Positions 1 through 64,000 of a DNA stretch of 64,000 bases are shown in pieces. This DNA comes from a virus. Positions within the stretch are counted from its first letter, which is position 1. Every line of letters begins with the position of its first letter. Made by a program: the position numbers and the translations under genes. The stretch is taken from the IMG/VR virus record IMGVR_UViG_3300025133_005699, positions 32,001 to 96,000 of that record, one strand, 5' to 3'. The notes beneath the pieces were generated by a model. It had not been told where the DNA came from. It searched no databases and saw only the letters and a program-made list of their open reading frames with translations.

Positions 1-2
1 GC

Positions 3-272
3 TTCCCAGTTGAAGTAACTAGCGAATTTGAGGTAACGGCAGCTAGTGGTGACTTAGTTAATGTTTCAGGTAGTCATCCTAATCTTCACGCCACAGGTGA
101 GCAGATTACGCTTAAAGATGATGCCGGTACGGTCATTGACTTGGGTAATAAGAACAAGCTATCTTCGGTTTCTTATTCTGGTGGCGACACTGGTGGTGGA
201 AACGCAACAGTTACTTATTCTTACTCAACATTCAATACGTTCAACATCAATGGTGGTGGAACTTATTGGTAG
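3..272 (+). CDS. C-terminal fragment of a probable major tail (tube) protein; gene begins before the window
   Basis: Frame starting at nt 3 is open to TAG at 270-272 (FPVEVTSEFEVTAASGDLV...NKLSSVSYSGGDTGGGNATVTYSYSTFNTF...YW*). It is beta-strand/S/T/G-rich and lies upstream of chaperone-like genes and the TMP. Not in the ORF track, which shows a shadow frame (61..279). Confidence 0.6.
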   Translation, partial: FPVEVTSEFEVTAASGDLVNVSGSHPNLHATGEQITLKDDAGTVIDLGNKNKLSSVSYSGGDTGGGNATVTYSYSTFNTFNINGGGTYW

Positions 273-279
273 TAGATAA

Positions 280-330
280 TTCGCGATAGTCGCTAGCACA
301 CAATTCGGGACGTGTGCGGTGGCAAGCGAA
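280..330 (+). other. Intergenic RNA stem-loop after the tail tube gene
   Basis: TTCGC(280-284)/GCGAA(326-330) enclose GTCGCT-A-GCACAC ... GTGTGC-GGTGGC, pairing with G:U wobbles. There is no U-tract on the + strand. Confidence 0.45.
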
Positions 331-365
331 AAAGAGACGTTGGAATGGACTAAGGAAGGGTTTAG

Positions 366-1415
366 ATGTCAAATATAGATATCGAAAAAGCTTTATATAG
401 AATTATACAAGGTCGCTTGCGCTATAAGGTGCGAGACGGCCTTGTTCTATATATACATGAGCCTACACCAGAGCTAGTCTATGAGTCTTATGACGTTTAC
501 GATGAAGCCTACGAAAAGGCCTACTGGAGAGGTGTCTACGTTAAAGAAGAAGTCCTCCCCATACTCTTAGAAAACGATTACTGGAGCCCTCTAGACGACA
601 AAGAGGCAGAAAGAGTCCAGAAGGAAATTGAAGACAAAAAGCTAGAAGCCTTTAAACAATTTATCCACAAGAAGCAGCTCGGCGCCATTAAAAGGGAAAT
701 ATTCTACCTAGAGAAAAAATGGCAAAAGCTATATCTAAAAAAGAATTCTCTAGACCATGTAACATGCGCGGGATGCGCAGAGCTAACTAGAAACCAATGG
801 CTTATTGAGAAGACAACAAGATTTCCTGATGGTTCTTCCTATAGTTGGAAAGAAGCCTCTGTCCCTAGCGCTACGAACTATAGAGCCTCTAGTGCTATTT
901 CACAAGGGATGTATAGGTCTGTTGCTAGATCTGACACTTGGCGAGGAATGTGGGGCGCGGGCAAAGGAACAGAAATATTTGGGGTGCCCTTTTCTAGGAT
1001 TACGCAAGAGCAGGCTAGACTTTGCATGTACGCTAGAATGTATGATAACGTGGCGGAAAGTCCGGAAGCTCCCATAGAGGAGATAATAGCGGATGATATT
1101 TGTCTTGATGGATGGTTCATAGATCAGAAGAAAAAACAAGACAAGCAGAAGAAACAAAACCAAGTTGATGGGATGATCTCGAATGATAAGATTAAGAACT
1201 CTGGAGAGGTGTTTGTTATGGCTCAAGACAAAGAAGACGCCCAAGAAGTATACGATCTCAACGATGGGATGGCCAGAAGCACAGTACATCAGAGACAAGC
1301 ACAAATAGACGGGCAAGAGGACATGATGAAGTTCCAAGAGCTTGCAGACGTTAAACAAGATATAGGAATACAAAGACAACAACAGTTTAGTCAATCACTT
1401 AAAAATAGGAGATAA
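366..1415 (+). CDS. Probable tail assembly chaperone-like protein (paralog of 1782..2786)
   Basis: 349 aa, helical and charged, with an AAGGAAGG RBS. Lies between tube and TMP genes. The N-terminal ~150 aa align by eye with 1782..2786. Confidence 0.5.
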   Translation: MSNIDIEKALYRIIQGRLRYKVRDGLVLYIHEPTPELVYESYDVYDEAYEKAYWRGVYVKEEVLPILLENDYWSPLDDKEAERVQKEIEDKKLEAFKQFIHKKQLGAIKREIFYLEKKWQKLYLKKNSLDHVTCAGCAELTRNQWLIEKTTRFPDGSSYSWKEASVPSATNYRASSAISQGMYRSVARSDTWRGMWGAGKGTEIFGVPFSRITQEQARLCMYARMYDNVAESPEAPIEEIIADDICLDGWFIDQKKKQDKQKKQNQVDGMISNDKIKNSGEVFVMAQDKEDAQEVYDLNDGMARSTVHQRQAQIDGQEDMMKFQELADVKQDIGIQRQQQFSQSLKNRR

Positions 1416-1426
1416 AGGAATGAAAA

Positions 1427-1789
1427 ATGGATGATTACAATGCTTTACTGAAGCAGTCCCTTGACCTAAAGGGCAAGAGACAGGAAAAGTATAAAGAGCT
1501 ATCGAAGGATAGGCTGTATAAAATAGCTAAGAAAAAAATACAGACAACTATGATCGGTGCTTTGGATACGATAGAGAAAAGCTTTGGTTTTTTGTGGGAG
1601 TCCGATGAAGAATTAACTAATGAGCAAGTTCAACTTAAAACTATTTTTGAAGATGCTCGCTCACAAATTCTAGATCGGGGAAATACCCAAATGAGAAACC
1701 TAGAGGCGGAAATGACACAGTACGACATTTCTTGGAACAGACATACAATTAATTTACCAGTAGTAGAAAAAGGAGAAGATAATGAGTGA
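1427..1789 (+). CDS. Hypothetical protein in tail module
   Basis: 120 aa, AAGGA RBS, coupled to the next gene. Confidence 0.6.
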   Translation: MDDYNALLKQSLDLKGKRQEKYKELSKDRLYKIAKKKIQTTMIGALDTIEKSFGFLWESDEELTNEQVQLKTIFEDARSQILDRGNTQMRNLEAEMTQYDISWNRHTINLPVVEKGEDNE

Positions 1790-2786
1790 TAAGAAGGATA
1801 AAGATTTTGTAGAGGTTAACGCTAAAGACAAGAACGATAAAGACGTTACTGTCTGGGTTAAAAGACCTTCTACGGCAGAGTACAAGGATTCTCAGATTGA
1901 GTATAATAAGGCTTTTCGCGAAGCGTTAGAAGGCGGAGCTATTCTTAAGAAAAAGCTTGGCGAATACATGAGGTCTCAGGGGCTTTGGGATGATGCTAAA
2001 GATTCTGAAGAAAAGAAACTTCTTGCGGCAGTAGCAAAAGAAGAAGGCAAGCTCAAAAAGGGTGGTATCCCTCTTGAAGATGCTAAACAGATTGCGCTTG
2101 ACTTGAGAAAGACGCGCGCTAAATTTAGAACTCTAATCGCGGAGAGAACTTTGTTGGACTCTAATACCGTTGAGGGCCAATCTGACAATGCTCGCTTTAA
2201 TGCTCTAGTAACACTCTGTGTTTTGGATACAGATAAGATTACGCCAGTGTTTGAAGACTTGGCTCAGTATGATAAAAAGGGTGACGAGCCTTGGGCCATT
2301 GAAGCCGCTAGTGAGTTAGCTTCTTTGATTTATGAGTTAGATCCTAATTATGATAATACTCTTGAAGAAAACAAATTCCTCAAGAATTATAACTTTGCTA
2401 ATAAAGAAAATGAGCTGATTAATTCTGACGGGCATGCAATTTTTCTAGATCAGGAAACAGGCAAAGAACACCTGATCGAAACAGAAGGTATGCGATTTGT
2501 TGCTTATCGCACAGAAGAAGGTTATCAAAAGCAGGATGAAGAAGATAGATATTTCGTTAATAAAGACGGAGTTGAAATTGATGAAGATGGTAATCCTGTT
2601 GTAGATGACTTTGTTCCATTCTTGGATGATTCTGGCAAACCTATCCCTGTGCCTATTAGCGCAGAAGAGGCGGAAAAAGCTGCGGAAGAAGCCGAAACCA
2701 ATGAAGAAGAGGCTGAGACAGCTGAGGGCGAAGAAACCACATCAAAAAAGCGTGGTAGACCAAAAAAGACTGAAGAAGTTACATAA
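1782..2786 (+). CDS. Probable tail assembly chaperone-like protein
   Basis: 334 aa, AAAGGAG RBS, immediately upstream of the TMP. Acidic C-terminal tail ends in KKRGRPKK. Confidence 0.55.
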   Translation: MSDKKDKDFVEVNAKDKNDKDVTVWVKRPSTAEYKDSQIEYNKAFREALEGGAILKKKLGEYMRSQGLWDDAKDSEEKKLLAAVAKEEGKLKKGGIPLEDAKQIALDLRKTRAKFRTLIAERTLLDSNTVEGQSDNARFNALVTLCVLDTDKITPVFEDLAQYDKKGDEPWAIEAASELASLIYELDPNYDNTLEENKFLKNYNFANKENELINSDGHAIFLDQETGKEHLIETEGMRFVAYRTEEGYQKQDEEDRYFVNKDGVEIDEDGNPVVDDFVPFLDDSGKPIPVPISAEEAEKAAEEAETNEEEAETAEGEETTSKKRGRPKKTEEVT

Positions 2787-2796
2787 TTTTGTGTAT
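2786..2796 (+). promoter_or_regulatory. Candidate late-promoter motif ATTTTGTGTAT (copy 1)
   Basis: The identical 11-mer recurs at 33749-33759. Both copies are in intergenic gaps upstream of structural genes. Confidence 0.4.
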
Positions 2797-2814
2797 ATAA
2801 ACGTGGACAGTCTT

Positions 2815-2864
2815 AAAGGGGTAGCAAACGATACATATATGTATTTCGAGCTGCCCCTTTTTTT
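2815..2864 (+). terminator. Terminator-like hairpin in the TMP leader
   Basis: AAAGGGGTAGC(2815-2825) pairs with GCTGCCCCTTT(2850-2860). Internal palindrome ATACATATATGTAT(2831-2844); T7 run at 2858-2864. Confidence 0.6.
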
Positions 2865-2891
2865 ATATCAAACAGAGCATGAGAGGAGAAT

Positions 2892-5800
2892 ATGTCAAAA
2901 TTCAATTTAACAGCGCAGTTGAGCTTGGCGCCTCCTACAAACGTTCCTCAAATAGTTAGGCAGGTTAATCAGCAGCTTCAGGGTATACAGATGCAGATTA
3001 ACCCTGTTGTTAATGCCAAATCTCTTAACCAAGCAAATCAGGCTGTTCAGAGGGTTGGAGTAAGTGCAAAGGTTACTTCCAAAAATCTAAATACTGCTGC
3101 CGGTTCGGCAAACAGTTTGGGTTCTGCATTAGGGGCGGCGGCTAGAAGGTTCGCCTCTATTACGTTGGCTACGGGTTTCTTCTTAGCCTTGACTAGAGCT
3201 CTAGGTTCTGCTGTTGGTAGGGCTATCGAGTTTGAGAAAGAGATGTTGAAAATTTCTCAGGTTACTGGTAAATCAGTGCGGTCACTTAGGGATCTCAGTA
3301 ATGAGGTAACAAGACTGTCTGGTAATCTAGGTGTATCCTCCGAAGAATTATTAAATGCTGCGAGAACTTTATCTCAGGCAGGTTTTGCTGCCGACAAGGT
3401 AACTGGGGCGTTGAAGGTTTTAGCTCAGACTGATTTAGCTGCTACGTTTGATAACATTAAAGACACGACAGAAGGCGCTATAGCTATTCTTAGTCAGTTT
3501 AGAAAAGAAGTTCGGGCGGCGGGCGGAGAAGTTCAGTTCTTAGAAATGGCTATGGACTCCATTAACGCAGTCTCTAAGAGTTTTGCTGTCGAGTCTGCCG
3601 ACCTTATCTCTGTGGTCAGAAGGACTGGTGGTGTATTCGAGGCTGCCGGTGGTAAGCTAAATGAATTGATTGCCTTGTTTACATCTGTTCGTGCGACAAC
3701 CCGTGAAACCGCTGATACTATTGCTACTGGTTTTAGAACTATCTTTACTCGTATCCAGAGGTCTGAAACTATTGATAGCCTTAGAGAGCTAGGTATTGTT
3801 CTTCAGGATACTGAGGGCAAATTTGTTGGCCCAATGCAGGCTATAGCGAGACTCTCTGCCGGATTACAAGCTCTTGATCCGAGAGACTTTAGATTTAATG
3901 AGATTGTAGAACAGCTTGGTGGATTCCGTCAAATTGGTAAGGTTATCCCTCTTATTAAACAGTATACCACGTCTACTGAGGCCTTAGCGGTAGCGAATAA
4001 CGCGATGGGTTCTACCGCTAGAGATGCAGGTATTGCTCAACAGGGTCTTGGCAACCAGTTTGCACAGCTGAAAGAAAAGTTTGATGCCACTGTTCGTTCT
4101 TTGGCTGATAGTGATACATTTCAAACCCTAGCCACATCGGCAATTAAAATGGCTGAAGCCATATTGAGAATTGTTGATGCCCTTGAGCCATTGCTTCCTA
4201 TGTTGACTGCTCTGGCGGCATTTAAGTTAGGTCAAATTGCAATTCCGGCGTTTGGTAAATTTGCCGGTATTAGCGCAAATGCGGGTGGTAAAATACACGG
4301 CTTCGCTGGTGGTGGTATGGTTCCCGGTCGAGGAAATAGAGATACAGTTCCGGCGATGTTAGAGCCCGGTGAGTTCGTTATGCGCAAATCCGCAGTCAAG
4401 AAAATTGGCGCGAACAATATAGCACAGATGAATAATGGCTATGCTGCGGGTGGTATTGTTACTGGGAGACGAAATAATTATGGTTTTAAGCCAAACAAAA
4501 AAACTTTTGATAAAGCCTTGACGCCGGAAGATAAAGCGCGATTGTTAGGTACGTCAGAATTGGCATCTAAAGAGACATCTGAGGACGCCAAAGTTTTAGC
4601 TGCTATTGGTAAAGCGAATGCAACTTATGGCCTATCTACAGGCACGGTTCCGGGTGGTTTTTCTCTTGACGCATCAACTAAGCAGGTTAAAGAAATAACA
4701 AGTGACAAGCCTTTAGGCAGCATCCCTCTTACCAAAATGACAGCTAAGGATTTTCAAATATTTGCCAAGGGCATTATGGCAAAAGTGCCGGGATCTACCA
4801 TTGATGATGTAGCTCAGGCACAGAGATCAGGCGTTACGACTAATGCAACCATGCAGGCTTCGTCATACCCTATTGCTTCTATTGTAGAAAGTGGTGTGAG
4901 GTCCCAAGTAGACAGCGATCTGCAAGCTAGTGCTGCGCAAGGACTAAAAGACTCTGTTGAAGAGACAATATCAAGATTACAGTCTAGTGACGCGGGTGCA
5001 ACCGTTAAGAATATGGGACTAACACTCAGTAGGGGTGCAGCACAACGAGCTGCGACAACCACCTCGAAAGATGAGCAAGCAGTTTCCTCGATGGTCGGGT
5101 TTTTGTTTGAGGGTGTTATTGATGCTATGTCGGGTGCAACACCTGCGGGAGAGAGAGCTAGTTTTGACTTACCAAGAGAGTCTGTAAGCTCAGCAAGACC
5201 TGAGTTAGTGAAATTGTTTGGTTCGCAGGCTAACCAAATGAAAATGGCCGAAGTCAAATCTTCTTTTGGAAAGCTATCCCAAATTCCAACAAAACTAAAA
5301 ACATTTATAGGCGAACAAAGCAAAGTAGGACAAAGAACAACGGGAATAGATTTAAAGCGTGTAGGCTTCGCCAAAGGAGGTAAACCAAAAGGCACAGACA
5401 CTGTTCCCGCAATGCTCACACCCGGTGAGTTTGTAATGAAAAAATCCGCCGCTCAGGGTATAGGTTATTCCAACCTTCATAGAATGAATCAATCTAATGG
5501 TGTTAATGGATATGCCGCCGGTGGTATTGTTACTGGGACAAGAGGGTTTTACGGGAATGGAGTGCCCGGTGGAGGCGCGTCTATAGGAACTATTCCCGGC
5601 ATAGAAAGCGCGTCTAAAGGCTTTACACAACTTGCTAAAAGTATAGGGGATCTTGTTGGACAGCTGATAAGAGCTGGCGAATCTATTACATTGGGCGCAA
5701 ATTCAGCGTCTGAAAAGCTGGTTCAGGGTGCAAATGTACTTGGGCCGGAACTCAGTCAGGCGGGTCAGGCATTTATAGGTTTGCCCGCAACGATTTTGAA

Positions 5801-8800
5801 CCTGTTGGATGATGGAGCAGTTCAGCTCGGAACTGGCCTAGCAGACGCCGCCAAAGGAATAGGCTCTATAGACAATATAATGATAGAAGCCCTTACGGCA
5901 TCATTAGCCCCTTTCACAGCAGCTATGGCAGATGCTTCCAAGGGAATTAGCGCTGTTGACAACATAATGAACACCACTATGACAGGAGCAATGGCACCAC
6001 TCAAAACATCACTGTCATTGCTTGATGGAGAATTTAAGAAGTTTGGTAAAGAGCTAATGCTTAAGCTCAAATATTTTGATATTTTAAAGAAAGCCAATAC
6101 TGATCTAGTTACCGTTATGAACGATCTCGGCAAGAAGCTTATAGAAAAGGGTGATGATTTTGACATATTGAAACCACCTATTGCCACTGTCGAGCAGGCA
6201 CTTATTAGGGTTTCTGGTTACCTGAACAACTTTTATCAGATCTTTACGCCACTTGCGGGGGCTGTGCGGCAACTTTCTGTCGCCATGCAGAATCAGGCGG
6301 GAACAATAGCTGCAAGCGGTGCAGGAGTTGCGGCAGGAGCGGGCGGTGCGGCACTACAGGGGCCCATGACTCAGCTAGCCGCGAACATGTCTAGGGCAGC
6401 CAAAATTATGAGCAATATTGCAATCATTGGTGCTAGCCTTCAGCGGGCGATGGCTAATATGGTTGCGTCCCTTAATTCGGGTAAAGGTAGTATAAATAAT
6501 ATAACTATTAATTCCGCAGCCACAGCTCAGGAATTAGCCGAGCTAAAGGCTGAACTAGCAAAGGCCCAAGCTAGAATACTAGAGTTGGAAACTGCCGCAG
6601 CGCAAGCCTCCACCCAAATGAAAAAGACTGGCGCTAGTGGTGGCGCAGCCGCCGGAGGCATGATGATGGGTGGTGGTGGTGGTGGTGGTGGCCAAATGGG
6701 GAACAACCTAATGATGGCGGGCATGGCGGCGGGGATGGTTGCCCAGAGCATGGACGGGCTGAACGACAAAACAAAAACTTTCGTGACAGATCTTACCATG
6801 ATTGGTATGATGTTGGGGATGGTTGCAATGTCCTTTTCTCCTATACTAGCGGGCCTGTTTGTACTGACTGGATCTTCGACCACAGCCGCTGCGGCACTTT
6901 CCGCACAGACTGCGGCGACAGCTGTTGAAGTTGCGGCATCTGAAGCGGCGACTTTAGCGAAAATGCAGGAGACAGGTGCCGGATTCTCCGCAGCCGCGAT
7001 AGATGCACAGAAAACGGTTGCCGGTGGTGCTGCTACCATAGCCGATAGACTCAAAACCGTTGCTGCCGCCGATGCGGCGAAGGCAGATGCAATGAAAGCC
7101 AGTGCCGCCATGCTGGCAGGCGGAGTTATGGCAGGTATGGCGATAGCCGCCACTTATGTTATAATGAGAAGTAAGGCGCTTGGTGAACAGGCGAAAAAGC
7201 TAACCGAGGAATATCAAGATTCTATAAAAGGGTTGCAGGAGGGTGGCGCAGGTACGAATCTCGCAGACGCTCAGGCTAAAGTTAGAGCTGCCCTTCAGAA
7301 AGAGGCAGAAGCCGCTGGGGCTACATTCAGTGGTTTCTTAGCGATGACGGCAGCGGCTATTGTAGTTGTCGTCTCTGCGATTGCCCTATTTATCGCGGGG
7401 GTTGCCACGGGTGGTCTGGCTTGGGCGGCTGCGGCAGCCATTTTTATTGGGGCGGCTGGAGCTGCTGGGGCGGAAATAGGGGCGGCGTTTGCAACGGCCG
7501 AGGAGGCGATAGGGGCGTCTACTGACGCTTTAGTAGCATCAACGTTCCATGCCGCCACAGCTCTGAACGGACTTACTGCGGCAAACCAAGCTATGGAACT
7601 TGAGCAGCTTAGCGGCGTTGCGTTAATGGAGAGACAAGGACAGGCTTTTGACGACTTCTATGCTTCTTCTCTCCAAGCCGCCGGAGCTATGGCGTCTTTT
7701 CAGGGGATGGAAGCTGGTATGGATCAGGAGTTCAGGGGTGAGATGATGGACTCAGACGTCTTTGAGGCCGTCAAGGATGGTGGGGTTGATGCAATGAAGG
7801 AGTTAAGTCAGGCATGGTTTAAAATGGCTTCCGACATGAAGAACGGCATGAATAGTGCTGTAGACGAAATGATTAAAGGTGGTAAATCTGCCAAAGACGC
7901 GATGGATAGCGCCGCAATACAGGGTCAGCTTAAAAAGTACGGAGCTGCCGTCGAGATGGCTACGCGACTCCAGATGATGATGAGCGGACTCCAAAAACAA
8001 GCAGCTAAACAGCAGCTGGGGCTTGCTGGCATGACAGACGCAGAAATGTCTCGGGCTCAGCGCCTTCAGGTGATGGCGAGGGAAAAAGAGCTTATAGATG
8101 CGCAATCCGCTGATACAGCTAAGAAAGCGTCAGCCGCTCAAGAAAAATCAATGCGGGACAGGTTAGAAGCTGAGGCAAAAGCGAAAAAGGCTGCGGCAGA
8201 AAAGCTCGCTGCGGACATAGCTCTCGCAAAACAGGCATATCGATCTGCTTTAGCGTTAAGCACGTTTGAGGTTGCCATGGTTGGGCTGAGCGGCGCGATG
8301 AGCATGGCAGATATGGAATTTGGGGCCCTTACCGGCAGTATAAAACAGTTTAAATCAGTTAACGATAAACTAATTTCCACCTTAGCCTCTGGAAATGTTT
8401 CTCCCGAGGCTGAACAAGCAGCAATGGCTACGGCTGGCCAATTTGGACTAGAGGGGGAGACAGTCGCTCTTATTCAAAAAATGAAAGATAACGAAAAAAT
8501 ACGAAAAGTATTGACCGAAAAGGGGATGGAGGCATTTAGTGGAGCACTTGAGGAGAGCGCAGCAAATTTAAGGTTTGATGAATTCATGAGAGATCAGGGT
8601 ATTGATCTGTCTGGACTTGACGCTGACATAAGAACAGAAATTATGAATATGCTAGAGGATGGGCTTCAGCCGGGCGAGATTGAAGAAATCATGAATAAAA
8701 TAAATGGCGCCAATGAAGAGCAGATAAAGGTGCTTGCGGAACTAGCCAAAGCACAGAATGATTATGTTGGTGCTCTGTTTAAATTTGGTGGTGAGGTAGT

Positions 8801-11800
8801 AAAGCTCAATGAACTATATGCTAAGGCTATTAGTAATGTAATTAGCGTCCAGCTAAAGGGAGCAGAGCGCCTAGCTAAGGCTCAAGGAAGAGACATGACC
8901 GTGGGAGATGTTAGGGCGGCAGAAGAAGCTAAAAGAAGAGCGCCATTACAGGCAAGAGGTCTTGTTGGAGGTGGAGTCGGCGCTACGCAAATACAGCTAG
9001 AAAGAAACAGACAGAAGGCTAGGGAGCTGGCCAATAGAGTTAAGGCAGAGGCTGAGGGCGGTCAAGACGCAGAAACAATAACCAATCTACAAAACGAACA
9101 AAAAAACCTAGCATCTGAGACCAACGCTCTTACGGAGAACCTTAAGAAACTTTCAGATCAGTCTAAGTTGGCCGCCGCCATTATGGGCGAGATAGATAAA
9201 GAAAAGGGAAAACGGGAGACAATAAGAGGTTTAATCTCCGAGTTTACCTTTGCTAGTAATCAGGGCCGGAAGGATATGGATAGGAATTTCATGGCTCTCC
9301 AGAGGGTGATGGAGACTGGGAGCTTGAATAGTATTCCGGACGAGATGAGGTCTGCTGTTGGAGGGTTATTAGGAACCCTTGAGGATATAGCGATTGGGCC
9401 ACAAGGTCAAACGGGTGGAGAAATCAAGAAGATGCTAGAGATGCAGATGGCTAACCAGCTTAAGATTAGAGCTACTGGTAGGCCGCTTACTGCGGAAGAG
9501 ATGCAGAGAATATTTGATAAAACAACAAAAGAAGAGAAACTTATAGATGACCTAAAAGCTCTTAATGCCGAAGAGGTTGCGGCGGCGACGGCTCTCGCTG
9601 ATCATCAAGCAGATAAGATTGACGACTTGTTGGTGGGAATTGAGAGACTCATTGCAACCCTAGAGGCTGCGCAAGCGAATGCTGGTAATGCGGCACAAGG
9701 TGCGATGCAGCAGATGCAGATACAAGGGCCTATGCATGGAGGGTTAATTCAGAGATTCGCAGAGGGTGGAACAACAAAAGCAGCAAGATATACATCGAGC
9801 AGTAAAAATATGTTCCAGCCGCGAGGCACAGATACTGTTCCCGCCATGCTTACTCCGGGTGAGTTTGTTATGCAGAAGAGCGCCGTGGATAGTATTGGGT
9901 TATCAACCCTAAGTTCTATGAATAGTGGCAAGAAGCCTATCTATAGGCAGGCGGGTGGTCCTGTTACGAGTTGGACGAATTTTAACCAAGAACAACTCAA
10001 TAAAGGTGTTCAGATATCGCCAGAATTACAGAAGATCCAAGACACTATTTTAAACGGTATAACTAATAGTATTAACAGTATCGATAAGTTAAATTTTGCA
10101 GAGCTTAATCCTGCGATTGATGGTAAAAAAATAATAGAGGCCGATACGGGCTGGCCGATGGGCGGAGCGAATTGGAAAAATTTTGAAATGGATACTGGGG
10201 CTGGCGGTGCTGTTTTTCTACAAAACGGTGCCTTAGCTAGGGCTGCGCTAAACGATAAGGCGAAGCAGGGGATTAAGGCGTGGAGTCTGCTGGCAACCCC
10301 TCTTGGTGCAATCAATGACCCCCTTCTGATGGCAAACCTTATGTTACAAAAATATGAGGGAAAAGATGCTGCTAGAGCTATCCAAGCCCATAGATTCTTT
10401 TACAATAAAACATATCCGAATGGTGGCCGCATAGGAAACAATAAAAACACGCTCGCTTATGACTGGTGGGATATTGACGAAAATACTGGGACTCGTAATA
10501 CGCTAACGGCTCTTGTGACCTCTTCAAGTACAGACGACGATACGATTCAGGGGGATATTTCAGGTGGCCTTATTCAAAGCGTAATGGGTTCTGGGCAGAT
10601 TAGGGACTGGTATAAGGATGGTGGAACAGGCGACTTGGGCTATAAAGATCTCGATAATGTTAAAAATGTGGAACGCACGGGCCCAGCGATGGCAAATATA
10701 TTTAAGCAATATACCGAAAATTCTACATGGCCATGGAAATCACATTCTTCAGATCTATATGGAGGGACTAGTGTAGCCGGTATAAATTATGGACTACCCT
10801 ATCCTCCTAGCGAAGAACGTGGATTAATAATTCCAAACCGAGCAACCGCCGGAACCCTTATGGGTAATCCGGGCAAGCAACAGTTTCAATGGTTGAGTGG
10901 TTCTCGTTTTAGGGGGACCAAGTCTGTAGAACAAAACGAAGAGTACTACCGCGCTTTGCTTAAGAGTGGGGAATTTAATGATGTGAAAATGCCGCTCTTC
11001 GTTATAGATCAGCTTGCTGGGGGAGCTATGAAGTCCGCATCTTCTGCTTATGGTAGCTTTTTGCACGACAATTTATTTAACGAAGCAATGCAGGGTCAGC
11101 TTAAAGAGTTTTATACAGACCCAAACGCGGCGACCGCAGAATTTCAAATGGGCAACATAGCCAACGCACTTACAAATGCCGCATATGGTAACTGGTCGGG
11201 TACACCCAACGCACAGGCTATGCTCAAAGTTGATGGTGCGATATCCGCAATGCCAAACTTTGAGCTAGATACGGCTGCAAAATCTGGGTTTACTGGCGGG
11301 CCTTTTGGAGACACTGAGGTAGCAAAGGCCTTTAAGGGAAAAGTTGGATACATTCCTTGGAGTCTTCAGCATGAGCCAGTGTTAAATCGCGGACTACTAC
11401 AGAATCTTATGGACATGCAGGCGAATGCCACGGGGAGACTCGCCGCAGCTAACAACATAACTAACGGTTGGGGCGCAGAGTTCACAAACCTTTGGAAGAA
11501 TAGCGACGCTGAAAATAAAGGTCAGTCGGCGGAATTTCTCGCAACAAAGATTTCAGAGCTTTTTAATAAGATAGAGGGAGGAAATGATGTTTGGGGAGCA
11601 CCTCTTTTGGGTGTCATCAAACAACAACAAGAAGCCGCTGCCGCCGACGCAGCAGCACAAGAAGCCGCCGCTGTGGAAGAGGTTGAAGGTAGGGTCGTGC
11701 CAAATCTAGATGTTTTCTATGGCGGTGATGCTCAAAAAGCACAGGCTTTACTGACGGCTCTTGGAGAATATCCGGGTCGCGACAAAGCACCAAAAGGTAT

Positions 11801-13559
11801 ATATCGAATGCCAGCATACTCAGGATTACGCGGAGAGGAGGGTGTCATTGATGAAAAAACGGGCAACCCAAGGCGAATCTTCGCCATAACAGATATCAAG
11901 CGTAATAAAGATCATTTTGATGCAATGTTCCCGTTCTTTAAGGAACTCAGTAACGAGATTTTGGGTATGGCAGGACAGGGCTATATTACGTCAGCTTCTA
12001 CGGATGGAGGTGTTGGGTTTAATCCACAGAAAATGGCAGACCTTGGCGGAGGAATAGGTGGGGCGAGTAGGGATGCTCTAGCGCGTTGGTCAACGCTGGA
12101 GGATGTATCCAGTTGGTATGGTAAAGACGGACTCCCAGATAGAGAAGCAGAGAAGATGATTGGCCTGTTTTGGAATTTTAAAAAGGTAAACACAGCTCTT
12201 AAAAAGATGCAGGGAAATGCACGAACAGCAATGCGAATGGCTGAGGAGCAAAATAACGGAATGTGGGCTAGATCTGGCCTGTTTGGTGGCGATGTCAAAA
12301 ATTATCCAGACTGGCTGAAACCCGCACAAAGAAATCAACCAAATCAACGACCAAACCAACAGCCAAACCAACCCCAGCAGATTCCCCAACAAAACGCACA
12401 AGGCCAAGCATTCGCAACAGGTGGCCCAGTAGGAATAGACTGGTCTCCAAGAGGAACTGACACCGTTCCCGCGATGCTAACACCCGGCGAGTTTGTTATG
12501 AAAAAATCCGCCGTAGACAAGTACGGCATAGGCTTTATGGCTGCTATTAATGAAGGCAGAGGAGGTTCTGGAGGATATATGCACGAAGGTGGTGTTGCTA
12601 GTGGTAGTGTTTCACAGTTTGGCCCACAAGAAGACTTGCGTATCGATAGAGTGTTAAGCAACACGAAAACAACCTCCAACACCGTTAAGAAGATAGCGGG
12701 CATGATAACCAATGTGGACAATAAAACCACTAATCAGGAAGACCTATTAAATAGTTTTAACACAATGAGTGAAGCTGATTCGGCACTTTCCGCCCAAATC
12801 CAGTCGGGACTCTCCGCCATACTCAATCAGCGAATAGACCTCCCCGAAGATCTTGGTGAGGGTATTGTTGGTCGTCTAACAGGTGAATTTTTGGCTCAGC
12901 TTGGCACCCTCAGACAGGAGATGGACACAGAGCATACAGACCTAAAGAAACAAAATCGACGAATGCTGAAGCGGACGCGGGGGAATTTCGGTATATTGGC
13001 AGGCGCCATACCAGCAATGATGAGACCTTTTAATCCGGCGGGACCCCCTCAGTTTATGGCCACGGGAGGTATGGCTAGAGGAACCGACACTGTTCCCGCA
13101 ATGTTAACTCCCGGCGAATTTGTAATGAAGAAAAGCGCTGTTGATAAGTATGGCGTAGGCTTTATGAGAAGCCTTAATAATGGTGCCTCTCCTACATCAA
13201 GGTCAAGAGGTGTACAATACCTTAAAAATGGAGACTTGGCAACATCGGGTGGCGGAAACCTCTTTGCGGGGGTCGGAGATATTGTTTCTTCAATTAGTGA
13301 CTCTTTATCTGCCTTTACTCAAGCTTTTAGCTTATTTAGTGGGCTTTCTAACCTGCTAAGCAATACAATTAATAGTATGGCAGACATGAACATAACCCAT
13401 AATATTAACATTAATGGAAGCGTAAACATTCCGGGCTTCTCAAAGAGGGCAGTCAAAAAGATAATTAACGCCGTAGTTGAAGAGGTTGTTGATGACGTAG
13501 ACGCGAAGATAGACCAAGCTTTTGCAGAGCGAGACAGGAACAACGAGAACAGAACATAA
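2892..13559 (+). CDS. Tail tape measure protein, 3555 aa, multi-module
   Basis: N-terminal TP901-type TMP core (AIEFEKEMLKISQVTG, LSQAGF, TIATGFRTIFTRI, LRELGI), long Ala/Met-rich helical regions, hydrophobic TM-like stretches (~6790-6870, ~7325-7470), GAGGAG RBS and typical gene position. Confidence 0.92.
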   Translation: MSKFNLTAQLSLAPPTNVPQIVRQVNQQLQGIQMQINPVVNAKSLNQANQAVQRVGVSAKVTSKNLNTAAGSANSLGSALGAAARRFASITLATGFFLALTRALGSAVGRAIEFEKEMLKISQVTGKSVRSLRDLSNEVTRLSGNLGVSSEELLNAARTLSQAGFAADKVTGALKVLAQTDLAATFDNIKDTTEGAIAILSQFRKEVRAAGGEVQFLEMAMDSINAVSKSFAVESADLISVVRRTGGVFEAAGGKLNELIALFTSVRATTRETADTIATGFRTIFTRIQRSETIDSLRELGIVLQDTEGKFVGPMQAIARLSAGLQALDPRDFRFNEIVEQLGGFRQIGKVIPLIKQYTTSTEALAVANNAMGSTARDAGIAQQGLGNQFAQLKEKFDATVRSLADSDTFQTLATSAIKMAEAILRIVDALEPLLPMLTALAAFKLGQIAIPAFGKFAGISANAGGKIHGFAGGGMVPGRGNRDTVPAMLEPGEFVMRKSAVKKIGANNIAQMNNGYAAGGIVTGRRNNYGFKPNKKTFDKALTPEDKARLLGTSELASKETSEDAKVLAAIGKANATYGLSTGTVPGGFSLDASTKQVKEITSDKPLGSIPLTKMTAKDFQIFAKGIMAKVPGSTIDDVAQAQRSGVTTNATMQASSYPIASIVESGVRSQVDSDLQASAAQGLKDSVEETISRLQSSDAGATVKNMGLTLSRGAAQRAATTTSKDEQAVSSMVGFLFEGVIDAMSGATPAGERASFDLPRESVSSARPELVKLFGSQANQMKMAEVKSSFGKLSQIPTKLKTFIGEQSKVGQRTTGIDLKRVGFAKGGKPKGTDTVPAMLTPGEFVMKKSAAQGIGYSNLHRMNQSNGVNGYAAGGIVTGTRGFYGNGVPGGGASIGTIPGIESASKGFTQLAKSIGDLVGQLIRAGESITLGANSASEKLVQGANVLGPELSQAGQAFIGLPATILNLLDDGAVQLGTGLADAAKGIGSIDNIMIEALTASLAPFTAAMADASKGISAVDNIMNTTMTGAMAPLKTSLSLLDGEFKKFGKELMLKLKYFDILKKANTDLVTVMNDLGKKLIEKGDDFDILKPPIATVEQALIRVSGYLNNFYQIFTPLAGAVRQLSVAMQNQAGTIAASGAGVAAGAGGAALQGPMTQLAANMSRAAKIMSNIAIIGASLQRAMANMVASLNSGKGSINNITINSAATAQELAELKAELAKAQARILELETAAAQASTQMKKTGASGGAAAGGMMMGGGGGGGGQMGNNLMMAGMAAGMVAQSMDGLNDKTKTFVTDLTMIGMMLGMVAMSFSPILAGLFVLTGSSTTAAAALSAQTAATAVEVAASEAATLAKMQETGAGFSAAAIDAQKTVAGGAATIADRLKTVAAADAAKADAMKASAAMLAGGVMAGMAIAATYVIMRSKALGEQAKKLTEEYQDSIKGLQEGGAGTNLADAQAKVRAALQKEAEAAGATFSGFLAMTAAAIVVVVSAIALFIAGVATGGLAWAAAAAIFIGAAGAAGAEIGAAFATAEEAIGASTDALVASTFHAATALNGLTAANQAMELEQLSGVALMERQGQAFDDFYASSLQAAGAMASFQGMEAGMDQEFRGEMMDSDVFEAVKDGGVDAMKELSQAWFKMASDMKNGMNSAVDEMIKGGKSAKDAMDSAAIQGQLKKYGAAVEMATRLQMMMSGLQKQAAKQQLGLAGMTDAEMSRAQRLQVMAREKELIDAQSADTAKKASAAQEKSMRDRLEAEAKAKKAAAEKLAADIALAKQAYRSALALSTFEVAMVGLSGAMSMADMEFGALTGSIKQFKSVNDKLISTLASGNVSPEAEQAAMATAGQFGLEGETVALIQKMKDNEKIRKVLTEKGMEAFSGALEESAANLRFDEFMRDQGIDLSGLDADIRTEIMNMLEDGLQPGEIEEIMNKINGANEEQIKVLAELAKAQNDYVGALFKFGGEVVKLNELYAKAISNVISVQLKGAERLAKAQGRDMTVGDVRAAEEAKRRAPLQARGLVGGGVGATQIQLERNRQKARELANRVKAEAEGGQDAETITNLQNEQKNLASETNALTENLKKLSDQSKLAAAIMGEIDKEKGKRETIRGLISEFTFASNQGRKDMDRNFMALQRVMETGSLNSIPDEMRSAVGGLLGTLEDIAIGPQGQTGGEIKKMLEMQMANQLKIRATGRPLTAEEMQRIFDKTTKEEKLIDDLKALNAEEVAAATALADHQADKIDDLLVGIERLIATLEAAQANAGNAAQGAMQQMQIQGPMHGGLIQRFAEGGTTKAARYTSSSKNMFQPRGTDTVPAMLTPGEFVMQKSAVDSIGLSTLSSMNSGKKPIYRQAGGPVTSWTNFNQEQLNKGVQISPELQKIQDTILNGITNSINSIDKLNFAELNPAIDGKKIIEADTGWPMGGANWKNFEMDTGAGGAVFLQNGALARAALNDKAKQGIKAWSLLATPLGAINDPLLMANLMLQKYEGKDAARAIQAHRFFYNKTYPNGGRIGNNKNTLAYDWWDIDENTGTRNTLTALVTSSSTDDDTIQGDISGGLIQSVMGSGQIRDWYKDGGTGDLGYKDLDNVKNVERTGPAMANIFKQYTENSTWPWKSHSSDLYGGTSVAGINYGLPYPPSEERGLIIPNRATAGTLMGNPGKQQFQWLSGSRFRGTKSVEQNEEYYRALLKSGEFNDVKMPLFVIDQLAGGAMKSASSAYGSFLHDNLFNEAMQGQLKEFYTDPNAATAEFQMGNIANALTNAAYGNWSGTPNAQAMLKVDGAISAMPNFELDTAAKSGFTGGPFGDTEVAKAFKGKVGYIPWSLQHEPVLNRGLLQNLMDMQANATGRLAAANNITNGWGAEFTNLWKNSDAENKGQSAEFLATKISELFNKIEGGNDVWGAPLLGVIKQQQEAAAADAAAQEAAAVEEVEGRVVPNLDVFYGGDAQKAQALLTALGEYPGRDKAPKGIYRMPAYSGLRGEEGVIDEKTGNPRRIFAITDIKRNKDHFDAMFPFFKELSNEILGMAGQGYITSASTDGGVGFNPQKMADLGGGIGGASRDALARWSTLEDVSSWYGKDGLPDREAEKMIGLFWNFKKVNTALKKMQGNARTAMRMAEEQNNGMWARSGLFGGDVKNYPDWLKPAQRNQPNQRPNQQPNQPQQIPQQNAQGQAFATGGPVGIDWSPRGTDTVPAMLTPGEFVMKKSAVDKYGIGFMAAINEGRGGSGGYMHEGGVASGSVSQFGPQEDLRIDRVLSNTKTTSNTVKKIAGMITNVDNKTTNQEDLLNSFNTMSEADSALSAQIQSGLSAILNQRIDLPEDLGEGIVGRLTGEFLAQLGTLRQEMDTEHTDLKKQNRRMLKRTRGNFGILAGAIPAMMRPFNPAGPPQFMATGGMARGTDTVPAMLTPGEFVMKKSAVDKYGVGFMRSLNNGASPTSRSRGVQYLKNGDLATSGGGNLFAGVGDIVSSISDSLSAFTQAFSLFSGLSNLLSNTINSMADMNITHNININGSVNIPGFSKRAVKKIINAVVEEVVDDVDAKIDQAFAERDRNNENRT
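4341..4397 (+). repeat. TMP internal module copy 1 (DTVPAMLEPGEFVMRKSAV)
   Basis: Read directly from the translation, aa ~484. Confidence 0.9.
5397..5453 (+). repeat. TMP internal module copy 2 (DTVPAMLTPGEFVMKKSAA)
   Basis: Read directly from the translation, aa ~836. Confidence 0.9.
9831..9887 (+). repeat. TMP internal module copy 3 (DTVPAMLTPGEFVMQKSAV)
   Basis: Read directly from the translation, aa ~2314. Confidence 0.9.
12459..12515 (+). repeat. TMP internal module copy 4 (DTVPAMLTPGEFVMKKSAV)
   Basis: Read directly from the translation, aa ~3190. Confidence 0.9.
13086..13142 (+). repeat. TMP internal module copy 5 (DTVPAMLTPGEFVMKKSAV)
   Basis: Read directly from the translation, aa ~3399. 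Confidence 0.9.
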
Positions 13560-16500
13560 TGGCAACAAAATCACTACATATACAGAATGATCAGACCGAC
13601 GATGCTGGTGTATACCAGCGTAACAGGGGTGCGGATCTTTTTATGGAAGCTCCCGGCGGAATTCAGCAGTTTACAAACTTTGACGCCAAAGTTACGTCTT
13701 ATAACAATAGTGGTAACGAGGTCAAAGCGGGATTCTTTGATAGCCCATATAGATATAGGGAAGTGTTCAGAACATACGGCAACGCCACCAATATGCCTTT
13801 CGAGTATGAGAATGGCCAGTACTCCCCAAGCGACATAAAGATTCTTGATGATATAGCTATCGTTGCCTATAAAGAGCATAGCCAATCAGTTTATACTGTT
13901 AATCAGGAACTAGAAGGCGGGCATGTCATTATAAAAGTTACATATGAAAAGACTGGCGAAAAGGTTGAAGCTTTTAGAAGTGTTGATCTTAATAGCGGGT
14001 TGGTCATTCCGGACCTTGGAACCGCAGCTAGAAACTTAACGGAGTTTACTGGTAGCAACGAGATACCGGGCACTAATGCTGGCATAAATGCTGGATATAG
14101 TATTCAACCTATTGGAGATGTTGCTGATGCTTTGGGGATAGGTCCGACTACTGAGAGTGGAAGTACTGGGCCATGCGCTGATGGTTTAGTAGGGGATACT
14201 TGGACTTGGAATATGTCCGAAGAGGAGCCGGGATGGACAATAACCTCTCCGGGGGAATGTGCAGCGGCAGGGTGCGGCAGCCTGCCTCCTGCTTATGAGG
14301 GGGGGTCTGATCTTGAAACAGGAGTAGGGCGTTGTGGTGTGGATGATACGATTGTATATGATCCGTTTGTATCCGATGATGATATCCCGAAGAAGGTTAA
14401 CGAGGGGGTTCAAGGTTGCGCAGGTCCGACAATGCCCGCAGACGCACTAGAGAATAAAGACAGCGCAATATTCTTCAGTCAGGTAAAGAACAAAAAGGGC
14501 GAAATTATTGACGTTCTTCAGGGGCTTGTGGTTGATTTTACACACGGTTCAACACCTGATGACGCAACACTGTTAAGCCTCAAGAGCATGTCTAATGCTA
14601 ACTTGATATGGGTAGATGAGTGCTCCGCCGATTACGTGACTTACTATTATAAGGTTCCGGTCCCGCTGTCAGGTTACTACTACCAATACGGACAGAAGAC
14701 CCAGTGCGGAAGAGTGGATATTTTTGAGCGGCGTAGCGGGACTATAACAGCTGTTGACGGGAATAAGATTACGGTAACAGGACCAACTGGAGATGGTGAG
14801 TTTGATATTCATCTGCTGAATGACTACGATAGAATTAAAATTGTTTCTGGGGTAAACGAAACTAAAAAAGATCACCCCCATCCTATTAACGGAATTAAGT
14901 ACGTTAAACGACTTCCTGATTTGTATAATTCTGAAACAGAGAAATATGATATCCCTGTGGATAATCAGTATTATATATATGATGATGAAAACTTAACAAT
15001 GGAAACAGAGACCTCGTCTCTTAGGGGTACCGATGGGCTACTATGGGCTTTTCAGCCGGACGACCCTAACTCTCGCACCGCAATGCCGTGGAGCACCGCT
15101 GGTTCGAACAAAGGCGCAGTTGGGGTTTGGAGATATAAGCAAACATTGTTTTCCCCTCACGGCCTCAACGGAGATGGTGTGATATCTCGCGGGACTACAC
15201 CCTATATAAACGCGATGGGCATAGCGCCAATATCTGATTATGGGGGTGGATATGATGGCGCAATGGAGGACGATATAGAAAGAGTCAGCGATATTCGCAA
15301 TGCTATGCATTTAATGGCGTGGGGATATAGGTTTGGTCAGGCAATAGATATTATAAAACAGCCCGGCACAGATTATTACTGGCTTGCTATTAGCGAGCTG
15401 GGGAATATAGCCAATGCAGATAGTGGAATGACTTATTTTGGGGAGATTCAGACTGTTACTGGCATGAGCCCTGTAGTTAACGTTCCGACTTACGATGAGG
15501 AGGGCAAAATTAACGGATATATAAAACGAGGTATAGGTCTACAAGCAGCTATTGACTTCGGTCTAGATCCCACAACGAAGGGGCTAGCCACGATATTTAT
15601 AAATCATGAGACTGGTAAATATGATCAATCTATCGACTGGAACAACATAGGAAACTATTCTTACGGCGGGTTCGAGGATGATATAAAAAGCGCGAAGAAG
15701 GGTATAACCACAACTATTGTTTCTCCCTTTGGGTATCAATCCGTTCCGCCACTTAGCAAAGGATATGGGAAGGTTTGGCTTTACAAGGTAAGCATGAATA
15801 GTGCTGACTCTGCTATTCAGGCAATAGAAACCCCTGAGGAGATTAATGCGGGAACAAGAAATGGTCACGTTTCCTCAACTTCCGTTTTTACAAGGCGCCT
15901 GATGGATGTGTTCGCAACGGTCGGAGGTTTGTACTGGTTTAGAGCATGGATTTCTAACCTTAAGGCTGGACTGACTGGGTCGCCAAAACATTTCAAGACC
16001 CATAGAAGTAATGTCAACACCGGCAGTTTTGGCACCACGGCTTCTGATCAAATCCATTATAATTTTGGATACCCCGAAAGATGGGCACCTTCATGGATAG
16101 ATGGAGACGAAGACGAATATGGAAATCCGGGCGGATTTGATTCGGGTACGGGTGCTGATCTGCCCGACGGCGGTATGATGGGCGGCATGGGTATGGGCGG
16201 TGACGGTATGGGCGGTGACGGTATGGGCGGTGACGGTATGGGCGGTGACGGTGGCGACGGAGTCGAACCTGTCAGTCGTTCCGCTGGTACAAACCTATTG
16301 TTTGTTAAGTCGCAGAAGTTCGTAGCTGAGCTAATTACATATCAAGAAGAGTTCTCAAAAACGTGGGGCGATTCCGACGGGGGTGTTGATTTGTTTCGAG
16401 AATGGGTGATTCCTTATTATAGGACTAACGAGTCTCCGTTTCACCCCTATCAAACATCCATGAATGCCATGACTAATGGCTTTAAATTCGCTGACGGGTT

Positions 16501-19500
16501 TGGCTTTAATATATGTATGAAGGTTGACGATATTACAGATGGAAATAAGCCAATAATAGCTATTGCAAATACGGTATTCCCATATTTACCCAGTATTAGT
16601 AGAACGGCGGACGCTGCCCTGCAATCAATGCAGCAAGAATTAGATAGGCTTAAAAGGAGGGGGTATGAAGACGCAAACACTCAGAGCTTTATAGACAGAC
16701 ATACCAAAACGAATGAGTTTATTACAGACTTTCTTAGTGATGGAAGCGGAGAAGCTATAGATCTTGCCAGTATGGCTAGAAATGGATCAATTTTCATACA
16801 TAATTGTAACCAGCCGGTAAATACTCAGGAGTTAGACTACACGTTAAGAGTCTCCCGGATGGACGCTATCCCCGAAGACCCTCGACTTGGTTGGCTAAAT
16901 AAGAAATATCAAGGAAATTATTTTTATGAGTACAACTATTGGTATAGCGATCCCCCATCGATGATGTTTAGAGATGGGTCACTTCTTGTCGGCACAGATG
17001 AGGGTCGAATTAAAGTGTTTAAAGAGGAGTCTCTATCAACGCATAGATATAAAGCTAAACGGATGCAGAACTATCCGACTCAACACAGTAGGTTTATCAC
17101 CATTGGCGGCGTTGATTACCTTCTTCCAGAAAATAAAGCGGCTGGGGGCTTTGCGGGGGGTATGGATACGGGCCAGAGCATAATGGACGGCGATATGGGC
17201 GGTGATATGGGCGGCGGCATGGGCGGCGGCATGGGCGACAACAGCTATATACCAGACACACCCGTAGAGGGTTCGGGCTATAAGTATTTTACCGACGAAG
17301 AGAAAAAACACATGAAGAAAGGCTTCTGGGCGAATAACGGGATGCTCGGCGATAGCGGCACCTCCGAGGGGGATGTGGATTATCTCGATACGTGGGTATG
17401 GAACGCGGGCCCGGGTGGCTACGACTACATGATAGACAGCGGTGTAACTGGATGGGCCAGCCTCCAGAGCCTCCTCGACGCTGGGCATGGCAGAGAAAGT
17501 TATGCTCCCGCTGGTTTTGTACCAATGATAACGGAAGATGATAAACCGGCAGATTATGTTTCCGTTTATCGCAATTACTCTCACTACTATATCAATCCTA
17601 CTAGCGATGTTCTCACGACCCCTATTATGCCAGTGGGTGAACGTTTCATGCACACAGCAACCATATCCAAAGACAGGCACCCTGCTTATACTCTTGAGAA
17701 CCAGAAAGACCCAAGGGTTCTACCCAAAGACGAAAGGAATATATTACTTGGTCAGCCTTTTGGGTATCTATTTAGATGTGATAATGGACTTCTCGTTACT
17801 CACGGAGCTTCTTATACTAACGAGTTTGATATTGAGGGCAAGAGTCTAGCCCATAGGTTATATCTATACGAGGTAAATAAGGATGGGTTTTTTGACTTCT
17901 TCCAGAAGATAACTCCGGCTACTAGCAATATGGCCAATGGGCTTATTCCCACAAACGGCATTCAGAATAAATACAATAGAGATGGCAATACTACTAGATA
18001 TCGCACATTAGATATTCCAAAAGAATCTGTACCAAATTATGTCAATATCTTTCCCGAAGGATCTATAACTTTTGAAGAGAAGATAGAAGAAAGCAGAACA
18101 ATAGCATACCTAATGAAAAATATGTATGACGTTCTGTCTGGGATGGTGGTATTGATGACTCCTTACGGGAATGCCGTATTTAGCGATAGCGGAGCCTCTA
18201 AGAGCTATGATTTTATTAGCGACCACAGAAGCTCTCAGGTGTCTCCGTATTTCTCATTCACAGAAGAGTTTAATGCAAAAAATCCATATAACCTTAACAA
18301 TATGTACTCATATCGTGAGGGTCTTGGCATTGATTACCCCGCAAATATCTATGATGTAAATGATGAGCATAGCGGCCTATGTGCCTTCTATAACATAGAA
18401 ACCAGCTCATCACAATATAACTCAATTAGAATATTAAAAAGTGTAATATTTACAATTGATGTAGAAGAAAATACCACCCTTAAGGGTGCGGATGACTCTG
18501 ACATTGCACAAGTTTTGCCGATTTTAACATTCTATAAAGACGACCCTAGAAAGACAATAACACAAACGGCAGTTGCTGATGCGATGGGGGGCGGAACCAA
18601 GCTGCCTTATGGGCCTAATTCGGTTTACAATCCTAACTCGCCACACAGCCCTCTCTACGCCGATGGACTTCAAGATAGCGCAGCCCTAATAAAATATCCT
18701 ACTTATCGCAGAACCAGTGTTGCTGGAGATCAGGGTTGGCGCGCAACAGTAGTCATAGATGGGCCTACTCTGTCCGCTCTTTCCGCGCATGGGTCGTTAA
18801 TTAAGAATTCTAACGACAACAAGACTATTCTTTATAATGATGGAAATGGATATACAGATGGGTCTTACAGTCAAACGTTTGATGATGTAAACAAAGCTAG
18901 CTTTGATTCTAGGGCTCAGGTTGAAAGCACTTTAGTTGTAGGTCTGATGTCTCATAACACTCAAACTTCAGACTTTGACGGAATCTATAGAACGAAGTGG
19001 GTAGCTGGGGACGAGAATAAAGGAACGTGGGGTCAAGAACTTAACTATATCCCATACAGTAAGCCATTTGATATTTCCTCCAACGTGCACTCATTTATAA
19101 ATAAAGCTAAAATATCATCCGTTAAGCTTGCTTACAATGACTATGATCTTGGAGATATAAGGAGGTTTCGGTGTGCATCTTTCCGTGAGAATCAACACTC
19201 ACCATCTGTTTTTTTTACGCGCCTTGAGGGAAATGATGCTCCGACAAAATTTGCACAGCCGGGCACTGAAGGGTTTTTAAGAATGGGAAGATCTAAAACC
19301 CCTGCGCTTTTTGATATAGAAGGTACAGTTCTTGGTGGCACAAATAGTGAATCTATACAGATAGTACAATCTGCTAGTTATGATTTTTGGGGTGAATGGG
19401 CCGTTAATTACGTTGCGGATTACGTTAGTCACTCTTCAGATATTCAAAAACCAGAGTTCTTAAGTCTCTCAATATACTCTGCACCCCAAAGCTCTAAAAG

Positions 19501-22500
19501 CTTTAATATGTCAACATCTGGTCATGTTGTTTCTAGTGGATTGGCTCCTACTTACATAGGCGGTGTCGCGAGTCATTCTGATAGTATGCCACTCAAAATT
19601 GGATCTACTCCAGCTGTGAATTATCTGGGGTTATCTCTTCCTGTTCCGCTTGGATTTAGATGTGGCGGAACATCTCTGTTTACCCCAACAGCATTTGGTA
19701 ACACCATAGTTAGCGGTATGTCGGCTCAATTTCCGGGCGGAACTGGCGTAAATAAAGGTGTGGCGCTATCTGTAGGTATGCCTTATAGTAGTGGAGGAAT
19801 GAGGCTTGCAATGGGTCAGCCACATTTAGGTAGTGGCAATATGAATGTTGCAATGTCTGGAGTGTATGGCTCCTATAATAGCATACCATGCATAGAGGGG
19901 AATTTATATCTTAACGCTACTCATGTCGATAACGCCAATATACCTTTAAACTTAGGTAGGCTTTCAGATAGTGGAAATATGCCACTATACATGAGAACAC
20001 CAGACCCTGCGTCCGGAGTCATGAACCTAACCATTAATACAGAACCATTTAATAGCAATAACGCTTCATATCCATCTGGGCTTCATCTTCACCAAAAGGG
20101 GTTTGCAGAAAAGACAGCAAATACAAGCCTGTATATTGGTGAGCAGGCTAGTGCGGGCTCTGCACCTCTGTTCTTAATGCAGCCACACAGGCTTCCGTTT
20201 ATAGACCCACAGTCACCGCCAACATTTGAGGGTGATGACACAATGCAGATACCCAATCTTTATGTGTCTGGAGCCGCTGTTCCTACTGCTAATAGTTTAG
20301 ATGATAATTTTCATCATCAAAAACAGATCGTTCGGGAAAATTCACAGCTTGACTATAGCTCTAACGCAGAGTCTATTATTTCTTACAATAGCTCGAACTC
20401 TCTATCTAGGAATGCATTTATTCCAAACGGGTCACATGACTATGGCGTAAAAAGGATTTCTAAAGTCGGAAGCAGTCTAGAAAGCTATAACGGGTTGGGC
20501 ACAACCTCTTTCTATAACAATGAAATGTCTAGGCAGGCAATAGATTCAAATGGAACATATTTAGCGGTTGGCACGAATTCTAGCCTCGTGTCCAATATGC
20601 CACCTTTGCAGATTTTTAATATTTTAGATGAAAGCTCTGTCAAGTTAGCATATACATACACTGAGTTTAAGGAAGACCTTGTAGATTTGAGCATTTCTAA
20701 TGCTAGTGAGGTTATGTTTTATTATAAAGACGTTAAGATCTCACCAGAAAATAAAATAGCAGTTTCCGTAAGGGCTCAGTTTAATGAGTATATTTCTGAT
20801 ATGATATTCATATTAGAGGAAAAAGCGTTCGATAGATTATCAACAACAAAAAATGCTTTTGATGAGTGCGCAATAAAGCCTCAAAAAAGACTTAACGTTA
20901 CCATCGAATCTTTCAAGAGGTGGAAAATCACATCAGCATTTACTTCTAGCTCTTGGAAAAAAACGACCAGCGTAGATAAGATTCTGAATAGGGTTATGGG
21001 CGAATCTATATCTTGGAAGGGTGAAGACCTATACTACGGAAAACAAAGTACGCGGTTTGCCAATATTTACGCTAGGTATGAATCGGATGATTATGCAACA
21101 GAAAACAAAGCGTTTGGATTCAACCAGACGCGCGACGCTGCGGGATACAACAGCAATATAAACAATATACCAGCAGGAACAAAAACTGGATTTGGATCAA
21201 AAATTCAGCTTGCGGGAGACTTCGCTTTTGTTGGTGCTCCACTGCTCGACCCATACATTGCAAACAATAATCTTTCTGCTGTTAATGCCGCATCGCCAGA
21301 TGGAGCCGTTTACATATTCAAATATGATAGTGGGTGGTCGTATGTTGATGCAATTTATAGTGGCGGATTAATCTCTTCTGCTATTGCAGGAGTGGATAGT
21401 TGTGCTTATGATGCAAAACTGTTTGGTTATGATTTAGATTATGATTCTAAGTCTGGATACCTATCTGTGGGTGAACCAATGTCTAATACAGTATATCAGT
21501 TTAATATCAACGCTGCGGGAACGCCTTCGCTATTGAATTCTTACTCTAGTACAGACAGCAAGTTTGGAACTTTTGTTAATTCTGTATCGGCAGGACTGAT
21601 AACAAATACAAAGTCTAAAATACAAGATGTAGTATATTCTCAAGATTTTGAGTTCTCAACAGAAGAAATAGAATCCGAAATTCAGCAATATGTACCCGGC
21701 ATCAATGTTATAAACAGCGTTTCTCACGAGATAGTGTCAGTCCAGAAGGCTACCCTTATCGGTGAAGAAAAGCTATTGGTGACGCGAGATTTTGAGGTCA
21801 ATTACGGTGCTGGAAGAATCAAGAAAATACAAAAGATATCACTCTTGGACCTGCGAGATATAAACGGCACGCTGTATATCTCTGGCCCATCACCCGTTTC
21901 TGATTCACTAAACCTAAGTGTTCTCATTCCTTCGGGAGGGGCTACTGGAGATTTAGGTATAACATTCGGGTCAATCGGGACTGGCGTCGCGATGCCATTA
22001 CATCTAACTAATTATATTGGTAGTGGAGAAGCTCCTCTATATATGAGGGCACCATTACAGCATCCTCAAACCCTCTATATGAGCGCTGACTTTACACCGG
22101 CTACATCAGAGTCTTCATTAGTTACGGCAGGGCCACTTTATGCTAGCAACGCTTCTGATCTTAGTATTGAGGGCAAAACTGCTCGGGACTTGTCTTCCTC
22201 AGTATTTGTTCTTGGGGGAAGAGAAGGGGGCGGAGGAATGGCTCAAATGGGCGTGAATATGAGGATTGCTCAGGTTGATCTTTATCCTACATCTGGCCAG
22301 CAAGATGTTTTAATTACTGGTATCGGACATGGAACCGGAAATATCACGGGCAGTCCTTCTCTTTGGCTTGGTGCTGGGGATTATGGGCCTGCTAGCGGAA
22401 CAACCTTCATGAGAATGGAAGCACCTCCATCGGCAGAGGTTAGTGCTTCTAAAGGCTTGGCAATCATTACAGATCCCGCGTCGGGAGTAGCTGAGAACAC

Positions 22501-22822
22501 AGCCACCCTAATGATGCCTAACACACAAACTATTGAGGTAAACCCCACCATACTAAGAGAGGCTCAACCTCTACATATAATTTCTTATGTTCAAAGCTCT
22601 GGAAATAAGAATCTGGTTGTATGGAGAGAAGGTGTTGGTGGAGGAACAGAGGCAGAGGCAGATACTAGCCTAACGCTAACCAGTATTACATCAGCATCGG
22701 GCGTAAATGTGTATATGTCAGGGGGATATATATCTACAAACACAGCAAGTCTTACACTTCCAGAGGTTTACACGACACCTAGTGGAGATCCAGATTTGTT
22801 CATAAGAGGTTATAGCGAGTAA
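13559..22822 (+). CDS. Giant virion/tail protein (3087 aa) with FG-GAP-like beta-propeller blades and SG-rich beta repeats
   Basis: TAATG-coupled to the TMP. Motifs include RFGQAIDI, GFGFNI, GFGSKIQLAGDFAFVGAP..DGAVYIF and LFGYDLDY..LSVGEP. Repeated SG-x-x-(P/N)L(Y/F) strands lie near the C-terminus. Confidence 0.7.
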   Translation: MATKSLHIQNDQTDDAGVYQRNRGADLFMEAPGGIQQFTNFDAKVTSYNNSGNEVKAGFFDSPYRYREVFRTYGNATNMPFEYENGQYSPSDIKILDDIAIVAYKEHSQSVYTVNQELEGGHVIIKVTYEKTGEKVEAFRSVDLNSGLVIPDLGTAARNLTEFTGSNEIPGTNAGINAGYSIQPIGDVADALGIGPTTESGSTGPCADGLVGDTWTWNMSEEEPGWTITSPGECAAAGCGSLPPAYEGGSDLETGVGRCGVDDTIVYDPFVSDDDIPKKVNEGVQGCAGPTMPADALENKDSAIFFSQVKNKKGEIIDVLQGLVVDFTHGSTPDDATLLSLKSMSNANLIWVDECSADYVTYYYKVPVPLSGYYYQYGQKTQCGRVDIFERRSGTITAVDGNKITVTGPTGDGEFDIHLLNDYDRIKIVSGVNETKKDHPHPINGIKYVKRLPDLYNSETEKYDIPVDNQYYIYDDENLTMETETSSLRGTDGLLWAFQPDDPNSRTAMPWSTAGSNKGAVGVWRYKQTLFSPHGLNGDGVISRGTTPYINAMGIAPISDYGGGYDGAMEDDIERVSDIRNAMHLMAWGYRFGQAIDIIKQPGTDYYWLAISELGNIANADSGMTYFGEIQTVTGMSPVVNVPTYDEEGKINGYIKRGIGLQAAIDFGLDPTTKGLATIFINHETGKYDQSIDWNNIGNYSYGGFEDDIKSAKKGITTTIVSPFGYQSVPPLSKGYGKVWLYKVSMNSADSAIQAIETPEEINAGTRNGHVSSTSVFTRRLMDVFATVGGLYWFRAWISNLKAGLTGSPKHFKTHRSNVNTGSFGTTASDQIHYNFGYPERWAPSWIDGDEDEYGNPGGFDSGTGADLPDGGMMGGMGMGGDGMGGDGMGGDGMGGDGGDGVEPVSRSAGTNLLFVKSQKFVAELITYQEEFSKTWGDSDGGVDLFREWVIPYYRTNESPFHPYQTSMNAMTNGFKFADGFGFNICMKVDDITDGNKPIIAIANTVFPYLPSISRTADAALQSMQQELDRLKRRGYEDANTQSFIDRHTKTNEFITDFLSDGSGEAIDLASMARNGSIFIHNCNQPVNTQELDYTLRVSRMDAIPEDPRLGWLNKKYQGNYFYEYNYWYSDPPSMMFRDGSLLVGTDEGRIKVFKEESLSTHRYKAKRMQNYPTQHSRFITIGGVDYLLPENKAAGGFAGGMDTGQSIMDGDMGGDMGGGMGGGMGDNSYIPDTPVEGSGYKYFTDEEKKHMKKGFWANNGMLGDSGTSEGDVDYLDTWVWNAGPGGYDYMIDSGVTGWASLQSLLDAGHGRESYAPAGFVPMITEDDKPADYVSVYRNYSHYYINPTSDVLTTPIMPVGERFMHTATISKDRHPAYTLENQKDPRVLPKDERNILLGQPFGYLFRCDNGLLVTHGASYTNEFDIEGKSLAHRLYLYEVNKDGFFDFFQKITPATSNMANGLIPTNGIQNKYNRDGNTTRYRTLDIPKESVPNYVNIFPEGSITFEEKIEESRTIAYLMKNMYDVLSGMVVLMTPYGNAVFSDSGASKSYDFISDHRSSQVSPYFSFTEEFNAKNPYNLNNMYSYREGLGIDYPANIYDVNDEHSGLCAFYNIETSSSQYNSIRILKSVIFTIDVEENTTLKGADDSDIAQVLPILTFYKDDPRKTITQTAVADAMGGGTKLPYGPNSVYNPNSPHSPLYADGLQDSAALIKYPTYRRTSVAGDQGWRATVVIDGPTLSALSAHGSLIKNSNDNKTILYNDGNGYTDGSYSQTFDDVNKASFDSRAQVESTLVVGLMSHNTQTSDFDGIYRTKWVAGDENKGTWGQELNYIPYSKPFDISSNVHSFINKAKISSVKLAYNDYDLGDIRRFRCASFRENQHSPSVFFTRLEGNDAPTKFAQPGTEGFLRMGRSKTPALFDIEGTVLGGTNSESIQIVQSASYDFWGEWAVNYVADYVSHSSDIQKPEFLSLSIYSAPQSSKSFNMSTSGHVVSSGLAPTYIGGVASHSDSMPLKIGSTPAVNYLGLSLPVPLGFRCGGTSLFTPTAFGNTIVSGMSAQFPGGTGVNKGVALSVGMPYSSGGMRLAMGQPHLGSGNMNVAMSGVYGSYNSIPCIEGNLYLNATHVDNANIPLNLGRLSDSGNMPLYMRTPDPASGVMNLTINTEPFNSNNASYPSGLHLHQKGFAEKTANTSLYIGEQASAGSAPLFLMQPHRLPFIDPQSPPTFEGDDTMQIPNLYVSGAAVPTANSLDDNFHHQKQIVRENSQLDYSSNAESIISYNSSNSLSRNAFIPNGSHDYGVKRISKVGSSLESYNGLGTTSFYNNEMSRQAIDSNGTYLAVGTNSSLVSNMPPLQIFNILDESSVKLAYTYTEFKEDLVDLSISNASEVMFYYKDVKISPENKIAVSVRAQFNEYISDMIFILEEKAFDRLSTTKNAFDECAIKPQKRLNVTIESFKRWKITSAFTSSSWKKTTSVDKILNRVMGESISWKGEDLYYGKQSTRFANIYARYESDDYATENKAFGFNQTRDAAGYNSNINNIPAGTKTGFGSKIQLAGDFAFVGAPLLDPYIANNNLSAVNAASPDGAVYIFKYDSGWSYVDAIYSGGLISSAIAGVDSCAYDAKLFGYDLDYDSKSGYLSVGEPMSNTVYQFNINAAGTPSLLNSYSSTDSKFGTFVNSVSAGLITNTKSKIQDVVYSQDFEFSTEEIESEIQQYVPGINVINSVSHEIVSVQKATLIGEEKLLVTRDFEVNYGAGRIKKIQKISLLDLRDINGTLYISGPSPVSDSLNLSVLIPSGGATGDLGITFGSIGTGVAMPLHLTNYIGSGEAPLYMRAPLQHPQTLYMSADFTPATSESSLVTAGPLYASNASDLSIEGKTARDLSSSVFVLGGREGGGGMAQMGVNMRIAQVDLYPTSGQQDVLITGIGHGTGNITGSPSLWLGAGDYGPASGTTFMRMEAPPSAEVSASKGLAIITDPASGVAENTATLMMPNTQTIEVNPTILREAQPLHIISYVQSSGNKNLVVWREGVGGGTEAEADTSLTLTSITSASGVNVYMSGGYISTNTASLTLPEVYTTPSGDPDLFIRGYSE
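16190..16249 (+). repeat. In-frame 15-bp tandem repeat (GGTATGGGCGGTGAC)x4 encoding (GMGGD)4
   Basis: Four perfect copies. A related GGDMGGGMGGGMG tract is at ~17185-17238. Confidence 0.9.
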
Positions 22823-22833
22823 GGAGTTAATTT

Positions 22834-24309
22834 ATGGCAGTTACATTTAATCCAGTTGGGGGAGACTCAATCACAATCGGCGGTACAGCCGCTACGGGGC
22901 CTTTCCCTAAATATTCAGTTTCTACCGAAAGGGTAGAGGCGTCGGACGGCACCCTTATAGATATGACATACAGCATATCTGTAACTGGTCAGATTATAGC
23001 TAGTGGAGACATGGTAGATGCTGGTGCCAGACAGGATAGTTTACATGAAGCAATGATAGCTAAACTAGTAGCTATGGAAAATGATATTCCTGTTGGAACT
23101 CTGGAAATAGTTGCCTATGGTGGGCGCGCAAATGTTTTGAATTTTAATGACGCAACACTCACAAGTATAAGCTTTGGTGAACAAGATGACGACACCGCCG
23201 GAACTCAAGTTGGGGATTATACTTTTGAGTTTACCGCCCATAAAAGAAGTTCTACTAAAACTGGTAGTTCGTACAGTCTAGCCAGTGCAGAAGAGAGTTG
23301 GGATATATCTGAGAACGCTGAGCGATATTACGCAAGTAATGATTTCACCAACCTTCCTAGCAAGACTTATACTATAACCCACACAGTAAGTGCTGCCGGA
23401 TATAACAAAGTTACAGATACTACGTTTAATGATTCTGGATGGGCTCAAGCTAAAGACTGGGTTCTCAGTAGGTTGGTTACTACTCCCGCAACAACTATCA
23501 CACAAAGTGTTGCAGGACAAGACAGGTTCACGGATTTTCAGGGAATCTACATGGGCGAAAGCTCTAGCGACTTTATTGACCTAAGCACCGATAGCGCATA
23601 CAACCATAGTCGAGTGGCGCAGTCAGACCTTCCCGGCGGCTCATATTCTGTTACAGAAACATGGTACATATCTAAACTCGCGGTCACGCATGATTTTGAT
23701 ATGTCGTTAGATACGGGAGAAGATGGAGTAACCAATATTACAGTTAATGGTAGCATACAGGGGCTTAACACATCTTCTTTTGCTACAAGATCTGAAGATA
23801 AAATTACACAGGCGGAGGGCGTTCTTGATAATTGTTTAACTCAGGCTTATGGGTTAGCAAATACCTTTTATCAAGCAACTATTACGTCTGCTACACCTCT
23901 TAGTACCTCAGAAATGTCTAAAAGTGTATCTAAAAATAGAACAACTGGTGTTATAACCTATAGTTTAAGCTATAATGATAATGAGTTAGAGTCAGATGAT
24001 ACAATAACTGAAAGTCTTCAAATTTCAGACGATAACGAAGATCGGTCAAACAATGTTGTTGCCATAATACAAATTATAGGTAAAACTGATGGCCCTATTT
24101 TTCAGAATATGGGAACAACCACTGAAAGGAAAAGGAGTGCAAGCTTGGAATGGACAATGAAAAGAGCTAATAGGAGCAGTAAGCCCTCTGCGGATGCTCT
24201 CGCTGCTGTTAATGCGTATAAACCTACAGGAGCGTATCAGCTGAGTAAGTCAGAAAGTTGGACACCCTCAACTGGCGGATATTCTTTATCAATAGAATGG
24301 ACATATTAG
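22834..24309 (+). CDS. Tail structural protein (distal tail/hub-like)
   Basis: 491 aa, S/T-rich beta protein with recurring YS(V/L)(T/S)-E-W motifs, AAGGAG RBS, in the tail operon. Confidence 0.55.
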   Translation: MAVTFNPVGGDSITIGGTAATGPFPKYSVSTERVEASDGTLIDMTYSISVTGQIIASGDMVDAGARQDSLHEAMIAKLVAMENDIPVGTLEIVAYGGRANVLNFNDATLTSISFGEQDDDTAGTQVGDYTFEFTAHKRSSTKTGSSYSLASAEESWDISENAERYYASNDFTNLPSKTYTITHTVSAAGYNKVTDTTFNDSGWAQAKDWVLSRLVTTPATTITQSVAGQDRFTDFQGIYMGESSSDFIDLSTDSAYNHSRVAQSDLPGGSYSVTETWYISKLAVTHDFDMSLDTGEDGVTNITVNGSIQGLNTSSFATRSEDKITQAEGVLDNCLTQAYGLANTFYQATITSATPLSTSEMSKSVSKNRTTGVITYSLSYNDNELESDDTITESLQISDDNEDRSNNVVAIIQIIGKTDGPIFQNMGTTTERKRSASLEWTMKRANRSSKPSADALAAVNAYKPTGAYQLSKSESWTPSTGGYSLSIEWTY

Positions 24310-24310
24310 C

Positions 24311-27300
24311 ATGGTACAATTAACAGAGCCTTTAAAAATGTTCGGCGTATACGTCGAATCTTTTACGTCGTCGGTTGGATATGGCGCGGAATCCAGCACT
24401 ATGCAGATGACCCTCGTAGAAGATCCAGACGATAACATTACAATAAAGCACTCTCTTGATGGTGGAGCTACATTTGTAGATGGGTTTCCAGAGGTTGGCA
24501 CAGTGTGCCAGTTTGCTTTTGAGGGGTTTGAGTTTGTAGGTATATTCCAGAGGTATAACTATTCTGAGTCTACTGGTGGTAGAAAGTATGACGTAACTTT
24601 TGAGTCTCCATCTAAAATTCTTGATGGCGTACAGGTTATATTGAGTGGGTTTGAGGGTACTGGATTTTGGGATAAACCATTTTACCCTTCTACTGATTGG
24701 AATTTCACTAGCCAACTTAACAATGTTTATAACCCCTTTGGTATTAAAGAAAACTACACTTGGGGAGGAACGTTTGGCTATTCTGATTATAACTCAGCTG
24801 GCTTTCCTGTCGTAGACGACCCAAACCAAACAGGGTTGGCGGCTAAGGGTCTCCTCACCATGATAGAGGAGATATCTCAGTCTAAGTATACTTACGACAA
24901 TCCAAACGGAGCCGCGATACATACTTCAGTTAACTCTAGCGGTGAAGAGCTGATAGGTGGGCCCATATGTTATGGCGACAGTAAATTTGTCATAGACTTT
25001 GGAAATCTAAAAACTATTGTGCCGGATTTCTTCAGGCTAAAGGGGCCCACCAAAAGTATAAATGCTATACTTCAAGAGTGCTGTGAATTGATTGTTCATG
25101 ATTATGTTACGATCATAGACCCTGTATATACTCAGGTACAAACAGGGTATAGCGTTGCCCGCCCCACTAGCTTTGCTCCCGGTGTTCCGCAGGGTCAATA
25201 CAAAAAGGTTATTAGAAATGGAGTAGTTCCAATTCAATATGATGTAAATGGTAACGTCACAGGGCCGGTAATATCATTTAAGTACTTAGATAAGTCTGAG
25301 CAGCCCAGACCGGGCGTTGTCGCAGACCTTGTTGCGGCGGCAAAACAAAACGATACTCTTATTTCTGCTAATAATGGTCAGGAATATGCTGATGTCGTTA
25401 CACAAAAAATGATTATTGGAGATCAAGCTACTCGCGTATGGGAAGCGGGTATGGAATATCTTATTCCCGTATATGGAAAAGATCTTAACGGTAACTGGCT
25501 AGTAGGAACGGGGTTTGGCGATCAAGATTTCGCTCCAGTGGCGCTCGGTAATGGTGGAGTGTATCAGGCTCGTATTCAGGAGTTTAGGTCTGCAATGTCG
25601 GGATTTGAGCAGTGGCAATTATATCATGAGCTAGGGGGATTTTATGGGTATAGCAATGTGGGCAACCCTCTTTACGGTTCAATAGCTATGGGTACTTCGG
25701 CAGCTATGAGCGCCTTTCTCCAAAACACGATGCCGGGTGGCGCTGTCTTACCCGGCTTTAATGGAGATTGGCATAGAAGGATGTTAATGGATGGGAGGGG
25801 GGCAGCTTCAGAAGGCGCGGGTCGCGGTCAGCAAAAAGAGATATTTGACGCGGTTTTAAATGCGGCTACAAACTATTGGGGTAAGACATACTTTGTATTG
25901 CTCCCCGTAGAGCCGGGCGGCTATGATAACAATATTAGATATAAGAATGCATTTGAAACAGAAGCAGCTTGGGAAATAACTGATGCTGGCTGGGACCCTG
26001 ATTTTCGTGTTAAAGACATAAGTATGTATAATGATGAGGGCGCACTAAAAGCTTGCGCCGGATATTATCCCTCTATTTCATCAGGCAGAACAAGTGCAGC
26101 CAAGATGAAAGATTTTGGGAATATAGAAAAAACTGTACCTTATACACTTCCCGGATCTACCACACTAGTAGGGTCAGAGATAAAGGTTGATAAGCAGATC
26201 TACTGGATGAATAATCCATACCATCAGAATAATAATAATCCATATGATGATGTAAGTGCTATGGTACATATAGAGTGCCCACAAGTATGGGAATTTGACC
26301 CTAATGCAAGCGAAAAGGCTGCTTTAGATTCCACGATGGGGCTCGGGGCATTCTCGGCTGCATTCCTGCACACTCCCGGGTGGGGGGGAAGTATCGATGT
26401 AGAGGGTGAGCAATACTGGCTGGAGGTGGAAAATCCGGATACTGGCAATAAGACAACGGAATACTACAACACATCTAGCTATTCATCATTTGAAAACGAG
26501 ATGATGGCAATGAGATATTCGCCAAGGGTTGTTAGGCCTTTTAAGGTTTCAATTCCTCAAAAGAGCAATCGCTATAGCTGGGGTCCTTGGTATAGGTTTA
26601 GCACTAAAATAGGTAAGGCTGAGGTAGAACAAAACAGTCAGTTAAAACCTGAAACATTTGGAAGTAGAGCGCTTTTAGATAAAGCCGGTGCGGCTTTAAC
26701 TTATGCTGGAACTGCTGATTTATATGCTTCTGAGTCTGGGTCTGTTGATTTAGCTGAATTCCCACAATACAACATTGCAGATAGGTTTGACACAAACGGC
26801 CCATATATTACAAAGATGGATGTCTCCGTTGGTACGGGTGGGATTACTACAAAATATCAGTTCTCTACATGGACTAGGAATTTTGGTAAGATAGCTAAGT
26901 ATAATATTGACCGAATAGCGAAGATAAACAAAGATAAAATTAAGGCCCAGAAAGAGGGAACTGTCGCTCGGTTTAGCACTAATCAAAAGAGCTCTGTAAA
27001 TGCATTACAGCAGCATGCCAATGTCCTTAATCCCATAGATACAAACTTCATGAGTGGACTTCAGGTTCCTGCTCTTCCCGCTGGCGGCGCTAACTCCAAT
27101 TCGCTTGGGTCAACTGTTATGTCTATGTCTACAAAAAATGCGGCGTCTTTACATTTTTCTTCTGGTCGAGGTGTTAGCTTTCACGGCAAGAATGCGCCCA
27201 GTTATAATTTTAGCTTTGGATGTACTCCCGAGCAGCTATGGTCTCCGGTCGGTATAAGAAAAGCACCCACCGAGGGAAAAGATCCGCAAGGCAATCCAGA

Positions 27301-28096
27301 CATTCTACCTTACATTTGGGAGCCGACTAAGGGGGAAAATATAGATGAAGATGCCGATACGTCTGGTGGAGCAGATCATTTTTATAACCAGCACGTATCT
27401 CCTACTTCCAGAGATTTAGACCCATATGCTTTGAGTAGGGATGATCCAAATATGCCTGCGAGAATGAAAGAATTCGTTAAGCTTGATTTTGGGGCAGTTC
27501 TGATGGATGACTTTAATTGGCTAATTGGTAAGAGTCCCCTTACGGGCGAAACAAACAACATGCATCTATCTTTCAATGGTAATACTGTTCCTAGCGATGT
27601 TGACGAGGTAAGAACATTTGGCTTGCGTGGCCCACTACTGCTGTCTGGTTGGGGTTATGACGTTATGGGGCATCCTGTTCCCGGAAAGGCAGATGGTAAT
27701 TTTGAACCACTTAATCCCGCAGAAAATAGAGCGAGCTGGAAAACCGGCCCTGTTGATTTAAAATGGGACGATGAGCGTCAGGTTTGGGCTGGCGGACTTC
27801 AGTTTGTAGAGGGGATTCTCGAAACCAAGATTGAACCAGCTGAAGATGCTATTGATACGCCAGACACTACGGGCACAATGAAAGTATATAGGCGTACCAA
27901 TAAGGTCGCAGGGATGGAATGGAGCGAGGAAGACGAACATGGAGAATATGGAATTATAACCCTTACAAACCGTGACCCCTCTTTGTCTGTTGATCCCGGC
28001 GCCGCTGACTATGATATATATGTAATGGCGGTGAGGATTAATCAAGAGTGGCGAGTAGTTTATGTAAGTTGTGACAACAAAAGCACAGGAGCATAA
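24311..28096 (+). CDS. Tail tip/baseplate hub-like protein
   Basis: 1261 aa. The N-terminus (FTSSVGYGAESSTMQMTLVED...FVGIFQRY) resembles the start of hub proteins. Called mainly on position. Confidence 0.5.
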   Translation: MVQLTEPLKMFGVYVESFTSSVGYGAESSTMQMTLVEDPDDNITIKHSLDGGATFVDGFPEVGTVCQFAFEGFEFVGIFQRYNYSESTGGRKYDVTFESPSKILDGVQVILSGFEGTGFWDKPFYPSTDWNFTSQLNNVYNPFGIKENYTWGGTFGYSDYNSAGFPVVDDPNQTGLAAKGLLTMIEEISQSKYTYDNPNGAAIHTSVNSSGEELIGGPICYGDSKFVIDFGNLKTIVPDFFRLKGPTKSINAILQECCELIVHDYVTIIDPVYTQVQTGYSVARPTSFAPGVPQGQYKKVIRNGVVPIQYDVNGNVTGPVISFKYLDKSEQPRPGVVADLVAAAKQNDTLISANNGQEYADVVTQKMIIGDQATRVWEAGMEYLIPVYGKDLNGNWLVGTGFGDQDFAPVALGNGGVYQARIQEFRSAMSGFEQWQLYHELGGFYGYSNVGNPLYGSIAMGTSAAMSAFLQNTMPGGAVLPGFNGDWHRRMLMDGRGAASEGAGRGQQKEIFDAVLNAATNYWGKTYFVLLPVEPGGYDNNIRYKNAFETEAAWEITDAGWDPDFRVKDISMYNDEGALKACAGYYPSISSGRTSAAKMKDFGNIEKTVPYTLPGSTTLVGSEIKVDKQIYWMNNPYHQNNNNPYDDVSAMVHIECPQVWEFDPNASEKAALDSTMGLGAFSAAFLHTPGWGGSIDVEGEQYWLEVENPDTGNKTTEYYNTSSYSSFENEMMAMRYSPRVVRPFKVSIPQKSNRYSWGPWYRFSTKIGKAEVEQNSQLKPETFGSRALLDKAGAALTYAGTADLYASESGSVDLAEFPQYNIADRFDTNGPYITKMDVSVGTGGITTKYQFSTWTRNFGKIAKYNIDRIAKINKDKIKAQKEGTVARFSTNQKSSVNALQQHANVLNPIDTNFMSGLQVPALPAGGANSNSLGSTVMSMSTKNAASLHFSSGRGVSFHGKNAPSYNFSFGCTPEQLWSPVGIRKAPTEGKDPQGNPDILPYIWEPTKGENIDEDADTSGGADHFYNQHVSPTSRDLDPYALSRDDPNMPARMKEFVKLDFGAVLMDDFNWLIGKSPLTGETNNMHLSFNGNTVPSDVDEVRTFGLRGPLLLSGWGYDVMGHPVPGKADGNFEPLNPAENRASWKTGPVDLKWDDERQVWAGGLQFVEGILETKIEPAEDAIDTPDTTGTMKVYRRTNKVAGMEWSEEDEHGEYGIITLTNRDPSLSVDPGAADYDIYVMAVRINQEWRVVYVSCDNKSTGA

Positions 28097-28098
28097 CT

Positions 28099-31000
28099 AT
28101 GGGTAGGCCAGCGTGCAGCTCTTGTTGTAAAGTAATAGAAATCCTCCCTACGAGGAGCGGGTGTCGTGACCAATACTATAAAGTATATTATAAGTTAGGG
28201 GGTGGCGGATGGAAGACGTCCGATGAATATGATGACCACTTGCAAAATAATGAGCTTAAGTTAGGCGACAAAATAGGTGCTGCTTGGCGTTCCACCCGCA
28301 ATAAATCCCCAGCGACAGCCACAGTCACCATAACTGATGTTGCTGAGCTTGCTATCGGAGACAAAGTGACTCTGCGGGCAACAGATGCCCCAGCTACGGA
28401 TATTGATTTTAGCGTAGCCTTGGCCGGACCTAATACTTGGGCTGTTGCCTTAACAAACGCCGCCACGGCAACTAGCTTGGCAGCAGCGATTGACGACCAC
28501 CCCGATTTTAGCGCTTCGGCAGTCGGTGAGGTTGTAACGATCACGCAGGAAACCAAGGGGCTGGCAGGAAACACCCCCGTGACGTTAACAGATGCCGGAA
28601 TTGCTGGCATGACCTCGACAGATTTCGTTGATGGCAGCGATAGTAAAGCCCACAGATTCCCCTTCGATTGGAGTGGTCGCCGTTGGGACGGATCGATGGG
28701 CTACAACGCCGTTTTTCCATATACCATTACCAACATAGTGGCGACGGGACCAAATGGTGAACCTACTAAGATTGAACTTACACCTCTACCTTGGGGTGGC
28801 TATCCGGCAGTCGGTAGCCCCTTCGTGATCGACGTAACAGAAACAAGCACCTATGAACTAAGAAAAGAGGACGGCATTGTCGTGTGGAATAAGAAGGGTT
28901 TTAAAGGTCTAACAGCAATAAAGTATGTCCTTACCAAGTCTGATTATGGTGAATACCTTTTGGGCAAAACAGAAGATTGGCCCGCAGTCAGCTGTTGGAC
29001 TTTCGGTCAGGACTTTTATAATCCAAACGATACAGATGCTGAGATAATGGATAATTTCAAATCTGGGGATCAAGACGTTGGCTGGCATCTACCAGCCCGT
29101 TGGACCGCTACGATTGGCGATGCTAATGGGCAAAATATAGTAGTTACTAAACAGATTTCTGGGAACATCTCGCGCGCAAGTTTCGAAAGAAAGCCAAGCC
29201 CAGATCATATACCACCAACCGTGTTGATGAATGTTGACTGTAGGGATAATCTAGGGGTCGATCAATCTGGTCGCATAGACTGTCTGCCCTCAGAGAAAGA
29301 TGCTTTTGGTCAATGCCCGACTGTTAAGCCGGTTCTTGCTTGGAAAGATTGGTTAATCAACAACGGCTATCTAAAGCCCGGCACTTACGGGGGAGTTGTA
29401 GATTCAGGTAAACCTAGTAATTTCTCAGTTCAGGTTACAGATTATTTTGTAGAACATACTACAAAAATAACCCACAATGGAAAAATAATATCTGACACCG
29501 TTACAGAGACGCTCTATAAGACCGAGCGGAGGCTATTTAATTTTGGAGTTGATACCTACGCGGGAACTTGCACCAGCTTCCGAATGGGTATGAAGATATC
29601 AGGCCAAGGGGGGGCCGTTTCAAGTACATTGTGGGGCACCAACATGGACGAGTATACTTCGCTAAGTTACTGTCTTACGTATCCATTTTTTAGCCATGAA
29701 CACGGTACATATTATTTCCGCAACGGTGTGGATGTCGATTTCACCCCACCTCCAGACGGAACAATAGAGGATACGGATGGAATAGAATTTTATCATGCAG
29801 ATAAAAAATTGTTTAACAAAATAAGTGTAGAGTCTACAGAGTTTAGGGTGTTCAACCCATACTCGAATGCAGGCCCTGAGGGGGTGGGGAGAGTGGTAAC
29901 AGGTAGCGAGCTTGAGGACTATACTACCATTGATCCACGTTTTAAACCCCAAAACCCATATCCGTACTATGGAGGTATACAGGCCGCAGAACATGGGGAC
30001 AGTCTTAACACTTGGCAAACGTGGTATGTAACTCCGCCGAGCGCTATATATACTGACAACAAGCTGAGCCTTTCGAGAGAAGAGCCTCAAAGTATAGTGG
30101 CGGAGGATCAATCTCTAGATAAGATAGTGGAACTCCCAGTGGGTTGGCCTAGAGTTGATGGAAAGCTCGGTCAGTCAGTTGAAACATTTGAAAAATATAT
30201 GCTCTCGAACCCCAGAAAACACGAAGAAGGCGGCCCATATATTGATATTATTTTTGTGTCATTCAGAACGAAGAGGGGTGCTGATGAATCTGGGATAGAT
30301 ATTGAAGAAGGTATGGAAGTATATCATCCTGTGGGAGATGATGATAAATATACCATTAAACAAATATTAGAACAGGGGCCAAATCTTAAGCCTACCAAAG
30401 TCAGGATTAGTAGTGGTAGGATCATGAATGATAAGGTTGTTGATGTATCAGAGATTGAGCTATTAGAAGACGTACTTCAATACACTATGTGTGAACGTAC
30501 ATATAAATTACAGTTGGTATACCTCAAAGCTTTGAGCACAAAAGAGGGTAAAGATTATTATAATCCATTTAAATATAGGGTTACGCGGATTGATCTTATT
30601 AATCCGGACATTGATATAGATCGTGTAGGGAGTGAGATTTCCGGGAGCCCACAGATGGTAGATATTGAGGTGGGCGTTAAGGTTTTATATCCTATTGGGC
30701 AGTTTGACGCGAATGGTGATGCGATAGTTCCCGATGAATACACTATTGACGAAATAGTGGAGCCTGCGCCAGACTCTGAAAACGCTGGAGACGAACCCAC
30801 TAAGGTTAGGCTTAGCAACCCATTAGCCGGTGCTGATGGAGATGTGGTTGACGTGTCAGAGATTGAGCTGATAAACCCAAATGAAAACCCGACCTATATA
30901 AAGATGACGAATAACTGGACGCTTGATGTGTGGGATAGTCGAGCCGATTGGCTTGAAAGGGCCTACGGTTTTGATGTTTTTGGAGAAAGTTATTATTTGA

Positions 31001-31518
31001 GCCTAACCGAAGGAAACCCTGCAAATTTAGAGCCCGTTAAGTCATTACCAAAAGGTGTACGTAACACCCTTGTTACTAGTGAATTCGCCTTTGAAGAGTA
31101 TACTAGTACAACGGAGGAACTGGTAGACAAAAGAAAACAGGGTGCGACATATGGACAACATTCAAGGGAGAAAGGTGTCGAAAATGATAATATCTTTGCC
31201 AGCAGAGACAAGATGTTTCCGAAACAAACTCATTGGGTTATTGGAACGTATAATATGGGACGAGAGGCCCTAGCGTTCCAACACAAAGAAGATGGCACAG
31301 CGATGAGGCATAGCGGCGGCGCGAGGGTGACAAACCCGAAGGCTGGCTTGGGGGGTGGGTTTCCCAACGGGCAAGGTGGGAATCCTTGGAATTCCTATTA
31401 TCTTGGTCCACGCTGGGAGAATAGACAGCTACCTCAATCCGGGTATTTCTTTGGTGGAGGTTTCAAATTAAAATTTTATTTACAGGATATAGATGAATGG
31501 AAAAAAAAGCAGCTATAG
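28099..31518 (+). CDS. Mosaic tail tip/fiber-like protein with Cys-rich N-terminus
   Basis: 1139 aa starting MGRPACSSCC, with a sheath-like insert and an internally duplicated domain. Confidence 0.55.
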   Translation: MGRPACSSCCKVIEILPTRSGCRDQYYKVYYKLGGGGWKTSDEYDDHLQNNELKLGDKIGAAWRSTRNKSPATATVTITDVAELAIGDKVTLRATDAPATDIDFSVALAGPNTWAVALTNAATATSLAAAIDDHPDFSASAVGEVVTITQETKGLAGNTPVTLTDAGIAGMTSTDFVDGSDSKAHRFPFDWSGRRWDGSMGYNAVFPYTITNIVATGPNGEPTKIELTPLPWGGYPAVGSPFVIDVTETSTYELRKEDGIVVWNKKGFKGLTAIKYVLTKSDYGEYLLGKTEDWPAVSCWTFGQDFYNPNDTDAEIMDNFKSGDQDVGWHLPARWTATIGDANGQNIVVTKQISGNISRASFERKPSPDHIPPTVLMNVDCRDNLGVDQSGRIDCLPSEKDAFGQCPTVKPVLAWKDWLINNGYLKPGTYGGVVDSGKPSNFSVQVTDYFVEHTTKITHNGKIISDTVTETLYKTERRLFNFGVDTYAGTCTSFRMGMKISGQGGAVSSTLWGTNMDEYTSLSYCLTYPFFSHEHGTYYFRNGVDVDFTPPPDGTIEDTDGIEFYHADKKLFNKISVESTEFRVFNPYSNAGPEGVGRVVTGSELEDYTTIDPRFKPQNPYPYYGGIQAAEHGDSLNTWQTWYVTPPSAIYTDNKLSLSREEPQSIVAEDQSLDKIVELPVGWPRVDGKLGQSVETFEKYMLSNPRKHEEGGPYIDIIFVSFRTKRGADESGIDIEEGMEVYHPVGDDDKYTIKQILEQGPNLKPTKVRISSGRIMNDKVVDVSEIELLEDVLQYTMCERTYKLQLVYLKALSTKEGKDYYNPFKYRVTRIDLINPDIDIDRVGSEISGSPQMVDIEVGVKVLYPIGQFDANGDAIVPDEYTIDEIVEPAPDSENAGDEPTKVRLSNPLAGADGDVVDVSEIELINPNENPTYIKMTNNWTLDVWDSRADWLERAYGFDVFGESYYLSLTEGNPANLEPVKSLPKGVRNTLVTSEFAFEEYTSTTEELVDKRKQGATYGQHSREKGVENDNIFASRDKMFPKQTHWVIGTYNMGREALAFQHKEDGTAMRHSGGARVTNPKAGLGGGFPNGQGGNPWNSYYLGPRWENRQLPQSGYFFGGGFKLKFYLQDIDEWKKKQL

Positions 31519-33311
31519 GCATTAACGGACAAAGCTTTGCGGGACAATGCTATCGATGTTGGACATCATGTGGTAGCGAAATAGCTAAGTTTGCAAGTAA
31601 ATTTCCTCAGGGTATTTCTGTTGACGCTCAAAATGGCGCCAGTAATCCTAACCTTTTATATACAATAATCGGCGATCTTAGCGAATCGCGGCTTTATGAC
31701 CAGTCATCCTATTGGGATGAGAATCCCGGGTATAGTCTTTTTCCTGTAAATCTTACGGATGGGGTTTTTACTGTTCGGAACAAAGAAGCAACTATAGATG
31801 GCTGTGAACCTGAGGAAGAGAGAATAATCCCCAACTTTTGGGACCCCAGCGAGCCGCCACGGATTGTTCCTGCGGTTGATTGTATAGGCCCTCCTAATTG
31901 TGGCTATTGGACAAATCCAAATAATCCCCAAACCGGTGGTCCATCCCCCGATCTGAGTACCAAGAAGTGGGTGAAAGGCGACTGTACGACCACACAAGAC
32001 ACTGTATATGGTATACTTGAGGAGGTAAGACTATTTCCAGTCTGTGGAAAGCTAGAGGTGCAGGACAGCGGCAGTAATTACTATCAGTTTACACGCAGCA
32101 ATTATGGTATCGACGAACATCATGAGATACTCTTTCTGCTTGTAAAGTCGGTTTCTCCAGATGCGTCCATTTCTACCCGGTCTGAGCACCCTCATATGGT
32201 TGGAACCTCAAACTTAGATAATGTTTCTTATTATTATCGCAGGTCCGGCCCGGCTGCACTAACGGGCGGAATTAATAGAGGCAGGCGATTTGACAACAAT
32301 GAAGAGTTTAGGAATGTTGGGATGCAAAGGACTCTCAGGGCTGTAGAGCTTGGCAAAATAACAATAAAAGCATGTTGTGAAGAGGGCGCCTGTAAAAATT
32401 CCGCAACAGATCCGATTTATAACCCAAAATTTAGATGGTGGGATGATGGCCAACGGGGCACGACGTGTAACAACAATACAAAATACTTTCCGGAGGCCCA
32501 CGCGACAAGCGGGATGCAAGGCGACCCAGATTACAATGCGATGGGAGAACCGGTATTGTCGCCGGGCGGGCGCGATGGTTACTTCAATCGGGAGCCGAAG
32601 AGCACGATGCGGGAGTGGCAGAGGTGGGATTTTCAAGGTTATGACACCTACGCCGAGGCCCATAACGCTCTTTTAGAGCTGTCATATATAAGCGGTATAG
32701 ACAGATTTCCACAGACCGATCAATCTTTCGCAACAAGCACCCAAAAGGAATTTGCGGTTTTTCAGTATGGGAAAGGGCCCGGGGCGGGGACGAATACCAG
32801 CGGGTGGGGGCCGCCAAAGTCACCCGGACCAGCAAACTGGGCAAAGTATAGCGGAGTGGGCGGAAAGTCCCAATTAGATAGAGATGTAATAGTTAAAAGG
32901 CATATCGGCGGCAGGGCCACTATTATAGAGTCATTGAGTGGGGTGGGCCATGATGTCAACTTATATAACTTCAAACTGTCTGTAGATAACGACTCTTTTG
33001 ATCTTGATTCTTCGACAGAGTATTATCCATTAGCTGAAACAACTGGAGCCGGGCTCTCTGGAGGGACTGCACCGATGGAGTCGGCGGCTATAATAGGGGT
33101 AGAATTTTACGAAGCGAATCTTTCTTACGATGGTGATGGCGCAGCTATAAATAAAGAGTGGAACCTTGATTTTGGAAGTCCGATATACCAAAAACAATTT
33201 CCCTTTGAATATCATATTCTGGAACGGCTCCCTCTTGGTTTTCAGCAATCAAAGAATGTGACAAAAACTATACCGATTCCACTACTGACTACAGTTTTAA
33301 CTTATAAATAA
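31497..33311 (+). CDS. Cys-containing virion-associated protein; possibly the -1 frame continuation of 28099..31518
   Basis: 604 aa, overlaps the upstream ORF by 22 nt across an A8 run. Confidence 0.6.
   Translation: MEKKAAIGINGQSFAGQCYRCWTSCGSEIAKFASKFPQGISVDAQNGASNPNLLYTIIGDLSESRLYDQSSYWDENPGYSLFPVNLTDGVFTVRNKEATIDGCEPEEERIIPNFWDPSEPPRIVPAVDCIGPPNCGYWTNPNNPQTGGPSPDLSTKKWVKGDCTTTQDTVYGILEEVRLFPVCGKLEVQDSGSNYYQFTRSNYGIDEHHEILFLLVKSVSPDASISTRSEHPHMVGTSNLDNVSYYYRRSGPAALTGGINRGRRFDNNEEFRNVGMQRTLRAVELGKITIKACCEEGACKNSATDPIYNPKFRWWDDGQRGTTCNNNTKYFPEAHATSGMQGDPDYNAMGEPVLSPGGRDGYFNREPKSTMREWQRWDFQGYDTYAEAHNALLELSYISGIDRFPQTDQSFATSTQKEFAVFQYGKGPGAGTNTSGWGPPKSPGPANWAKYSGVGGKSQLDRDVIVKRHIGGRATIIESLSGVGHDVNLYNFKLSVDNDSFDLDSSTEYYPLAETTGAGLSGGTAPMESAAIIGVEFYEANLSYDGDGAAINKEWNLDFGSPIYQKQFPFEYHILERLPLGFQQSKNVTKTIPIPLLTTVLTYK
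31501..31509 (+). other. Candidate -1 slippery site (A8G, in-frame A_AAA_AAG)
   Basis: The upstream ORF reads TGG AAA AAA AAG CAG CTA TAG. A -1 slip enters the frame of 31497..33311. Confidence 0.45.
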
Positions 33312-33321
33312 GGAATTAAAT

Positions 33322-33723
33322 ATGCGTGAATGCAAAGGATGCTCGATAGAATTAATCTGTCATACTACCTGTATATGTGGAGTATGCGGGACCCTAAGCG
33401 AGCCTGAACCACCAACAGGAACGGAACCACCGACAGAACCCGCAAAGAAGCAAAAAATGCCCTCTGTATTTAAGCAGGCGAAAAACTTTGCTACGTCGGC
33501 AGCAAGACATATAGCTGACGGTGGACAAAACGTACCGGAGAACCTAAAAAGGGCTCGATTAGAGATATGTAGTGGTTGCGATAAGCTCTCTGGAGATAGA
33601 TGCTCTGAGTGTGGATGTATGGTATCAATGAAGGCTGCGTGGGCCTCAGAAGAGTGCCCGATAGGAAAATGGGAGAGATACAAACAAACTAGAGGAAAAT
33701 GCGGAGGGTGTGGAGGAAAATAA
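33322..33723 (+). CDS. Small Cys-rich metal-binding protein (DUF6171-like C-terminus)
   Basis: RLEICSGC...RCSECGC...K...CPIGKW, plus N-terminal CKGC/CICGVC and C-terminal CGGCG. AAGGA RBS. Confidence 0.6.
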   Translation: MRECKGCSIELICHTTCICGVCGTLSEPEPPTGTEPPTEPAKKQKMPSVFKQAKNFATSAARHIADGGQNVPENLKRARLEICSGCDKLSGDRCSECGCMVSMKAAWASEECPIGKWERYKQTRGKCGGCGGK

Positions 33724-33748
33724 CTTAAAATTTAACTTAAAACTAGGC

Positions 33749-33759
33749 ATTTTGTGTAT
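33749..33759 (+). promoter_or_regulatory. Candidate late-promoter motif ATTTTGTGTAT (copy 2)
   Basis: Same 11-mer as 2786-2796. It is preceded by a direct repeat TAACTTAAAA (33721-33730, 33733-33742). Confidence 0.4.
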
Positions 33760-33804
33760 TACATTATATAGGTGCCCTTAGATTGCAAAAAAGGAGATAT
33801 TATA

Positions 33805-34743
33805 ATGGCAGAAATCACATTTGGTATAGGAACACAGCAAAATATTGTTGGTTCTGGTTTAGGATTTTACGGTGCCACGTTTGGCTCATCGGTCCAAATC
33901 GGATCGTTCCAAGATTCAACATACGTAACTAACGCAGCTGGAACCGCACAAGGCCCAGCAGCCACGAACATAAAATTTAGTACACCGGGCTCTGGTACGC
34001 CCAGTACAGTGGGGTCAGGTATCCCCCTGACTAAAATGAATTCTGGAAACAGAACTTTCCACGTTAACTTTGACCATACTTCTGATGTCAATGTGCAAAA
34101 CTGTCAGCTAAGAATATACGATAGAACAGACACTAACTTCCCAGCATCTGGTGTTGTAACCAAAGTAGCAGAAATTGTTAACTTTGATGGCAAAACAACG
34201 GCAGCTTGGACGTCAAGCAACGGCTCTGATAATGTTGCTTATAATAGTAATTGCTATGGTTCTGGAGACATGTTTTGGTGGGGAGCTCCTTGGCCAGACG
34301 CAGGTACATGGCGAGCAGCACAAAATTACTACGATAACTCTTCTGGCGTTAGATTCCGGAACTTTACCCAGACTGAAGCAACGGCTGGTAATGGTAATGG
34401 CGACTCTAGACTTGGTGTGGTAACTGGTGACACTGAAACTGTCGGAGGTACTGGAGTAGTGGTTCCACTCTTCAATTCTCCCGGTAGTGGTGGGCACTTT
34501 GTTAACTCTGTTAATACAGATGTTGCCGCCGTACAGCCTAAATGGTTGCAATACTACGACAGCACGAACAGAGATACCGCAGCTGGCGGAACACCGAATC
34601 TCGGAACAAAAACCACGACCAATACTTTTGGCGGAACTGGATTAGCAAAAAGACATACTTGGTATGCTGCTCTTTCTGCATCTCCTCTTAGTATCGGTTC
34701 TAAGACGCAATATGGACTGTATGTATCTCTAGAGTACCTATAA
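33805..34743 (+). CDS. Probable virion structural protein (G/S/T/N-rich beta protein)
   Basis: Start moved to ATG 33805 after AAAGGAGA (312 aa). Last gene of the + arm. Confidence 0.6.
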   Translation: MAEITFGIGTQQNIVGSGLGFYGATFGSSVQIGSFQDSTYVTNAAGTAQGPAATNIKFSTPGSGTPSTVGSGIPLTKMNSGNRTFHVNFDHTSDVNVQNCQLRIYDRTDTNFPASGVVTKVAEIVNFDGKTTAAWTSSNGSDNVAYNSNCYGSGDMFWWGAPWPDAGTWRAAQNYYDNSSGVRFRNFTQTEATAGNGNGDSRLGVVTGDTETVGGTGVVVPLFNSPGSGGHFVNSVNTDVAAVQPKWLQYYDSTNRDTAAGGTPNLGTKTTTNTFGGTGLAKRHTWYAALSASPLSIGSKTQYGLYVSLEYL

Positions 34744-34767
34744 AGCTTGAGCCTTTTGGTCCATTAT

Positions 34768-34800
34768 AAAGCCCTTCACTCGCGTGTGGGGCTTTTTTTT
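34768..34800 (+). terminator. Rho-independent terminator of the structural arm
   Basis: AAAGCCCTTCAC-TCGC-GTGTGGGGC followed by T8. Confidence 0.85.
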
Positions 34801-34806
34801 ATGCAC

Positions 34807-34842
34807 AAAAAAACCCCGCCCAAGAATTAACTTGAGCGAGGT
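34807..34842 (-). terminator. Rho-independent terminator of the replication/glycosylation arm
   Basis: On the - strand: ACCTCGCTCAAG-TTAATT-CTTGGGCGGGG followed by T7. Confidence 0.85.
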
Positions 34843-34863
34843 AGCCCTAACCGGAGCTTCCCT

Positions 34864-35193
34864 TTATTCAAGGGATTTGGTCTTAGGATTCCACTTCTGC
34901 CAACCGCCATTATCGATCCAGTTGCCATCAGCATCTTTTCTTCGGGGGAATAAACCACCGCCCTGCTTGTTTGCACCAAACTGAAGTTTAGCATTACAGT
35001 CCATACATCGCAGCTCGTAGTACTCGTTACCTTCATTTTCTCTTACGACAAAACGTAGGTTTTCAGAACCACACTTCCCACAGGCAGATTCGCCGAATAC
35101 TTCCTGAAAGACAGCAATCTGTTTCCAGACGTCTCGTACTGTCTCACCATCAAATTCTACGCTCAGCTTGCTTAAATTATAGTTTACCTTCAT
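34864..35193 (-). CDS. Zinc-ribbon protein, possibly ssDNA-binding or a recombination accessory
   Basis: CGKC...CMDC. Likely start MKVNY at 35193 after GGAG. Confidence 0.6.
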   Translation of the reverse strand: MKVNYNLSKLSVEFDGETVRDVWKQIAVFQEVFGESACGKCGSENLRFVVRENEGNEYYELRCMDCNAKLQFGANKQGGGLFPRRKDADGNWIDNGGWQKWNPKTKSLE

Positions 35194-35195
35194 CT

Positions 35196-35969
35196 TTATG
35201 ATCTCCAATTCTTGTTATAGCCCAGTATGTTTTCAGGTATAACTTGCTGTTTAGTTTGATACTTGTTAAGGACTCCGAGCATTGCGGCAGCTTTGGTTTT
35301 CTCCACTATCTCAATTGACTCATAATCGCCCTCTCCAGAATTTACAAACTTCATGACATTGATATCTAGTTGTCTACACTTGTTATCAATAAAATTAATT
35401 TGTGAAGAGCTTACAATAGCGCCTTCATCCCATTCCCCATCGGTGGGGTTATCCTTTTGTACACTTTGTTGAACAATAGATACAATATCTTTTCTTGCCA
35501 ATTCCTCAGCAGCTAAACATCGCACCTTTAATGCTTTTCTAAGTGCCCTTCCTTCTGCTCGCGTACTCGCTGTGGCAACAGGGTGTGCACAGAATAAATC
35601 ATCTGTGTTCCCATGCCATACGTCTGCAACTTCCTTAAAAACCCTTAGCTCTCCAGAGTTCATCCAGTTGAAAACAACCTTATAAACTACCGTAGCTCTT
35701 CCGGGCCCATTTCCGTCCATAGCTGGAAAAACCTGATCGGGGCCAGACTCAATTACGTCACCAAGCAATAGCTCAGATACACGTCTTAGTCCAGCACAAA
35801 TAGGGTTTTTGTCTATCAGCTCATTCCTTTGAAAATGTGACATCACATAATCGCTCCAACCTTCACTACCGTAAGCTACTGCGTCTGAATCCGTTTCCTC
35901 TTCTGGAATCAAAACATCTTCGGTAATACTATCAACATCAAATAATTCTGTTTCAACTTGCTCTGGCAT
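35196..35969 (-). CDS. Putative Rad52/Sak-like single-strand annealing protein
   Basis: ATASTRAEGRALRKAL helix preceded by RATVVYKVVF..EVADV strands. C-terminal SSQINFI helical domain. Likely start MPEQ at 35969. Confidence 0.45.
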   Translation of the reverse strand: MPEQVETELFDVDSITEDVLIPEEETDSDAVAYGSEGWSDYVMSHFQRNELIDKNPICAGLRRVSELLLGDVIESGPDQVFPAMDGNGPGRATVVYKVVFNWMNSGELRVFKEVADVWHGNTDDLFCAHPVATASTRAEGRALRKALKVRCLAAEELARKDIVSIVQQSVQKDNPTDGEWDEGAIVSSSQINFIDNKCRQLDINVMKFVNSGEGDYESIEIVEKTKAAAMLGVLNKYQTKQQVIPENILGYNKNWRS

Positions 35970-35970
35970 A

Positions 35971-36741
35971 TCAACAAATCTCCAATTCAATAAGTCTTTT
36001 GTTCTTAGATGGGAATTTTTTCTCTACTTGCTGAAGAACAGGTTCAACAAGTTCCCACAACCTTCTACCAACCGAACGGGTGAACGTAGGGCATAGGTAC
36101 TTTACTCTAATTACACAATAGCCTCTTTTGACAAGAACGCCATTCTTAATTATATCGTGTTTTACATAACCCCGTAACATCTTTTCTCCAAAAACTGGCT
36201 CAAAGTGTTGGGGCCCATCTACCTCTATTATAGTCGAAAGCTCGGGCAAAAACAAGTCCATTTCATATTTTGTACCTTCTATTAGGTCTTTTTTATGAAG
36301 GATAACTTCCCTGCCTGATGCGTGAATTTTTTCATAAAGGAGTCTTTCGGGCTTTGAACCTTCCTTGATTGTTAGCAATAAAGCTTTAGCCGCCTTACTG
36401 CGTAACTCCTCCTTGTCGTGGTCAGACATGTTTTCCCATTGCTCTTTAGCAAGGGCAGATCTGCGTTTACGTTCTTTTTTTGGCAAGTCCGCCCACGCCT
36501 TTTCCAGACTGATACTAATTTTATCTTTAACCTTTTCGGTTCTAGTCTTTCCCTTTGTTGGGTGGGAATGTCTACCAGACTTTAAAGCCTCTTTTTGAGC
36601 CTCGCTTTTGCTGCGTAACTCAACACCATTAGATATTAACACTCTGCGTATTTTATTGGGATACGTGTCAAAGTTATCTGCAATGGCTTTCGTGCTTAGG
36701 TTATTTTTTGTATACATTTCTATTACTGTTTTTACGTCCAT
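35971..36741 (-). CDS. Homing-type endonuclease: HTH + NUMOD3-like + DUF559/Vsr-like domain
   Basis: KGKTRTEKVKDKIS (NUMOD3-like), SKPE, YEMDLF, IEVDGPQH, GYCVIRV. Confidence 0.7.
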   Translation of the reverse strand: MDVKTVIEMYTKNNLSTKAIADNFDTYPNKIRRVLISNGVELRSKSEAQKEALKSGRHSHPTKGKTRTEKVKDKISISLEKAWADLPKKERKRRSALAKEQWENMSDHDKEELRSKAAKALLLTIKEGSKPERLLYEKIHASGREVILHKKDLIEGTKYEMDLFLPELSTIIEVDGPQHFEPVFGEKMLRGYVKHDIIKNGVLVKRGYCVIRVKYLCPTFTRSVGRRLWELVEPVLQQVEKKFPSKNKRLIELEIC

Positions 36742-37193
36742 AGTATTTTCTCCATTTTCTCCATATCCCAGTCATCAACGATGCCTGCGACTTTTTTGTT
36801 AGAGTAGTTTTCAAACAGCTCCTTGTGGGAGTAGCTTCTAGTTATTATATTAAGTTCCGGGTTTCTTACAACAGATGAAACATAGTTAAAGTCCATCGGC
36901 TTCCTTAACCATTCTAAGTCCCATAGGTATAGGAATTTCTTGGCATTATTCTTTGTCTTTATCATCATGTTCGCACAATCAACACTTGTCGCAATCGCGA
37001 CCCCATCAAATTTAGCATAATAAGAAATATTCATACATGCGAAAAATGGTGTTATTGGAGCCGCACTTAATGTGCTATAAAAACACATAGGTGAACAGTC
37101 CGTATCCTCCTTCATTTTATTAAAAGCCTTTATAAGGTAATAAGACTCTTGTGAGGTTGACAGTGTTTCAATTATCGCCGCTATCTTTTTCAT
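36732..37193 (-). CDS. Stand-alone GT-B N-terminal-like half domain
   Basis: 153 aa; GVAIATS...KKFLYLWDLEW...IITRS. No C-terminal nucleotide-binding half. Confidence 0.45.
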   Translation of the reverse strand: MKKIAAIIETLSTSQESYYLIKAFNKMKEDTDCSPMCFYSTLSAAPITPFFACMNISYYAKFDGVAIATSVDCANMMIKTKNNAKKFLYLWDLEWLRKPMDFNYVSSVVRNPELNIITRSYSHKELFENYSNKKVAGIVDDWDMEKMEKILWT

Positions 37194-37951
37194 GCTAGTA
37201 TTTTGTTCTTCCAGTAAGAGAATGACAATTTATTAAGTTTATATTCTTTGGTTTGCATGTCCTTGTATTCTTTTTTAAGTCTATCCTCTGTGACTTCATT
37301 CCAGTCCTCGATAAACAACACAGGCAAACCTTCTAGGCACTCATGAGTTATGTATTTTTTAACGATAGGAATACACCCAAGATACAGGGCCTCCCATATT
37401 CTATGTGTATCTATTCCGTTTCCTCTTGGGCACAGGCAAAAAGCATACTCTCTCAAGTGATTGACATATCTTTCAAAATTTTGTCCGTTTATAGATAGCC
37501 CATAGTCTGCAAAAACTGTTCCTAAGTGCAATTTGTGCAATAAATCGTGCCTCTCTTCATGTGTCGATGGGTTAAACTGGGTAAAAGCCCGCACCTTTCT
37601 ATTGCCTAAAAGTGGGGCGTTTTTCATTATATTTCTTTTTTGAGGGTGCCAGTGGTTATTCTCTAATCCAATGGGCAGAGGGCGGACTCTAGGGTGCTTA
37701 AAACCGAGGTTTTGAGCATACCAAACAACTAAATTATCGGGCACTTTACACTCTTTTATCTCTACATCACTATTATGTGTTAACAGCTTAAACTGACTGT
37801 CTGGATGCCTGACAATAAAATCCAATACCTCTTCATGATTATCAGAGGCTGTGTACATTAAAGACACGCTTTTTTTTGGAATTTTTTCACCAAATTTAAA
37901 ATCACATGTATTTTTAAACTTTTCTCCGTCTACCTCATCTATAGGGTACAT
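37190..37951 (-). CDS. Exostosin-like (GT47-like) glycosyltransferase
   Basis: THNSD, PLPIGLEN, FCLCPRGNGIDTHRIWEALYLGCIPIV. Confidence 0.75.
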   Translation of the reverse strand: MYPIDEVDGEKFKNTCDFKFGEKIPKKSVSLMYTASDNHEEVLDFIVRHPDSQFKLLTHNSDVEIKECKVPDNLVVWYAQNLGFKHPRVRPLPIGLENNHWHPQKRNIMKNAPLLGNRKVRAFTQFNPSTHEERHDLLHKLHLGTVFADYGLSINGQNFERYVNHLREYAFCLCPRGNGIDTHRIWEALYLGCIPIVKKYITHECLEGLPVLFIEDWNEVTEDRLKKEYKDMQTKEYKLNKLSFSYWKNKILA

Positions 37952-38622
37952 CCGTACACTCCTGCTGTGCTTAACTGGCTACATAGATATGGATTGGTGT
38001 GCCAAACCTTTAGTTTGTTTTCTTTAAAATGATAGTTAAGTTCCCAATCAATAGAAGTACATATCGTGGTGAATGTACCGAGAACCTTCTCCGCCGCACT
38101 TCTTGTTAGGGCATAGGAAGATGTACAGTTAGTGGCGGGATGGTCAACGAGTAATAGGTTTCTATAAGATCCGCAAACCCTATCGGCAACAAGGTTGTGG
38201 TCAAAACCCCCACCAAAGAAGAGAGCATCATGAGGAACCCCTTCTGCCGTATGTAGAGAATCAATAATATCTTTTTTGGTTCCGTGAAAAACAACATCAT
38301 CTTCCAAAAAGACTGCGTTGTCATAACCAGAAGATACCAAGTCTTCCATACATTTTATATGTTTTATACATAAAGATATATGTCCCATTGTCGGTCCTTT
38401 ATATCCGTCGTAATCGACCTCCTCATACATACCTAAAGTTCTCTCTTTAAAGAGATCTAAATTAATATTGCAGTATGTGTCGATGACGGCTTCTGATAAT
38501 TCATTTTTATCATAGTCAGTATACCATGTGGCGTCAATTTCCATCTCCTCTAGAATAGGCTCTAGCCTAGCTCGCCGCTCAACGTTCTTTTTGTAGTGCA
38601 TAACATAAAATTTTGTCTTCAT
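37939..38622 (-). CDS. GT25-like glycosyltransferase
   Basis: YVMH...ERR, SLCIKH, VFLEDD, TSSYALTRSAA, IDW. Confidence 0.75.
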   Translation of the reverse strand: MKTKFYVMHYKKNVERRARLEPILEEMEIDATWYTDYDKNELSEAVIDTYCNINLDLFKERTLGMYEEVDYDGYKGPTMGHISLCIKHIKCMEDLVSSGYDNAVFLEDDVVFHGTKKDIIDSLHTAEGVPHDALFFGGGFDHNLVADRVCGSYRNLLLVDHPATNCTSSYALTRSAAEKVLGTFTTICTSIDWELNYHFKENKLKVWHTNPYLCSQLSTAGVYGCTL

Positions 38623-39780
38623 TTATACCATCCTGTTGATTATAGAACAAATTCTCTTAATGTCTTTATGTCTAAGGTCTTGGTGATTGGGAATATACAT
38701 TCCGTATTTTTCCACAATGTTCGCATTGACCATCGGCTCTTCCCCATAGAGGTTGACCCATGCTGGCTGAAGACCCATGCTACCAGCTACAAGAGGGCGA
38801 CACTCAATTTTTTTATTGTTTAACTCCCTGTAAACTTCTTGCTTGTTTTCCAAGATAAGAGGAAAACCCATGTTAGATATAACCTCTTGAGTTGTCTTCG
38901 GCTTTGGAAACCAGATTTTTTGATTTAAGTTATTACAATAAGCGTAATAGTTTTCCTCGCGTGTTTTTGATATGTGATTTATTTTAGGTATCTGATTAAG
39001 ACCTATGAAGGCCTGTAGATCGGTTGCCCTCAGGTTGAATCCTGCATAGTAGAATTTATACAGCGAATCAAAATCGTCCACCCCATATTTCTGTCTGTAT
39101 TTTTCTTTAGAATCTTGACTTAAGTCTCTATCCCAGCCGTGACTTCTAATCATCTTTACAACGTCCGCAAAATCGCTATTATCGGTACAAACCATTCCCC
39201 CTTCAATAGTTGAAATGTGGTGGCCAAAGTAAAACGAAAACGAGCTAGCAAAGCCAAACGTGCCAAGCATCTTGCCGGACGTTCTAGATCCTAAGCTCTC
39301 GCAGGTATCCTCAATTACCAGTATATCGTTCTGGTCGCATATTTTGATAATCTCTTCTATAGAGGAGTCAAGACCCAATACATGTACGAGCATAACCGCT
39401 GCGGGCTGTTCTTTAATTATAATCTCTTTTAGATGATTAACATCTAGCCCCAAGTTTTTCATATTGCAGTCACAGAGGATCGGCTCTAAACCAAACTGTA
39501 TAGCAGGAAAGATAGTTGTTGACCAAGAAACCTGTGGGACTACTATCTTGGAGTTTCTAAGAAGTCCCATCTGCTTGAGGGCGGACACTATTAAAAGATT
39601 TGCCGAAGAGCCAGAATTACAATATACGGAGTGTTCACATCCTAGATATTCGGAGAACTTTTCCTCGAACTCTAGCGTCTTAGCTCCTTTTGTTAATTGA
39701 GGCATTTTTCTTAGCCAGCCGATAAGAGAGTTTATATCCCTTTCGTCTATAATGTCTGAACATAGTTTAATTGGTTTCAT
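38623..39780 (-). CDS. colD: PLP-dependent GDP-4-keto-6-deoxymannose 3-dehydratase (ColD-type, DegT/DnrJ family)
   Basis: NSGSSANL, EDTCESLG, and SFYFGHHISTIEGG with His in place of the Schiff-base Lys. HGWDR lacks the Cys cluster of the E1/RfbH Fe-S enzyme. Confidence 0.8.
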   Translation of the reverse strand: MKPIKLCSDIIDERDINSLIGWLRKMPQLTKGAKTLEFEEKFSEYLGCEHSVYCNSGSSANLLIVSALKQMGLLRNSKIVVPQVSWSTTIFPAIQFGLEPILCDCNMKNLGLDVNHLKEIIIKEQPAAVMLVHVLGLDSSIEEIIKICDQNDILVIEDTCESLGSRTSGKMLGTFGFASSFSFYFGHHISTIEGGMVCTDNSDFADVVKMIRSHGWDRDLSQDSKEKYRQKYGVDDFDSLYKFYYAGFNLRATDLQAFIGLNQIPKINHISKTREENYYAYCNNLNQKIWFPKPKTTQEVISNMGFPLILENKQEVYRELNNKKIECRPLVAGSMGLQPAWVNLYGEEPMVNANIVEKYGMYIPNHQDLRHKDIKRICSIINRMV

Positions 39781-40703
39781 AGCTCTAGCACCGTTTTGAA
39801 TTTCTCCAATAGGAACTCTGGGTTAGCACAGTCGGGAATTTTGTTGTCTGGAAAACATGGCTGACTCTGAATCTCTTGGAACAGGTCAGGTTTATTATAT
39901 ATACCAAGAACGGCCTCGTTTAGTTCATCTATATTGTTAAATCTTCTAGCATGAATGAAGGCGTCCTCATTAAATTCTTCACCCACATCTGGACAGCCCC
40001 AATATATTGGTATTACCCCTTTAGATAGTGGATGTATTAGTTTTTCAGTTATCCACCCGTCAGCCTCACCATTATCAAAACATAGGTTAAACTTAAAGTC
40101 ATTAATATACTCTAGCTTGTCTTTTTCATCTCCTCCTATAGAGGGCATATTTGTAAAGGCTCGACCTCTACTTTCTACCAAAAGGCCGTTCTCTACGCCG
40201 AACCCTATGAACTCAGGGTACACTTCGGCTCTCAGCGCCATATCGTTATTTGTTAATACACAGCAGAACTTTTTCTTTTCCGTGTAGTCGGGAGGATTTA
40301 GCAACAACTCTGGTGAAACAAGAAAGGCTTGGTTCCTTCCTTGAACATATTGGTTTCCAAACCAGTCTACATACATAGCCCATAGTGGTATTCGCACGTT
40401 TCTATTATCGTCAAACTTGCAGGACGAAAAAGAGAAATCGCAGCTACTGTAGTCTGGGTCTCCCGTTCTATCAATTGACTCTACGAGCCAGTGGATAATC
40501 TTAGCTCGCCCCTTCATTCCATCCGTTAGGCTTGCTGCCGACGGAGACTGATGATCTGGCGGAGAGCTCTGGCAAACGATAATGTCTGGATTGTTTTCAT
40601 CAACAATAACATTATATTCTAATGACAGAGTGTTGGTGATTATGTTGTCATGCTTAAAGAAGCCGCCCCACATGTTTTTAAAATCTATTTTTATCTGCTT
40701 CAT
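39777..40703 (-). CDS. GT10 (alpha-1,3/4-fucosyltransferase-like) glycosyltransferase
   Basis: KKKFCC, KLEYINDFKFNLCFDN...GWITEKL...IPIYWG...FNEDAFI. Confidence 0.8.
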   Translation of the reverse strand: MKQIKIDFKNMWGGFFKHDNIITNTLSLEYNVIVDENNPDIIVCQSSPPDHQSPSAASLTDGMKGRAKIIHWLVESIDRTGDPDYSSCDFSFSSCKFDDNRNVRIPLWAMYVDWFGNQYVQGRNQAFLVSPELLLNPPDYTEKKKFCCVLTNNDMALRAEVYPEFIGFGVENGLLVESRGRAFTNMPSIGGDEKDKLEYINDFKFNLCFDNGEADGWITEKLIHPLSKGVIPIYWGCPDVGEEFNEDAFIHARRFNNIDELNEAVLGIYNKPDLFQEIQSQPCFPDNKIPDCANPEFLLEKFKTVLEL

Positions 40704-41524
40704 TTTTCAATCCTTTTAAACATATATTCCGCAAGCCTTTCTGGAGAACAAAAGTGTTCGTACCACAGCTTGGCGGCATTAGAATGGTATTCCAACACCT
40801 CTTCTTCTCTTCCTAAGATGAAGTCTACTGTTCTAGTCAGCTCTGCCCATCCAGCGTCCATTGGGAACGCCGGAGCTGCGTTATACATTGGGGTTTGTGG
40901 CATCCCCACATTTATTACTATACACCCCGCGCACATAGCTTCAAAAAATCTAAAGCTTTCTTTGCTACCCGAGCCAATGGGTACCAACGCTATCTTGGTA
41001 TCATTCATCACATCGCAGTAGCTGTCTATAGCATCTCCGTTATTCCAGCCCTCATACCACAGGACATGACTATTGTAATTTGGTCGCTCGCCCTGTAATC
41101 TGTCTACAGCCTGTCTAAAGTTCACCCTAGTATAGGGATCAAACTGGCCCATCCAAGACCAGTCTTTTGTCCTTTTCGTTATTGGGATGTCTTGGTTGAC
41201 AAACCCTTCGAGGCAACCTAAGGGCAATGGGCTAACTCTATTTATGTTCTTTACCGATGTCTGGTCTGTAGGTGTTCCCATAGGTGCGTACTGCTTGAAT
41301 ATGTGCACATACGAGTCATCCTGTGTTTGGTCAGGAACATTGTGTGCCTCATCTGATGTAGATATTAATATTTTTGGATACTTTGTTTCTTTCGGCATCT
41401 CATGATTCCATACCTGCAAGATAAAAGAATAATCATTTTTCAGCTTCTTGGATAGTATCTCGACAGCCTCTTGATACACATAGCTGTCCGGATTTTGTTC
41501 AATAAGGTTAATTATTTCAGACAT
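40700..41524 (-). CDS. Exostosin-like (GT47-like) glycosyltransferase
   Basis: STSDE, PLPLG, KIALVPIG..ESFRFFEAMCAGCIVI. Confidence 0.65.
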   Translation of the reverse strand: MSEIINLIEQNPDSYVYQEAVEILSKKLKNDYSFILQVWNHEMPKETKYPKILISTSDEAHNVPDQTQDDSYVHIFKQYAPMGTPTDQTSVKNINRVSPLPLGCLEGFVNQDIPITKRTKDWSWMGQFDPYTRVNFRQAVDRLQGERPNYNSHVLWYEGWNNGDAIDSYCDVMNDTKIALVPIGSGSKESFRFFEAMCAGCIVINVGMPQTPMYNAAPAFPMDAGWAELTRTVDFILGREEEVLEYHSNAAKLWYEHFCSPERLAEYMFKRIEK

Positions 41525-42380
41525 CTATAAAACCCTCCAAGTTTTTACTATGTACATGTAGATTAAAAATTGGGTGTTTCATTCCATCTGACCCAATGGC
41601 ATATGGCTTATCTGTAAACTCTGCCCCTATTTTATTATTTCTAAGTAGCGCGCCTATCATATGTTTAGGGTCTGTAAACCCAGATTCATGCCCGTTATTT
41701 GTACCTCCTAAGTATTGGCCATAGGAGCCGGGATCAAACACGAAGTCCTTTTCTCCAATTTCAGGTACCGTCTTGAAGGCTTCAAACATCTCACACTTGT
41801 GAGCCACATGCAGGAGCGACATTTCGCTTACGTGATCAAATCCAAACTTGTTTATCAGTACCTGCTCCCCAAGAGCCAGCACCTCGTTTAAAAACTTGCA
41901 TAGATAAACAATGAGTACAGGCATTGGAACGTGGACAAAAGCAAACGTAACTTGATCGACTGACATTGGTGTAAGGCTTATCCTGTTAGACTGTGGAACG
42001 CCCTCAAGGTCGTGATATAAAAGAACATCATTTTCAAAGTGAAAGACATCGTACAGTCTATTCTTGTCTATATACTCACTGAGATAGTATATTCTTTCAC
42101 AGGTTCTATGCCAGAACAGCTCAGGGCTAGGGTGGGTCGTGTTAGGCGTTCCGTGTCTTTTAAACCAGCACAGGTTGTTAAATTCTTTAAGGGTGGTGCC
42201 ATCCTTTAGTGAGTCCTGAGGAACCCAGTTTACATCAATATCTTTAAAAAATGGCTGGTCATCTTTACATATAAAATCTATAGTAACGTCAGGATTTGTC
42301 TTGCGAGCTTGCGCTAGTGAAATTTGTGTATATGCCGGTAACTCTCCGCCATCTGAAATAAATGTATTAACTATTCTCAT
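41517..42380 (-). CDS. Putative GT-A fold glycosyltransferase
   Basis: FWHRTCERIY, FHFENDVLLY, SEM, FDPGSYGQYLGG, NLHVHSK. Likely start MRIVNTF at 42380. Confidence 0.55.
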   Translation of the reverse strand: MRIVNTFISDGGELPAYTQISLAQARKTNPDVTIDFICKDDQPFFKDIDVNWVPQDSLKDGTTLKEFNNLCWFKRHGTPNTTHPSPELFWHRTCERIYYLSEYIDKNRLYDVFHFENDVLLYHDLEGVPQSNRISLTPMSVDQVTFAFVHVPMPVLIVYLCKFLNEVLALGEQVLINKFGFDHVSEMSLLHVAHKCEMFEAFKTVPEIGEKDFVFDPGSYGQYLGGTNNGHESGFTDPKHMIGALLRNNKIGAEFTDKPYAIGSDGMKHPIFNLHVHSKNLEGFIDV

Positions 42381-43152
42381 TCTGAAATATACCCCTCTCT
42401 TTATCCCCTGAGTGTTCAAGCTTCCCGCCAATAGCCTCCACATACCAGCTGTGTTTTAATATCCATCGCATATCGTTCTCTTTTTCTGTTTTGTCGGTAG
42501 CTTTCAAATGCTGTATAGCTTTAGAAAATATTTTATACTCATTATTAGCATATTTAAACTGTAGACTGTTCTTTTCGATCTCTTCGTTGGCTATAAAAAT
42601 CGCATCTACTCCCGACGCCGCCACTAAAGTGTACCCCATCCAGTTCAATAGATCTTTTGCTGCCGTTATGCTGCAACCATAGCGGCTGTCGCCAGACCAG
42701 ACCCAATCTTTTCGGTGGATTTGTATTATAGTGCGAGGAGGAGGGATTTCCGGATTAAACTCTATGGATACCACTCTAGGTTTAAATTTTTCCAAATCCA
42801 CGCTTCCAGCTACCCAGAAATCCTCTCCATCAATATCTATGGATAAAAAATCAAATACTCTCGGAACCTTGTACTTTTCTAGCAGCTCATTTATGTTTTC
42901 TGCGGAAACAAACTCATTTTTTAGATCATAAATAGCCTCTGGGTTTTCTGTGCCGTCCATTAGTAAGCCGTCAAACCCTAGAGTTTTTCTTAGGTAGATA
43001 GAGTTACCCCGTCCTGTATCTGTGCCATTTGATCCAAACTCAACAAAATACTTGTTGGTAACACCTATTAGTTCAAAAATTTTCTCCAAAATACCATCTT
43101 GGTAAAATTGTGAAAAAACACGCTTCTCAAAATTAAATAAATTTATTTCCAT
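42367..43152 (-). CDS. FkbM-like SAM-dependent methyltransferase
   Basis: FSQFYQDGIL, FVEFG, GLLMDG, FDFLSIDIDGEDFW, PRVVSIEFN. Confidence 0.75.
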   Translation of the reverse strand: MEINLFNFEKRVFSQFYQDGILEKIFELIGVTNKYFVEFGSNGTDTGRGNSIYLRKTLGFDGLLMDGTENPEAIYDLKNEFVSAENINELLEKYKVPRVFDFLSIDIDGEDFWVAGSVDLEKFKPRVVSIEFNPEIPPPRTIIQIHRKDWVWSGDSRYGCSITAAKDLLNWMGYTLVAASGVDAIFIANEEIEKNSLQFKYANNEYKIFSKAIQHLKATDKTEKENDMRWILKHSWYVEAIGGKLEHSGDKERGIFQNENS

Positions 43153-43153
43153 G

Positions 43154-43876
43154 CTATGTCCAACTATGAATTGTAAAAAGGTCTACGTCTTCAGTTCTAT
43201 TTTCGTCAACTATTTGTTTTATCTCTTCTCCAGACCAAGGTTCGTTACTGTACCTTCCGTACATTTTGGTTTTAGTGAGCTGTGAGCCATAAAGATTCGG
43301 GTGGTTTTTTGTGATATAATTACCATAGGTCTCAAATTCTGACAGGAGGCAGTCATCAGACATAAGTGCATTAATAGCAAGAACCAAATGATCTTTGTTT
43401 GGTATCATTTCTGCGCATATATTTTTATCAAAAACCATGAAGTCGTTAATAAATGTATGGTCAACCTGCCTGCTTAACCCAAAATAAAGCTCCATAAATT
43501 TAAAGTATGGCTCATGGTGTTGATCTCTATCGCTAACAAAAAAGTTTGGTTTGCCGTCTTTAAATATATCAATAGGCCTGTTGAATATGAGGTCAGAATC
43601 TACACATAGATAAAGGTCGTTTTCCGTAAAGTCTTGAAATAGTTTGACAAGCTGTTGGTATATCCAGTTAGACCGCCTGTATTTTATAGTGGCTTTATTT
43701 ATTTGGACTGCATCTTCGTCCTTGATGCCCGTAGCAATACTTCCCCCCAGACCATCTGGAGTTATTACATATATGTTTTCTGGTGATGGGTTAAGATGCT
43801 CTAAGCATGAATTCAAACAGAACTGTAGCTTTACATAATCTTTAGGGTGTGATGGTATTATAAGATCGTATTTCAT
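43154..43876 (-). CDS. Putative GT-A glycosyltransferase (DUF6492-like)
   Basis: HPKD, WIYQQLVKL, YLCVDSD (DxD), SEFETYGNY, HSW. Confidence 0.6.
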   Translation of the reverse strand: MKYDLIIPSHPKDYVKLQFCLNSCLEHLNPSPENIYVITPDGLGGSIATGIKDEDAVQINKATIKYRRSNWIYQQLVKLFQDFTENDLYLCVDSDLIFNRPIDIFKDGKPNFFVSDRDQHHEPYFKFMELYFGLSRQVDHTFINDFMVFDKNICAEMIPNKDHLVLAINALMSDDCLLSEFETYGNYITKNHPNLYGSQLTKTKMYGRYSNEPWSGEEIKQIVDENRTEDVDLFTIHSWT

Positions 43877-44760
43877 TCTAGCCCCTTCATTATATCTATT
43901 TCTGTGTGCGGACAGTCAATATCTCCGAAGTTTATCTTGTCAAGATTTAACCTTCTTCCTTTTTGGAATTGCTCATTGAGCTCATAGGGTACTAATGGAT
44001 AGACAGACCCGCTAAGGTTCTCTATGTGGGAACTCTGCACCCTGTTGTTAGGCGAGTTCACAACACAGCTATATGTTGGTGCCGCCATGAACGCTGGAAC
44101 CTCAAAGTGAAACCGTTGCAGTTTAGACTCAAATTCGTTGGGGGTGTCCCGCCATCTTGCGCTGTTATGTTCGTGGTATTCGCTTTGATGTAGAAGCTCA
44201 TTACAGATTGGCGCGATGGCTTCTTTTTTAAATATATGACCGTCTACAGATAGCGCATAAGACCAGTACCCGCAGGGTGTAACCGTCATTCTATTCCATG
44301 CTATAAATCGGTGGCCGTCTTTCGCCCTTTCTACTACTTCAAAAGCTTCTTTAGGTAGGGCATCTACACCTGTTACTCCATCAAGTTCTCGCTGTGTAGT
44401 ATTGACCCCCATTCTAAGAGAGAGGCAACAAATATCTTCGCCAAACAATAAATTCATCTCATCGTAAGTAAAAGATATTTTTTTGTAAAAAATATTATCG
44501 TCTGTAAAAAAGACTATATAGTTATCTTCGCTTTCCGATACTAGGAGGCTGATATCTTGGAAAATAGAATTGCCCTGCTTATGAAACACAACGTCAGGAT
44601 ATTCGTTTTGAAGAGTTTTATAAGAACCGGCACACCCTGTAGTTTCCTTGTATAAAACCAAAATGTTGTTTTGGGCAAAGAAATTTTTACATATACTTTT
44701 AAGCGCAAGGTCTAATTGAAGTGGACGATCTTTACTAAATACTATCGAGGTAAGCATCAA
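43873..44760 (-). CDS. Putative GT2-like glycosyltransferase
   Basis: IVFSKDRPLQLD, FFTDDNIF, LSLRMG, YALSVDGHIF, PNEFE. Confidence 0.6.
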   Translation of the reverse strand: MMLTSIVFSKDRPLQLDLALKSICKNFFAQNNILVLYKETTGCAGSYKTLQNEYPDVVFHKQGNSIFQDISLLVSESEDNYIVFFTDDNIFYKKISFTYDEMNLLFGEDICCLSLRMGVNTTQRELDGVTGVDALPKEAFEVVERAKDGHRFIAWNRMTVTPCGYWSYALSVDGHIFKKEAIAPICNELLHQSEYHEHNSARWRDTPNEFESKLQRFHFEVPAFMAAPTYSCVVNSPNNRVQSSHIENLSGSVYPLVPYELNEQFQKGRRLNLDKINFGDIDCPHTEIDIMKGLE

Positions 44761-45721
44761 ACTCCTCTACATTGGCGTTAAACCATTCTATAGTTTTCTC
44801 TAGCCCCTCATATAGGCCCACGGTGGGTTTGTATCCAAGCCATTCTTTTGCGCGACTAATATCTAAGCACCTTCTAGGCTGACCATCAGGGTATTCAGAG
44901 TTAAATCTTATTTTACCGTCATAACCCATAATTTCAGCAATAGAAAGGGCTAGATGTTTTATCATCACCTCTCCCCCTGTCCCAATGTTAATAGGTTCTG
45001 CGGATACGTCTTTCTCTAAAGATAGCCTAATAGCTTCTGCACAGTCATCTATATAGAGAAACTCTCGGCTTGCCTTGCCCGTTCCCCAAATCTCCACAGC
45101 GTCTTCTTTTTTGTAAAAGCTTTTATTGTCTTTAACGTCACGCATTGCCTTATGAAACTTAAGTATTAGGGCGGGTATAACGTGACTACTAGCAGGATTA
45201 AAGTTATCTTCCGGCCCGTACATGTTTACCGGAATCAGATTAACACCATTGAAATCATACTGCTCTTTGTATGACATTATTAACTGCATCAGGCTTTTCT
45301 TTGCCACGCCATAAGGCGCGTTTGTTTCTTCTGGGTATCCGCTCCATATATCTTCCTCTTTAAATGGGACGGGAGTAAACTTTGGGTATGAACATACCGT
45401 TCCAACCATGATAAACTTCTTAACAGAGCGTAGCTTTCTGCACGCTTCAATTAGGTTGGCCCCCATGATGAGGTTATTGTACATATATAGTCCCGGATTT
45501 GCTTTATTGGCTCCAATTCCCCCAACGGTAGCTGCTAGATGAACAACAGCAACGGGCTCAGCATACCTTAATAAGTCATCGACCTCTGATGTTATTGTTA
45601 AATCATAGCTACTACCTACAGCAATAACGTTTTTATATCCGTTTTCTCTAAGGTTTCGATACACGGCTTTACCTAAAAACCCAGTACCTCCAGTAACTAA
45701 AACTGATTTTTTCTTAAACAT
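44735..45721 (-). CDS. fcl: GDP-L-fucose synthase / ColC-type epimerase-reductase (extended SDR)
   Basis: TGGTGFLG, HLAATVGGIGAN, GTVCSYP, PYGVAKK (YxxxK), NMYGPEDNF, SHVIPALI, WGTGKASREFLY, DGQPRR. Confidence 0.92.
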   Translation of the reverse strand: MFKKKSVLVTGGTGFLGKAVYRNLRENGYKNVIAVGSSYDLTITSEVDDLLRYAEPVAVVHLAATVGGIGANKANPGLYMYNNLIMGANLIEACRKLRSVKKFIMVGTVCSYPKFTPVPFKEEDIWSGYPEETNAPYGVAKKSLMQLIMSYKEQYDFNGVNLIPVNMYGPEDNFNPASSHVIPALILKFHKAMRDVKDNKSFYKKEDAVEIWGTGKASREFLYIDDCAEAIRLSLEKDVSAEPINIGTGGEVMIKHLALSIAEIMGYDGKIRFNSEYPDGQPRRCLDISRAKEWLGYKPTVGLYEGLEKTIEWFNANVEEFDAYLDSI

Positions 45722-46760
45722 CTATATGCTCCTTTGCTTGATTCCAACCTTTTATAATGTCTTGGGCTTCTTGCTCGCAGCCAAAATAGCTTAATATTTG
45801 AGCAATTCGATGAAAGTTCGTATGGTTATCCAAGATGAATTGCCTTCCTGTGGTTGCAATTTCTTTTCTCTCGTCATCATGAGATAGATAATAATCAATC
45901 TTCTCTTTAAAGTCGTCTGGCGAATCAGCAAAAACAACCCCGTTACCGTTGAAGATTTTACTTATCCCCTCTATATTATCAGAGATACAGAACCCTCCGG
46001 CACATAATATCTTGAAGCACCTCTCATTAATATCAAACCCAAACTCGTGAGCGTGGGGCTCGCTTAGGTTTGGGCAAATTTTTGCAGAGACAAATAAGTC
46101 TTTGGCCTTTTCGTCTGCTAAATATCCGCAATATTGGTTGGCATTGGGCCAAGGTTGATTTCCAAATATTTTGACGTTATATTTATCAATGGGGTGTAGC
46201 AGGGGGGTAAGATACCTATCTATAATGATACCTTTATATGGCCAGTAACCACCAAGAAAGCCTATATCGCAAGAAAGACCTTCGTCAAACGTTGGAGTAA
46301 CATACTCATGTACATTTGCACACATTATGAGTGATTTAGCATCAACACCTATCGATTTGAACTTTGAGTGTGTTTGGTCTACAGCGCACTGGTCGTAATG
46401 GATATGTACAAAGTCTGGCTTGCCCGTCTCATCTTTAAGTTTCTTTAGTATATCTTTTTCTTTCTCTGAGGAATACAGGACATTAAATCTAGGGTCTGCC
46501 TCAAAGTCTCCCCAATCTCCGGCTCTTAGCCCGACTTTTAAGTGAGGTCTTTCGTATATACATTTAATTAGTGGTGAGTCTAAGTTATAAGACTGCCCTA
46601 AGAAGATATCTGGCTCGAAAGTATCAAACGCATCAAAAGCTGAAACTTCTTTGCAATGCCAAAAAGAGGCCTCAATGCCACACTCATTGAAAGCCCTTAA
46701 CCAAGACTGTCTCTGGAAGTAGTGGGCGTGGAGTCCGTCACTAGCAATTAAAATTTTCAT
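45714..46760 (-). CDS. CgeB-like GT-B glycosyltransferase
   Basis: DIGFLGG, SAKICPN, DINERCFKI..AGGFCISD, YYLSHDDERKEIA..G...HT..HR. Confidence 0.7.
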   Translation of the reverse strand: MKILIASDGLHAHYFQRQSWLRAFNECGIEASFWHCKEVSAFDAFDTFEPDIFLGQSYNLDSPLIKCIYERPHLKVGLRAGDWGDFEADPRFNVLYSSEKEKDILKKLKDETGKPDFVHIHYDQCAVDQTHSKFKSIGVDAKSLIMCANVHEYVTPTFDEGLSCDIGFLGGYWPYKGIIIDRYLTPLLHPIDKYNVKIFGNQPWPNANQYCGYLADEKAKDLFVSAKICPNLSEPHAHEFGFDINERCFKILCAGGFCISDNIEGISKIFNGNGVVFADSPDDFKEKIDYYLSHDDERKEIATTGRQFILDNHTNFHRIAQILSYFGCEQEAQDIIKGWNQAKEHIDV

Positions 46761-47451
46761 TCTTTATATCCTTCATACAGTCTATTTCAACGATAGACAT
46801 ACTGTCTGGTTCGTAAACTTTTATAGTTCCACCTCTACTTATTATAGAGTTAATAACCTCAAAAGCCAACAGTGTTTTTGTTTCGTTGGCTGCTTTTGAG
46901 CAAATTTGCCGCAGTATAGCAAACTCTTTTCCTGTCAAGAAAGCGATCTGGCACCACTTGGTGTCTAGCCCGTAAGATAATATGCTCGCTTTGTTATTAA
47001 CAACGGTAACTCCAACCTCTTTCTCTCTCATCTTATTCTTATTGTCTACGACAATGAATGACTTAGAAAAGTCTGCTGAGTTGATGGTTTTAATATCAAA
47101 ATATAAATCCCCATGAAAGAACAAAACACTATTACTGGTTATATTGTTTACTATTAGCCTTAGAGTTTCAAAAGGCCCAGTCGTATCATGTAATTGGTTT
47201 TCTACAAACCTGACTTCGCCGGGGAATTTTTTAAGTATTCTATTTGCTTCTACCCCTATACCAACCACAATCTCGGGCTCGTGAAAAATCGAATTCACTG
47301 TGTCTAGCTGGTGTTGCAATAAAAACTTTGGCCCAACCTTAAGTAAGGCTCTAGGCTCATGGGACTTTATCCTGCTACCTGTTCCGGCAGATAAAATGCC
47401 GACGCTGGTATCAAGAGGTTCCTTCTTTATTTTTTGTGTAAATCTACTCAT
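46741..47451 (-). CDS. Sugar/choline-phosphate nucleotidyltransferase-like protein
   Basis: ILSAGTGSRIKSHEPRALLKVG, FFHGDLYF, VEIDC. Confidence 0.7.
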   Translation of the reverse strand: MSRFTQKIKKEPLDTSVGILSAGTGSRIKSHEPRALLKVGPKFLLQHQLDTVNSIFHEPEIVVGIGVEANRILKKFPGEVRFVENQLHDTTGPFETLRLIVNNITSNSVLFFHGDLYFDIKTINSADFSKSFIVVDNKNKMREKEVGVTVVNNKASILSYGLDTKWCQIAFLTGKEFAILRQICSKAANETKTLLAFEVINSIISRGGTIKVYEPDSMSIVEIDCMKDIKNENFNC

Positions 47452-48247
47452 CTCTAGAGTTTATTTTCTCCATATTGTCTGCAAATATACTTTGCGTCAT
47501 TCTCATAGATTGATTCTGTCCTGTTTCTCTAACAAAAGATAAGGGTTGTGGGACATGAACCATCATGCAAACTCTTGAGAGCCTAAGCCACAAGTCGTAA
47601 TCTTCTGTGCATCCAATAAAGCCCTGAGATGCTGGGCCATGTAAATTACTATCATAAAATTCCTTTTTTTCTGGTAGCAGTATTGCCTGTAAAAATCTTT
47701 TCTTTATAACCCCAGCACTATGAACTATACACTGTTCGTGTAGTCCCCTTAGAGAGTATGGGTGTTTATACTCATATTTTTTATAATCATTACCATTATA
47801 AGTTTTATGTATAATATAGTCAGAATATGTAACCCCAAAATCCTCGTGCTCCATCAGCTTTTCAACCTGTATAGATATTTTATTGTGAGCATACATATCA
47901 TCGGCATCTAATATAGCAAAAACATCAGCCCATTCCCAAGCCTCCCAGATGGCCACGTTTCTTGCCGTGCTGGCTCCAGAATTATTAATCCTAAAAGCTG
48001 TCAGTCCATCCATCTCTCTATACTCAATTGGGCCATCGTAGTAAGGGGTATGCAAGACCTTTTTTGACATTGAGCTTGCGGTAAATGGAGATATCTTTTC
48101 CCAAGAATCGTCAGAAGAGCCGTCGTCTACAACAAAAACTCTTAGCTCTCCTTTGTAGTCTTGATCTAAAGCGCTATGTATAGCCTCCAAAACAAATTCT
48201 CCATAATTGTAGTTGCTTATTATGACAGCGACCTTAGGCAGTACCAT
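47444..48247 (-). CDS. GT2 glycosyltransferase
   Basis: VIISNYN, VVDDGSSD, GASTARN, LDADD, EDYDLWLR. Likely start MVLPK at 48247. Confidence 0.9.
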   Translation of the reverse strand: MVLPKVAVIISNYNYGEFVLEAIHSALDQDYKGELRVFVVDDGSSDDSWEKISPFTASSMSKKVLHTPYYDGPIEYREMDGLTAFRINNSGASTARNVAIWEAWEWADVFAILDADDMYAHNKISIQVEKLMEHEDFGVTYSDYIIHKTYNGNDYKKYEYKHPYSLRGLHEQCIVHSAGVIKKRFLQAILLPEKKEFYDSNLHGPASQGFIGCTEDYDLWLRLSRVCMMVHVPQPLSFVRETGQNQSMRMTQSIFADNMEKINSRDE

Positions 48248-49043
48248 TAATGAACTCCTCCCACTCACAAATACAGTCTGGGTTCTCAGAAACCATAAGC
48301 TCAACCTTTTCAATAAAGTTGATTCTAACCTTTTCTTTAGTCTTCGGGTCTACCACATCTTTATCCCCGTGGAGGAATTTATATATAGCAGTCTGAAAAA
48401 TCATACCGTTCATTTTTTTGTATGGTTTAATCAGAGCGAGCCGCTTCATGTCGATATTCATTCTATTGTCTATTTTTTCAAACAGGTTTTCTGGAACATC
48501 TTCACCAGAAGTTGTCACAAAAATCCAACCATTCTTAGCGTGTCTAAACGCTTCACCTATCATAAACAAATCCATCTGACCGACGAGACTCAATACAATA
48601 TGGTATTCTGTTTCTTCAAAGTCAAACTCGCTGGCAAGCAGTGCTTGTATCTCCTCATTATATTCAACATTAGCGTTGATAACCACTATGTAGCGAGGAG
48701 TACCTCTTGTTTGGCTCTTTATCTGCGCAACCGTATGACGAAGATCTATCATGGCGTTTTTAGATCTAGTGTCTAAAAATACAAAAATTCCAATACGAGG
48801 AAAAACCTCTCTAAGGACCGTTTGTTTTAAATTCTTCTTCTCTTCTTTAGACAAAACCTTCTTCCATTCTTTGGGTCTATAGGTATTACAAAATCTACTA
48901 AAAAGAAAATCAAACTTACCGTCTTCAGTTTTTCCAGTTTTTTCTGGGTTCAGCAGTTCTATCCTATTTAACTTGCACCCGGTTTGCTTTTTATTTCTAT
49001 ATTCAGCAAATACGCAACCCTTGCAGTGTGTTTCAATTTGCAT
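48234..49043 (-). CDS. Hypothetical protein with Cys-rich N-terminus and degenerate GT-A-like region
   Basis: HCKGCVFA..TGC..RFCN, then PRIGIFVFL..PRYIVVIN..KNGWIFV with no DxD. Confidence 0.45.
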   Translation of the reverse strand: MQIETHCKGCVFAEYRNKKQTGCKLNRIELLNPEKTGKTEDGKFDFLFSRFCNTYRPKEWKKVLSKEEKKNLKQTVLREVFPRIGIFVFLDTRSKNAMIDLRHTVAQIKSQTRGTPRYIVVINANVEYNEEIQALLASEFDFEETEYHIVLSLVGQMDLFMIGEAFRHAKNGWIFVTTSGEDVPENLFEKIDNRMNIDMKRLALIKPYKKMNGMIFQTAIYKFLHGDKDVVDPKTKEKVRINFIEKVELMVSENPDCICEWEEFINGTA

Positions 49044-49470
49044 TATTGTTTCTCCTTGCTGTTATAACTACTTGCATTGTTTCATTATTGATGAACTGTT
49101 CTTCTATCGTTAGCCCCATTTGCTTCAGGCTTTCTCCTAATGTTTCTGCATTCAGGACGGAGGCTATCGAGCTAGATGTATCAAACAATAAGTCATTTAT
49201 ATCCTGAACATCCATTCCCATCTTGTTGTAATGGTGACATATGATATCTATATCTTTTTCATAGATAATTATTCTGCCGTTAATCCTAAGCTTTGACACA
49301 ATCTTACTCAATACAGATCCAAGCTCAGAACGTGGAAAAGAGGTGAGCATTGAGTCTATGATGATTTCTGTGGACTCTGAATCATCAACAAAAAGATCAA
49401 TTGATGATATATCGCTCACCCATATATGATTTGACTCAGAGGGTTTTCTATTAGACAATATAATTTTCAT
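49033..49470 (-). CDS. Degenerate class I methyltransferase-like protein
   Basis: VDDSESTEII...VLSKIVSKLRINGRIII..KD...L..MGL. No GxG SAM motif. Confidence 0.5.
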   Translation of the reverse strand: MKIILSNRKPSESNHIWVSDISSIDLFVDDSESTEIIIDSMLTSFPRSELGSVLSKIVSKLRINGRIIIYEKDIDIICHHYNKMGMDVQDINDLLFDTSSSIASVLNAETLGESLKQMGLTIEEQFINNETMQVVITARRNNNAN

Positions 49471-49472
49471 GT

Positions 49473-50495
49473 TTATTTCCTGTAGTTTTGTATAACGTTA
49501 AAAAACTGTTTGTTCCAACCCTCAACGAATCGGTCTAGACTGAACTCATTTACAATTGTAGTCTTTGCATTGTCTCCCAACCTTCTGGCTTCGTCAGGAT
49601 TGTTAAGGAGATACTCGCAATGCTCTCTAAGCTCTTCTGGAGTGTTAGCGAGCAGTCCGTTCTCTTCGTGTTGTACAATTTCTGGTATCATACAGTTGTT
49701 GGTACTAACGATAGCGCACCCGCAAGCCATAGCCTCCATCAATACTGTTGGTACGGGAGAGTGGATAGACGTGTTCAAAAATATAGAAGATTTCTTGTAC
49801 CCTTCTCTTAGGGCCTCAAGACTAGGAGCAGGCTCAGATAATCCGGGACTGCTGCCAAACACCCTTATAGGTAGCTGGTCAGGAGAGTTGAACCTAACTG
49901 TTTGCTGCCATAGGTTCCAGCCACAACACCAATCTCTATTTGGCCAATCGTTGACTACGGATATACAAACATTTTCGCGGTCATATAAATCGCCACCGCC
50001 CCAAAAATCAGTATCTATCCCGTGTTCAATAAAAGAGGTAGTTTTGGATAAATTTTTCCCCCACTCTTCCATATTGTATCGAGATATAAAGCTGTCATGA
50101 TCGACTTCAATAGCATTAAAACCAGCCACCTGAGAATGAACATCAAATCGAATATCCGGTAAAACATGCGTATGTCGCAAGATAGGTATATTGAAAAGCT
50201 GTTGAATTTGTTTGGCAGTCATGATTCTCTCACAGCTCGTATGACAAAGAATTAAATCAAAGTTAATATGCCAAGGCACGATATCAATCTCTTGATAGTT
50301 TGCGGGAATTAAGCCATAGTCTGTATTCCATGTTTTTCCATGATTCATAGAATAGAAATTATGTCCTGTCTTACATAGACCCTGCTCGTATCTTTCATGT
50401 GTGCAAAACGTCAATATATTAAGAGTGTCTCCTTCGCTCAGGGCAGACCTTCTCATTATAGACCTTATAGACTGCTGGCTAGCGGTACTACTCAT
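49473..50495 (-). CDS. GT4 (GT-B) glycosyltransferase
   Basis: HGIDTDFW, IFLNTS..SPVPTVLMEAMACGCAIVST, ENGLL. Confidence 0.85.
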   Translation of the reverse strand: MSSTASQQSIRSIMRRSALSEGDTLNILTFCTHERYEQGLCKTGHNFYSMNHGKTWNTDYGLIPANYQEIDIVPWHINFDLILCHTSCERIMTAKQIQQLFNIPILRHTHVLPDIRFDVHSQVAGFNAIEVDHDSFISRYNMEEWGKNLSKTTSFIEHGIDTDFWGGGDLYDRENVCISVVNDWPNRDWCCGWNLWQQTVRFNSPDQLPIRVFGSSPGLSEPAPSLEALREGYKKSSIFLNTSIHSPVPTVLMEAMACGCAIVSTNNCMIPEIVQHEENGLLANTPEELREHCEYLLNNPDEARRLGDNAKTTIVNEFSLDRFVEGWNKQFFNVIQNYRK

Positions 50496-51594
50496 ATAGC
50501 AACTCCTTTAACTTTTTACCAATACATTTTATATCGTATTCTCCAGCCTTAGCTATGGAATCATCTTTTTTGGTATTGTATTCTTTTGGGTTGTTCTTAT
50601 AGGTCTCATAAGCCACCCTCATTGTAGAGCACAGCGACTCCAAGTCTGGCTCCATCCATCTGGTAAGCGATGTATACACACTATCCATCGAATCTGTTGC
50701 CATGTAACATGGGGCCGGAGACGATTGGACTTTCCACCCCACACAGAAATCATCCATACCAGTATTAGCCGTATGTATAACAGGTATGCCCATAGCCATA
50801 GACTCTAGTGCCGGTATACACCAAGCCTCTCCAAAACTAGGCATAACAAAACAATCGCACTTACCCATCAGTGAGTGTAAGTGTCTACTTTCCAGATGCC
50901 CCGTTATGGTGATTTCTTTTCTGTAGTTCTTTCTTATTTTAAGGGATCGCCTTACATTGTCTGAAAGGGTCTCGAAATATTTGAGCGTTTCATCGTGACT
51001 GTATCCCGGCTTACTTAGCTTTAAGAATAGGTTGACAGGCTCTGAGGGGTGAAACTCTGTGTGAAAAGCTCGTAACAAAGTTTCGATATTTTTTCTCTTA
51101 ATCATCTCTCCGACAAAGCAGAAGTTAAAACATCCTTTAAACTCCCCTACGCTTGCACAGTCTTCTATATTTTGGTAATCTTCTATAGGTAAGCACAGAG
51201 GTGCTAACTTAACAGGAGTCGTTACTCCGCTTTTCTGAGAGGCCGTTATCATCTGGTTGTTAGGAACCCACGCTTCGTCAAGCAGGTTTATGTACTTGTG
51301 CCACATGGTTTCTGAAAAGGTCGCCGTTTCGGTATAGAAGATGCCTATGTTTTTAAAGCTCGAATTATAAGAGTACAACGGCGGAAGTGTGTGCTGAATG
51401 CAAACATCTACACCTTGTTCGCTCTGGCTTTCTAGCTCCGCAATTCTTTGGTTGCCAGTATTGTGTGAATCGTTAAAGGTAATAGCTCTAGGCACAACAT
51501 TTACTCCAGCAGAATCTAAAGCTAATATATTGTTGGCGCAAGCATTTCCCCAACCCGTCCTATCGTTATAGTTTCCTATATAGAGAACTTTCAT
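50488..51594 (-). CDS. GT4 (GT-B) glycosyltransferase
   Basis: TGWG, DEAWVPN, RKNIETLLRAF, DCFVMPSFGEAWCIPALESMAMG. Confidence 0.88.
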   Translation of the reverse strand: MKVLYIGNYNDRTGWGNACANNILALDSAGVNVVPRAITFNDSHNTGNQRIAELESQSEQGVDVCIQHTLPPLYSYNSSFKNIGIFYTETATFSETMWHKYINLLDEAWVPNNQMITASQKSGVTTPVKLAPLCLPIEDYQNIEDCASVGEFKGCFNFCFVGEMIKRKNIETLLRAFHTEFHPSEPVNLFLKLSKPGYSHDETLKYFETLSDNVRRSLKIRKNYRKEITITGHLESRHLHSLMGKCDCFVMPSFGEAWCIPALESMAMGIPVIHTANTGMDDFCVGWKVQSSPAPCYMATDSMDSVYTSLTRWMEPDLESLCSTMRVAYETYKNNPKEYNTKKDDSIAKAGEYDIKCIGKKLKELLYE

Positions 51595-53243
51595 CGCTGC
51601 CCTCCCTGAATTTTATTAGCCCTAATTTTTTCCCACTCATTATGCATCTCTCTCATTTTAGCCATGTGGGTATATGCCAAATTGACATCAAACTTACCCC
51701 AATTTCTTATATTGTTGTTAAGGTGTGATTCATTGAAATAGAAATCAACATTTGTACTACTAGCGGTACACTTATACGTAATGTCCCTTAGTGTTCTTTT
51801 CCACATATGGTTTCCAACCCAGTCTGGTCTTCGTAGAACATGATTAAAGAGGAAATCTACCTGCTCTTTGACGCTAAGGTTTGGCGGGATTTCAGTAGCA
51901 GATGGTAGTATTCTTGGGGCAGAAAACCATGTCTCGGCGTGATTTCTAACTGGCGTCTTATCAAAATAATCCGCCCATTTGCTCGCAGTATCATCCCAGT
52001 TATATCGAGAAAGCGTGCGCTGTCTCATGTTGTAGCCCGCCTGTTTACGTTTCTCATCGCTGGTATTGTAGAGGTCAGTAATATGCTGTAGCGCTACGCT
52101 GTTGTCTGGGATAGCTCTATTGCAGCCAGTCTCACATTCCATTTGAAGGTAGCTTACCGGAACCTTGAGAGCCCCAATATTGTCTGCGACAGACTGCATA
52201 GCGGAATAGTCAACGGTAATGACGGGAACTCCCGACTGAGACGCTTCTAATTGGGGCATCCCGAACCCCTCACTATTTGCATATTGTATATATACATCAA
52301 ACAGGCTATATATTTGCGCAAGCTCATCTCTTTCTATTTTATTGTTTATACCAACGAGCTCTCTTGTGAAATTTGCACATTGATAGCAATGGTTGATAAC
52401 GTCATTAAAAAATGAGGTATTAATATGGCCGCACTTCTTACATCTATACGTAAATAAAACCCTATTGGTCAGCCCATACTCTTGAAGAAGCTGAGGTATT
52501 TCCCACCCAATATCAGGATAAGATGTGTGGCAGTAAAGATATGCGTTTGGGGCATCGTTAGAGTCTAGAAACTCCCTGAATGTTTTGAATAAGTCTGGAA
52601 ATAATTTTCTTCGCTGGTTCCTCATTACCGTACCAAGAATAAACGAGTCTTCAGCTAGCCCAAAATTTAATTTATGCGAGATCTTGTCATGAACAATATC
52701 AAACTCCTGACTGGCACAGGGAGATGCTATATCTATAAAGTTCAAATCTTGACATTGCCCCAAGAGAACATCTTTGCCGAACTCGGAGTACGCAAACACG
52801 GCGTCTGCACTAGCGAAGGTATCCATCCACTGGTTATTCTGAGGGGCGGCGTCTACTGTCGGCATTATACACCAATGAAAGAAGTCTCGAAATGGCGTTC
52901 TTTGTTGGAATTCAAACATCCACCAGTCCCGTATGTCCACAACAAAGTCCGGCATAAAGTCTAACAAGACATGATTGAAGGTATACTCACCAAATTCATA
53001 TGATGGCTGTGATTTATACTCATGCCATTCTGGGCTATCTTTTACGGGCTGGTTTGGAAATATAGTCCAGTTGCAGTTCTTGGCCTCTTTATTTGCTCTT
53101 GCTTGGTCTACATAACAGGCAAGCTCGGCAACCTCAAATCTAGGGTCTACACTCAGGCGAGAAAGAACCTCTTTTGTGTATACAGAATATCCTGTAGGCA
53201 AGAAGTGTCCCTCTGAGCAAAAAAGTATTTTTTTACGTCTCAT
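51591..53243 (-). CDS. GT4 (GT-B) glycosyltransferase with zinc-ribbon insertion
   Basis: TGYS, MRNQRRK, CKKC-x14-CYQC, SEGFGMPQLEA. Confidence 0.88.
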   Translation of the reverse strand: MRRKKILFCSEGHFLPTGYSVYTKEVLSRLSVDPRFEVAELACYVDQARANKEAKNCNWTIFPNQPVKDSPEWHEYKSQPSYEFGEYTFNHVLLDFMPDFVVDIRDWWMFEFQQRTPFRDFFHWCIMPTVDAAPQNNQWMDTFASADAVFAYSEFGKDVLLGQCQDLNFIDIASPCASQEFDIVHDKISHKLNFGLAEDSFILGTVMRNQRRKLFPDLFKTFREFLDSNDAPNAYLYCHTSYPDIGWEIPQLLQEYGLTNRVLFTYRCKKCGHINTSFFNDVINHCYQCANFTRELVGINNKIERDELAQIYSLFDVYIQYANSEGFGMPQLEASQSGVPVITVDYSAMQSVADNIGALKVPVSYLQMECETGCNRAIPDNSVALQHITDLYNTSDEKRKQAGYNMRQRTLSRYNWDDTASKWADYFDKTPVRNHAETWFSAPRILPSATEIPPNLSVKEQVDFLFNHVLRRPDWVGNHMWKRTLRDITYKCTASSTNVDFYFNESHLNNNIRNWGKFDVNLAYTHMAKMREMHNEWEKIRANKIQGGQR

Positions 53244-53712
53244 ATCTTCTTATTTTTCCTATTGCCGAGTATAATAAACTATAGTATTCATTCTTTGAAA
53301 GGAAAAGCTCTCCGCAGATGTCTTTTCTGGTATATCCTCTCGATTTAAAATCCAGTATTTTTCTTTCCATCGGTAATAGCTTATCCTTATACGCCGCCAA
53401 CAAACTCTGGAACTCCAGCATGTGATGATCTTCTGTGTATTCAGACGGTGTGGCTATTTCTAGTTTTGATAGGCTCTGCCAATCGCTCTCTTTCTTTAGG
53501 AATTTTATTAGGTGGTTTCTGACAGAAGAAAACATATAATTCCTGAGTGGGCCAATTTCGGCATCATAATTTTTAATAGCCTGTAGGGAACCTAAAAAGG
53601 CGACCTGAAGCAAATCCTCAAACTCATAAGATTCAGACTGGTCATTAAACTTTGTAACAAGATATATAATTACATCTAGGTTGTCGTCGATGCTCGCTTT
53701 AGTTCTAATCAT
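53233..53712 (-). CDS. Sigma-70-family (ECF-sized) phage sigma factor
   Basis: Region 2 FEDLLQVAFLGSLQAIKNYD...Y..VRN; region 4 L.PMERKIL...GYTRKDICGEL. Confidence 0.75.
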   Translation of the reverse strand: MIRTKASIDDNLDVIIYLVTKFNDQSESYEFEDLLQVAFLGSLQAIKNYDAEIGPLRNYMFSSVRNHLIKFLKKESDWQSLSKLEIATPSEYTEDHHMLEFQSLLAAYKDKLLPMERKILDFKSRGYTRKDICGELFLSKNEYYSLLYSAIGKIRRYET

Positions 53713-54040
53713 TCGGTCTTTCTTTTTCGTTGAAAATCTTAAAGCTCTGCACCCTGAAATTTATTTTTTGCTTGCTTTCACCTTGTGGGTTAGTCCATTT
53801 TTGCTGCCTAGCGGAGGCGTGAATGGCTATAATCTGGCCCTTTTTGCAGATTTTATGTATGGTTGTCCCTCCGCTATCCCAAGCCTCGAACTCAAAAAAA
53901 TCAACTCGCTTCTTCTTGTTTCCCTCTTTGTCTCTGCGGTATTCTTCAACGGCAAGGAAAAAGGTTACAAGCTGGGTATTTCCAACATCTCTTATTTCAG
54001 GGTCAGCAGTAAACCTTCCCACAAAGTTACAGTTATTCAT
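53705..54040 (-). CDS. ssb: Single-stranded DNA-binding protein (OB fold only)
   Basis: MNNCNFVGRFTADPEIR, F.LAV, DFFEFEAW, KKGQ.I, W..PQGE. Confidence 0.9.
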   Translation of the reverse strand: MNNCNFVGRFTADPEIRDVGNTQLVTFFLAVEEYRRDKEGNKKKRVDFFEFEAWDSGGTTIHKICKKGQIIAIHASARQQKWTNPQGESKQKINFRVQSFKIFNEKERPND

Positions 54041-54086
54041 TTACAATCTCCAATAATGTATGCATATAGAAGATTATAGCCTATTG

Positions 54087-55649
54087 TTACGCTTGGGACA
54101 CTTTGTTAATGACCAAACTTGTATCTTTTTTGCTGGATACTTGACCAAAAGCAACAATTGTATTGCCTTCATATAAAATTTCCTTGAATTTACCATATGC
54201 CTCAGGAAATATAACAGCAGAGTCAAGGGTTGCTGTAGAGTCTTCCACTGACAAGAAAGCCATAATCTGACCCGGATTTTTACCGTTCTTTGTTGCATAT
54301 TCTCGCAGGGAGTTTATATGGATTGCTACGTTTACGTTGCCCGTTCTACCGTTAACTATCTCTTTACATGTACAGTTAACCGCCGCACTTTGTATGGCAT
54401 CAGTTTTGGAGAAGGTTAGCGCCACGCCCATATATTTATTTTCTGCATCTGCAATCCAGTTTGGGTGGTCGGTAAGATCAAATGGCGGAGACTCGATAAT
54501 ATTCCGAACATCAAATACTTTGATTAGCCTGTTAGAGTTTATCTTTAGGTTATTTATCATATTATCTATAGCAGCAATGATAGAGTCATCTGAGTTGTAG
54601 TTTTCAGACAACCATTCTCTTTCTCTGATAGACAAATCCCTATAGCTCTTGTATTCATAGAGAAGGGAGTTTCTATGTTTAGTGTTATTTTTACCATTAA
54701 AGGCACCAACAGTTATCAGTGCCTCAGCACATGTCTTGTTTACTTTTAGTCCCAAGTTAAACAGGGTATCAAGCCAAGTGAATTCTGCAAAAGTTTTACC
54801 TAACTTTTGTTCTATCTCTGGAACCAAATCTAGCATCTTCTTTGTTTCAGCGGTGCCGACGCCCTTGATGTTTGTAACACCAAAATATATATTGTCCTCT
54901 GCCGCAGTAAAAGATGGGTAGAAGTGTCCCAGTCTAGGCGGTAGGGTTTCTATATCATATAGTTTTGCGTCAGACACAAGCTCTTTGATTTCCACCTGTT
55001 GGTCTGGCTTTCTTTCTGAGTGATTGAGATAGGACTCAAAGAATCTCATCTTTCTGTGAACCTTACAGTATGCGCTCCTGTAGGCATTAACAGCATAAGA
55101 AACAGCGTGAGATTTGTTAAACGCATAGCGATTAGATTTTTCAATCCAGCCAAAGATTTCTTCTGCCGTTTCTTTATCAAGCCCTTCGGTACTGGTTGCT
55201 CCAGACAAGAAGGATTTTTTAACTTCTGCCATCAGACCGGCTTTCTTCTTTCCAATAGCCTTACGGAGGTTGTCCGCCTCTTTTAAGTCGAATCCAGCAA
55301 GCTGCTGAGCGATCTTCATGGACTGCTCTTGGTATACAAGAACTCCATAGGTCTCACTGAGAATTGGCTCAAGGCTAGAGTGAATATATTTAGCTTCGTC
55401 GATGCCTGCTTTTCTATCTACGTAGTGCTGGGTCATAGACTTACCCTCGGTAAACGCCTTTAAGCATCCGGGCCTAATGATTGAAATTAGAGCCGCAAGC
55501 TCTTCTATATTTCGAGGCTTAACCCTCTTTGCCCAAGATCTACCAAGCTGAGACTCTAGCTGGAATACCCCTTTGGTTCTTCCGTCGCAAATCAAATCCC
55601 ACACTTTGTCGTCTTGGAAGTCGTTAATATCAAACGTAGAATTCGCCAT
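54087..55649 (-). CDS. dnaE: DNA polymerase III alpha, C-terminal half (fingers, HhH, OB)
   Basis: GVFQLES, IIRPG, ETYGVLVYQEQ, ADNLRKAIGKK, YAFNKSHA, IKGVG, MAFLSVEDST. Likely start MANSTF at 55649. Confidence 0.93.
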   Translation of the reverse strand: MANSTFDINDFQDDKVWDLICDGRTKGVFQLESQLGRSWAKRVKPRNIEELAALISIIRPGCLKAFTEGKSMTQHYVDRKAGIDEAKYIHSSLEPILSETYGVLVYQEQSMKIAQQLAGFDLKEADNLRKAIGKKKAGLMAEVKKSFLSGATSTEGLDKETAEEIFGWIEKSNRYAFNKSHAVSYAVNAYRSAYCKVHRKMRFFESYLNHSERKPDQQVEIKELVSDAKLYDIETLPPRLGHFYPSFTAAEDNIYFGVTNIKGVGTAETKKMLDLVPEIEQKLGKTFAEFTWLDTLFNLGLKVNKTCAEALITVGAFNGKNNTKHRNSLLYEYKSYRDLSIREREWLSENYNSDDSIIAAIDNMINNLKINSNRLIKVFDVRNIIESPPFDLTDHPNWIADAENKYMGVALTFSKTDAIQSAAVNCTCKEIVNGRTGNVNVAIHINSLREYATKNGKNPGQIMAFLSVEDSTATLDSAVIFPEAYGKFKEILYEGNTIVAFGQVSSKKDTSLVINKVSQA

Positions 55650-56319
55650 TTGCAAATGCTTTCTCGAACTTTGTCTTTTGTGAAATGTTTCTTTGGAACT
55701 TCAGGAACTTAATGAGGATATTTGCCGTATCTTTCACGTCTTGAAGGGCGTCATGAGCGTTCTCTTTGCTCTCTTCTGGGAATCCCATATACTCTCGCAG
55801 GAAGTCCATACTAATACTCTTGAAGTCTCGATTGTTTTCTGTCCAAGAAAATACCATATCCATCAAGTCGATCTTGAAGATTGGATTAAAGATAGACTGC
55901 CGACCCCTAGTATCGGTAGTGCCGTACATCTCGCACATTCTCTGAGCAATAGGTAAATCAAAACCAATAATATTATATCCAGCGGCTATAGGTGCAGTAT
56001 AAGACGAGCCTCTAAAGTTGAACTTATTGCAGAAGTCCTCAAACTTTTTCCATACTGTCTTTGGTAGCGGAGCCTTAGCAAGGGCTTTTCTGTTCTTGCC
56101 AGTAATCTCTAGTGCTTCCTCCTCTAGTGGGTCAACCCCAGCTTCAATAGCTTTCTTGTCGTCAATGATGGGTCTAATCTCGCTATTAAAAATACCGCCC
56201 GGCTGAATTGTTAGTTTACGCCCATGTAGAGCAATAGCCGCAATCTGCGTTGGCTGTGTTGTTAGCGGGTTTCTAGAACCTGTTTCAAAGTCAAATACAA
56301 TTATATCTCTAAAATTCAT
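55630..56319 (-). CDS. DEDDh 3'-5' exonuclease (DnaQ/epsilon-like)
   Basis: ExoI DFETG, ExoII YNIIGFD, ExoIII HDALQD. Confidence 0.9.
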   Translation of the reverse strand: MNFRDIIVFDFETGSRNPLTTQPTQIAAIALHGRKLTIQPGGIFNSEIRPIIDDKKAIEAGVDPLEEEALEITGKNRKALAKAPLPKTVWKKFEDFCNKFNFRGSSYTAPIAAGYNIIGFDLPIAQRMCEMYGTTDTRGRQSIFNPIFKIDLMDMVFSWTENNRDFKSISMDFLREYMGFPEESKENAHDALQDVKDTANILIKFLKFQRNISQKTKFEKAFANGEFYV

Positions 56320-56546
56320 TTAAGTAATCCTTTTAATTCAACAAACTTATTAACAGCTTCATCTATGTCTTTAAAGATTTTGCTATACTTATGACGAGGG
56401 TTATCTGAATGCACTTGATAGGCACCCATAGTATCCCCTCTATATTGTGGTAGAAAATGTCTCAAATCGCACAAACTTATGCTTTTAGATTCAATAGCAC
56501 AGCCAGAAAAAATGACTGACTTATAATCGTTCTTAATACCGCTCAT
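56316..56546 (-). CDS. Hypothetical protein between dnaE-N and the exonuclease
   Basis: 76 aa, tightly coupled to both neighbours. Confidence 0.6.
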   Translation of the reverse strand: MSGIKNDYKSVIFSGCAIESKSISLCDLRHFLPQYRGDTMGAYQVHSDNPRHKYSKIFKDIDEAVNKFVELKGLLK

Positions 56547-56548
56547 TC

Positions 56549-58126
56549 TTACTCCTTAATTTCCATGATTTTACTAAGTAGATCAATACCTAGTATATCA
56601 AATTTAACATGTCCTTGATCTTCTAAATCGCCCATTTCAAAACCGGCAATGAGATTTTTACTTTTATCTTTAACCATAGGACAAACTTGGTTTAGTTTAT
56701 TTGCTGATATAATAACTCCAGCAGCATGTTTCCCTTGAGATTTTATCGTACCCTCAATGTCGATTGCTTGCTGAAAAATTGCTGCGAATGGGCCAATCAA
56801 ATCGTTATCACTGTTTAGCTTGCACCACCTGTCTAGAACTTCTGGTTGATAAGCAAGTGTCCACCGAATTAGCGAGCCCTCACCGCTCTCCTCTAAAAGG
56901 TCTGAAACGTCAGCCTCGTTAGGTATGTTTTTAGTCACGTCGTTCATCTCTCCAAAAGAAACTGCGCTATTAATACGCATGATTTCCTTAAGGGCTGCTC
57001 GACCCTGTAGCTTATTAAATGTCAACATCTGGGAGACATTATCTTCGCCGTATTTAGATTTAATATATCCAATAACTTCATCTCGCTTTTCGGCAGGAAC
57101 ATCTAGGTCAATATCCGGAAGAGATACATGACCCTCGGTATTACGGCCAGCATTGTAAAATCTCTCAAAGATTAAGTCGTACTTAATAGGGTCAATTTCT
57201 GTAATACCAATAAGATATGAAATCAAACATCCGGCAGCCGACCCTCTTCCCGGGCCCGGCAACCACCCCTCAGACCTAACATAATTAACAATATCTTGAA
57301 CAATAAGAAAGTACCCAGAAAGACTAGCATCAAAAATTACACTCATCTCGTTTTTAATTCTTTTTAGGTATTCCTCTTTCTTGTCTTCGCTCTTAACAAT
57401 GCCAGTATCCTCTAAGAGCTTCTTCCAGCCCTCTCTACAAAGCTGCTTTAAGTATTCGTCTTCGGTGTACCCTTCTGGGCAATCGAACGCAGGAAGCATT
57501 GGGCTGCCAAGAATGTCATACTCCTCACACTGGTCGGCAATCTCTAGACTGAGCTTTATTTGCTCTGCGCTGTAAATATTTTCAACTTCGCTTGGACTCA
57601 GTAGATAATGACCGTCGCTCTTAAAAAAGGGCTTTAAGTGTTTAAACGAATCAGAAACGATTTTATCTTTAGCTTTTTTCATGCTGGTTTTCATACCCGA
57701 GCATAAAAGTATTCTGTGTAGCTCTGCGTCTTTAGTCTCGACGTAATATGCTGGTTTTTGTTTTAGGTCATCAATACATATAAGGTTTTCGTTTAGAGAG
57801 ACCTTTAGCAGTTTCTTCATTACATCATCAGAGTATGTGCTCTTCTTAGAAACAATATCAATGAGCGCGTACCAGCCGTCTTTGTTCTTTGCTATATATG
57901 TCTTGCTCTTGTGGTTTTCAAACTCAACAGTGCACCCCATAATAGGTTTAATGTCATGCTTTTTACACTCTTTGTAAAAATTGACAGCTCCAGATATAGT
58001 ATTAATATCTGTAATAGCACAGGCCGGATAGCCGTACTCTTTACACTTAGCCACTAACCCATCAGGTTTCGAGAAACCTCTCTGTAGGCTAAAGTGCGTC
58101 TTGTTATTTAGTGGAACCCAAGTCAT
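56549..58126 (-). CDS. dnaE: DNA polymerase III alpha, N-terminal half (degenerate PHP, palm, thumb)
   Basis: AITD, YFLIVQD, GPGRGSAAG, LIFERF, PDIDLD, GKHAAGV, KFDILG. Confidence 0.93.
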   Translation of the reverse strand: MTWVPLNNKTHFSLQRGFSKPDGLVAKCKEYGYPACAITDINTISGAVNFYKECKKHDIKPIMGCTVEFENHKSKTYIAKNKDGWYALIDIVSKKSTYSDDVMKKLLKVSLNENLICIDDLKQKPAYYVETKDAELHRILLCSGMKTSMKKAKDKIVSDSFKHLKPFFKSDGHYLLSPSEVENIYSAEQIKLSLEIADQCEEYDILGSPMLPAFDCPEGYTEDEYLKQLCREGWKKLLEDTGIVKSEDKKEEYLKRIKNEMSVIFDASLSGYFLIVQDIVNYVRSEGWLPGPGRGSAAGCLISYLIGITEIDPIKYDLIFERFYNAGRNTEGHVSLPDIDLDVPAEKRDEVIGYIKSKYGEDNVSQMLTFNKLQGRAALKEIMRINSAVSFGEMNDVTKNIPNEADVSDLLEESGEGSLIRWTLAYQPEVLDRWCKLNSDNDLIGPFAAIFQQAIDIEGTIKSQGKHAAGVIISANKLNQVCPMVKDKSKNLIAGFEMGDLEDQGHVKFDILGIDLLSKIMEIKE

Positions 58127-58613
58127 AATTCGTAAATTCTTTCAATTCTGATATAGCAACGTTATGGCAATCTGCCCGAACAACGAACCCGTTAGATGGG
58201 TCAACCTGTCCTTTGGTTAGCTTCCGAGCCCTTTTGAAATATTCATCATGCTCAAGCCACCCAAGAACCCACGCTCTTCCCCATCTCTTATTTTTATTTT
58301 CTATTCTAACAAATACATACCTATCGCACTTTTGCTCGGTATTAAAGTTTGCAACAGAGCAATCATAATATGGTTTTGGCGGAGATGTACATCTTTTGGT
58401 TTTGACATCATATTTAATTCCACTTTTTGAAACCACGTCGTAGTCGTATGTATTACTTATTGTACCATCAATAACTACATTTGCAACCTCTTCTCCTAAA
58501 AAACCTGCAATATTTCCGTCACCCTTCATTATAGAGTTACGTATTACGCCCATTTCACGGGATTTAGCCCAAGCCTGCTTCTTCATTTTTTCTGTAATTT
58601 TTATCTCAATCAT
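58104..58613 (-). CDS. PD-(D/E)XK restriction-fold nuclease-like protein
   Basis: GFLGEEVA...YDYDVV...YDVKTK...DRYVFV. Confidence 0.6.
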   Translation of the reverse strand: MIEIKITEKMKKQAWAKSREMGVIRNSIMKGDGNIAGFLGEEVANVVIDGTISNTYDYDVVSKSGIKYDVKTKRCTSPPKPYYDCSVANFNTEQKCDRYVFVRIENKNKRWGRAWVLGWLEHDEYFKRARKLTKGQVDPSNGFVVRADCHNVAISELKEFTNYDLGSTK

Positions 58614-59623
58614 CCCGGCGCCTCATAGTGTCCAATACTGAAACCTTCTTTAGTGCAATTTTGAACGGTGTCCATCATGCCAAACTGCTCTAAATTGTTA
58701 CTTACATGCCTGCATATATTATCATTGGTTCCGGGCCAATCGTTTTTACAGAAATCGCAAAGCTTTGTACATTTCCAGTGCGCCTGTCTTCTAGATAGCA
58801 TTTTTGGGTTAGTCGTTTTCTTGATTTCCTCAAATCTATCCTTCAGCATACCCAAGAACTTCTCTTTGTCTGAATCTTCAAAGCAAATACTAAATGGCCC
58901 ACCGTCGCGTATATAAAATATCGACATGATGGCATCCTTGTATTCAGGAAACTTTTTAGAAATAGCATAATAATAAAGCATTAACTGAGGGTCTTCGCAT
59001 AGCTTTTCATATGTCTTCTCTTCTCCTGTGGCCCAGTTTAGCCTTCTTCCTGTTTTCCAGTCAATGACCTCAATGACACCATCATCAAGTTCCGTCACTA
59101 GGTCGATAGTACCCTTAATAGCTAGCTGACCCTCTAGAGTTTCCCCATCTTCTGTTTCATATGAAAATTTTGCCCAGTCTTCCTCAATCGCGATATCGAA
59201 GTGAGGCTCTGATGCGATAATATTTCTATTTCGAGGATCGAAATTTCCGTCATCATATAGTAGGCCCTCCCAAGTTGTGTCTTCACAGAACTTATAGTCG
59301 GCATTTGTGTAGTGATGACTACAGTTCTCTGTGTAGTATTCATAACTTCTCTTGATAATCTCGTTCACAAACTTTTTTGTATTGAGTTTTCTTTTAGTGA
59401 ACTCTATCTTTCCTAGACCATCATCATTTAATACCATCTCACTCTTGTCCTGCAAGATCTTTTTACACCCACCTAGCACCTCCATGACCTTGTGGACGAT
59501 TGTTCCAAGCTGGGCTTTTTTACCAGAGACACTTTGATGACCTAAGACATAGGTTATAAAGTATTGCATCTGACAGTATTCAAAATTATTATAACTAGAA
59601 CTACGTATATACGTTACTAACAT
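58610..59623 (-). CDS. RecB/Cas4-like PD-(D/E)XK exonuclease, probably Fe-S binding
   Basis: SSYNNFEYCQ, GTIVH, KGTIDLV, IDWKTG, QLMLY, C-terminal CTKLCDFC...C. Likely start MLVTY at 59623. Confidence 0.85.
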   Translation of the reverse strand: MLVTYIRSSSYNNFEYCQMQYFITYVLGHQSVSGKKAQLGTIVHKVMEVLGGCKKILQDKSEMVLNDDGLGKIEFTKRKLNTKKFVNEIIKRSYEYYTENCSHHYTNADYKFCEDTTWEGLLYDDGNFDPRNRNIIASEPHFDIAIEEDWAKFSYETEDGETLEGQLAIKGTIDLVTELDDGVIEVIDWKTGRRLNWATGEEKTYEKLCEDPQLMLYYYAISKKFPEYKDAIMSIFYIRDGGPFSICFEDSDKEKFLGMLKDRFEEIKKTTNPKMLSRRQAHWKCTKLCDFCKNDWPGTNDNICRHVSNNLEQFGMMDTVQNCTKEGFSIGHYEAPG

Positions 59624-59624
59624 A

Positions 59625-60452
59625 TTATTCCTTAATCTTTTGGATGCCACCTAGAAGATTTGGGTCTTCTGTAGGGGGTGCAGGACTGGGTTCCTCGATA
59701 ACGCTACCGAGCCATCCCCATTCTTCAAGTAGAGATATTACCTTCACATTCGTTTCCATTAAAGATAACTCCTTGTTGTCAATAATGGCGTCGTATTCAA
59801 TGTCATCAACAGAGGACTCGCTAGAATGACTGTCGCCATCTATACCGCGAGTTAATTTAATAACCTTGCCTCCAGCTTTTTGTATTGCTTTTGATTCGTT
59901 TGGGAATCTACAGTCAGAGATTACAGCCATTAAAGAACCCTCTTCTCTAATACTTCTCATGGTTCTGTCTGTCCAAATGTCTGTGTAGATATACCGACAA
60001 ATATCTGTACCAAAGACCTGTAAAAATTCTCTGGCTGTCATTCTGCCGGTTTCGCTTCCGGTGTAGCCCGGCATGTCTTCCCACTTAATCCATGTGGGGC
60101 TATTTTTATCTGCATCTGTCCCGTAGCACTGTTTCTTTGTCAGTCCAAATAATCCACATGCAATCTCCTTAAGAGAAGAAGCAAACGAATAATGTTTTAC
60201 AAATGGCCACATGTTGTGTGCGGCCCAAGGTGCAAATTCTGGGTCAGTTCTAGTTACGTCCAAAACGCCTTTACCTGTTTCTTCTACCCCAGAGCCGTCA
60301 GTATCAACGGTATCGACAACAATCCTTCCCTTAGTGTCTAGATCAAAACCCTTAATAATGTGATAAGACCGCATTTGATATCCGTGTAGAAAGGCACAGC
60401 ACGAATTTTTACCTGATTGCTTTTTTCCCGCAAAAGCCAAGATTCTTGTCAT
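59625..60452 (-). CDS. Deoxynucleoside monophosphate kinase (phage dNMP kinase)
   Basis: FAGKKQSGK, SFASSLK, REFLQVFGTD, ISDCRFPNE, HSSE. Confidence 0.85.
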   Translation of the reverse strand: MTRILAFAGKKQSGKNSCCAFLHGYQMRSYHIIKGFDLDTKGRIVVDTVDTDGSGVEETGKGVLDVTRTDPEFAPWAAHNMWPFVKHYSFASSLKEIACGLFGLTKKQCYGTDADKNSPTWIKWEDMPGYTGSETGRMTAREFLQVFGTDICRYIYTDIWTDRTMRSIREEGSLMAVISDCRFPNESKAIQKAGGKVIKLTRGIDGDSHSSESSVDDIEYDAIIDNKELSLMETNVKVISLLEEWGWLGSVIEEPSPAPPTEDPNLLGGIQKIKE

Positions 60453-61498
60453 TATAAAACTCCTTGTAGTTCTTCTAGTATTTCAGTTTTAATTTGTTCT
60501 ACCGACATATCACCAACGTCTTTTTCTGATATATTGGGCCTATAGTAGTTGAAGCGTCTTCCGCATTTTTTCATAATTTGCTCTGCTGCTCTATGTCCAG
60601 CATCATCGTAATCTGTAAGTATAACTAAGCTAAGGGCACCGCTTTGTTCTAATAAAACCAGTTGATCATCACTGAGGCTAGCCCCAAAAATACCAACTGT
60701 ATTTTCTACACCTGCTTCGTGCATACGCCAAACGTCGCCTTGACCCTCAACCAAAACTGCCGTAGCTGTTTCAAGTATTTTTTCTTTTGCCATGTTTAGG
60801 CCATACAGATATGAGCTTTTTCTAAACCCCTTGCTGTGCAGCCATTTAGGCTGCATGTTCTCGTAACATGACCTACCTATGCATCCAATATAATTATAGC
60901 CTTCATCATAGATTGGGACAACAACTCTTCCTGACATTGGCTTATTTTTTTTGTCACAGAGGCCAATATCAAATTTAGTTAATATATCAGTAGTGTACCC
61001 TCTGTTAATATAGTATTCAGCTGGTATTTGTATTGTGTCTAAAATAACTTCCCTATCTACTTTTGGGGGCTCTCTTTCTGGCTCCCTGTTGAAGATGTCC
61101 AAAAGCTTAATAGCATTATTGCTCTCTACGTCTTGTAATAGGTCGAGTTCAGAGATGTCAAGATCTAAGAACTCTAAGCAAAAATTAATTGTATCAATAA
61201 TACTAACCGTTGAGGCTCGCCTGTTGGACAGCACACCCCTAATGAAACCAAACAGGTTCCTAGAAAAGTCTTCTTCACAGTGGTTAGTCCAGCAGTTCCA
61301 GTTACCCTTGGCGGTATTTCCGTCCGTGAATATAGTACAAGCCTCTGCGTTGTCTCCCCCATGAATAGGGCACGCAAAAGCAAACCTATTAGGATACTCT
61401 ATGTAGTCTATATTGAAATACTTTAGAAGCTGTGACAGCTTAGTGAATAACTGGTTAGACAGTTTCAATATCTGCTGGTTGTTGATCTCCTGATTCAA
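60452..61498 (-). CDS. dnaG: DNA primase (Zn finger + Toprim)
   Basis: CPIH...CWTNHC, GRVVVPI, LVEGQGDV, TDYDDAG. Start uncertain (TTG). Confidence 0.9.
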   Translation of the reverse strand: MNQEINNQQILKLSNQLFTKLSQLLKYFNIDYIEYPNRFAFACPIHGGDNAEACTIFTDGNTAKGNWNCWTNHCEEDFSRNLFGFIRGVLSNRRASTVSIIDTINFCLEFLDLDISELDLLQDVESNNAIKLLDIFNREPEREPPKVDREVILDTIQIPAEYYINRGYTTDILTKFDIGLCDKKNKPMSGRVVVPIYDEGYNYIGCIGRSCYENMQPKWLHSKGFRKSSYLYGLNMAKEKILETATAVLVEGQGDVWRMHEAGVENTVGIFGASLSDDQLVLLEQSGALSLVILTDYDDAGHRAAEQIMKKCGRRFNYYRPNISEKDVGDMSVEQIKTEILEELQGVL

Positions 61499-62930
61499 AA
61501 CCTGTATCCTTAATAGTTGACTTAGTTCTCAATTCATTGCGAGTTTGACCCTCTACTAATTTGCCAAACTTCCCAAACATATTCATATTTATATAGTCGC
61601 CATCATCTAATCCTGCTCCGTGACGAGCAACAATAGGTACCAGCTTCCTGTTTCCATTTTCGTCTGTGTCGTCGGCTATCTCCTCGTCGGACTTTAGCTT
61701 GAAGATGCTAAAGCTCGTACAGAGCCAAATAAGCCTATCGGAACCTGAAACGACATCTGTTGATTCTTTTGTTATGCCGTCTCTGTTTAATTGTACAAAG
61801 CTAAGGCATGGCACGTCGTACTTAACGCAGAAGTTATGCAGCTGTGTGATTTGAAACCCTAGAACTTGAAATTCTTGCATAGAGTTTGATATACTAGATG
61901 AGTTCATTAGCTTAAGATAGTCATAAACAATTAGGCAGTCTTTGGTTCTTCCGTTTTCATCAAACCCAACTTCCTGATAAATCCATTTGCGCATAATACT
62001 AAGAATGTTCTCAAACGGCTGACCCGCAATACTAACATAATGAAAAGGTATTTCTCCCAATTCGGTAGCTGCGTTTTCTACCTTTTCGGTATTTAGTTGG
62101 TTACTGTCGAACTTGCCGCTAGCAATAGTGTTGATTTCAACTCCACTCAGGTTCGCTAGCATTCGATTGAGATGGTCTTCTTTGGACATTTCGGTATCTA
62201 GAACTAATACTGGGATTCCTAAGTTTTTAGAAACATGCATAGCAACAGCGTCACCAAACATAGATTTACCAACCTTAGGTCTAGCGGCAACTAAGTCTAC
62301 ACACTTTCTTCTTAGCCCTCCGCCGATAGCTTCGTCATAAGCAGGGAACCCTGTGCTTATGCCAATCATGTCGTTTTTGTTTTCTTTTAGAAACTCTATA
62401 TAGTCTGTTATTTCCCCGCCGATTACCTCAGGCTTATTGTCGGAACCTTGATATATTTTAGACGTTGCGTCAAGAACAGGAGTTTCTATGAGAGAGATGA
62501 TATCATTTATATCCTCGTCTCCTGTGACCTCATCAATTTTATTAGAACAAATAGCCAGTGTCTTCTTGACTTCTCTTGCTATTCCTAGCTTCGCCAGCTT
62601 ACCTGCGTGTATTGAAACATTTTCTTCGTGTATTGGAAAGTTAAACAGAGAACGTAAAAAACCAATCTCCTCTTGGTTGTTTATATTTTCATAACACCCA
62701 AGCTGATTGGCAGCAGAAAGCAAGGAAGATAATTCTACCTTGTTGGATTTCTCTAAGACCTTTTTAATGCACCCAAAAATAATTTGGTTGGTGGGGTCTG
62801 TGAAGTGTTCGGACTCCAGATAGTCTGAATCAAGCGAAACGCTTAGTCCATATTGACACAATCCGGAGAGAACCGCCCTCTCTGCTGCTAGGTCTTCTAG
62901 CTTCCGCTTGTTTTTTTGATTTCGTACCAT
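61455..62930 (-). CDS. dnaB: Replicative DNA helicase
   Basis: AERAVL, ISTGF, AARPKVGKS, TEM, VYDYLKLM, QLNR, ARHG. Confidence 0.93.
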   Translation of the reverse strand: MVRNQKNKRKLEDLAAERAVLSGLCQYGLSVSLDSDYLESEHFTDPTNQIIFGCIKKVLEKSNKVELSSLLSAANQLGCYENINNQEEIGFLRSLFNFPIHEENVSIHAGKLAKLGIAREVKKTLAICSNKIDEVTGDEDINDIISLIETPVLDATSKIYQGSDNKPEVIGGEITDYIEFLKENKNDMIGISTGFPAYDEAIGGGLRRKCVDLVAARPKVGKSMFGDAVAMHVSKNLGIPVLVLDTEMSKEDHLNRMLANLSGVEINTIASGKFDSNQLNTEKVENAATELGEIPFHYVSIAGQPFENILSIMRKWIYQEVGFDENGRTKDCLIVYDYLKLMNSSSISNSMQEFQVLGFQITQLHNFCVKYDVPCLSFVQLNRDGITKESTDVVSGSDRLIWLCTSFSIFKLKSDEEIADDTDENGNRKLVPIVARHGAGLDDGDYINMNMFGKFGKLVEGQTRNELRTKSTIKDTGFESGDQQPADIETV

Positions 62931-63058
62931 AAGAGTCCACTATTGGCTAACGCATAAGAAAACCACATTAGGGCATGCGGGTAATCTTTTTGCTTGACGC
63001 ATGAAGCGCAAGTTAATAAATAAAGTAATATCGTAATCCCTACGGCGGTAATGGCCAT
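62897..63058 (-). CDS. Small two-TM membrane protein (53 aa, not in ORF track)
   Basis: MAITAVGITILLYLLTCASCVKQKDYPHALMWFSYALANSGLLWYEIKKTSGS*; fills the gap upstream of dnaB. Confidence 0.6.
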   Translation of the reverse strand: MAITAVGITILLYLLTCASCVKQKDYPHALMWFSYALANSGLLWYEIKKTSGS

Positions 63059-63062
63059 TCTA

Positions 63063-63158
63063 TTATATCCCGTGATAAATGTAGATCCCCATACATATGC
63101 TAATTCCTAGCAATAATCCCAATAAAAAATCCTTAATTTCAACATTTAATTTCTTCAT
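63063..63158 (-). CDS. Small single-TM peptide (31 aa, not in ORF track)
   Basis: MKKLNVEIKDFLLGLLLGISICMGIYIYHGI*; ATGA-coupled to the upstream gene, AAGGAG RBS. Confidence 0.55.
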   Translation of the reverse strand: MKKLNVEIKDFLLGLLLGISICMGIYIYHGI

Positions 63159-63421
63159 TCTTCAGTCTCCTTTTTGTGTTTCTGGTATAAAAAATTATCA
63201 TTAAAATACTCATTAGACAAAAGTTCAATAAGTTTATCCCTTAGGTCTTTATCTTCTACAAAAGATAGAACCTTAGATGCTATGTCTAAAGCGCCCTGCC
63301 TAAACACAGGAATCTTGAGTGGTGGTTCAGGTCGGCGCTTAGTATAGTCTCTATGGTAAAAGGTTGGCGGCGGAACATGTCGGCCATTTATATCGGACGT
63401 TTTGGGTTTTGGTTTTGACAA
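63155..63421 (-). CDS. Hypothetical protein
   Basis: 88 aa, TTG start after AGGGG, fills the operon gap. Confidence 0.5.
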   Translation of the reverse strand: MSKPKPKTSDINGRHVPPPTFYHRDYTKRRPEPPLKIPVFRQGALDIASKVLSFVEDKDLRDKLIELLSNEYFNDNFLYQKHKKETEE

Positions 63422-63430
63422 TATATACCC

Positions 63431-63706
63431 CTAAAAGAATCCCTTGATTATTTCTAGAACTCCGCCACCTCCGCCAAAACCACCCTTTGAAATCACAAAA
63501 TAGGCCACAAGACCCAAGCCAATCATAAACACTAACCACTTACGCTTTTTTGCGACGGCAGTAGCTTTGGCTGTGAGCGCTTTGATTTTGTCCAGCTTAT
63601 ACCCCCTTCTGGAATCAACCTTTTCTTCACGTTCATCTTTTCTATCTTCTTTTTTATCTTCGCGAGTATTGCTATTATCCTCGCCTCGATTTCTACCAAT
63701 CGGCAT
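63431..63706 (-). CDS. Small membrane protein with charged N-terminus and one TM helix
   Basis: 91 aa, AGGAGG RBS, KKRKWLVFMIGLGLVAYFVI. Confidence 0.65.
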   Translation of the reverse strand: MPIGRNRGEDNSNTREDKKEDRKDEREEKVDSRRGYKLDKIKALTAKATAVAKKRKWLVFMIGLGLVAYFVISKGGFGGGGGVLEIIKGFF

Positions 63707-63727
63707 AATACTGCCTCCTATTTAAAA

Positions 63728-64000
63728 TTATCTTCTTTTGTTTGATAAGCACTCATCACAGACAAAGAAATCTCTCCTGTGAACATCTGCTACTTCTATA
63801 GTTTTTTTACACTCAACGCATTTCTGTTTGATTTTTTGGGTTTTGTCTCTTCTTGGCGAAGGGGTAAAGGCGGGAGTCTCAATGTCCATATGTTCTGACT
63901 TGTCGTCAGTAAAAAGGTTATCTCCACGATCAACCTTATTAATTGGCATTGGGCCTTCCTTTGCTTGTCGGCCAATCATTGAGAAGTCATCAGCACCAAC
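63728..64000 (-). CDS. Hypothetical Zn-finger protein, probably starting beyond the window
   Basis: CVEC...CDEC at the C-terminus. The frame stays open from 63979 to the window edge. Confidence 0.55.
   Translation of the reverse strand, partial: VGADDFSMIGRQAKEGPMPINKVDRGDNLFTDDKSEHMDIETPAFTPSPRRDKTQKIKQKCVECKKTIEVADVHRRDFFVCDECLSNKRR

Follow-up and report, generated by a model that had tools for sequence, protein, structure and literature searches.

The window analysed here, a 64,000-nucleotide stretch of viral DNA, contains on its plus strand an ORF of 3555 codons that encodes the tape measure protein (TMP) of a large uncultured tailed phage. The PhageMin_Tail domain (PF10145) was identified at residues 137-341 of the product (E 1e-23; 84.3 bits against a Pfam cut-off of 33.2), which bears out the TMP core proposed in an earlier, sequence-only reading of this DNA, and the PHROG TMP families also match the ORF. 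The neighbouring ORFs (366-2786 and 13559-34743) gave no significant Pfam or PHROG match, and a megablast search with the whole TMP gene returned no match among cultured phages. The features of the locus are collected in Table 1.

Table 1. Features of the TMP gene in the window (nucleotide positions are those of the window; residues are those of the TMP).
Feature	Residues	Nucleotides	Strand	Basis
TMP ORF, 3555 aa		2892..13559	+	PF10145 and PHROG TMP families
S0, conserved N-terminal core with PhageMin_Tail	1-470	2892..4301	+	PF10145; identity of relatives
Module 1	471-524	4302..4463	+	Core motif and own-genome search
Cassette A	525-825	4464..5366	+	Replaced in closest relative L006
Module 2	826-881	5367..5534	+	Core motif; crossover within module 2 core
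S2, long A/E/K/Q/L-rich segment	882-2288	5535..9755	+	Composition; kept in L006
Gly/Met-rich region with TM-like helices in S2	1297-1523	6780..7460	+	Hydropathy scan
Module 3	2289-2359	9756..9968	+	Core motif and own-genome search
Cassette B	2366-2905	9987..11606	+	Divergent allele of rare conserved domain family
Q/A-rich linker and segment B2	2911-3173	11622..12410	+	Kept in L006
Module 4	3174-3237	12411..12602	+	Core motif and own-genome search
Cassette C	3238-3388	12603..13055	+	Replaced in L006
Module 5	3389-3450	13056..13241	+	Core motif and own-genome search
S5, C-terminal tail	3452-3555	13245..13559	+	61-96% aa identity across most of clade

The N-terminal core S0 displays 98% amino acid identity with the TMP of the closest relative, L006, and 76-93% identity with those of the wider clade. 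The corresponding values against L006 are 92-97% for the long segment S2 and 98% for the Q/A-rich linker together with B2. A hydropathy scan of the Gly/Met-rich part of S2 placed TM-like helices at residues 1297-1337, 1405-1426 and 1474-1523, in agreement with the TM-bearing region that had been proposed for this A/E/K/Q/L-rich segment, and relatives display Gly-zipper Pfam matches at the equivalent place.

The motif DTVPAML(T/E)PGEFVM.KSA occurs exactly five times within the ORF (at nt 4341, 5397, 9831, 12459 and 13086, or residues 484, 836, 2314, 3190 and 3399), and every copy is enclosed by aromatic-x-x-GG brackets (FAGGG..YAAGG, FAKGG..YAAGG, FAEGG..YRQAGG, FATGG..YMHEGG and MATGG..YLKNG, respectively); both observations had been made in the sequence-only reading and were reproduced here. 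In the complete module, which is 55-70 residues long, two Gly-rich brackets enclose an extended core (DTVPAMLTPGEFV) followed by a short amphipathic helix. A search of the phage's own genome with the module yielded no copy outside the TMP ORF, and no match was obtained to Pfam or NCBIfam models.

When the 18-codon cores of the five copies are compared pairwise, 92 of the 180 codon comparisons differ, and 81 of these differences are synonymous and 11 non-synonymous, as expected from the earlier claim that the copies diverge mainly at synonymous positions. Moreover, paralogous copies match exactly over no more than 8-18 nt of DNA. Together, the synonymous excess and the shortness of the exact matches show that the copies are old and have been kept by selection at the protein level. 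Judged from these sequence comparisons, the module core is under purifying selection and the presence of five copies is not due to chance. Recent tandem duplication was considered as the origin of the copies and was ruled out, the synonymous differences being saturated. AF2 modelling of the isolated module from a 62-sequence alignment gave only one helix and an extended chain (pLDDT 58), which is consistent with a motif that folds within a complex.

The S24/S26 Ser-Lys peptidases carry a GDSMxPxLxxGDxV motif, and the module core resembles it. A peptidase of this type, or a module that cleaves itself, was nevertheless rejected: no Pfam match was obtained even at E ≤ 10, the Thr/Ser position is not kept in lambda, and a full peptidase fold comprises about 130 residues, whereas the module is only 55-70 residues long and is without a predicted fold in AF2.

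The module is widespread. At E ≤ 1e-3 it is present in 16,697 protein-cluster representatives, 788 of which are retained at E ≤ 1e-30. The best matches are TMPs of 2100-7900 residues, and each of the best 150 of the 16,697 profile matches carries 3-10 copies; among the best-scoring matches, copy number correlates with TMP length (r = 0.79). In cultured phages the module was located at 171 places in 169 records, and an actinophage form of it is present in 505 cultured phage records. The earlier statement that a related motif is usually present in single copy is thus correct for the 169 cultured phage records, but not for the giant metagenomic TMPs. The distance from the last module to the C-terminus has a median of 130 residues (151 proteins). 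Module 5 of the window TMP, which ends 104 residues ahead of the stop codon, fits the lambda-type position of about 60-130 residues before the C-terminus, and modules 1-4 are additional internal copies.

An alignment of the window TMP gene with that of L006 showed that the DNA is 97-100% identical outside three blocks (about nt 4425-5395, 9995-11621 and 12585-13050), within which identity falls to ~40-50%. Five of the six block edges lie at module edges; the exception is the right edge of the block over cassette B, which is at the Q/A-rich linker and off any module. In the case of cassette A the DNA identity is ~40% between flanks of 99%, and comparison with the L006 sequence in the same slot gave no detectable homology. 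Orthologous modules are identical between the strains over more than 70 nt. That the low-identity blocks arose by fast divergence in place was ruled out because their edges are sharp and the flanks, synonymous sites included, are 97-100% identical.

A like pattern of blocks at module edges was found in a second lineage, represented by the independent pair L009/P0007. The analysis was extended to 112 breakpoints in 31 close pairs from the family, which are not fully independent phylogenetically; 42% of the breakpoints lie within 15 residues of a module edge where 9.2% would be expected, a 4.6-fold enrichment in these partly related pairs, and about half of the family breakpoints fall away from modules. 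In addition, cassette C recurs at 78% amino acid identity in a TMP that shows just about 45% identity in its backbone, and the junction between module 4 and cassette C is also present in three other metagenome datasets, on contigs that are 85% identical across 12435-14142. These sequence data strongly support the proposal that the modules are recombination junctions and that the segments between them are swappable cassettes. The enrichment at module edges could reflect nothing but local DNA conservation.

What the exchanged cassettes may carry is best seen in relatives. The TMP designated P0204 contains an ADP-ribosyltransferase (ART) domain at residues 923-1135 (39 bits against a Pfam cut-off of 23.4), with STS and ExE motifs present, and it takes up the cassette bounded by modules at 816-868 and 1147-1205. 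P0233, which has a backbone 90-99% identical to that of P0204, is without the ART domain. A phmmer search with P0204 against PDB sequences gave no match, so that the assignment is based on Pfam and the two motifs. Pfam also identified an ART domain in P0227, which brings the count to two of the 120 relatives listed. In cultured phages, gp16 of mycobacteriophage Chaser has modules at 965-1012 and 1414-1460 that flank an NlpC/P60 match at 1296-1332, and in gp159 of cyanophage S-SCSM1, a hub/TMP-like protein, a glucosaminidase domain at 697-816 comes just after a module at 602-649. Pfam searches of 11 other multi-module giants found no enzyme domain, the matches being to PhageMin_Tail and, in a single member, one C19orf12-like match.

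The earlier suggestion that the TMP delivers swappable effectors is therefore borne out in part: relatives do carry ART, NlpC/P60 and glucosaminidase domains, but the cassettes of the window match nothing known. Cassettes A, B and C have no toxin or enzyme domain recognisable with Pfam or in PDB sequence searches, the latter run with cassette A, cassette C and S3 (cassette B plus B2), and a look-alike search of the Atlas with cassettes A and B gave no lead. The nuclease-like character once assigned to residues 525-825 found no support from Pfam, PHROG, PDB phmmer or the Atlas and was abandoned; moreover, L006 holds an unrelated sequence in that slot. Cassette B is 35% identical at the amino acid level to cassette B of L006 (E 5e-90) inside flanks of 97-100%. 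A viral-contig search extended this cassette family to just three other contigs, and its alleles are only 23-37% identical yet share many invariant residues, which favours a folded functional domain over filler. An AF2 model of cassette B, built from four sequences, was mostly helical and unusable (pLDDT 38), and so lends no confirmation to the globular character earlier proposed for residues 2360-3173. The window cassettes are most likely candidate host-interaction or effector payloads.

An indication of what the module may do at the protein level comes from phage lambda. The module profile matches residues 733-784 of gpH (E 7e-5 for 8iyk_H among PDB sequences, and 23.7 bits when gpH was searched directly), and the TMP of mycobacteriophage Douge contains two module copies by homology. 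Lambda gpH is processed to gpH* (~78 kDa) and gpHC (~14 kDa), the last about 30 residues of gpHC bind gpI, and the exact site of the cut and the protease are still unknown (PMC12617516). According to computed masses, the published sizes of gpH* and gpHC would result from cutting near residues 710-726, within a Gly-rich run just before the module, and so the gpH module would lie 7-23 residues C-terminal of the mass-implied cut. This proximity, which is drawn from lambda only, gives indirect support, by analogy, to the module as a putative TMP processing signal. No protease domain was recognised with Pfam or PHROG in the TMP or in the scanned neighbouring ORFs, and the D-T pair of the core is not kept in the lambda or Douge modules, which makes a catalytic role for D-T unlikely. 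By the same analogy, S5 is the probable tip-binding end of the TMP, since its position after the last module matches that of gpHC, whose C-terminus binds gpI.

Overall, the explanation that we favour, with rather better than even confidence, is that the five modules form a junction system joining the conserved parts of the TMP to three exchangeable cassettes, themselves candidate payloads. The TMP has two conserved ends, the PhageMin_Tail core and the C-terminal tail of about 100 residues, and between them a long conserved helical, putatively membrane-inserting segment and the three cassettes. In the protein, the module may take on its fold only in the assembled oligomer and serve as a flexible hinge or docking node, and it probably marks the position at which the TMP can be cut after tail assembly. 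If cutting takes place at the modules, each cassette would sit in the tail tube and leave the virion on its own at infection. In the DNA, the module would act as a preferred crossover point by virtue of its conservation and its position at domain borders, and crossover there would allow cassettes to be exchanged among phages with the tail-assembly parts left undisturbed.

It is possible, though on the whole unlikely, that the modules are structural repeats only, which in a very long TMP keep the register, contact the tube lumen or bind chaperones. The cassettes would then be length-keeping filler, and their exchange would be neutral mosaicism at the sole stretches whose DNA is sufficiently conserved for diverged phages to recombine. 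Such an explanation sits well with the absence of an autonomous fold in the AF2 model of the module, with the mostly helical, low-confidence model of cassette B and with a cassette composition only moderately unlike that of the ruler parts. It also accommodates the total length of 3477-3883 residues that full-length TMPs of the close clade maintain despite the block changes, the blank Pfam results for most giants, and the fact that the window and L006 genomes are mosaic beyond the TMP as well. However, enzyme domains lie in module-flanked cassettes in three separate lineages, and the same slots underwent independent replacement in two lineages that kept S0, S2 and the C-terminus at 90-99%; the invariant residues of the cassette B alleles likewise argue against filler.

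We consider it doubtful that the TMP is a full polyprotein, cut at every module, once the tail is assembled, into six independently acting ejected proteins, with the module as a protease or self-cleavage site. Five repeated conserved modules do separate distinct segments, all copies are flanked by Gly-rich brackets, the end of the ART domain abuts the bracket of the next module, the lambda module comes directly after the mass-implied gpH cut zone, and the cut in T5 pb2 frees a muralytic C-terminal piece. This explanation is weakened, however, by the lack of a recognised protease near the TMP, by the loss of the D-T residues in lambda and Douge, and by a module whose length does not suffice for a peptidase fold and for which AF2 displays none; furthermore, cutting after module 1 would detach the N-terminal core from the remaining TMP. 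Finally, although every close relative is a metagenome assembly and identical orthologous modules could confuse an assembler, it is very improbable that the pattern arose from chimeric contigs joined at the repeated modules, given that paralogous modules share such short exact matches, that the module 4/cassette C junction recurs in the three other datasets, that 31 pairs drawn from many sources display a like pattern, and that the module-enzyme-module layout is found in cultured phages.

TMPs are usually viewed as rulers and channel formers. The junction explanation adds to this a very common unnamed TMP element, with up to ten iterations in giant TMPs, which also borders cassettes exchanged among almost identical phages. 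The clear recent mosaicism within the TMP contrasts with a large survey in which no genuine recent mosaicism was confirmed in TMPs (PMC10684548). The cassettes represent a large pool of uncharacterised putative virion-delivered domains, at least one of which is an ADP-ribosyltransferase, and they may have a bearing on host range, entry or counter-defence. For the lambda gpH cut, the module is a concrete candidate determinant, testable in lambda and in mycobacteriophages, and a module profile would aid the delimitation of domains in TMP annotation. A speculative extension, which we regard as improbable, is that the module is a general determinant of TMP processing, the gpH cut included, and that giant TMPs are polyproteins in which each module is at once a point of cutting or release and a built-in crossover site. 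Were this so, the tail tube would hold injected effectors strung together ready for recombination, among them ADP-ribosyltransferases, wall hydrolases and many of unknown kind, and these would be delivered in fixed order ahead of and along with the DNA.

Among known systems, lambda gpH is similar in that it displays the same FATGG...GEFV...helix...YATGG layout, and the last module of the window TMP lies about 100 residues from the C-terminus, in a manner reminiscent of gpHC. It differs in having one copy rather than five, in a module without the D-T-V-P core residues, and in that variable cassettes or cargo domains are not described there. The TMP of phage T5, pb2, is cut during tail assembly to pb2* and the muralytic pb2C, between the membrane-inserting and enzymatic parts, and the enzyme is released at infection; however, this is a single cut, without repeated junctions, and the module profile gave no match to pb2 among PDB sequences. 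TM4-type mycobacteriophage TMPs carry embedded cell-wall hydrolase motifs. The gp16 proteins of the Chaser/Douge type resemble the window TMP in the two modules that flank NlpC/P60, but the mycobacteriophage TMPs have only one or two copies and are shorter (about 1400-1700 residues in the two that were examined). In the Douge structure the module regions are not resolved, and the literature searched contains no description of the modules as junctions.

The exchange of cassettes also has parallels outside TMPs. MuF-type polymorphic toxins are effector carriers with swappable toxin ends. Sle1/Tme are TMP-like effectors of contractile injection systems, and their domains are reported to be reconfigurable (PMC13277306). 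Both combine a conserved delivery part with exchangeable functional domains, as do the TMPs with and without the ART domain on near-identical backbones; the window TMP, however, has several variable units, all internal and bordered by the module on both sides, and what carries them is a true virion TMP. An adjacent immunity gene, of the kind that accompanies polymorphic toxins, is not to be expected with a lytic virion protein. The mosaicism of tail fibre and receptor-binding genes is similar in its sharp DNA-identity breakpoints at domain borders of near-identical genes, but here the breakpoints are located inside the TMP, at a dedicated repeated junction sequence.

The plus-strand open reading frame carrying the repeated element is, as judged from its sequence, a tape measure protein (TMP). 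Residues 137-341 match the Pfam family PhageMin_Tail (PF10145; E 1e-23, above the curated cut-off), which supports the 'TMP core' assigned by the sequence-only reading, and the N-terminal part matches several PHROG TMP families. The TM-bearing region of that reading was also borne out, whereas its 'nuclease-like' segment (residues 525-825) found no support in Pfam, PDB or Atlas. The flanking ORFs, including a 3087-residue neighbour, matched no Pfam or PHROG family. The parent IMG/VR record is 105.8 kb long, with an estimated completeness of 65%.

The core motif DTVPAML(T/E)PGEFVM.KSA occurs exactly five times (nt 4341, 5397, 9831, 12459 and 13086), and each copy is flanked by aromatic-x-x-GG brackets to form a module. 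Between copies, codon differences in the 18-codon core comprise 81 synonymous and 11 non-synonymous changes, and exact nucleotide runs common to paralogous copies reach only 8-18 nt. On these grounds the copies are old and maintained by protein-level selection. The motif count, positions, brackets and synonymous pattern originally described were right in every checkable detail.

Near position 34000 of the window the GC skew changes sign and the genes switch strand, from plus, which carries the tail genes, to minus. Beyond this point lie a long run of sugar-modification genes sharing one orientation, in which 10 ORFs were scanned, and a DnaE-type DNA polymerase III alpha split over two ORFs, with the PHP and NTPase domains in one and the finger and HhH in the other.

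Features of the window (nucleotide positions unless marked aa, which are residues of the TMP)
Feature	Position	Strand	Remarks
TMP ORF	2892-13559	+	3555 aa; contains all five modules
Module 1	aa 471-524	+	
Module 2	aa 826-881	+	
Module 3	aa 2289-2359	+	
Module 4	aa 3174-3237	+	
Module 5	aa 3389-3450	+	
Low-identity block A	~4425-5395		window versus L006
Low-identity block B	~9995-11621		window versus L006
Low-identity block C	~12585-13050		window versus L006
3087-aa ORF	13559-22822	+	starts at TMP stop codon; no Pfam/PHROG match
Sugar-modification block	35196-53243	-	
DegT-type aminotransferase	38623-39780	-	
GT10 fucosyltransferase	39777-40703	-	
NAD epimerase/dehydratase	44735-45721	-	
Several GT1/GT4 glycosyltransferases	45714-46760, 49473-53243	-	
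DnaE-type polymerase ORFs	54087-55655, 56549-58126	-	
229-aa ORF	55630-56319		between the DnaE-type polymerase ORFs

The closest IMG/VR relative, L006, encodes a TMP of 3575 residues with five modules. The two TMP genes are 97-100% identical in DNA outside three blocks at ~40-50%, and five of the six block edges lie at modules. Block A begins in the C-terminal half of module 1 and ends in the core of module 2, block B begins just past module 3 and ends at a Q/A-rich linker, and block C extends between the facing brackets of modules 4 (C-terminal) and 5 (N-terminal). For the corresponding cassettes A and C no homology was detectable between the window and L006 versions; those of cassette B are 35%-identical alleles of one domain (E 5e-90). 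Cassette C of the window is 78% identical to that of another TMP, P0006, whose backbone is only ~45% identical. Between window and L006 the 3087-residue neighbour has diverged more than the TMP backbone (DNA 72-79% identical over the first ~3.6 kb, ~90% beyond).

Divergence in place is ruled out, since the blocks end sharply within DNA that is otherwise identical. An assembly artefact is also unlikely to underlie the mosaic pattern, because the junction between module 4 and cassette C recurs in three other datasets, in contigs whose identity across 12435-14142 is 85% and whose cassettes A and B differ from those of the window. Replacement in the same slots was seen in an independent pair with six modules (L009/P0007). 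Among clade members sharing 85% or more identity in the N-terminal core, the slots following modules 1, 3 and 4 show 0-44% identity or no relationship at all, full-length members have five or six modules, and the C-terminal tail is 61-96% identical except in two incomplete sequences. Across 31 non-overlapping close pairs, which are not fully independent, 42% of 112 breakpoints fell within 15 residues of a module edge versus 9.2% at random positions, about half lying away from modules. Inter-module segments thus do vary between close relatives, and the L006 blocks, the L009/P0007 pair and the breakpoints support well the initial proposal of recombination junctions between swappable segments. 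A published survey confirmed no genuine recent mosaicism in TMPs (PMC10684548).

Pfam and NCBIfam hold no model for the module. A profile built from the five copies hits two TMPs of solved structure: lambda gpH (residues 733-784, a single copy sharing the layout FATGG ... GEFV ... helix ... YATGG) and mycobacteriophage Douge gp16 (two copies); in neither virion structure are the module residues resolved. A search of 1.84 billion representative proteins with the profile gave 16,697 matches at E<=1e-3, of which 788 reached E<=1e-30. Each of the top 150 is 2100-7900 residues long and has 3-10 copies; taken with the window TMP, copy number correlates with length (r=0.79), the first copy begins at about residue 516 and the last ends ~130 residues from the C-terminus. 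Two metagenomic TMP-like proteins of nearly 8000 residues, P0002 (7794) and P0003 (7872), have 9-10 modules. Where cultured phages have the module, it is almost always as one copy (a tblastn query with one window copy hit 171 places in 169 records); its actinophage form occurs in 505 cultured phage records, ~96 with two places. Modelled alone with AlphaFold2 (62 aligned copies), the module yielded nothing beyond an extended core and one following helix (pLDDT 58); it does not resemble a domain that folds on its own.

Cassettes A, B and C of the window have no match in Pfam, PHROGs, PDB or Atlas, and most giant TMPs are blank in Pfam. The AlphaFold2 model of cassette B, in the putatively 'globular' region, was unusable; alleles of this cassette are 23-37% identical, yet many residues are invariant. 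The idea that the segments are effectors has direct examples in relatives only; the window's own cassettes are candidate cargo. An ADP-ribosyltransferase (ART) domain (PF03496; 39 bits, cut-off 23.4) showing STS and ExE motifs is present in the relatives P0204 and P0227. The P0204 domain occupies the cassette bounded by modules 816-868 and 1147-1205, preceding the Gly-zipper/TM region; at the same position P0233, whose backbone is 90-99% identical, carries an unrelated sequence. ART-like BLAST matches, though weak (28-31% identity, E 1e-4 to 4e-7), were also obtained in the first inter-module interval of P0002 and P0003, and also in P0057, P0084 and P0011. The cultured mycobacteriophage Chaser (Douge-type gp16) has an NlpC/P60 match at 1296-1332, between its two modules. 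In gp159 of S-SCSM1, a T4-like Synechococcus cyanomyophage (L097:4177-7029; a 950-residue virion protein annotated as endolysin and encoded among baseplate-hub and tape-measure genes), module 602-649 is followed after 48 residues by a glucosaminidase domain (697-816). The next gene, annotated as TMP, has a VanY carboxypeptidase domain.

Lambda gpH is cleaved after tail assembly within its Gly-rich C-terminal region to gpH* (~78 kDa) and gpHC (~14 kDa) (PMC12617516). Calculated on the lambda sequence, these masses would place the cut at roughly residue 710-726, 7-23 residues before the module, which would then form the N-terminal part of gpHC. T5 pb2 is also cleaved, the cut falling between a hydrophobic segment and a C-terminal muralytic part; unlike gpH, it has no match to the module profile. 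By analogy only, this supports a processing or hinge role for the module.

Overall, these data show that a conserved junction module bounds exchangeable cassettes in a TMP whose ends and membrane-inserting body both stay constant. The module may serve as a hinge or a docking node, folding within the assembled oligomer, and by analogy with lambda it is probably tied to post-assembly cutting; its conserved DNA at domain borders could make it a favoured crossover site. The cassettes would be payloads leaving the tail together with the TMP, cassettes C and B first and A last, next to the DNA, because the TMP C-terminus is at the tail tip. The position of the ART cassette N-terminal of the TM region would fit an enzyme requiring cytoplasmic NAD. 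The main rival explanation gives the modules a purely structural role and takes cassette exchange to be neutral. The view of the TMP as a cargo-delivery polyprotein is partly supported: well for junctions and swappable segments, in relatives only for effectors, and by analogy for processing. TMPs with embedded or processed domains were known before.

Follow-up and report, generated by a model that had tools for sequence, protein, structure and literature searches.

Within the window, the 64,000-nucleotide stretch of viral DNA analyzed here, positions 36732 to 53243 of the minus strand hold 19 intact open reading frames (ORFs) encoding proteins of 145 to 550 amino acids, among them at least 10 to 12 glycosyltransferases (GTs), weaker candidates included. 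This island splits into a ten-gene core and a hypervariable distal cassette. The split, the spread of the island over 30 contigs, its low dN/dS, the location of a GMD gene in the packaging operon, and the absence of priming, polytopic, and ThyA genes are the new observations of this study. We put the chances at about even that the island encodes a cytoplasmic pathway of glycan assembly with virion proteins as its most likely acceptor.

An intact glycosylation island continuous with the replisome operon

Matches in Pfam, NCBIfam, and the PDB bear out the proposal, made in an earlier note on this DNA, of a cluster of glycosylation enzymes. The GT families are GT4 (three genes), GT2, a CgeB-like GT, GT10, GT25, a GT47-like GT, and a GT-A-fold protein; the non-GT members are a ColD-type 3-dehydratase, an Fcl/ColC-type enzyme, a nucleotidyltransferase, and an FkbM methyltransferase. 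The earlier count of 17 mostly overlapping genes was right about the overlap, since nearly all ORFs abut or overlap by 4 to 26 nt, and too low in number by our annotation of 19. The island is also phage encoded, as had been claimed: the 105.8-kb IMG/VR virus record to which the window belongs encodes terminase, portal, capsid, and tape measure proteins, and its terminase is at most 26% identical to that of any cultured phage.

Directly upstream, on the same strand, lie genes for a sigma factor, SSB, a split DnaE, exonuclease, primase, and helicase, in agreement with the placement first described. The sigma-70 region-2 factor gene (53233 to 53712, minus strand; Pfam Sigma70_r2, 3.1e-10) shares 11 nt with the first GT4 gene and, according to a presence/absence matrix, occupies this position in only part of the clade. 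A strong terminator-like hairpin (34813 to 34842, minus strand), with a 12-bp stem, 7 GC pairs, and a T-run, ends the leftward replisome-island operon and opposes the terminator of the tail operon (34774 to 34791, plus strand). The island is transcribed with the replisome operon and not with the late operon, and no enrichment of a late-promoter motif was found within it. A T4-gp1-like dNMP kinase is encoded near the island, and a GT11 gene is present elsewhere in the genome.

The layout of the island recurs in 30 viral contigs assembled independently, a complete 148-kb genome among them. We give next to no probability to an artifact, be it a passenger region in decay or a misassembly that joins phage DNA to a bacterial polysaccharide locus. 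Gene order and the flanking replisome and tail genes are the same in all 30 assemblies, one of which is closed by terminal repeats, and this rules out a chimera with a bacterial contig; GC skew and strand run on unbroken from the replisome operon into the island. Decay is ruled out by the intact ORFs and by a dN/dS of 0.03 to 0.12 against a close relative, L098. Neither of these outcomes, which the earlier note had named as fatal to its reading, therefore holds. In our best explanation, which as a whole we rate at roughly even odds, the clade with the island would be a large group of uncultured marine phages of ~140 to 150 kb with long tape measure proteins, and the island would be its vertically inherited hallmark.

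A conserved ten-gene core

Beside the replisome, the core runs in the order three GT4 genes, h145, h269, GT2, nucleotidyltransferase, CgeB-like GT, Fcl, and the GT-A gene h295. It is kept in the relatives examined, including all four related near-complete genomes (one complete, with terminal repeats), and persists across deep divergence at 44 to 50% identity. Among the best 120 of 2,578 clusters, the core seems to be phage-only.

The first core gene encodes GT4c (51591 to 53243), a 550-amino-acid GT-B glycosyltransferase (Pfam Glycos_transf_1) with an invariant Cys4 insertion (C268/C271/C286/C289; alignment A2) and a helical C-terminal extension of ~120 amino acids. Its AF2 model has a pLDDT of 85, its top PDB match is chlorovirus NY2A B736L (3oy2), and its relatives in metagenomes comprise 2,578 protein clusters; GT4c is a candidate for the initiating enzyme. 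It is followed by GT4b (50488 to 51594; Pfam Glycos_transf_1, 9.2e-15), found at 29 of 30 loci, and GT4a (49473 to 50495; Pfam Glycos_transf_1, 1.7e-18). The h145 protein (49033 to 49470; 27 orthologues) has no Pfam match; its Atlas clusters are virus only, and feature-level similarity (0.90 to 0.91) hints weakly at small methyltransferases. The 269-amino-acid protein h269 (48234 to 49043), which has an N-terminal cluster of invariant cysteines (C7/C10/C23/C52), gave no match in a PDB profile search; feature-level Atlas GT2 clusters (0.90 to 0.91) offer a lead that it is possibly GT-A/GT2-like.

The GT2 gene (47444 to 48313; Pfam Glycos_transf_2, 2.7e-17) was probably called from the wrong TTG start; given orthologues of 257 to 278 amino acids, translation probably begins at the ATG near 48250. 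Next come a MobA-like sugar-phosphate nucleotidyltransferase (46741 to 47451; Pfam NTP_transf_3, 1.9e-10), whose further matches are weak and of GlmU/IspD type only, and the best-conserved core gene, that of the CgeB-like GT-B glycosyltransferase (45714 to 46760; Pfam Glyco_trans_1_2, 1.1e-27). Homologues of the latter, 47 to 95% identical, are carried by 30 viral contigs, and it had no match among 50,697 phage records. The Fcl-type GDP-4-keto-6-deoxymannose epimerase/reductase (44735 to 45721) matches NCBIfam GDPFucSynFcl at 2.8e-83, under the curated cutoff, and GDP-fucose synthases in the PDB at 1.6e-60. At the boundary with the variable part, the 295-amino-acid protein h295 (43873 to 44760) has no family annotation; its AF2 model (pLDDT 85) folds as a GT-A glycosyltransferase, with Foldseek matches to TarP, SpsA, and GnT-I (E value, 8e-8). 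Its identity to the L098 protein is 50%, compared with 94 to 99% for neighboring genes; the h295 allele has been swapped between near-identical phages.

A hypervariable distal cassette

Comparison of the relatives shows that the distal cassette is exchanged among them. Over 26 loci its size ranges from 1 gene to at least 11, and ~50 families are represented. Clade-wide, cassettes contain further GTs, methyl- and sulfotransferases, aminotransferases/dehydratases, and extra GMD copies. A Pfam tally of 92 variable-region proteins gave GT47/RXYLT1 (12), FkbM (8), other methyltransferases (~7), DegT (5), GT10 (4), GMD, sulfotransferase, GT8, GT25, and GT2 (3 each), and FdtA (2).

The cassette of this phage includes ColD, ColD-linked GT10, GT25, GT47-like, and FkbM genes. 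Following h295, the variable part encodes a DUF6492 protein (43154 to 43876; Pfam DUF6492, 4.4e-6; 8 loci) and an FkbM-type methyltransferase (42367 to 43152; Pfam Methyltransf_21, 1.1e-5) found only in genome G000 and in L098. The 308-amino-acid protein h308 (41517 to 42443) has no match in Pfam or NCBIfam; its eight orthologues have 284 to 297 amino acids, and its true start is probably near 42380. A weak GT-B/RXYLT1-like protein (40700 to 41524), with 14 orthologues, matches Glyco_trans_1_2 (0.0019) and RXYLT1_C (0.0034) in Pfam, both under the cutoff.

The GT10 fucosyltransferase-family enzyme (39777 to 40703; Pfam Glyco_transf_10, 2.7e-13) belongs to the ColD-linked one of two clades in the GT10 tree (support, 100/100; ColD-linked 4/4, ColD-less 6/6), which makes it a candidate colitosyltransferase. 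The neighboring gene encodes a ColD-type PLP/PMP sugar 3-dehydratase of the DegT family (38623 to 39780), which matches ColD in the PDB (2gms; E value, 1.9e-59) and has RfbH as its top NCBIfam match, under the cutoff. In this enzyme, a histidine replaces the usual PLP lysine and aligns with His188 of ColD (2gms; H188N mutant, 3b8x). The GT25 enzyme (37939 to 38622; Pfam Glyco_transf_25, 5e-6, 27 bits against a cutoff of 24) and the GT47/RXYLT1-like enzyme (37190 to 37951; RXYLT1_C, 1.1e-9, and Exostosin_GT47, 3e-9, both over the cutoff) follow. The last gene, h153 (36732 to 37193), encodes a conserved protein without a Pfam match and lies at the island's distal end or just inside it; orthologues occur in 8 loci, and those of L117 and G006 fall within the variable region.

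Sugar-nucleotide synthesis and a proposed assembly route

The phage has its own set of nucleotide-sugar genes: GMD, the Fcl-type enzyme, ColD, and the nucleotidyltransferase. GMD lies outside the window, ~60 kb from the island; a comparison of three genomes places it at the head of the packaging operon in every one. The Fcl-family enzyme is a single-copy core gene that is present also where ColD is absent, and it would have to act additionally as ColC where ColD is present. These assignments support a predicted capacity to make GDP-fucose or GDP-colitose, as well as methylated sugars.

In the proposed route, GMD would form GDP-4-keto-6-deoxymannose, from which Fcl would make GDP-fucose, and Fcl with ColD a GDP-colitose-type 3,6-dideoxyhexose. 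An inner glycan would be assembled by the core enzymes, with nucleotide sugars as the direct donors, and the cassette enzymes would add strain-specific, partly methylated outer sugars. The likeliest acceptors would be the phage's own Ser/Thr-rich head-fiber and tail proteins, on the model of chloroviruses, Megavirinae, and mycobacteriophages, so that each strain would acquire its own glycan coat.

No membrane, export, or priming components

Kyte-Doolittle scans (19-residue window) of the island proteins gave maxima below 1.9 throughout, with no convincing transmembrane helix, as the earlier note had stated. Only two maxima exceed 1.6: one comes from a borderline segment inside h308, the other from an N-terminal stretch of the GT2 protein that is probably a product of the wrong start; the GT2 protein has no C-terminal transmembrane segment. 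The lack of a flippase, Wzy, or initiating transferase, also claimed for the island, extends to a complete genome and several near-complete ones. The same scan of G000, G001 (94% complete), and G006 (complete) found no protein with four or more hydrophobic segments besides the tape measure and no flippase, polymerase, ligase, ABC exporter, or polytopic WecA-like protein. None of five genomes has the priming enzyme Bac_transf (PF02397), for which the control gave a signal in 9 of 14. We therefore rejected a Wzx/Wzy- or ABC-dependent O-antigen or capsule locus, which lacks here both a priming phosphoglycosyltransferase and an exporter-type polytopic protein. A serotype-converting gtrABC system (GtrA flippase, membrane-anchored GtrB, polytopic GtrC) was likewise rejected, given a GT2 protein without a C-terminal transmembrane segment and no polytopic proteins in the three genomes.

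Virion proteins and other candidate acceptors

The missing membrane genes make a weak argument for virion glycosylation, because most O-antigen and LOS GTs are soluble or peripheral and the phage could use a host lipid carrier and exporter. Remodeling of the host envelope is the first alternative, one that we consider unlikely while granting it real weight. Soluble transferases at the cytoplasmic membrane face would modify host lipid-linked intermediates, lipid A-core, or teichoic-acid-like polymers, and a host flippase, ligase, or exporter would display the altered glycan, blocking superinfection or keeping progeny off debris. GT25, GT10, GT11, and GT4 are typical LOS/O-antigen families, and all occur in the island or, for GT11, elsewhere in the genome. 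The top fold match of h295 is the wall-teichoic-acid glycosyltransferase TarP, a prophage-encoded enzyme that modifies this host surface polymer. Cotranscription with replication genes and the resemblance of the outer cassettes to O-antigen loci, which are also hypervariable, point the same way, as do homologues of the 3-dehydrase in S-CAM7 and ACG-2014f. Cyanomyoviruses with similar gene sets have been read by their authors, without experiments, as modifying the cell surface (PMC12801897). Against envelope remodeling stand the absence of any priming transferase, flippase, polymerase, ligase, or Gtr-type protein from a complete genome and from near-complete ones and the location of GMD and tailoring genes among head and fiber genes. 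A core that is conserved at 44 to 50% identity and apparently phage-only among the best 120 of 2,578 clusters also fits poorly with dependence on the acceptor of each host.

For virion proteins as the acceptor, the balance comes out near even. The conserved place of GMD in the packaging operon links the pathway to virion genes. In G000, genes for a polysaccharide pyruvyl transferase, a radical-SAM enzyme, and a PRTase adjoin virion genes, with a Gp80-type head-fiber gene and then a 1399-amino-acid protein (25% Ser/Thr) on one side and further Ser/Thr-rich proteins on the other. We count against this acceptor the capsid protein (genome positions 15598 to 16602), which has 11% Ser/Thr and no enriched tract, and the structural proteins, in which Ser-Gly enrichment is only 1.3-fold (z = 4.7). 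The replisome-operon position, the LOS/O-antigen GT families, and the TarP match also count against it. To our knowledge, 12 or more GTs far exceed those of any phage with proven virion glycosylation.

A different cytoplasmic acceptor or product is improbable, be it a free oligosaccharide or polysaccharide, a glycolipid, or a small molecule or host protein bearing sugars; receptor modification on flagellin or pilin and a nucleotide-sugar sink are examples. This reading would accommodate the solubility of every enzyme and the absence of a substrate assignment for several core proteins and the nucleotidyltransferase. A cluster this large would be without precedent in that role, however, and cassette hypervariability points to an exposed, recognized surface and not to a metabolic product.

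DNA, which the earlier note had offered as an alternative acceptor, is very improbable. In that case the transferases would glycosylate modified bases and evade restriction. The nearby dNMP kinase would suit this role, and diverse GTs are known to glycosylate phage DNA (Pyle et al. 2024, as cited in PMC12619734). Yet the ThyA-family hydroxymethylase (PF00303) is absent from four genomes (G000 to G003; the control gave a signal in 10 of 14); a Tet/JBP search gave no match, with an uninformative control. Known DNA glycans consist of one to three sugars added by one to three GTs, whereas the island has at least 12 GTs, along with tailoring by deoxy-sugar, methyl, sulfo, and pyruvyl groups.

A fuller form of the virion reading, to which we give somewhat less than even odds, is that a globally abundant marine clade coats its head fibers and tail with a strain-variable, fucose/colitose-rich glycan bearing methyl, sulfate, or pyruvate, its inner part invariant and built by the ten-gene core, its outer part diversified by cassettes. 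If so, phage "serotypes" would arise by cassette exchange, bacteriophages would have their own equivalent of Megavirinae fibril glycosylation, and recognition of phage particles in the sea would be under strong selection.

Comparison with known glycosylation systems

The GDP-colitose pathway of Escherichia coli O55 and Yersinia (GMD, ColD, ColC) has counterparts here in GMD, a His-bearing ColD homologue, and an Fcl/ColC-family reductase. Unlike in those bacteria, GMD lies ~60 kb away, one Fcl-type core enzyme would supply the ColC activity, and no ManB or ManC was recognized.

Virion O-glycosylation is described for mycobacteriophages Che8, Corndog, and Myrna (Freeman et al. 2023, as cited in PMC12619734 and PMC12801897). 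As related there, these phages share with the island soluble, phage-encoded GTs and methyltransferases acting in the cytoplasm of a bacterial host, but they have few GTs, and their glycans are on the C termini of capsid and tail-tube subunits. Set against those accounts, the island is several-fold larger and includes sugar-nucleotide synthesis, and the capsid protein lacks a Ser/Thr C-terminal acceptor of that type.

The closest published analogues are the glycosylation clusters of chloroviruses and Megavirinae and the "cell-wall" gene sets of cyanomyoviruses. Marine cyanomyovirus sets hold up to 13 GTs (GT10, GT11, GT25, GT2, GT1) with sugar epimerases and dehydratases (PMC12801897), and the 3-dehydrase homologues of S-CAM7 and ACG-2014f are 33 to 36% identical to that of the island. 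Those phages are of an unrelated lineage. The genes here lie in one uninterrupted operon that is divided into core and variable portions.

Chloroviruses encode soluble, early-expressed GTs together with GMD and GMER (PMC5408694). PBCV-1 (GMD, GMER, A064R) resembles the present phage in combining GMD and a GMER/Fcl-type enzyme with a methyltransferase and soluble GTs without signal peptides; early-expressed GT genes would be a further shared trait. The match of GT4c to NY2A B736L, at 14% identity, reflects generic GT-B similarity and not orthology. The approximately six chlorovirus GT genes are scattered, whereas at least 12 in the island form one translationally coupled operon.

Megavirinae have clade-specific glycosylation clusters of 6 to 33 genes (PMC10117803). 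Like the island, their fibril clusters join rare bacterial-type nucleotide-sugar pathways to many GTs, with content specific to the clade or strain, and G000 likewise encodes fiber-type proteins beside its capsid gene. With both of these viral systems the island shares GTs that are soluble, without transmembrane segments by Kyte-Doolittle scan, and a clade- or strain-specific content over 26 loci. Megavirinae are eukaryotic giant viruses whose fibril glycans have been shown chemically, whereas this is a tailed bacteriophage known from its genes alone, and its island, unlike theirs, is laid out as a fixed ten-gene core with one swappable distal cassette.

Gene content of the glycosylation island

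The island at 36732-53243 consists of 19 minus-strand open reading frames, almost all of which abut or overlap by 4 to 26 nt. The gene list drawn up in the earlier note was correct in substance, although its count of 17 genes was too low. Matches above curated cut-offs were obtained for three GT4 enzymes, GT2, Glyco_trans_1_2 (CgeB-like), NTP_transf_3, Epimerase/GDP_Man_Dehyd (Fcl type), DUF6492, FkbM, GT10, DegT, GT25, and GT47/RXYLT1. Altogether, 10 to 11 glycosyltransferases are supported in the island, or at most 13 with weaker candidates, and one GT11 enzyme is encoded elsewhere. No convincing transmembrane segment was found in any island protein, in agreement with the claim that the island lacks membrane proteins.

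The DegT protein is nearest to solved ColD structures (E 1.9e-59) and carries histidine where the PLP lysine is usual; the same residue is altered in the H188N entry 3b8x. Its top NCBIfam match, which falls below the cut-off, is the related 3-dehydrase RfbH. The epimerase is Fcl-like: it scores 280 bits where the equivalog cut-off is 500, and it matches solved GDP-fucose synthases with E 1.6e-60.

PDB profile searches with h269 and h295, island proteins of 269 and 295 amino acids, gave no significant match. The identity of h295 (43873-44760) came from fold search alone: its structure model (pLDDT 85) has TarP, SpsA, and GnT-I as closest folds, and h295 is thereby predicted to adopt a GT-A fold. 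For h269 and the 145-residue h145, weak feature-level leads were all that emerged. The GT4 enzyme GT4c (51591-53243) has an invariant Cys4 cluster inserted into its C-terminal Rossmann domain, and h269 (48234-49043) has an invariant Cys cluster at its N terminus; both clusters may be zinc ribbons. Searches of GT4c by PDB profile and by fold returned generic GT4 matches. A relationship of GT4c to GtfA/Gtf1, which glycosylate serine-rich adhesins, was considered and set aside because the similarity is confined to the common nucleotide-binding motif.

A conserved core and a variable outer cassette

Relatives of the phage terminase occur in more than 597 IMG/VR contigs, with at most 26% identity to any cultured phage. 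The metagenome bins holding such relatives (two Flavobacteriales, one SAR202, and one Lyngbya) are too weak a guide to name a host. A profile of the CgeB-like enzyme matched 30 viral contigs, and in these the order GT4c, GT4b, GT4a, h145, h269, GT2, nucleotidyltransferase, CgeB-like enzyme, (Fcl), h295 is kept at 28 to 97% identity, with the core adjoining DnaE and exonuclease genes. The core is also present in all four related near-complete genomes (G001, 94%; G002, 88%; G007, 92%; and G006, a complete genome of 148,313 bp that has terminal repeats). Comparison with the close relative L098 gave dN/dS values of 0.03 to 0.12 in 16 of the 19 island genes, and the ten-gene core is under purifying selection. 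Because core and gene order are kept in relatives and dN/dS is low, an assembly chimera and gene decay, both of which the earlier note had raised against its own reading, are excluded. Clustering at 90% identity places GT4c in 2,578 protein clusters; all of the best 120 are full length, and Tara Oceans and other marine assemblies contribute many of them. Neither the island (megablast) nor the CgeB-like glycosyltransferase (tblastn) found a match among 50,697 phage records.

Distal to h295, gene content differs between relatives. This cassette ranges from one gene (contig L125) to at least 11, and its 166 proteins from 26 loci form about 50 families. The variable region is almost wholly composed of glycan genes: among 92 representatives, Pfam assignments were GT47/RXYLT1 (12), FkbM (8), other SAM methyltransferases (about 7), DegT (5), GT10 (4), GMD, sulfotransferase, GT2, GT8, and GT25 (3 each), and FdtA and GT32-type (2 each). 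The cassette is exchanged even among near-identical genomes. At its boundary with the core, the h295 proteins of this phage and L098 share only 50% identity amid neighbors that are 94 to 99% identical, a replacement of a single-gene allele by recombination.

ColD is a cassette gene found in only four loci, this phage included. The GT10 tree has two deep clades (100/100 support), one of which adjoins ColD in 4 of 4 cases and the other in none of 6, and the members of each clade are kin, so that the association may represent a single event. This pattern fits use of a 3,6-dideoxy sugar by the ColD-linked GT10, which is a candidate colitosyltransferase.

Genome setting of the island

The window covers positions 32001-96000 of its source record (105,810 bp), which is 65% complete by CheckV. 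On the plus strand of the record is a module for packaging and structure, with a ClpP-type protease, large terminase, and weak major-head-protein match, as well as a tape measure of 3,555 amino acids with a PhageMin_Tail domain; a PHROGs search with the tail and structural proteins gave almost no matches. The minus strand carries helicase, primase, dNMP kinase, PD-(D/E)XK nuclease, split DnaE, and SSB genes, and a sigma-70 region-2 protein is encoded between these replication genes and the island. Neither GC content nor GC skew breaks between the replisome genes and the island. A strong hairpin with a T-run (34842-34813) ends the leftward operon opposite the tail-operon terminator. Within the island, scans for sigma-70-type promoters and terminators gave background levels only. 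The late-promoter octamer was not enriched across the window (8 observed versus 4.7 expected), and the two copies on the minus strand of the island both lie inside genes.

In the split DnaE, the N half (56549-58126) holds the PHP and polymerase core and the C half (54087-55655) the fingers, HhH, and OB fold, and a DEDDh exonuclease gene separates the two; in G006, the C half is apparently split once more. Past the right end of the window, three tandem DUF1501 genes adjoin PhoH (genome 101974-105809) and encode sulfatase/phosphatase-superfamily proteins (E 1e-102 to 1e-114). Hydrophobic segments at the N termini of their G001 relatives suggest that the DUF1501 proteins are exported.

Additional glycan genes are found outside the island. 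A GMD gene (genome 6171-7337; E 1.7e-90 to solved GMDs) is flanked by a second sigma-like gene on one side and the ClpP-type protease and terminase genes on the other, a position shared with G001 and G006. The second sigma-70 region-2-like gene and a gene for a conserved 265-residue protein occupy genome 4872-6169, immediately before GMD, and together with GMD they head the packaging operon in all three genomes. G001 and G003 have a second, divergent GMD within the cassette (L091:1847-2821 and L092:17074-18048), which is 39% identical to the packaging-operon copy and stands beside genes that this phage lacks. The GT11-family enzyme, a short DegT-like protein, and methyltransferases are encoded at genome 612-4148, and relatives of these genes sit inside the cassette of contig L118. 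The short DegT-like family (197 to 237 amino acids; genome 612-1268, L118:19184-19897, and G001 66818-67411) is conserved, and of the aminotransferase fold it spans the N-terminal third only.

A polysaccharide pyruvyl transferase, a radical-SAM/SPASM enzyme, and a PRTase (genome 22542-25850) sit between two groups of likely fiber genes. The first group encodes a Pfam Gp80 head-fiber protein and a 1,399-residue protein with 25% Ser/Thr, and the second encodes further proteins with 22 to 32% Ser/Thr. The Gp80 homologue (podophage GP4 head fiber) and the 1,399-residue protein directly follow the capsid gene (genome 17518-22519). At the corresponding site, G006 has proteins of 2,461 and 2,022 residues, and G001 has none.

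Candidate acceptors of the glycan

As the direct target of glycosylation, the virion proteins of the phage itself rank first, with about an even likelihood, because the pathway is self-sufficient with all enzymes soluble, because linkage ties GMD and the tailoring genes to head and fiber genes, and because chloroviruses and Megavirinae provide precedents. Chlorovirus glycosyltransferases are soluble and expressed early, alongside GMD and GMER (PMC5408694), and Megavirinae glycosylation clusters are clade specific, with 6 to 33 genes (PMC10117803). The proposed absence of a flippase, Wzy, and priming transferase held up: the tape measure is the only protein with four or more hydrophobic segments in G000 (this phage), G001, and the complete G006, and a Bac_transf priming enzyme is absent from five genomes in a search whose control worked. 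No acceptor signature stands out. Ser-Gly is only 1.34-fold over expectation in structural proteins (z 4.7) and at expectation in nonstructural proteins. The S-[G/A]-x-T sequon is not enriched in structural proteins, and the capsid protein has no Ser/Thr tag.

The earlier note had reached the same target from the missing membrane genes. The transferases of LOS and O-antigen synthesis are likewise soluble or peripheral, and therefore that argument does not discriminate between virion proteins and remodeling of the host envelope. The latter is a serious rival, if a less likely one: the island glycosyltransferase families are typical of LOS, and the top fold match of h295 is TarP, which is encoded by a prophage and acts on a polymer of the host. 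Similar cyanomyovirus gene sets have been interpreted in this way by their authors, without experiments (PMC12801897). DNA, offered initially as the alternative target, is left with no glycosylation route of a known kind, as a ThyA-family hydroxymethylase is absent from four genomes while the search control worked. A Tet/JBP search gave no match but was uninformative, since its control gave none either.

Relation to known glycosylation systems

To our knowledge, marine-phage glycan genes are usually catalogued as "LPS/cell-wall" auxiliary genes without test. The clade is a concrete system for asking whether abundant ocean phages bear their own variable glycan coat, and whether the selection behind its variation is nonproductive adsorption, grazing, enzymes, or sticking to particles. 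The island also supplies uncharacterized soluble glycosyltransferases, the candidate colitosyltransferase among them. No earlier description of the clade or island was found in the literature consulted. Giant viruses and a few mycobacteriophages are established cases of virion glycosylation by enzymes that the virus itself encodes. The island belongs with the virus-encoded glycosylation clusters. The closest marine report describes 13 glycosyltransferases as possibly the highest number in a marine phage (PMC12801897). What is distinctive here is that a phage clade abundant in marine metagenomes joins a fixed ten-gene core to a single outer cassette that recombines.
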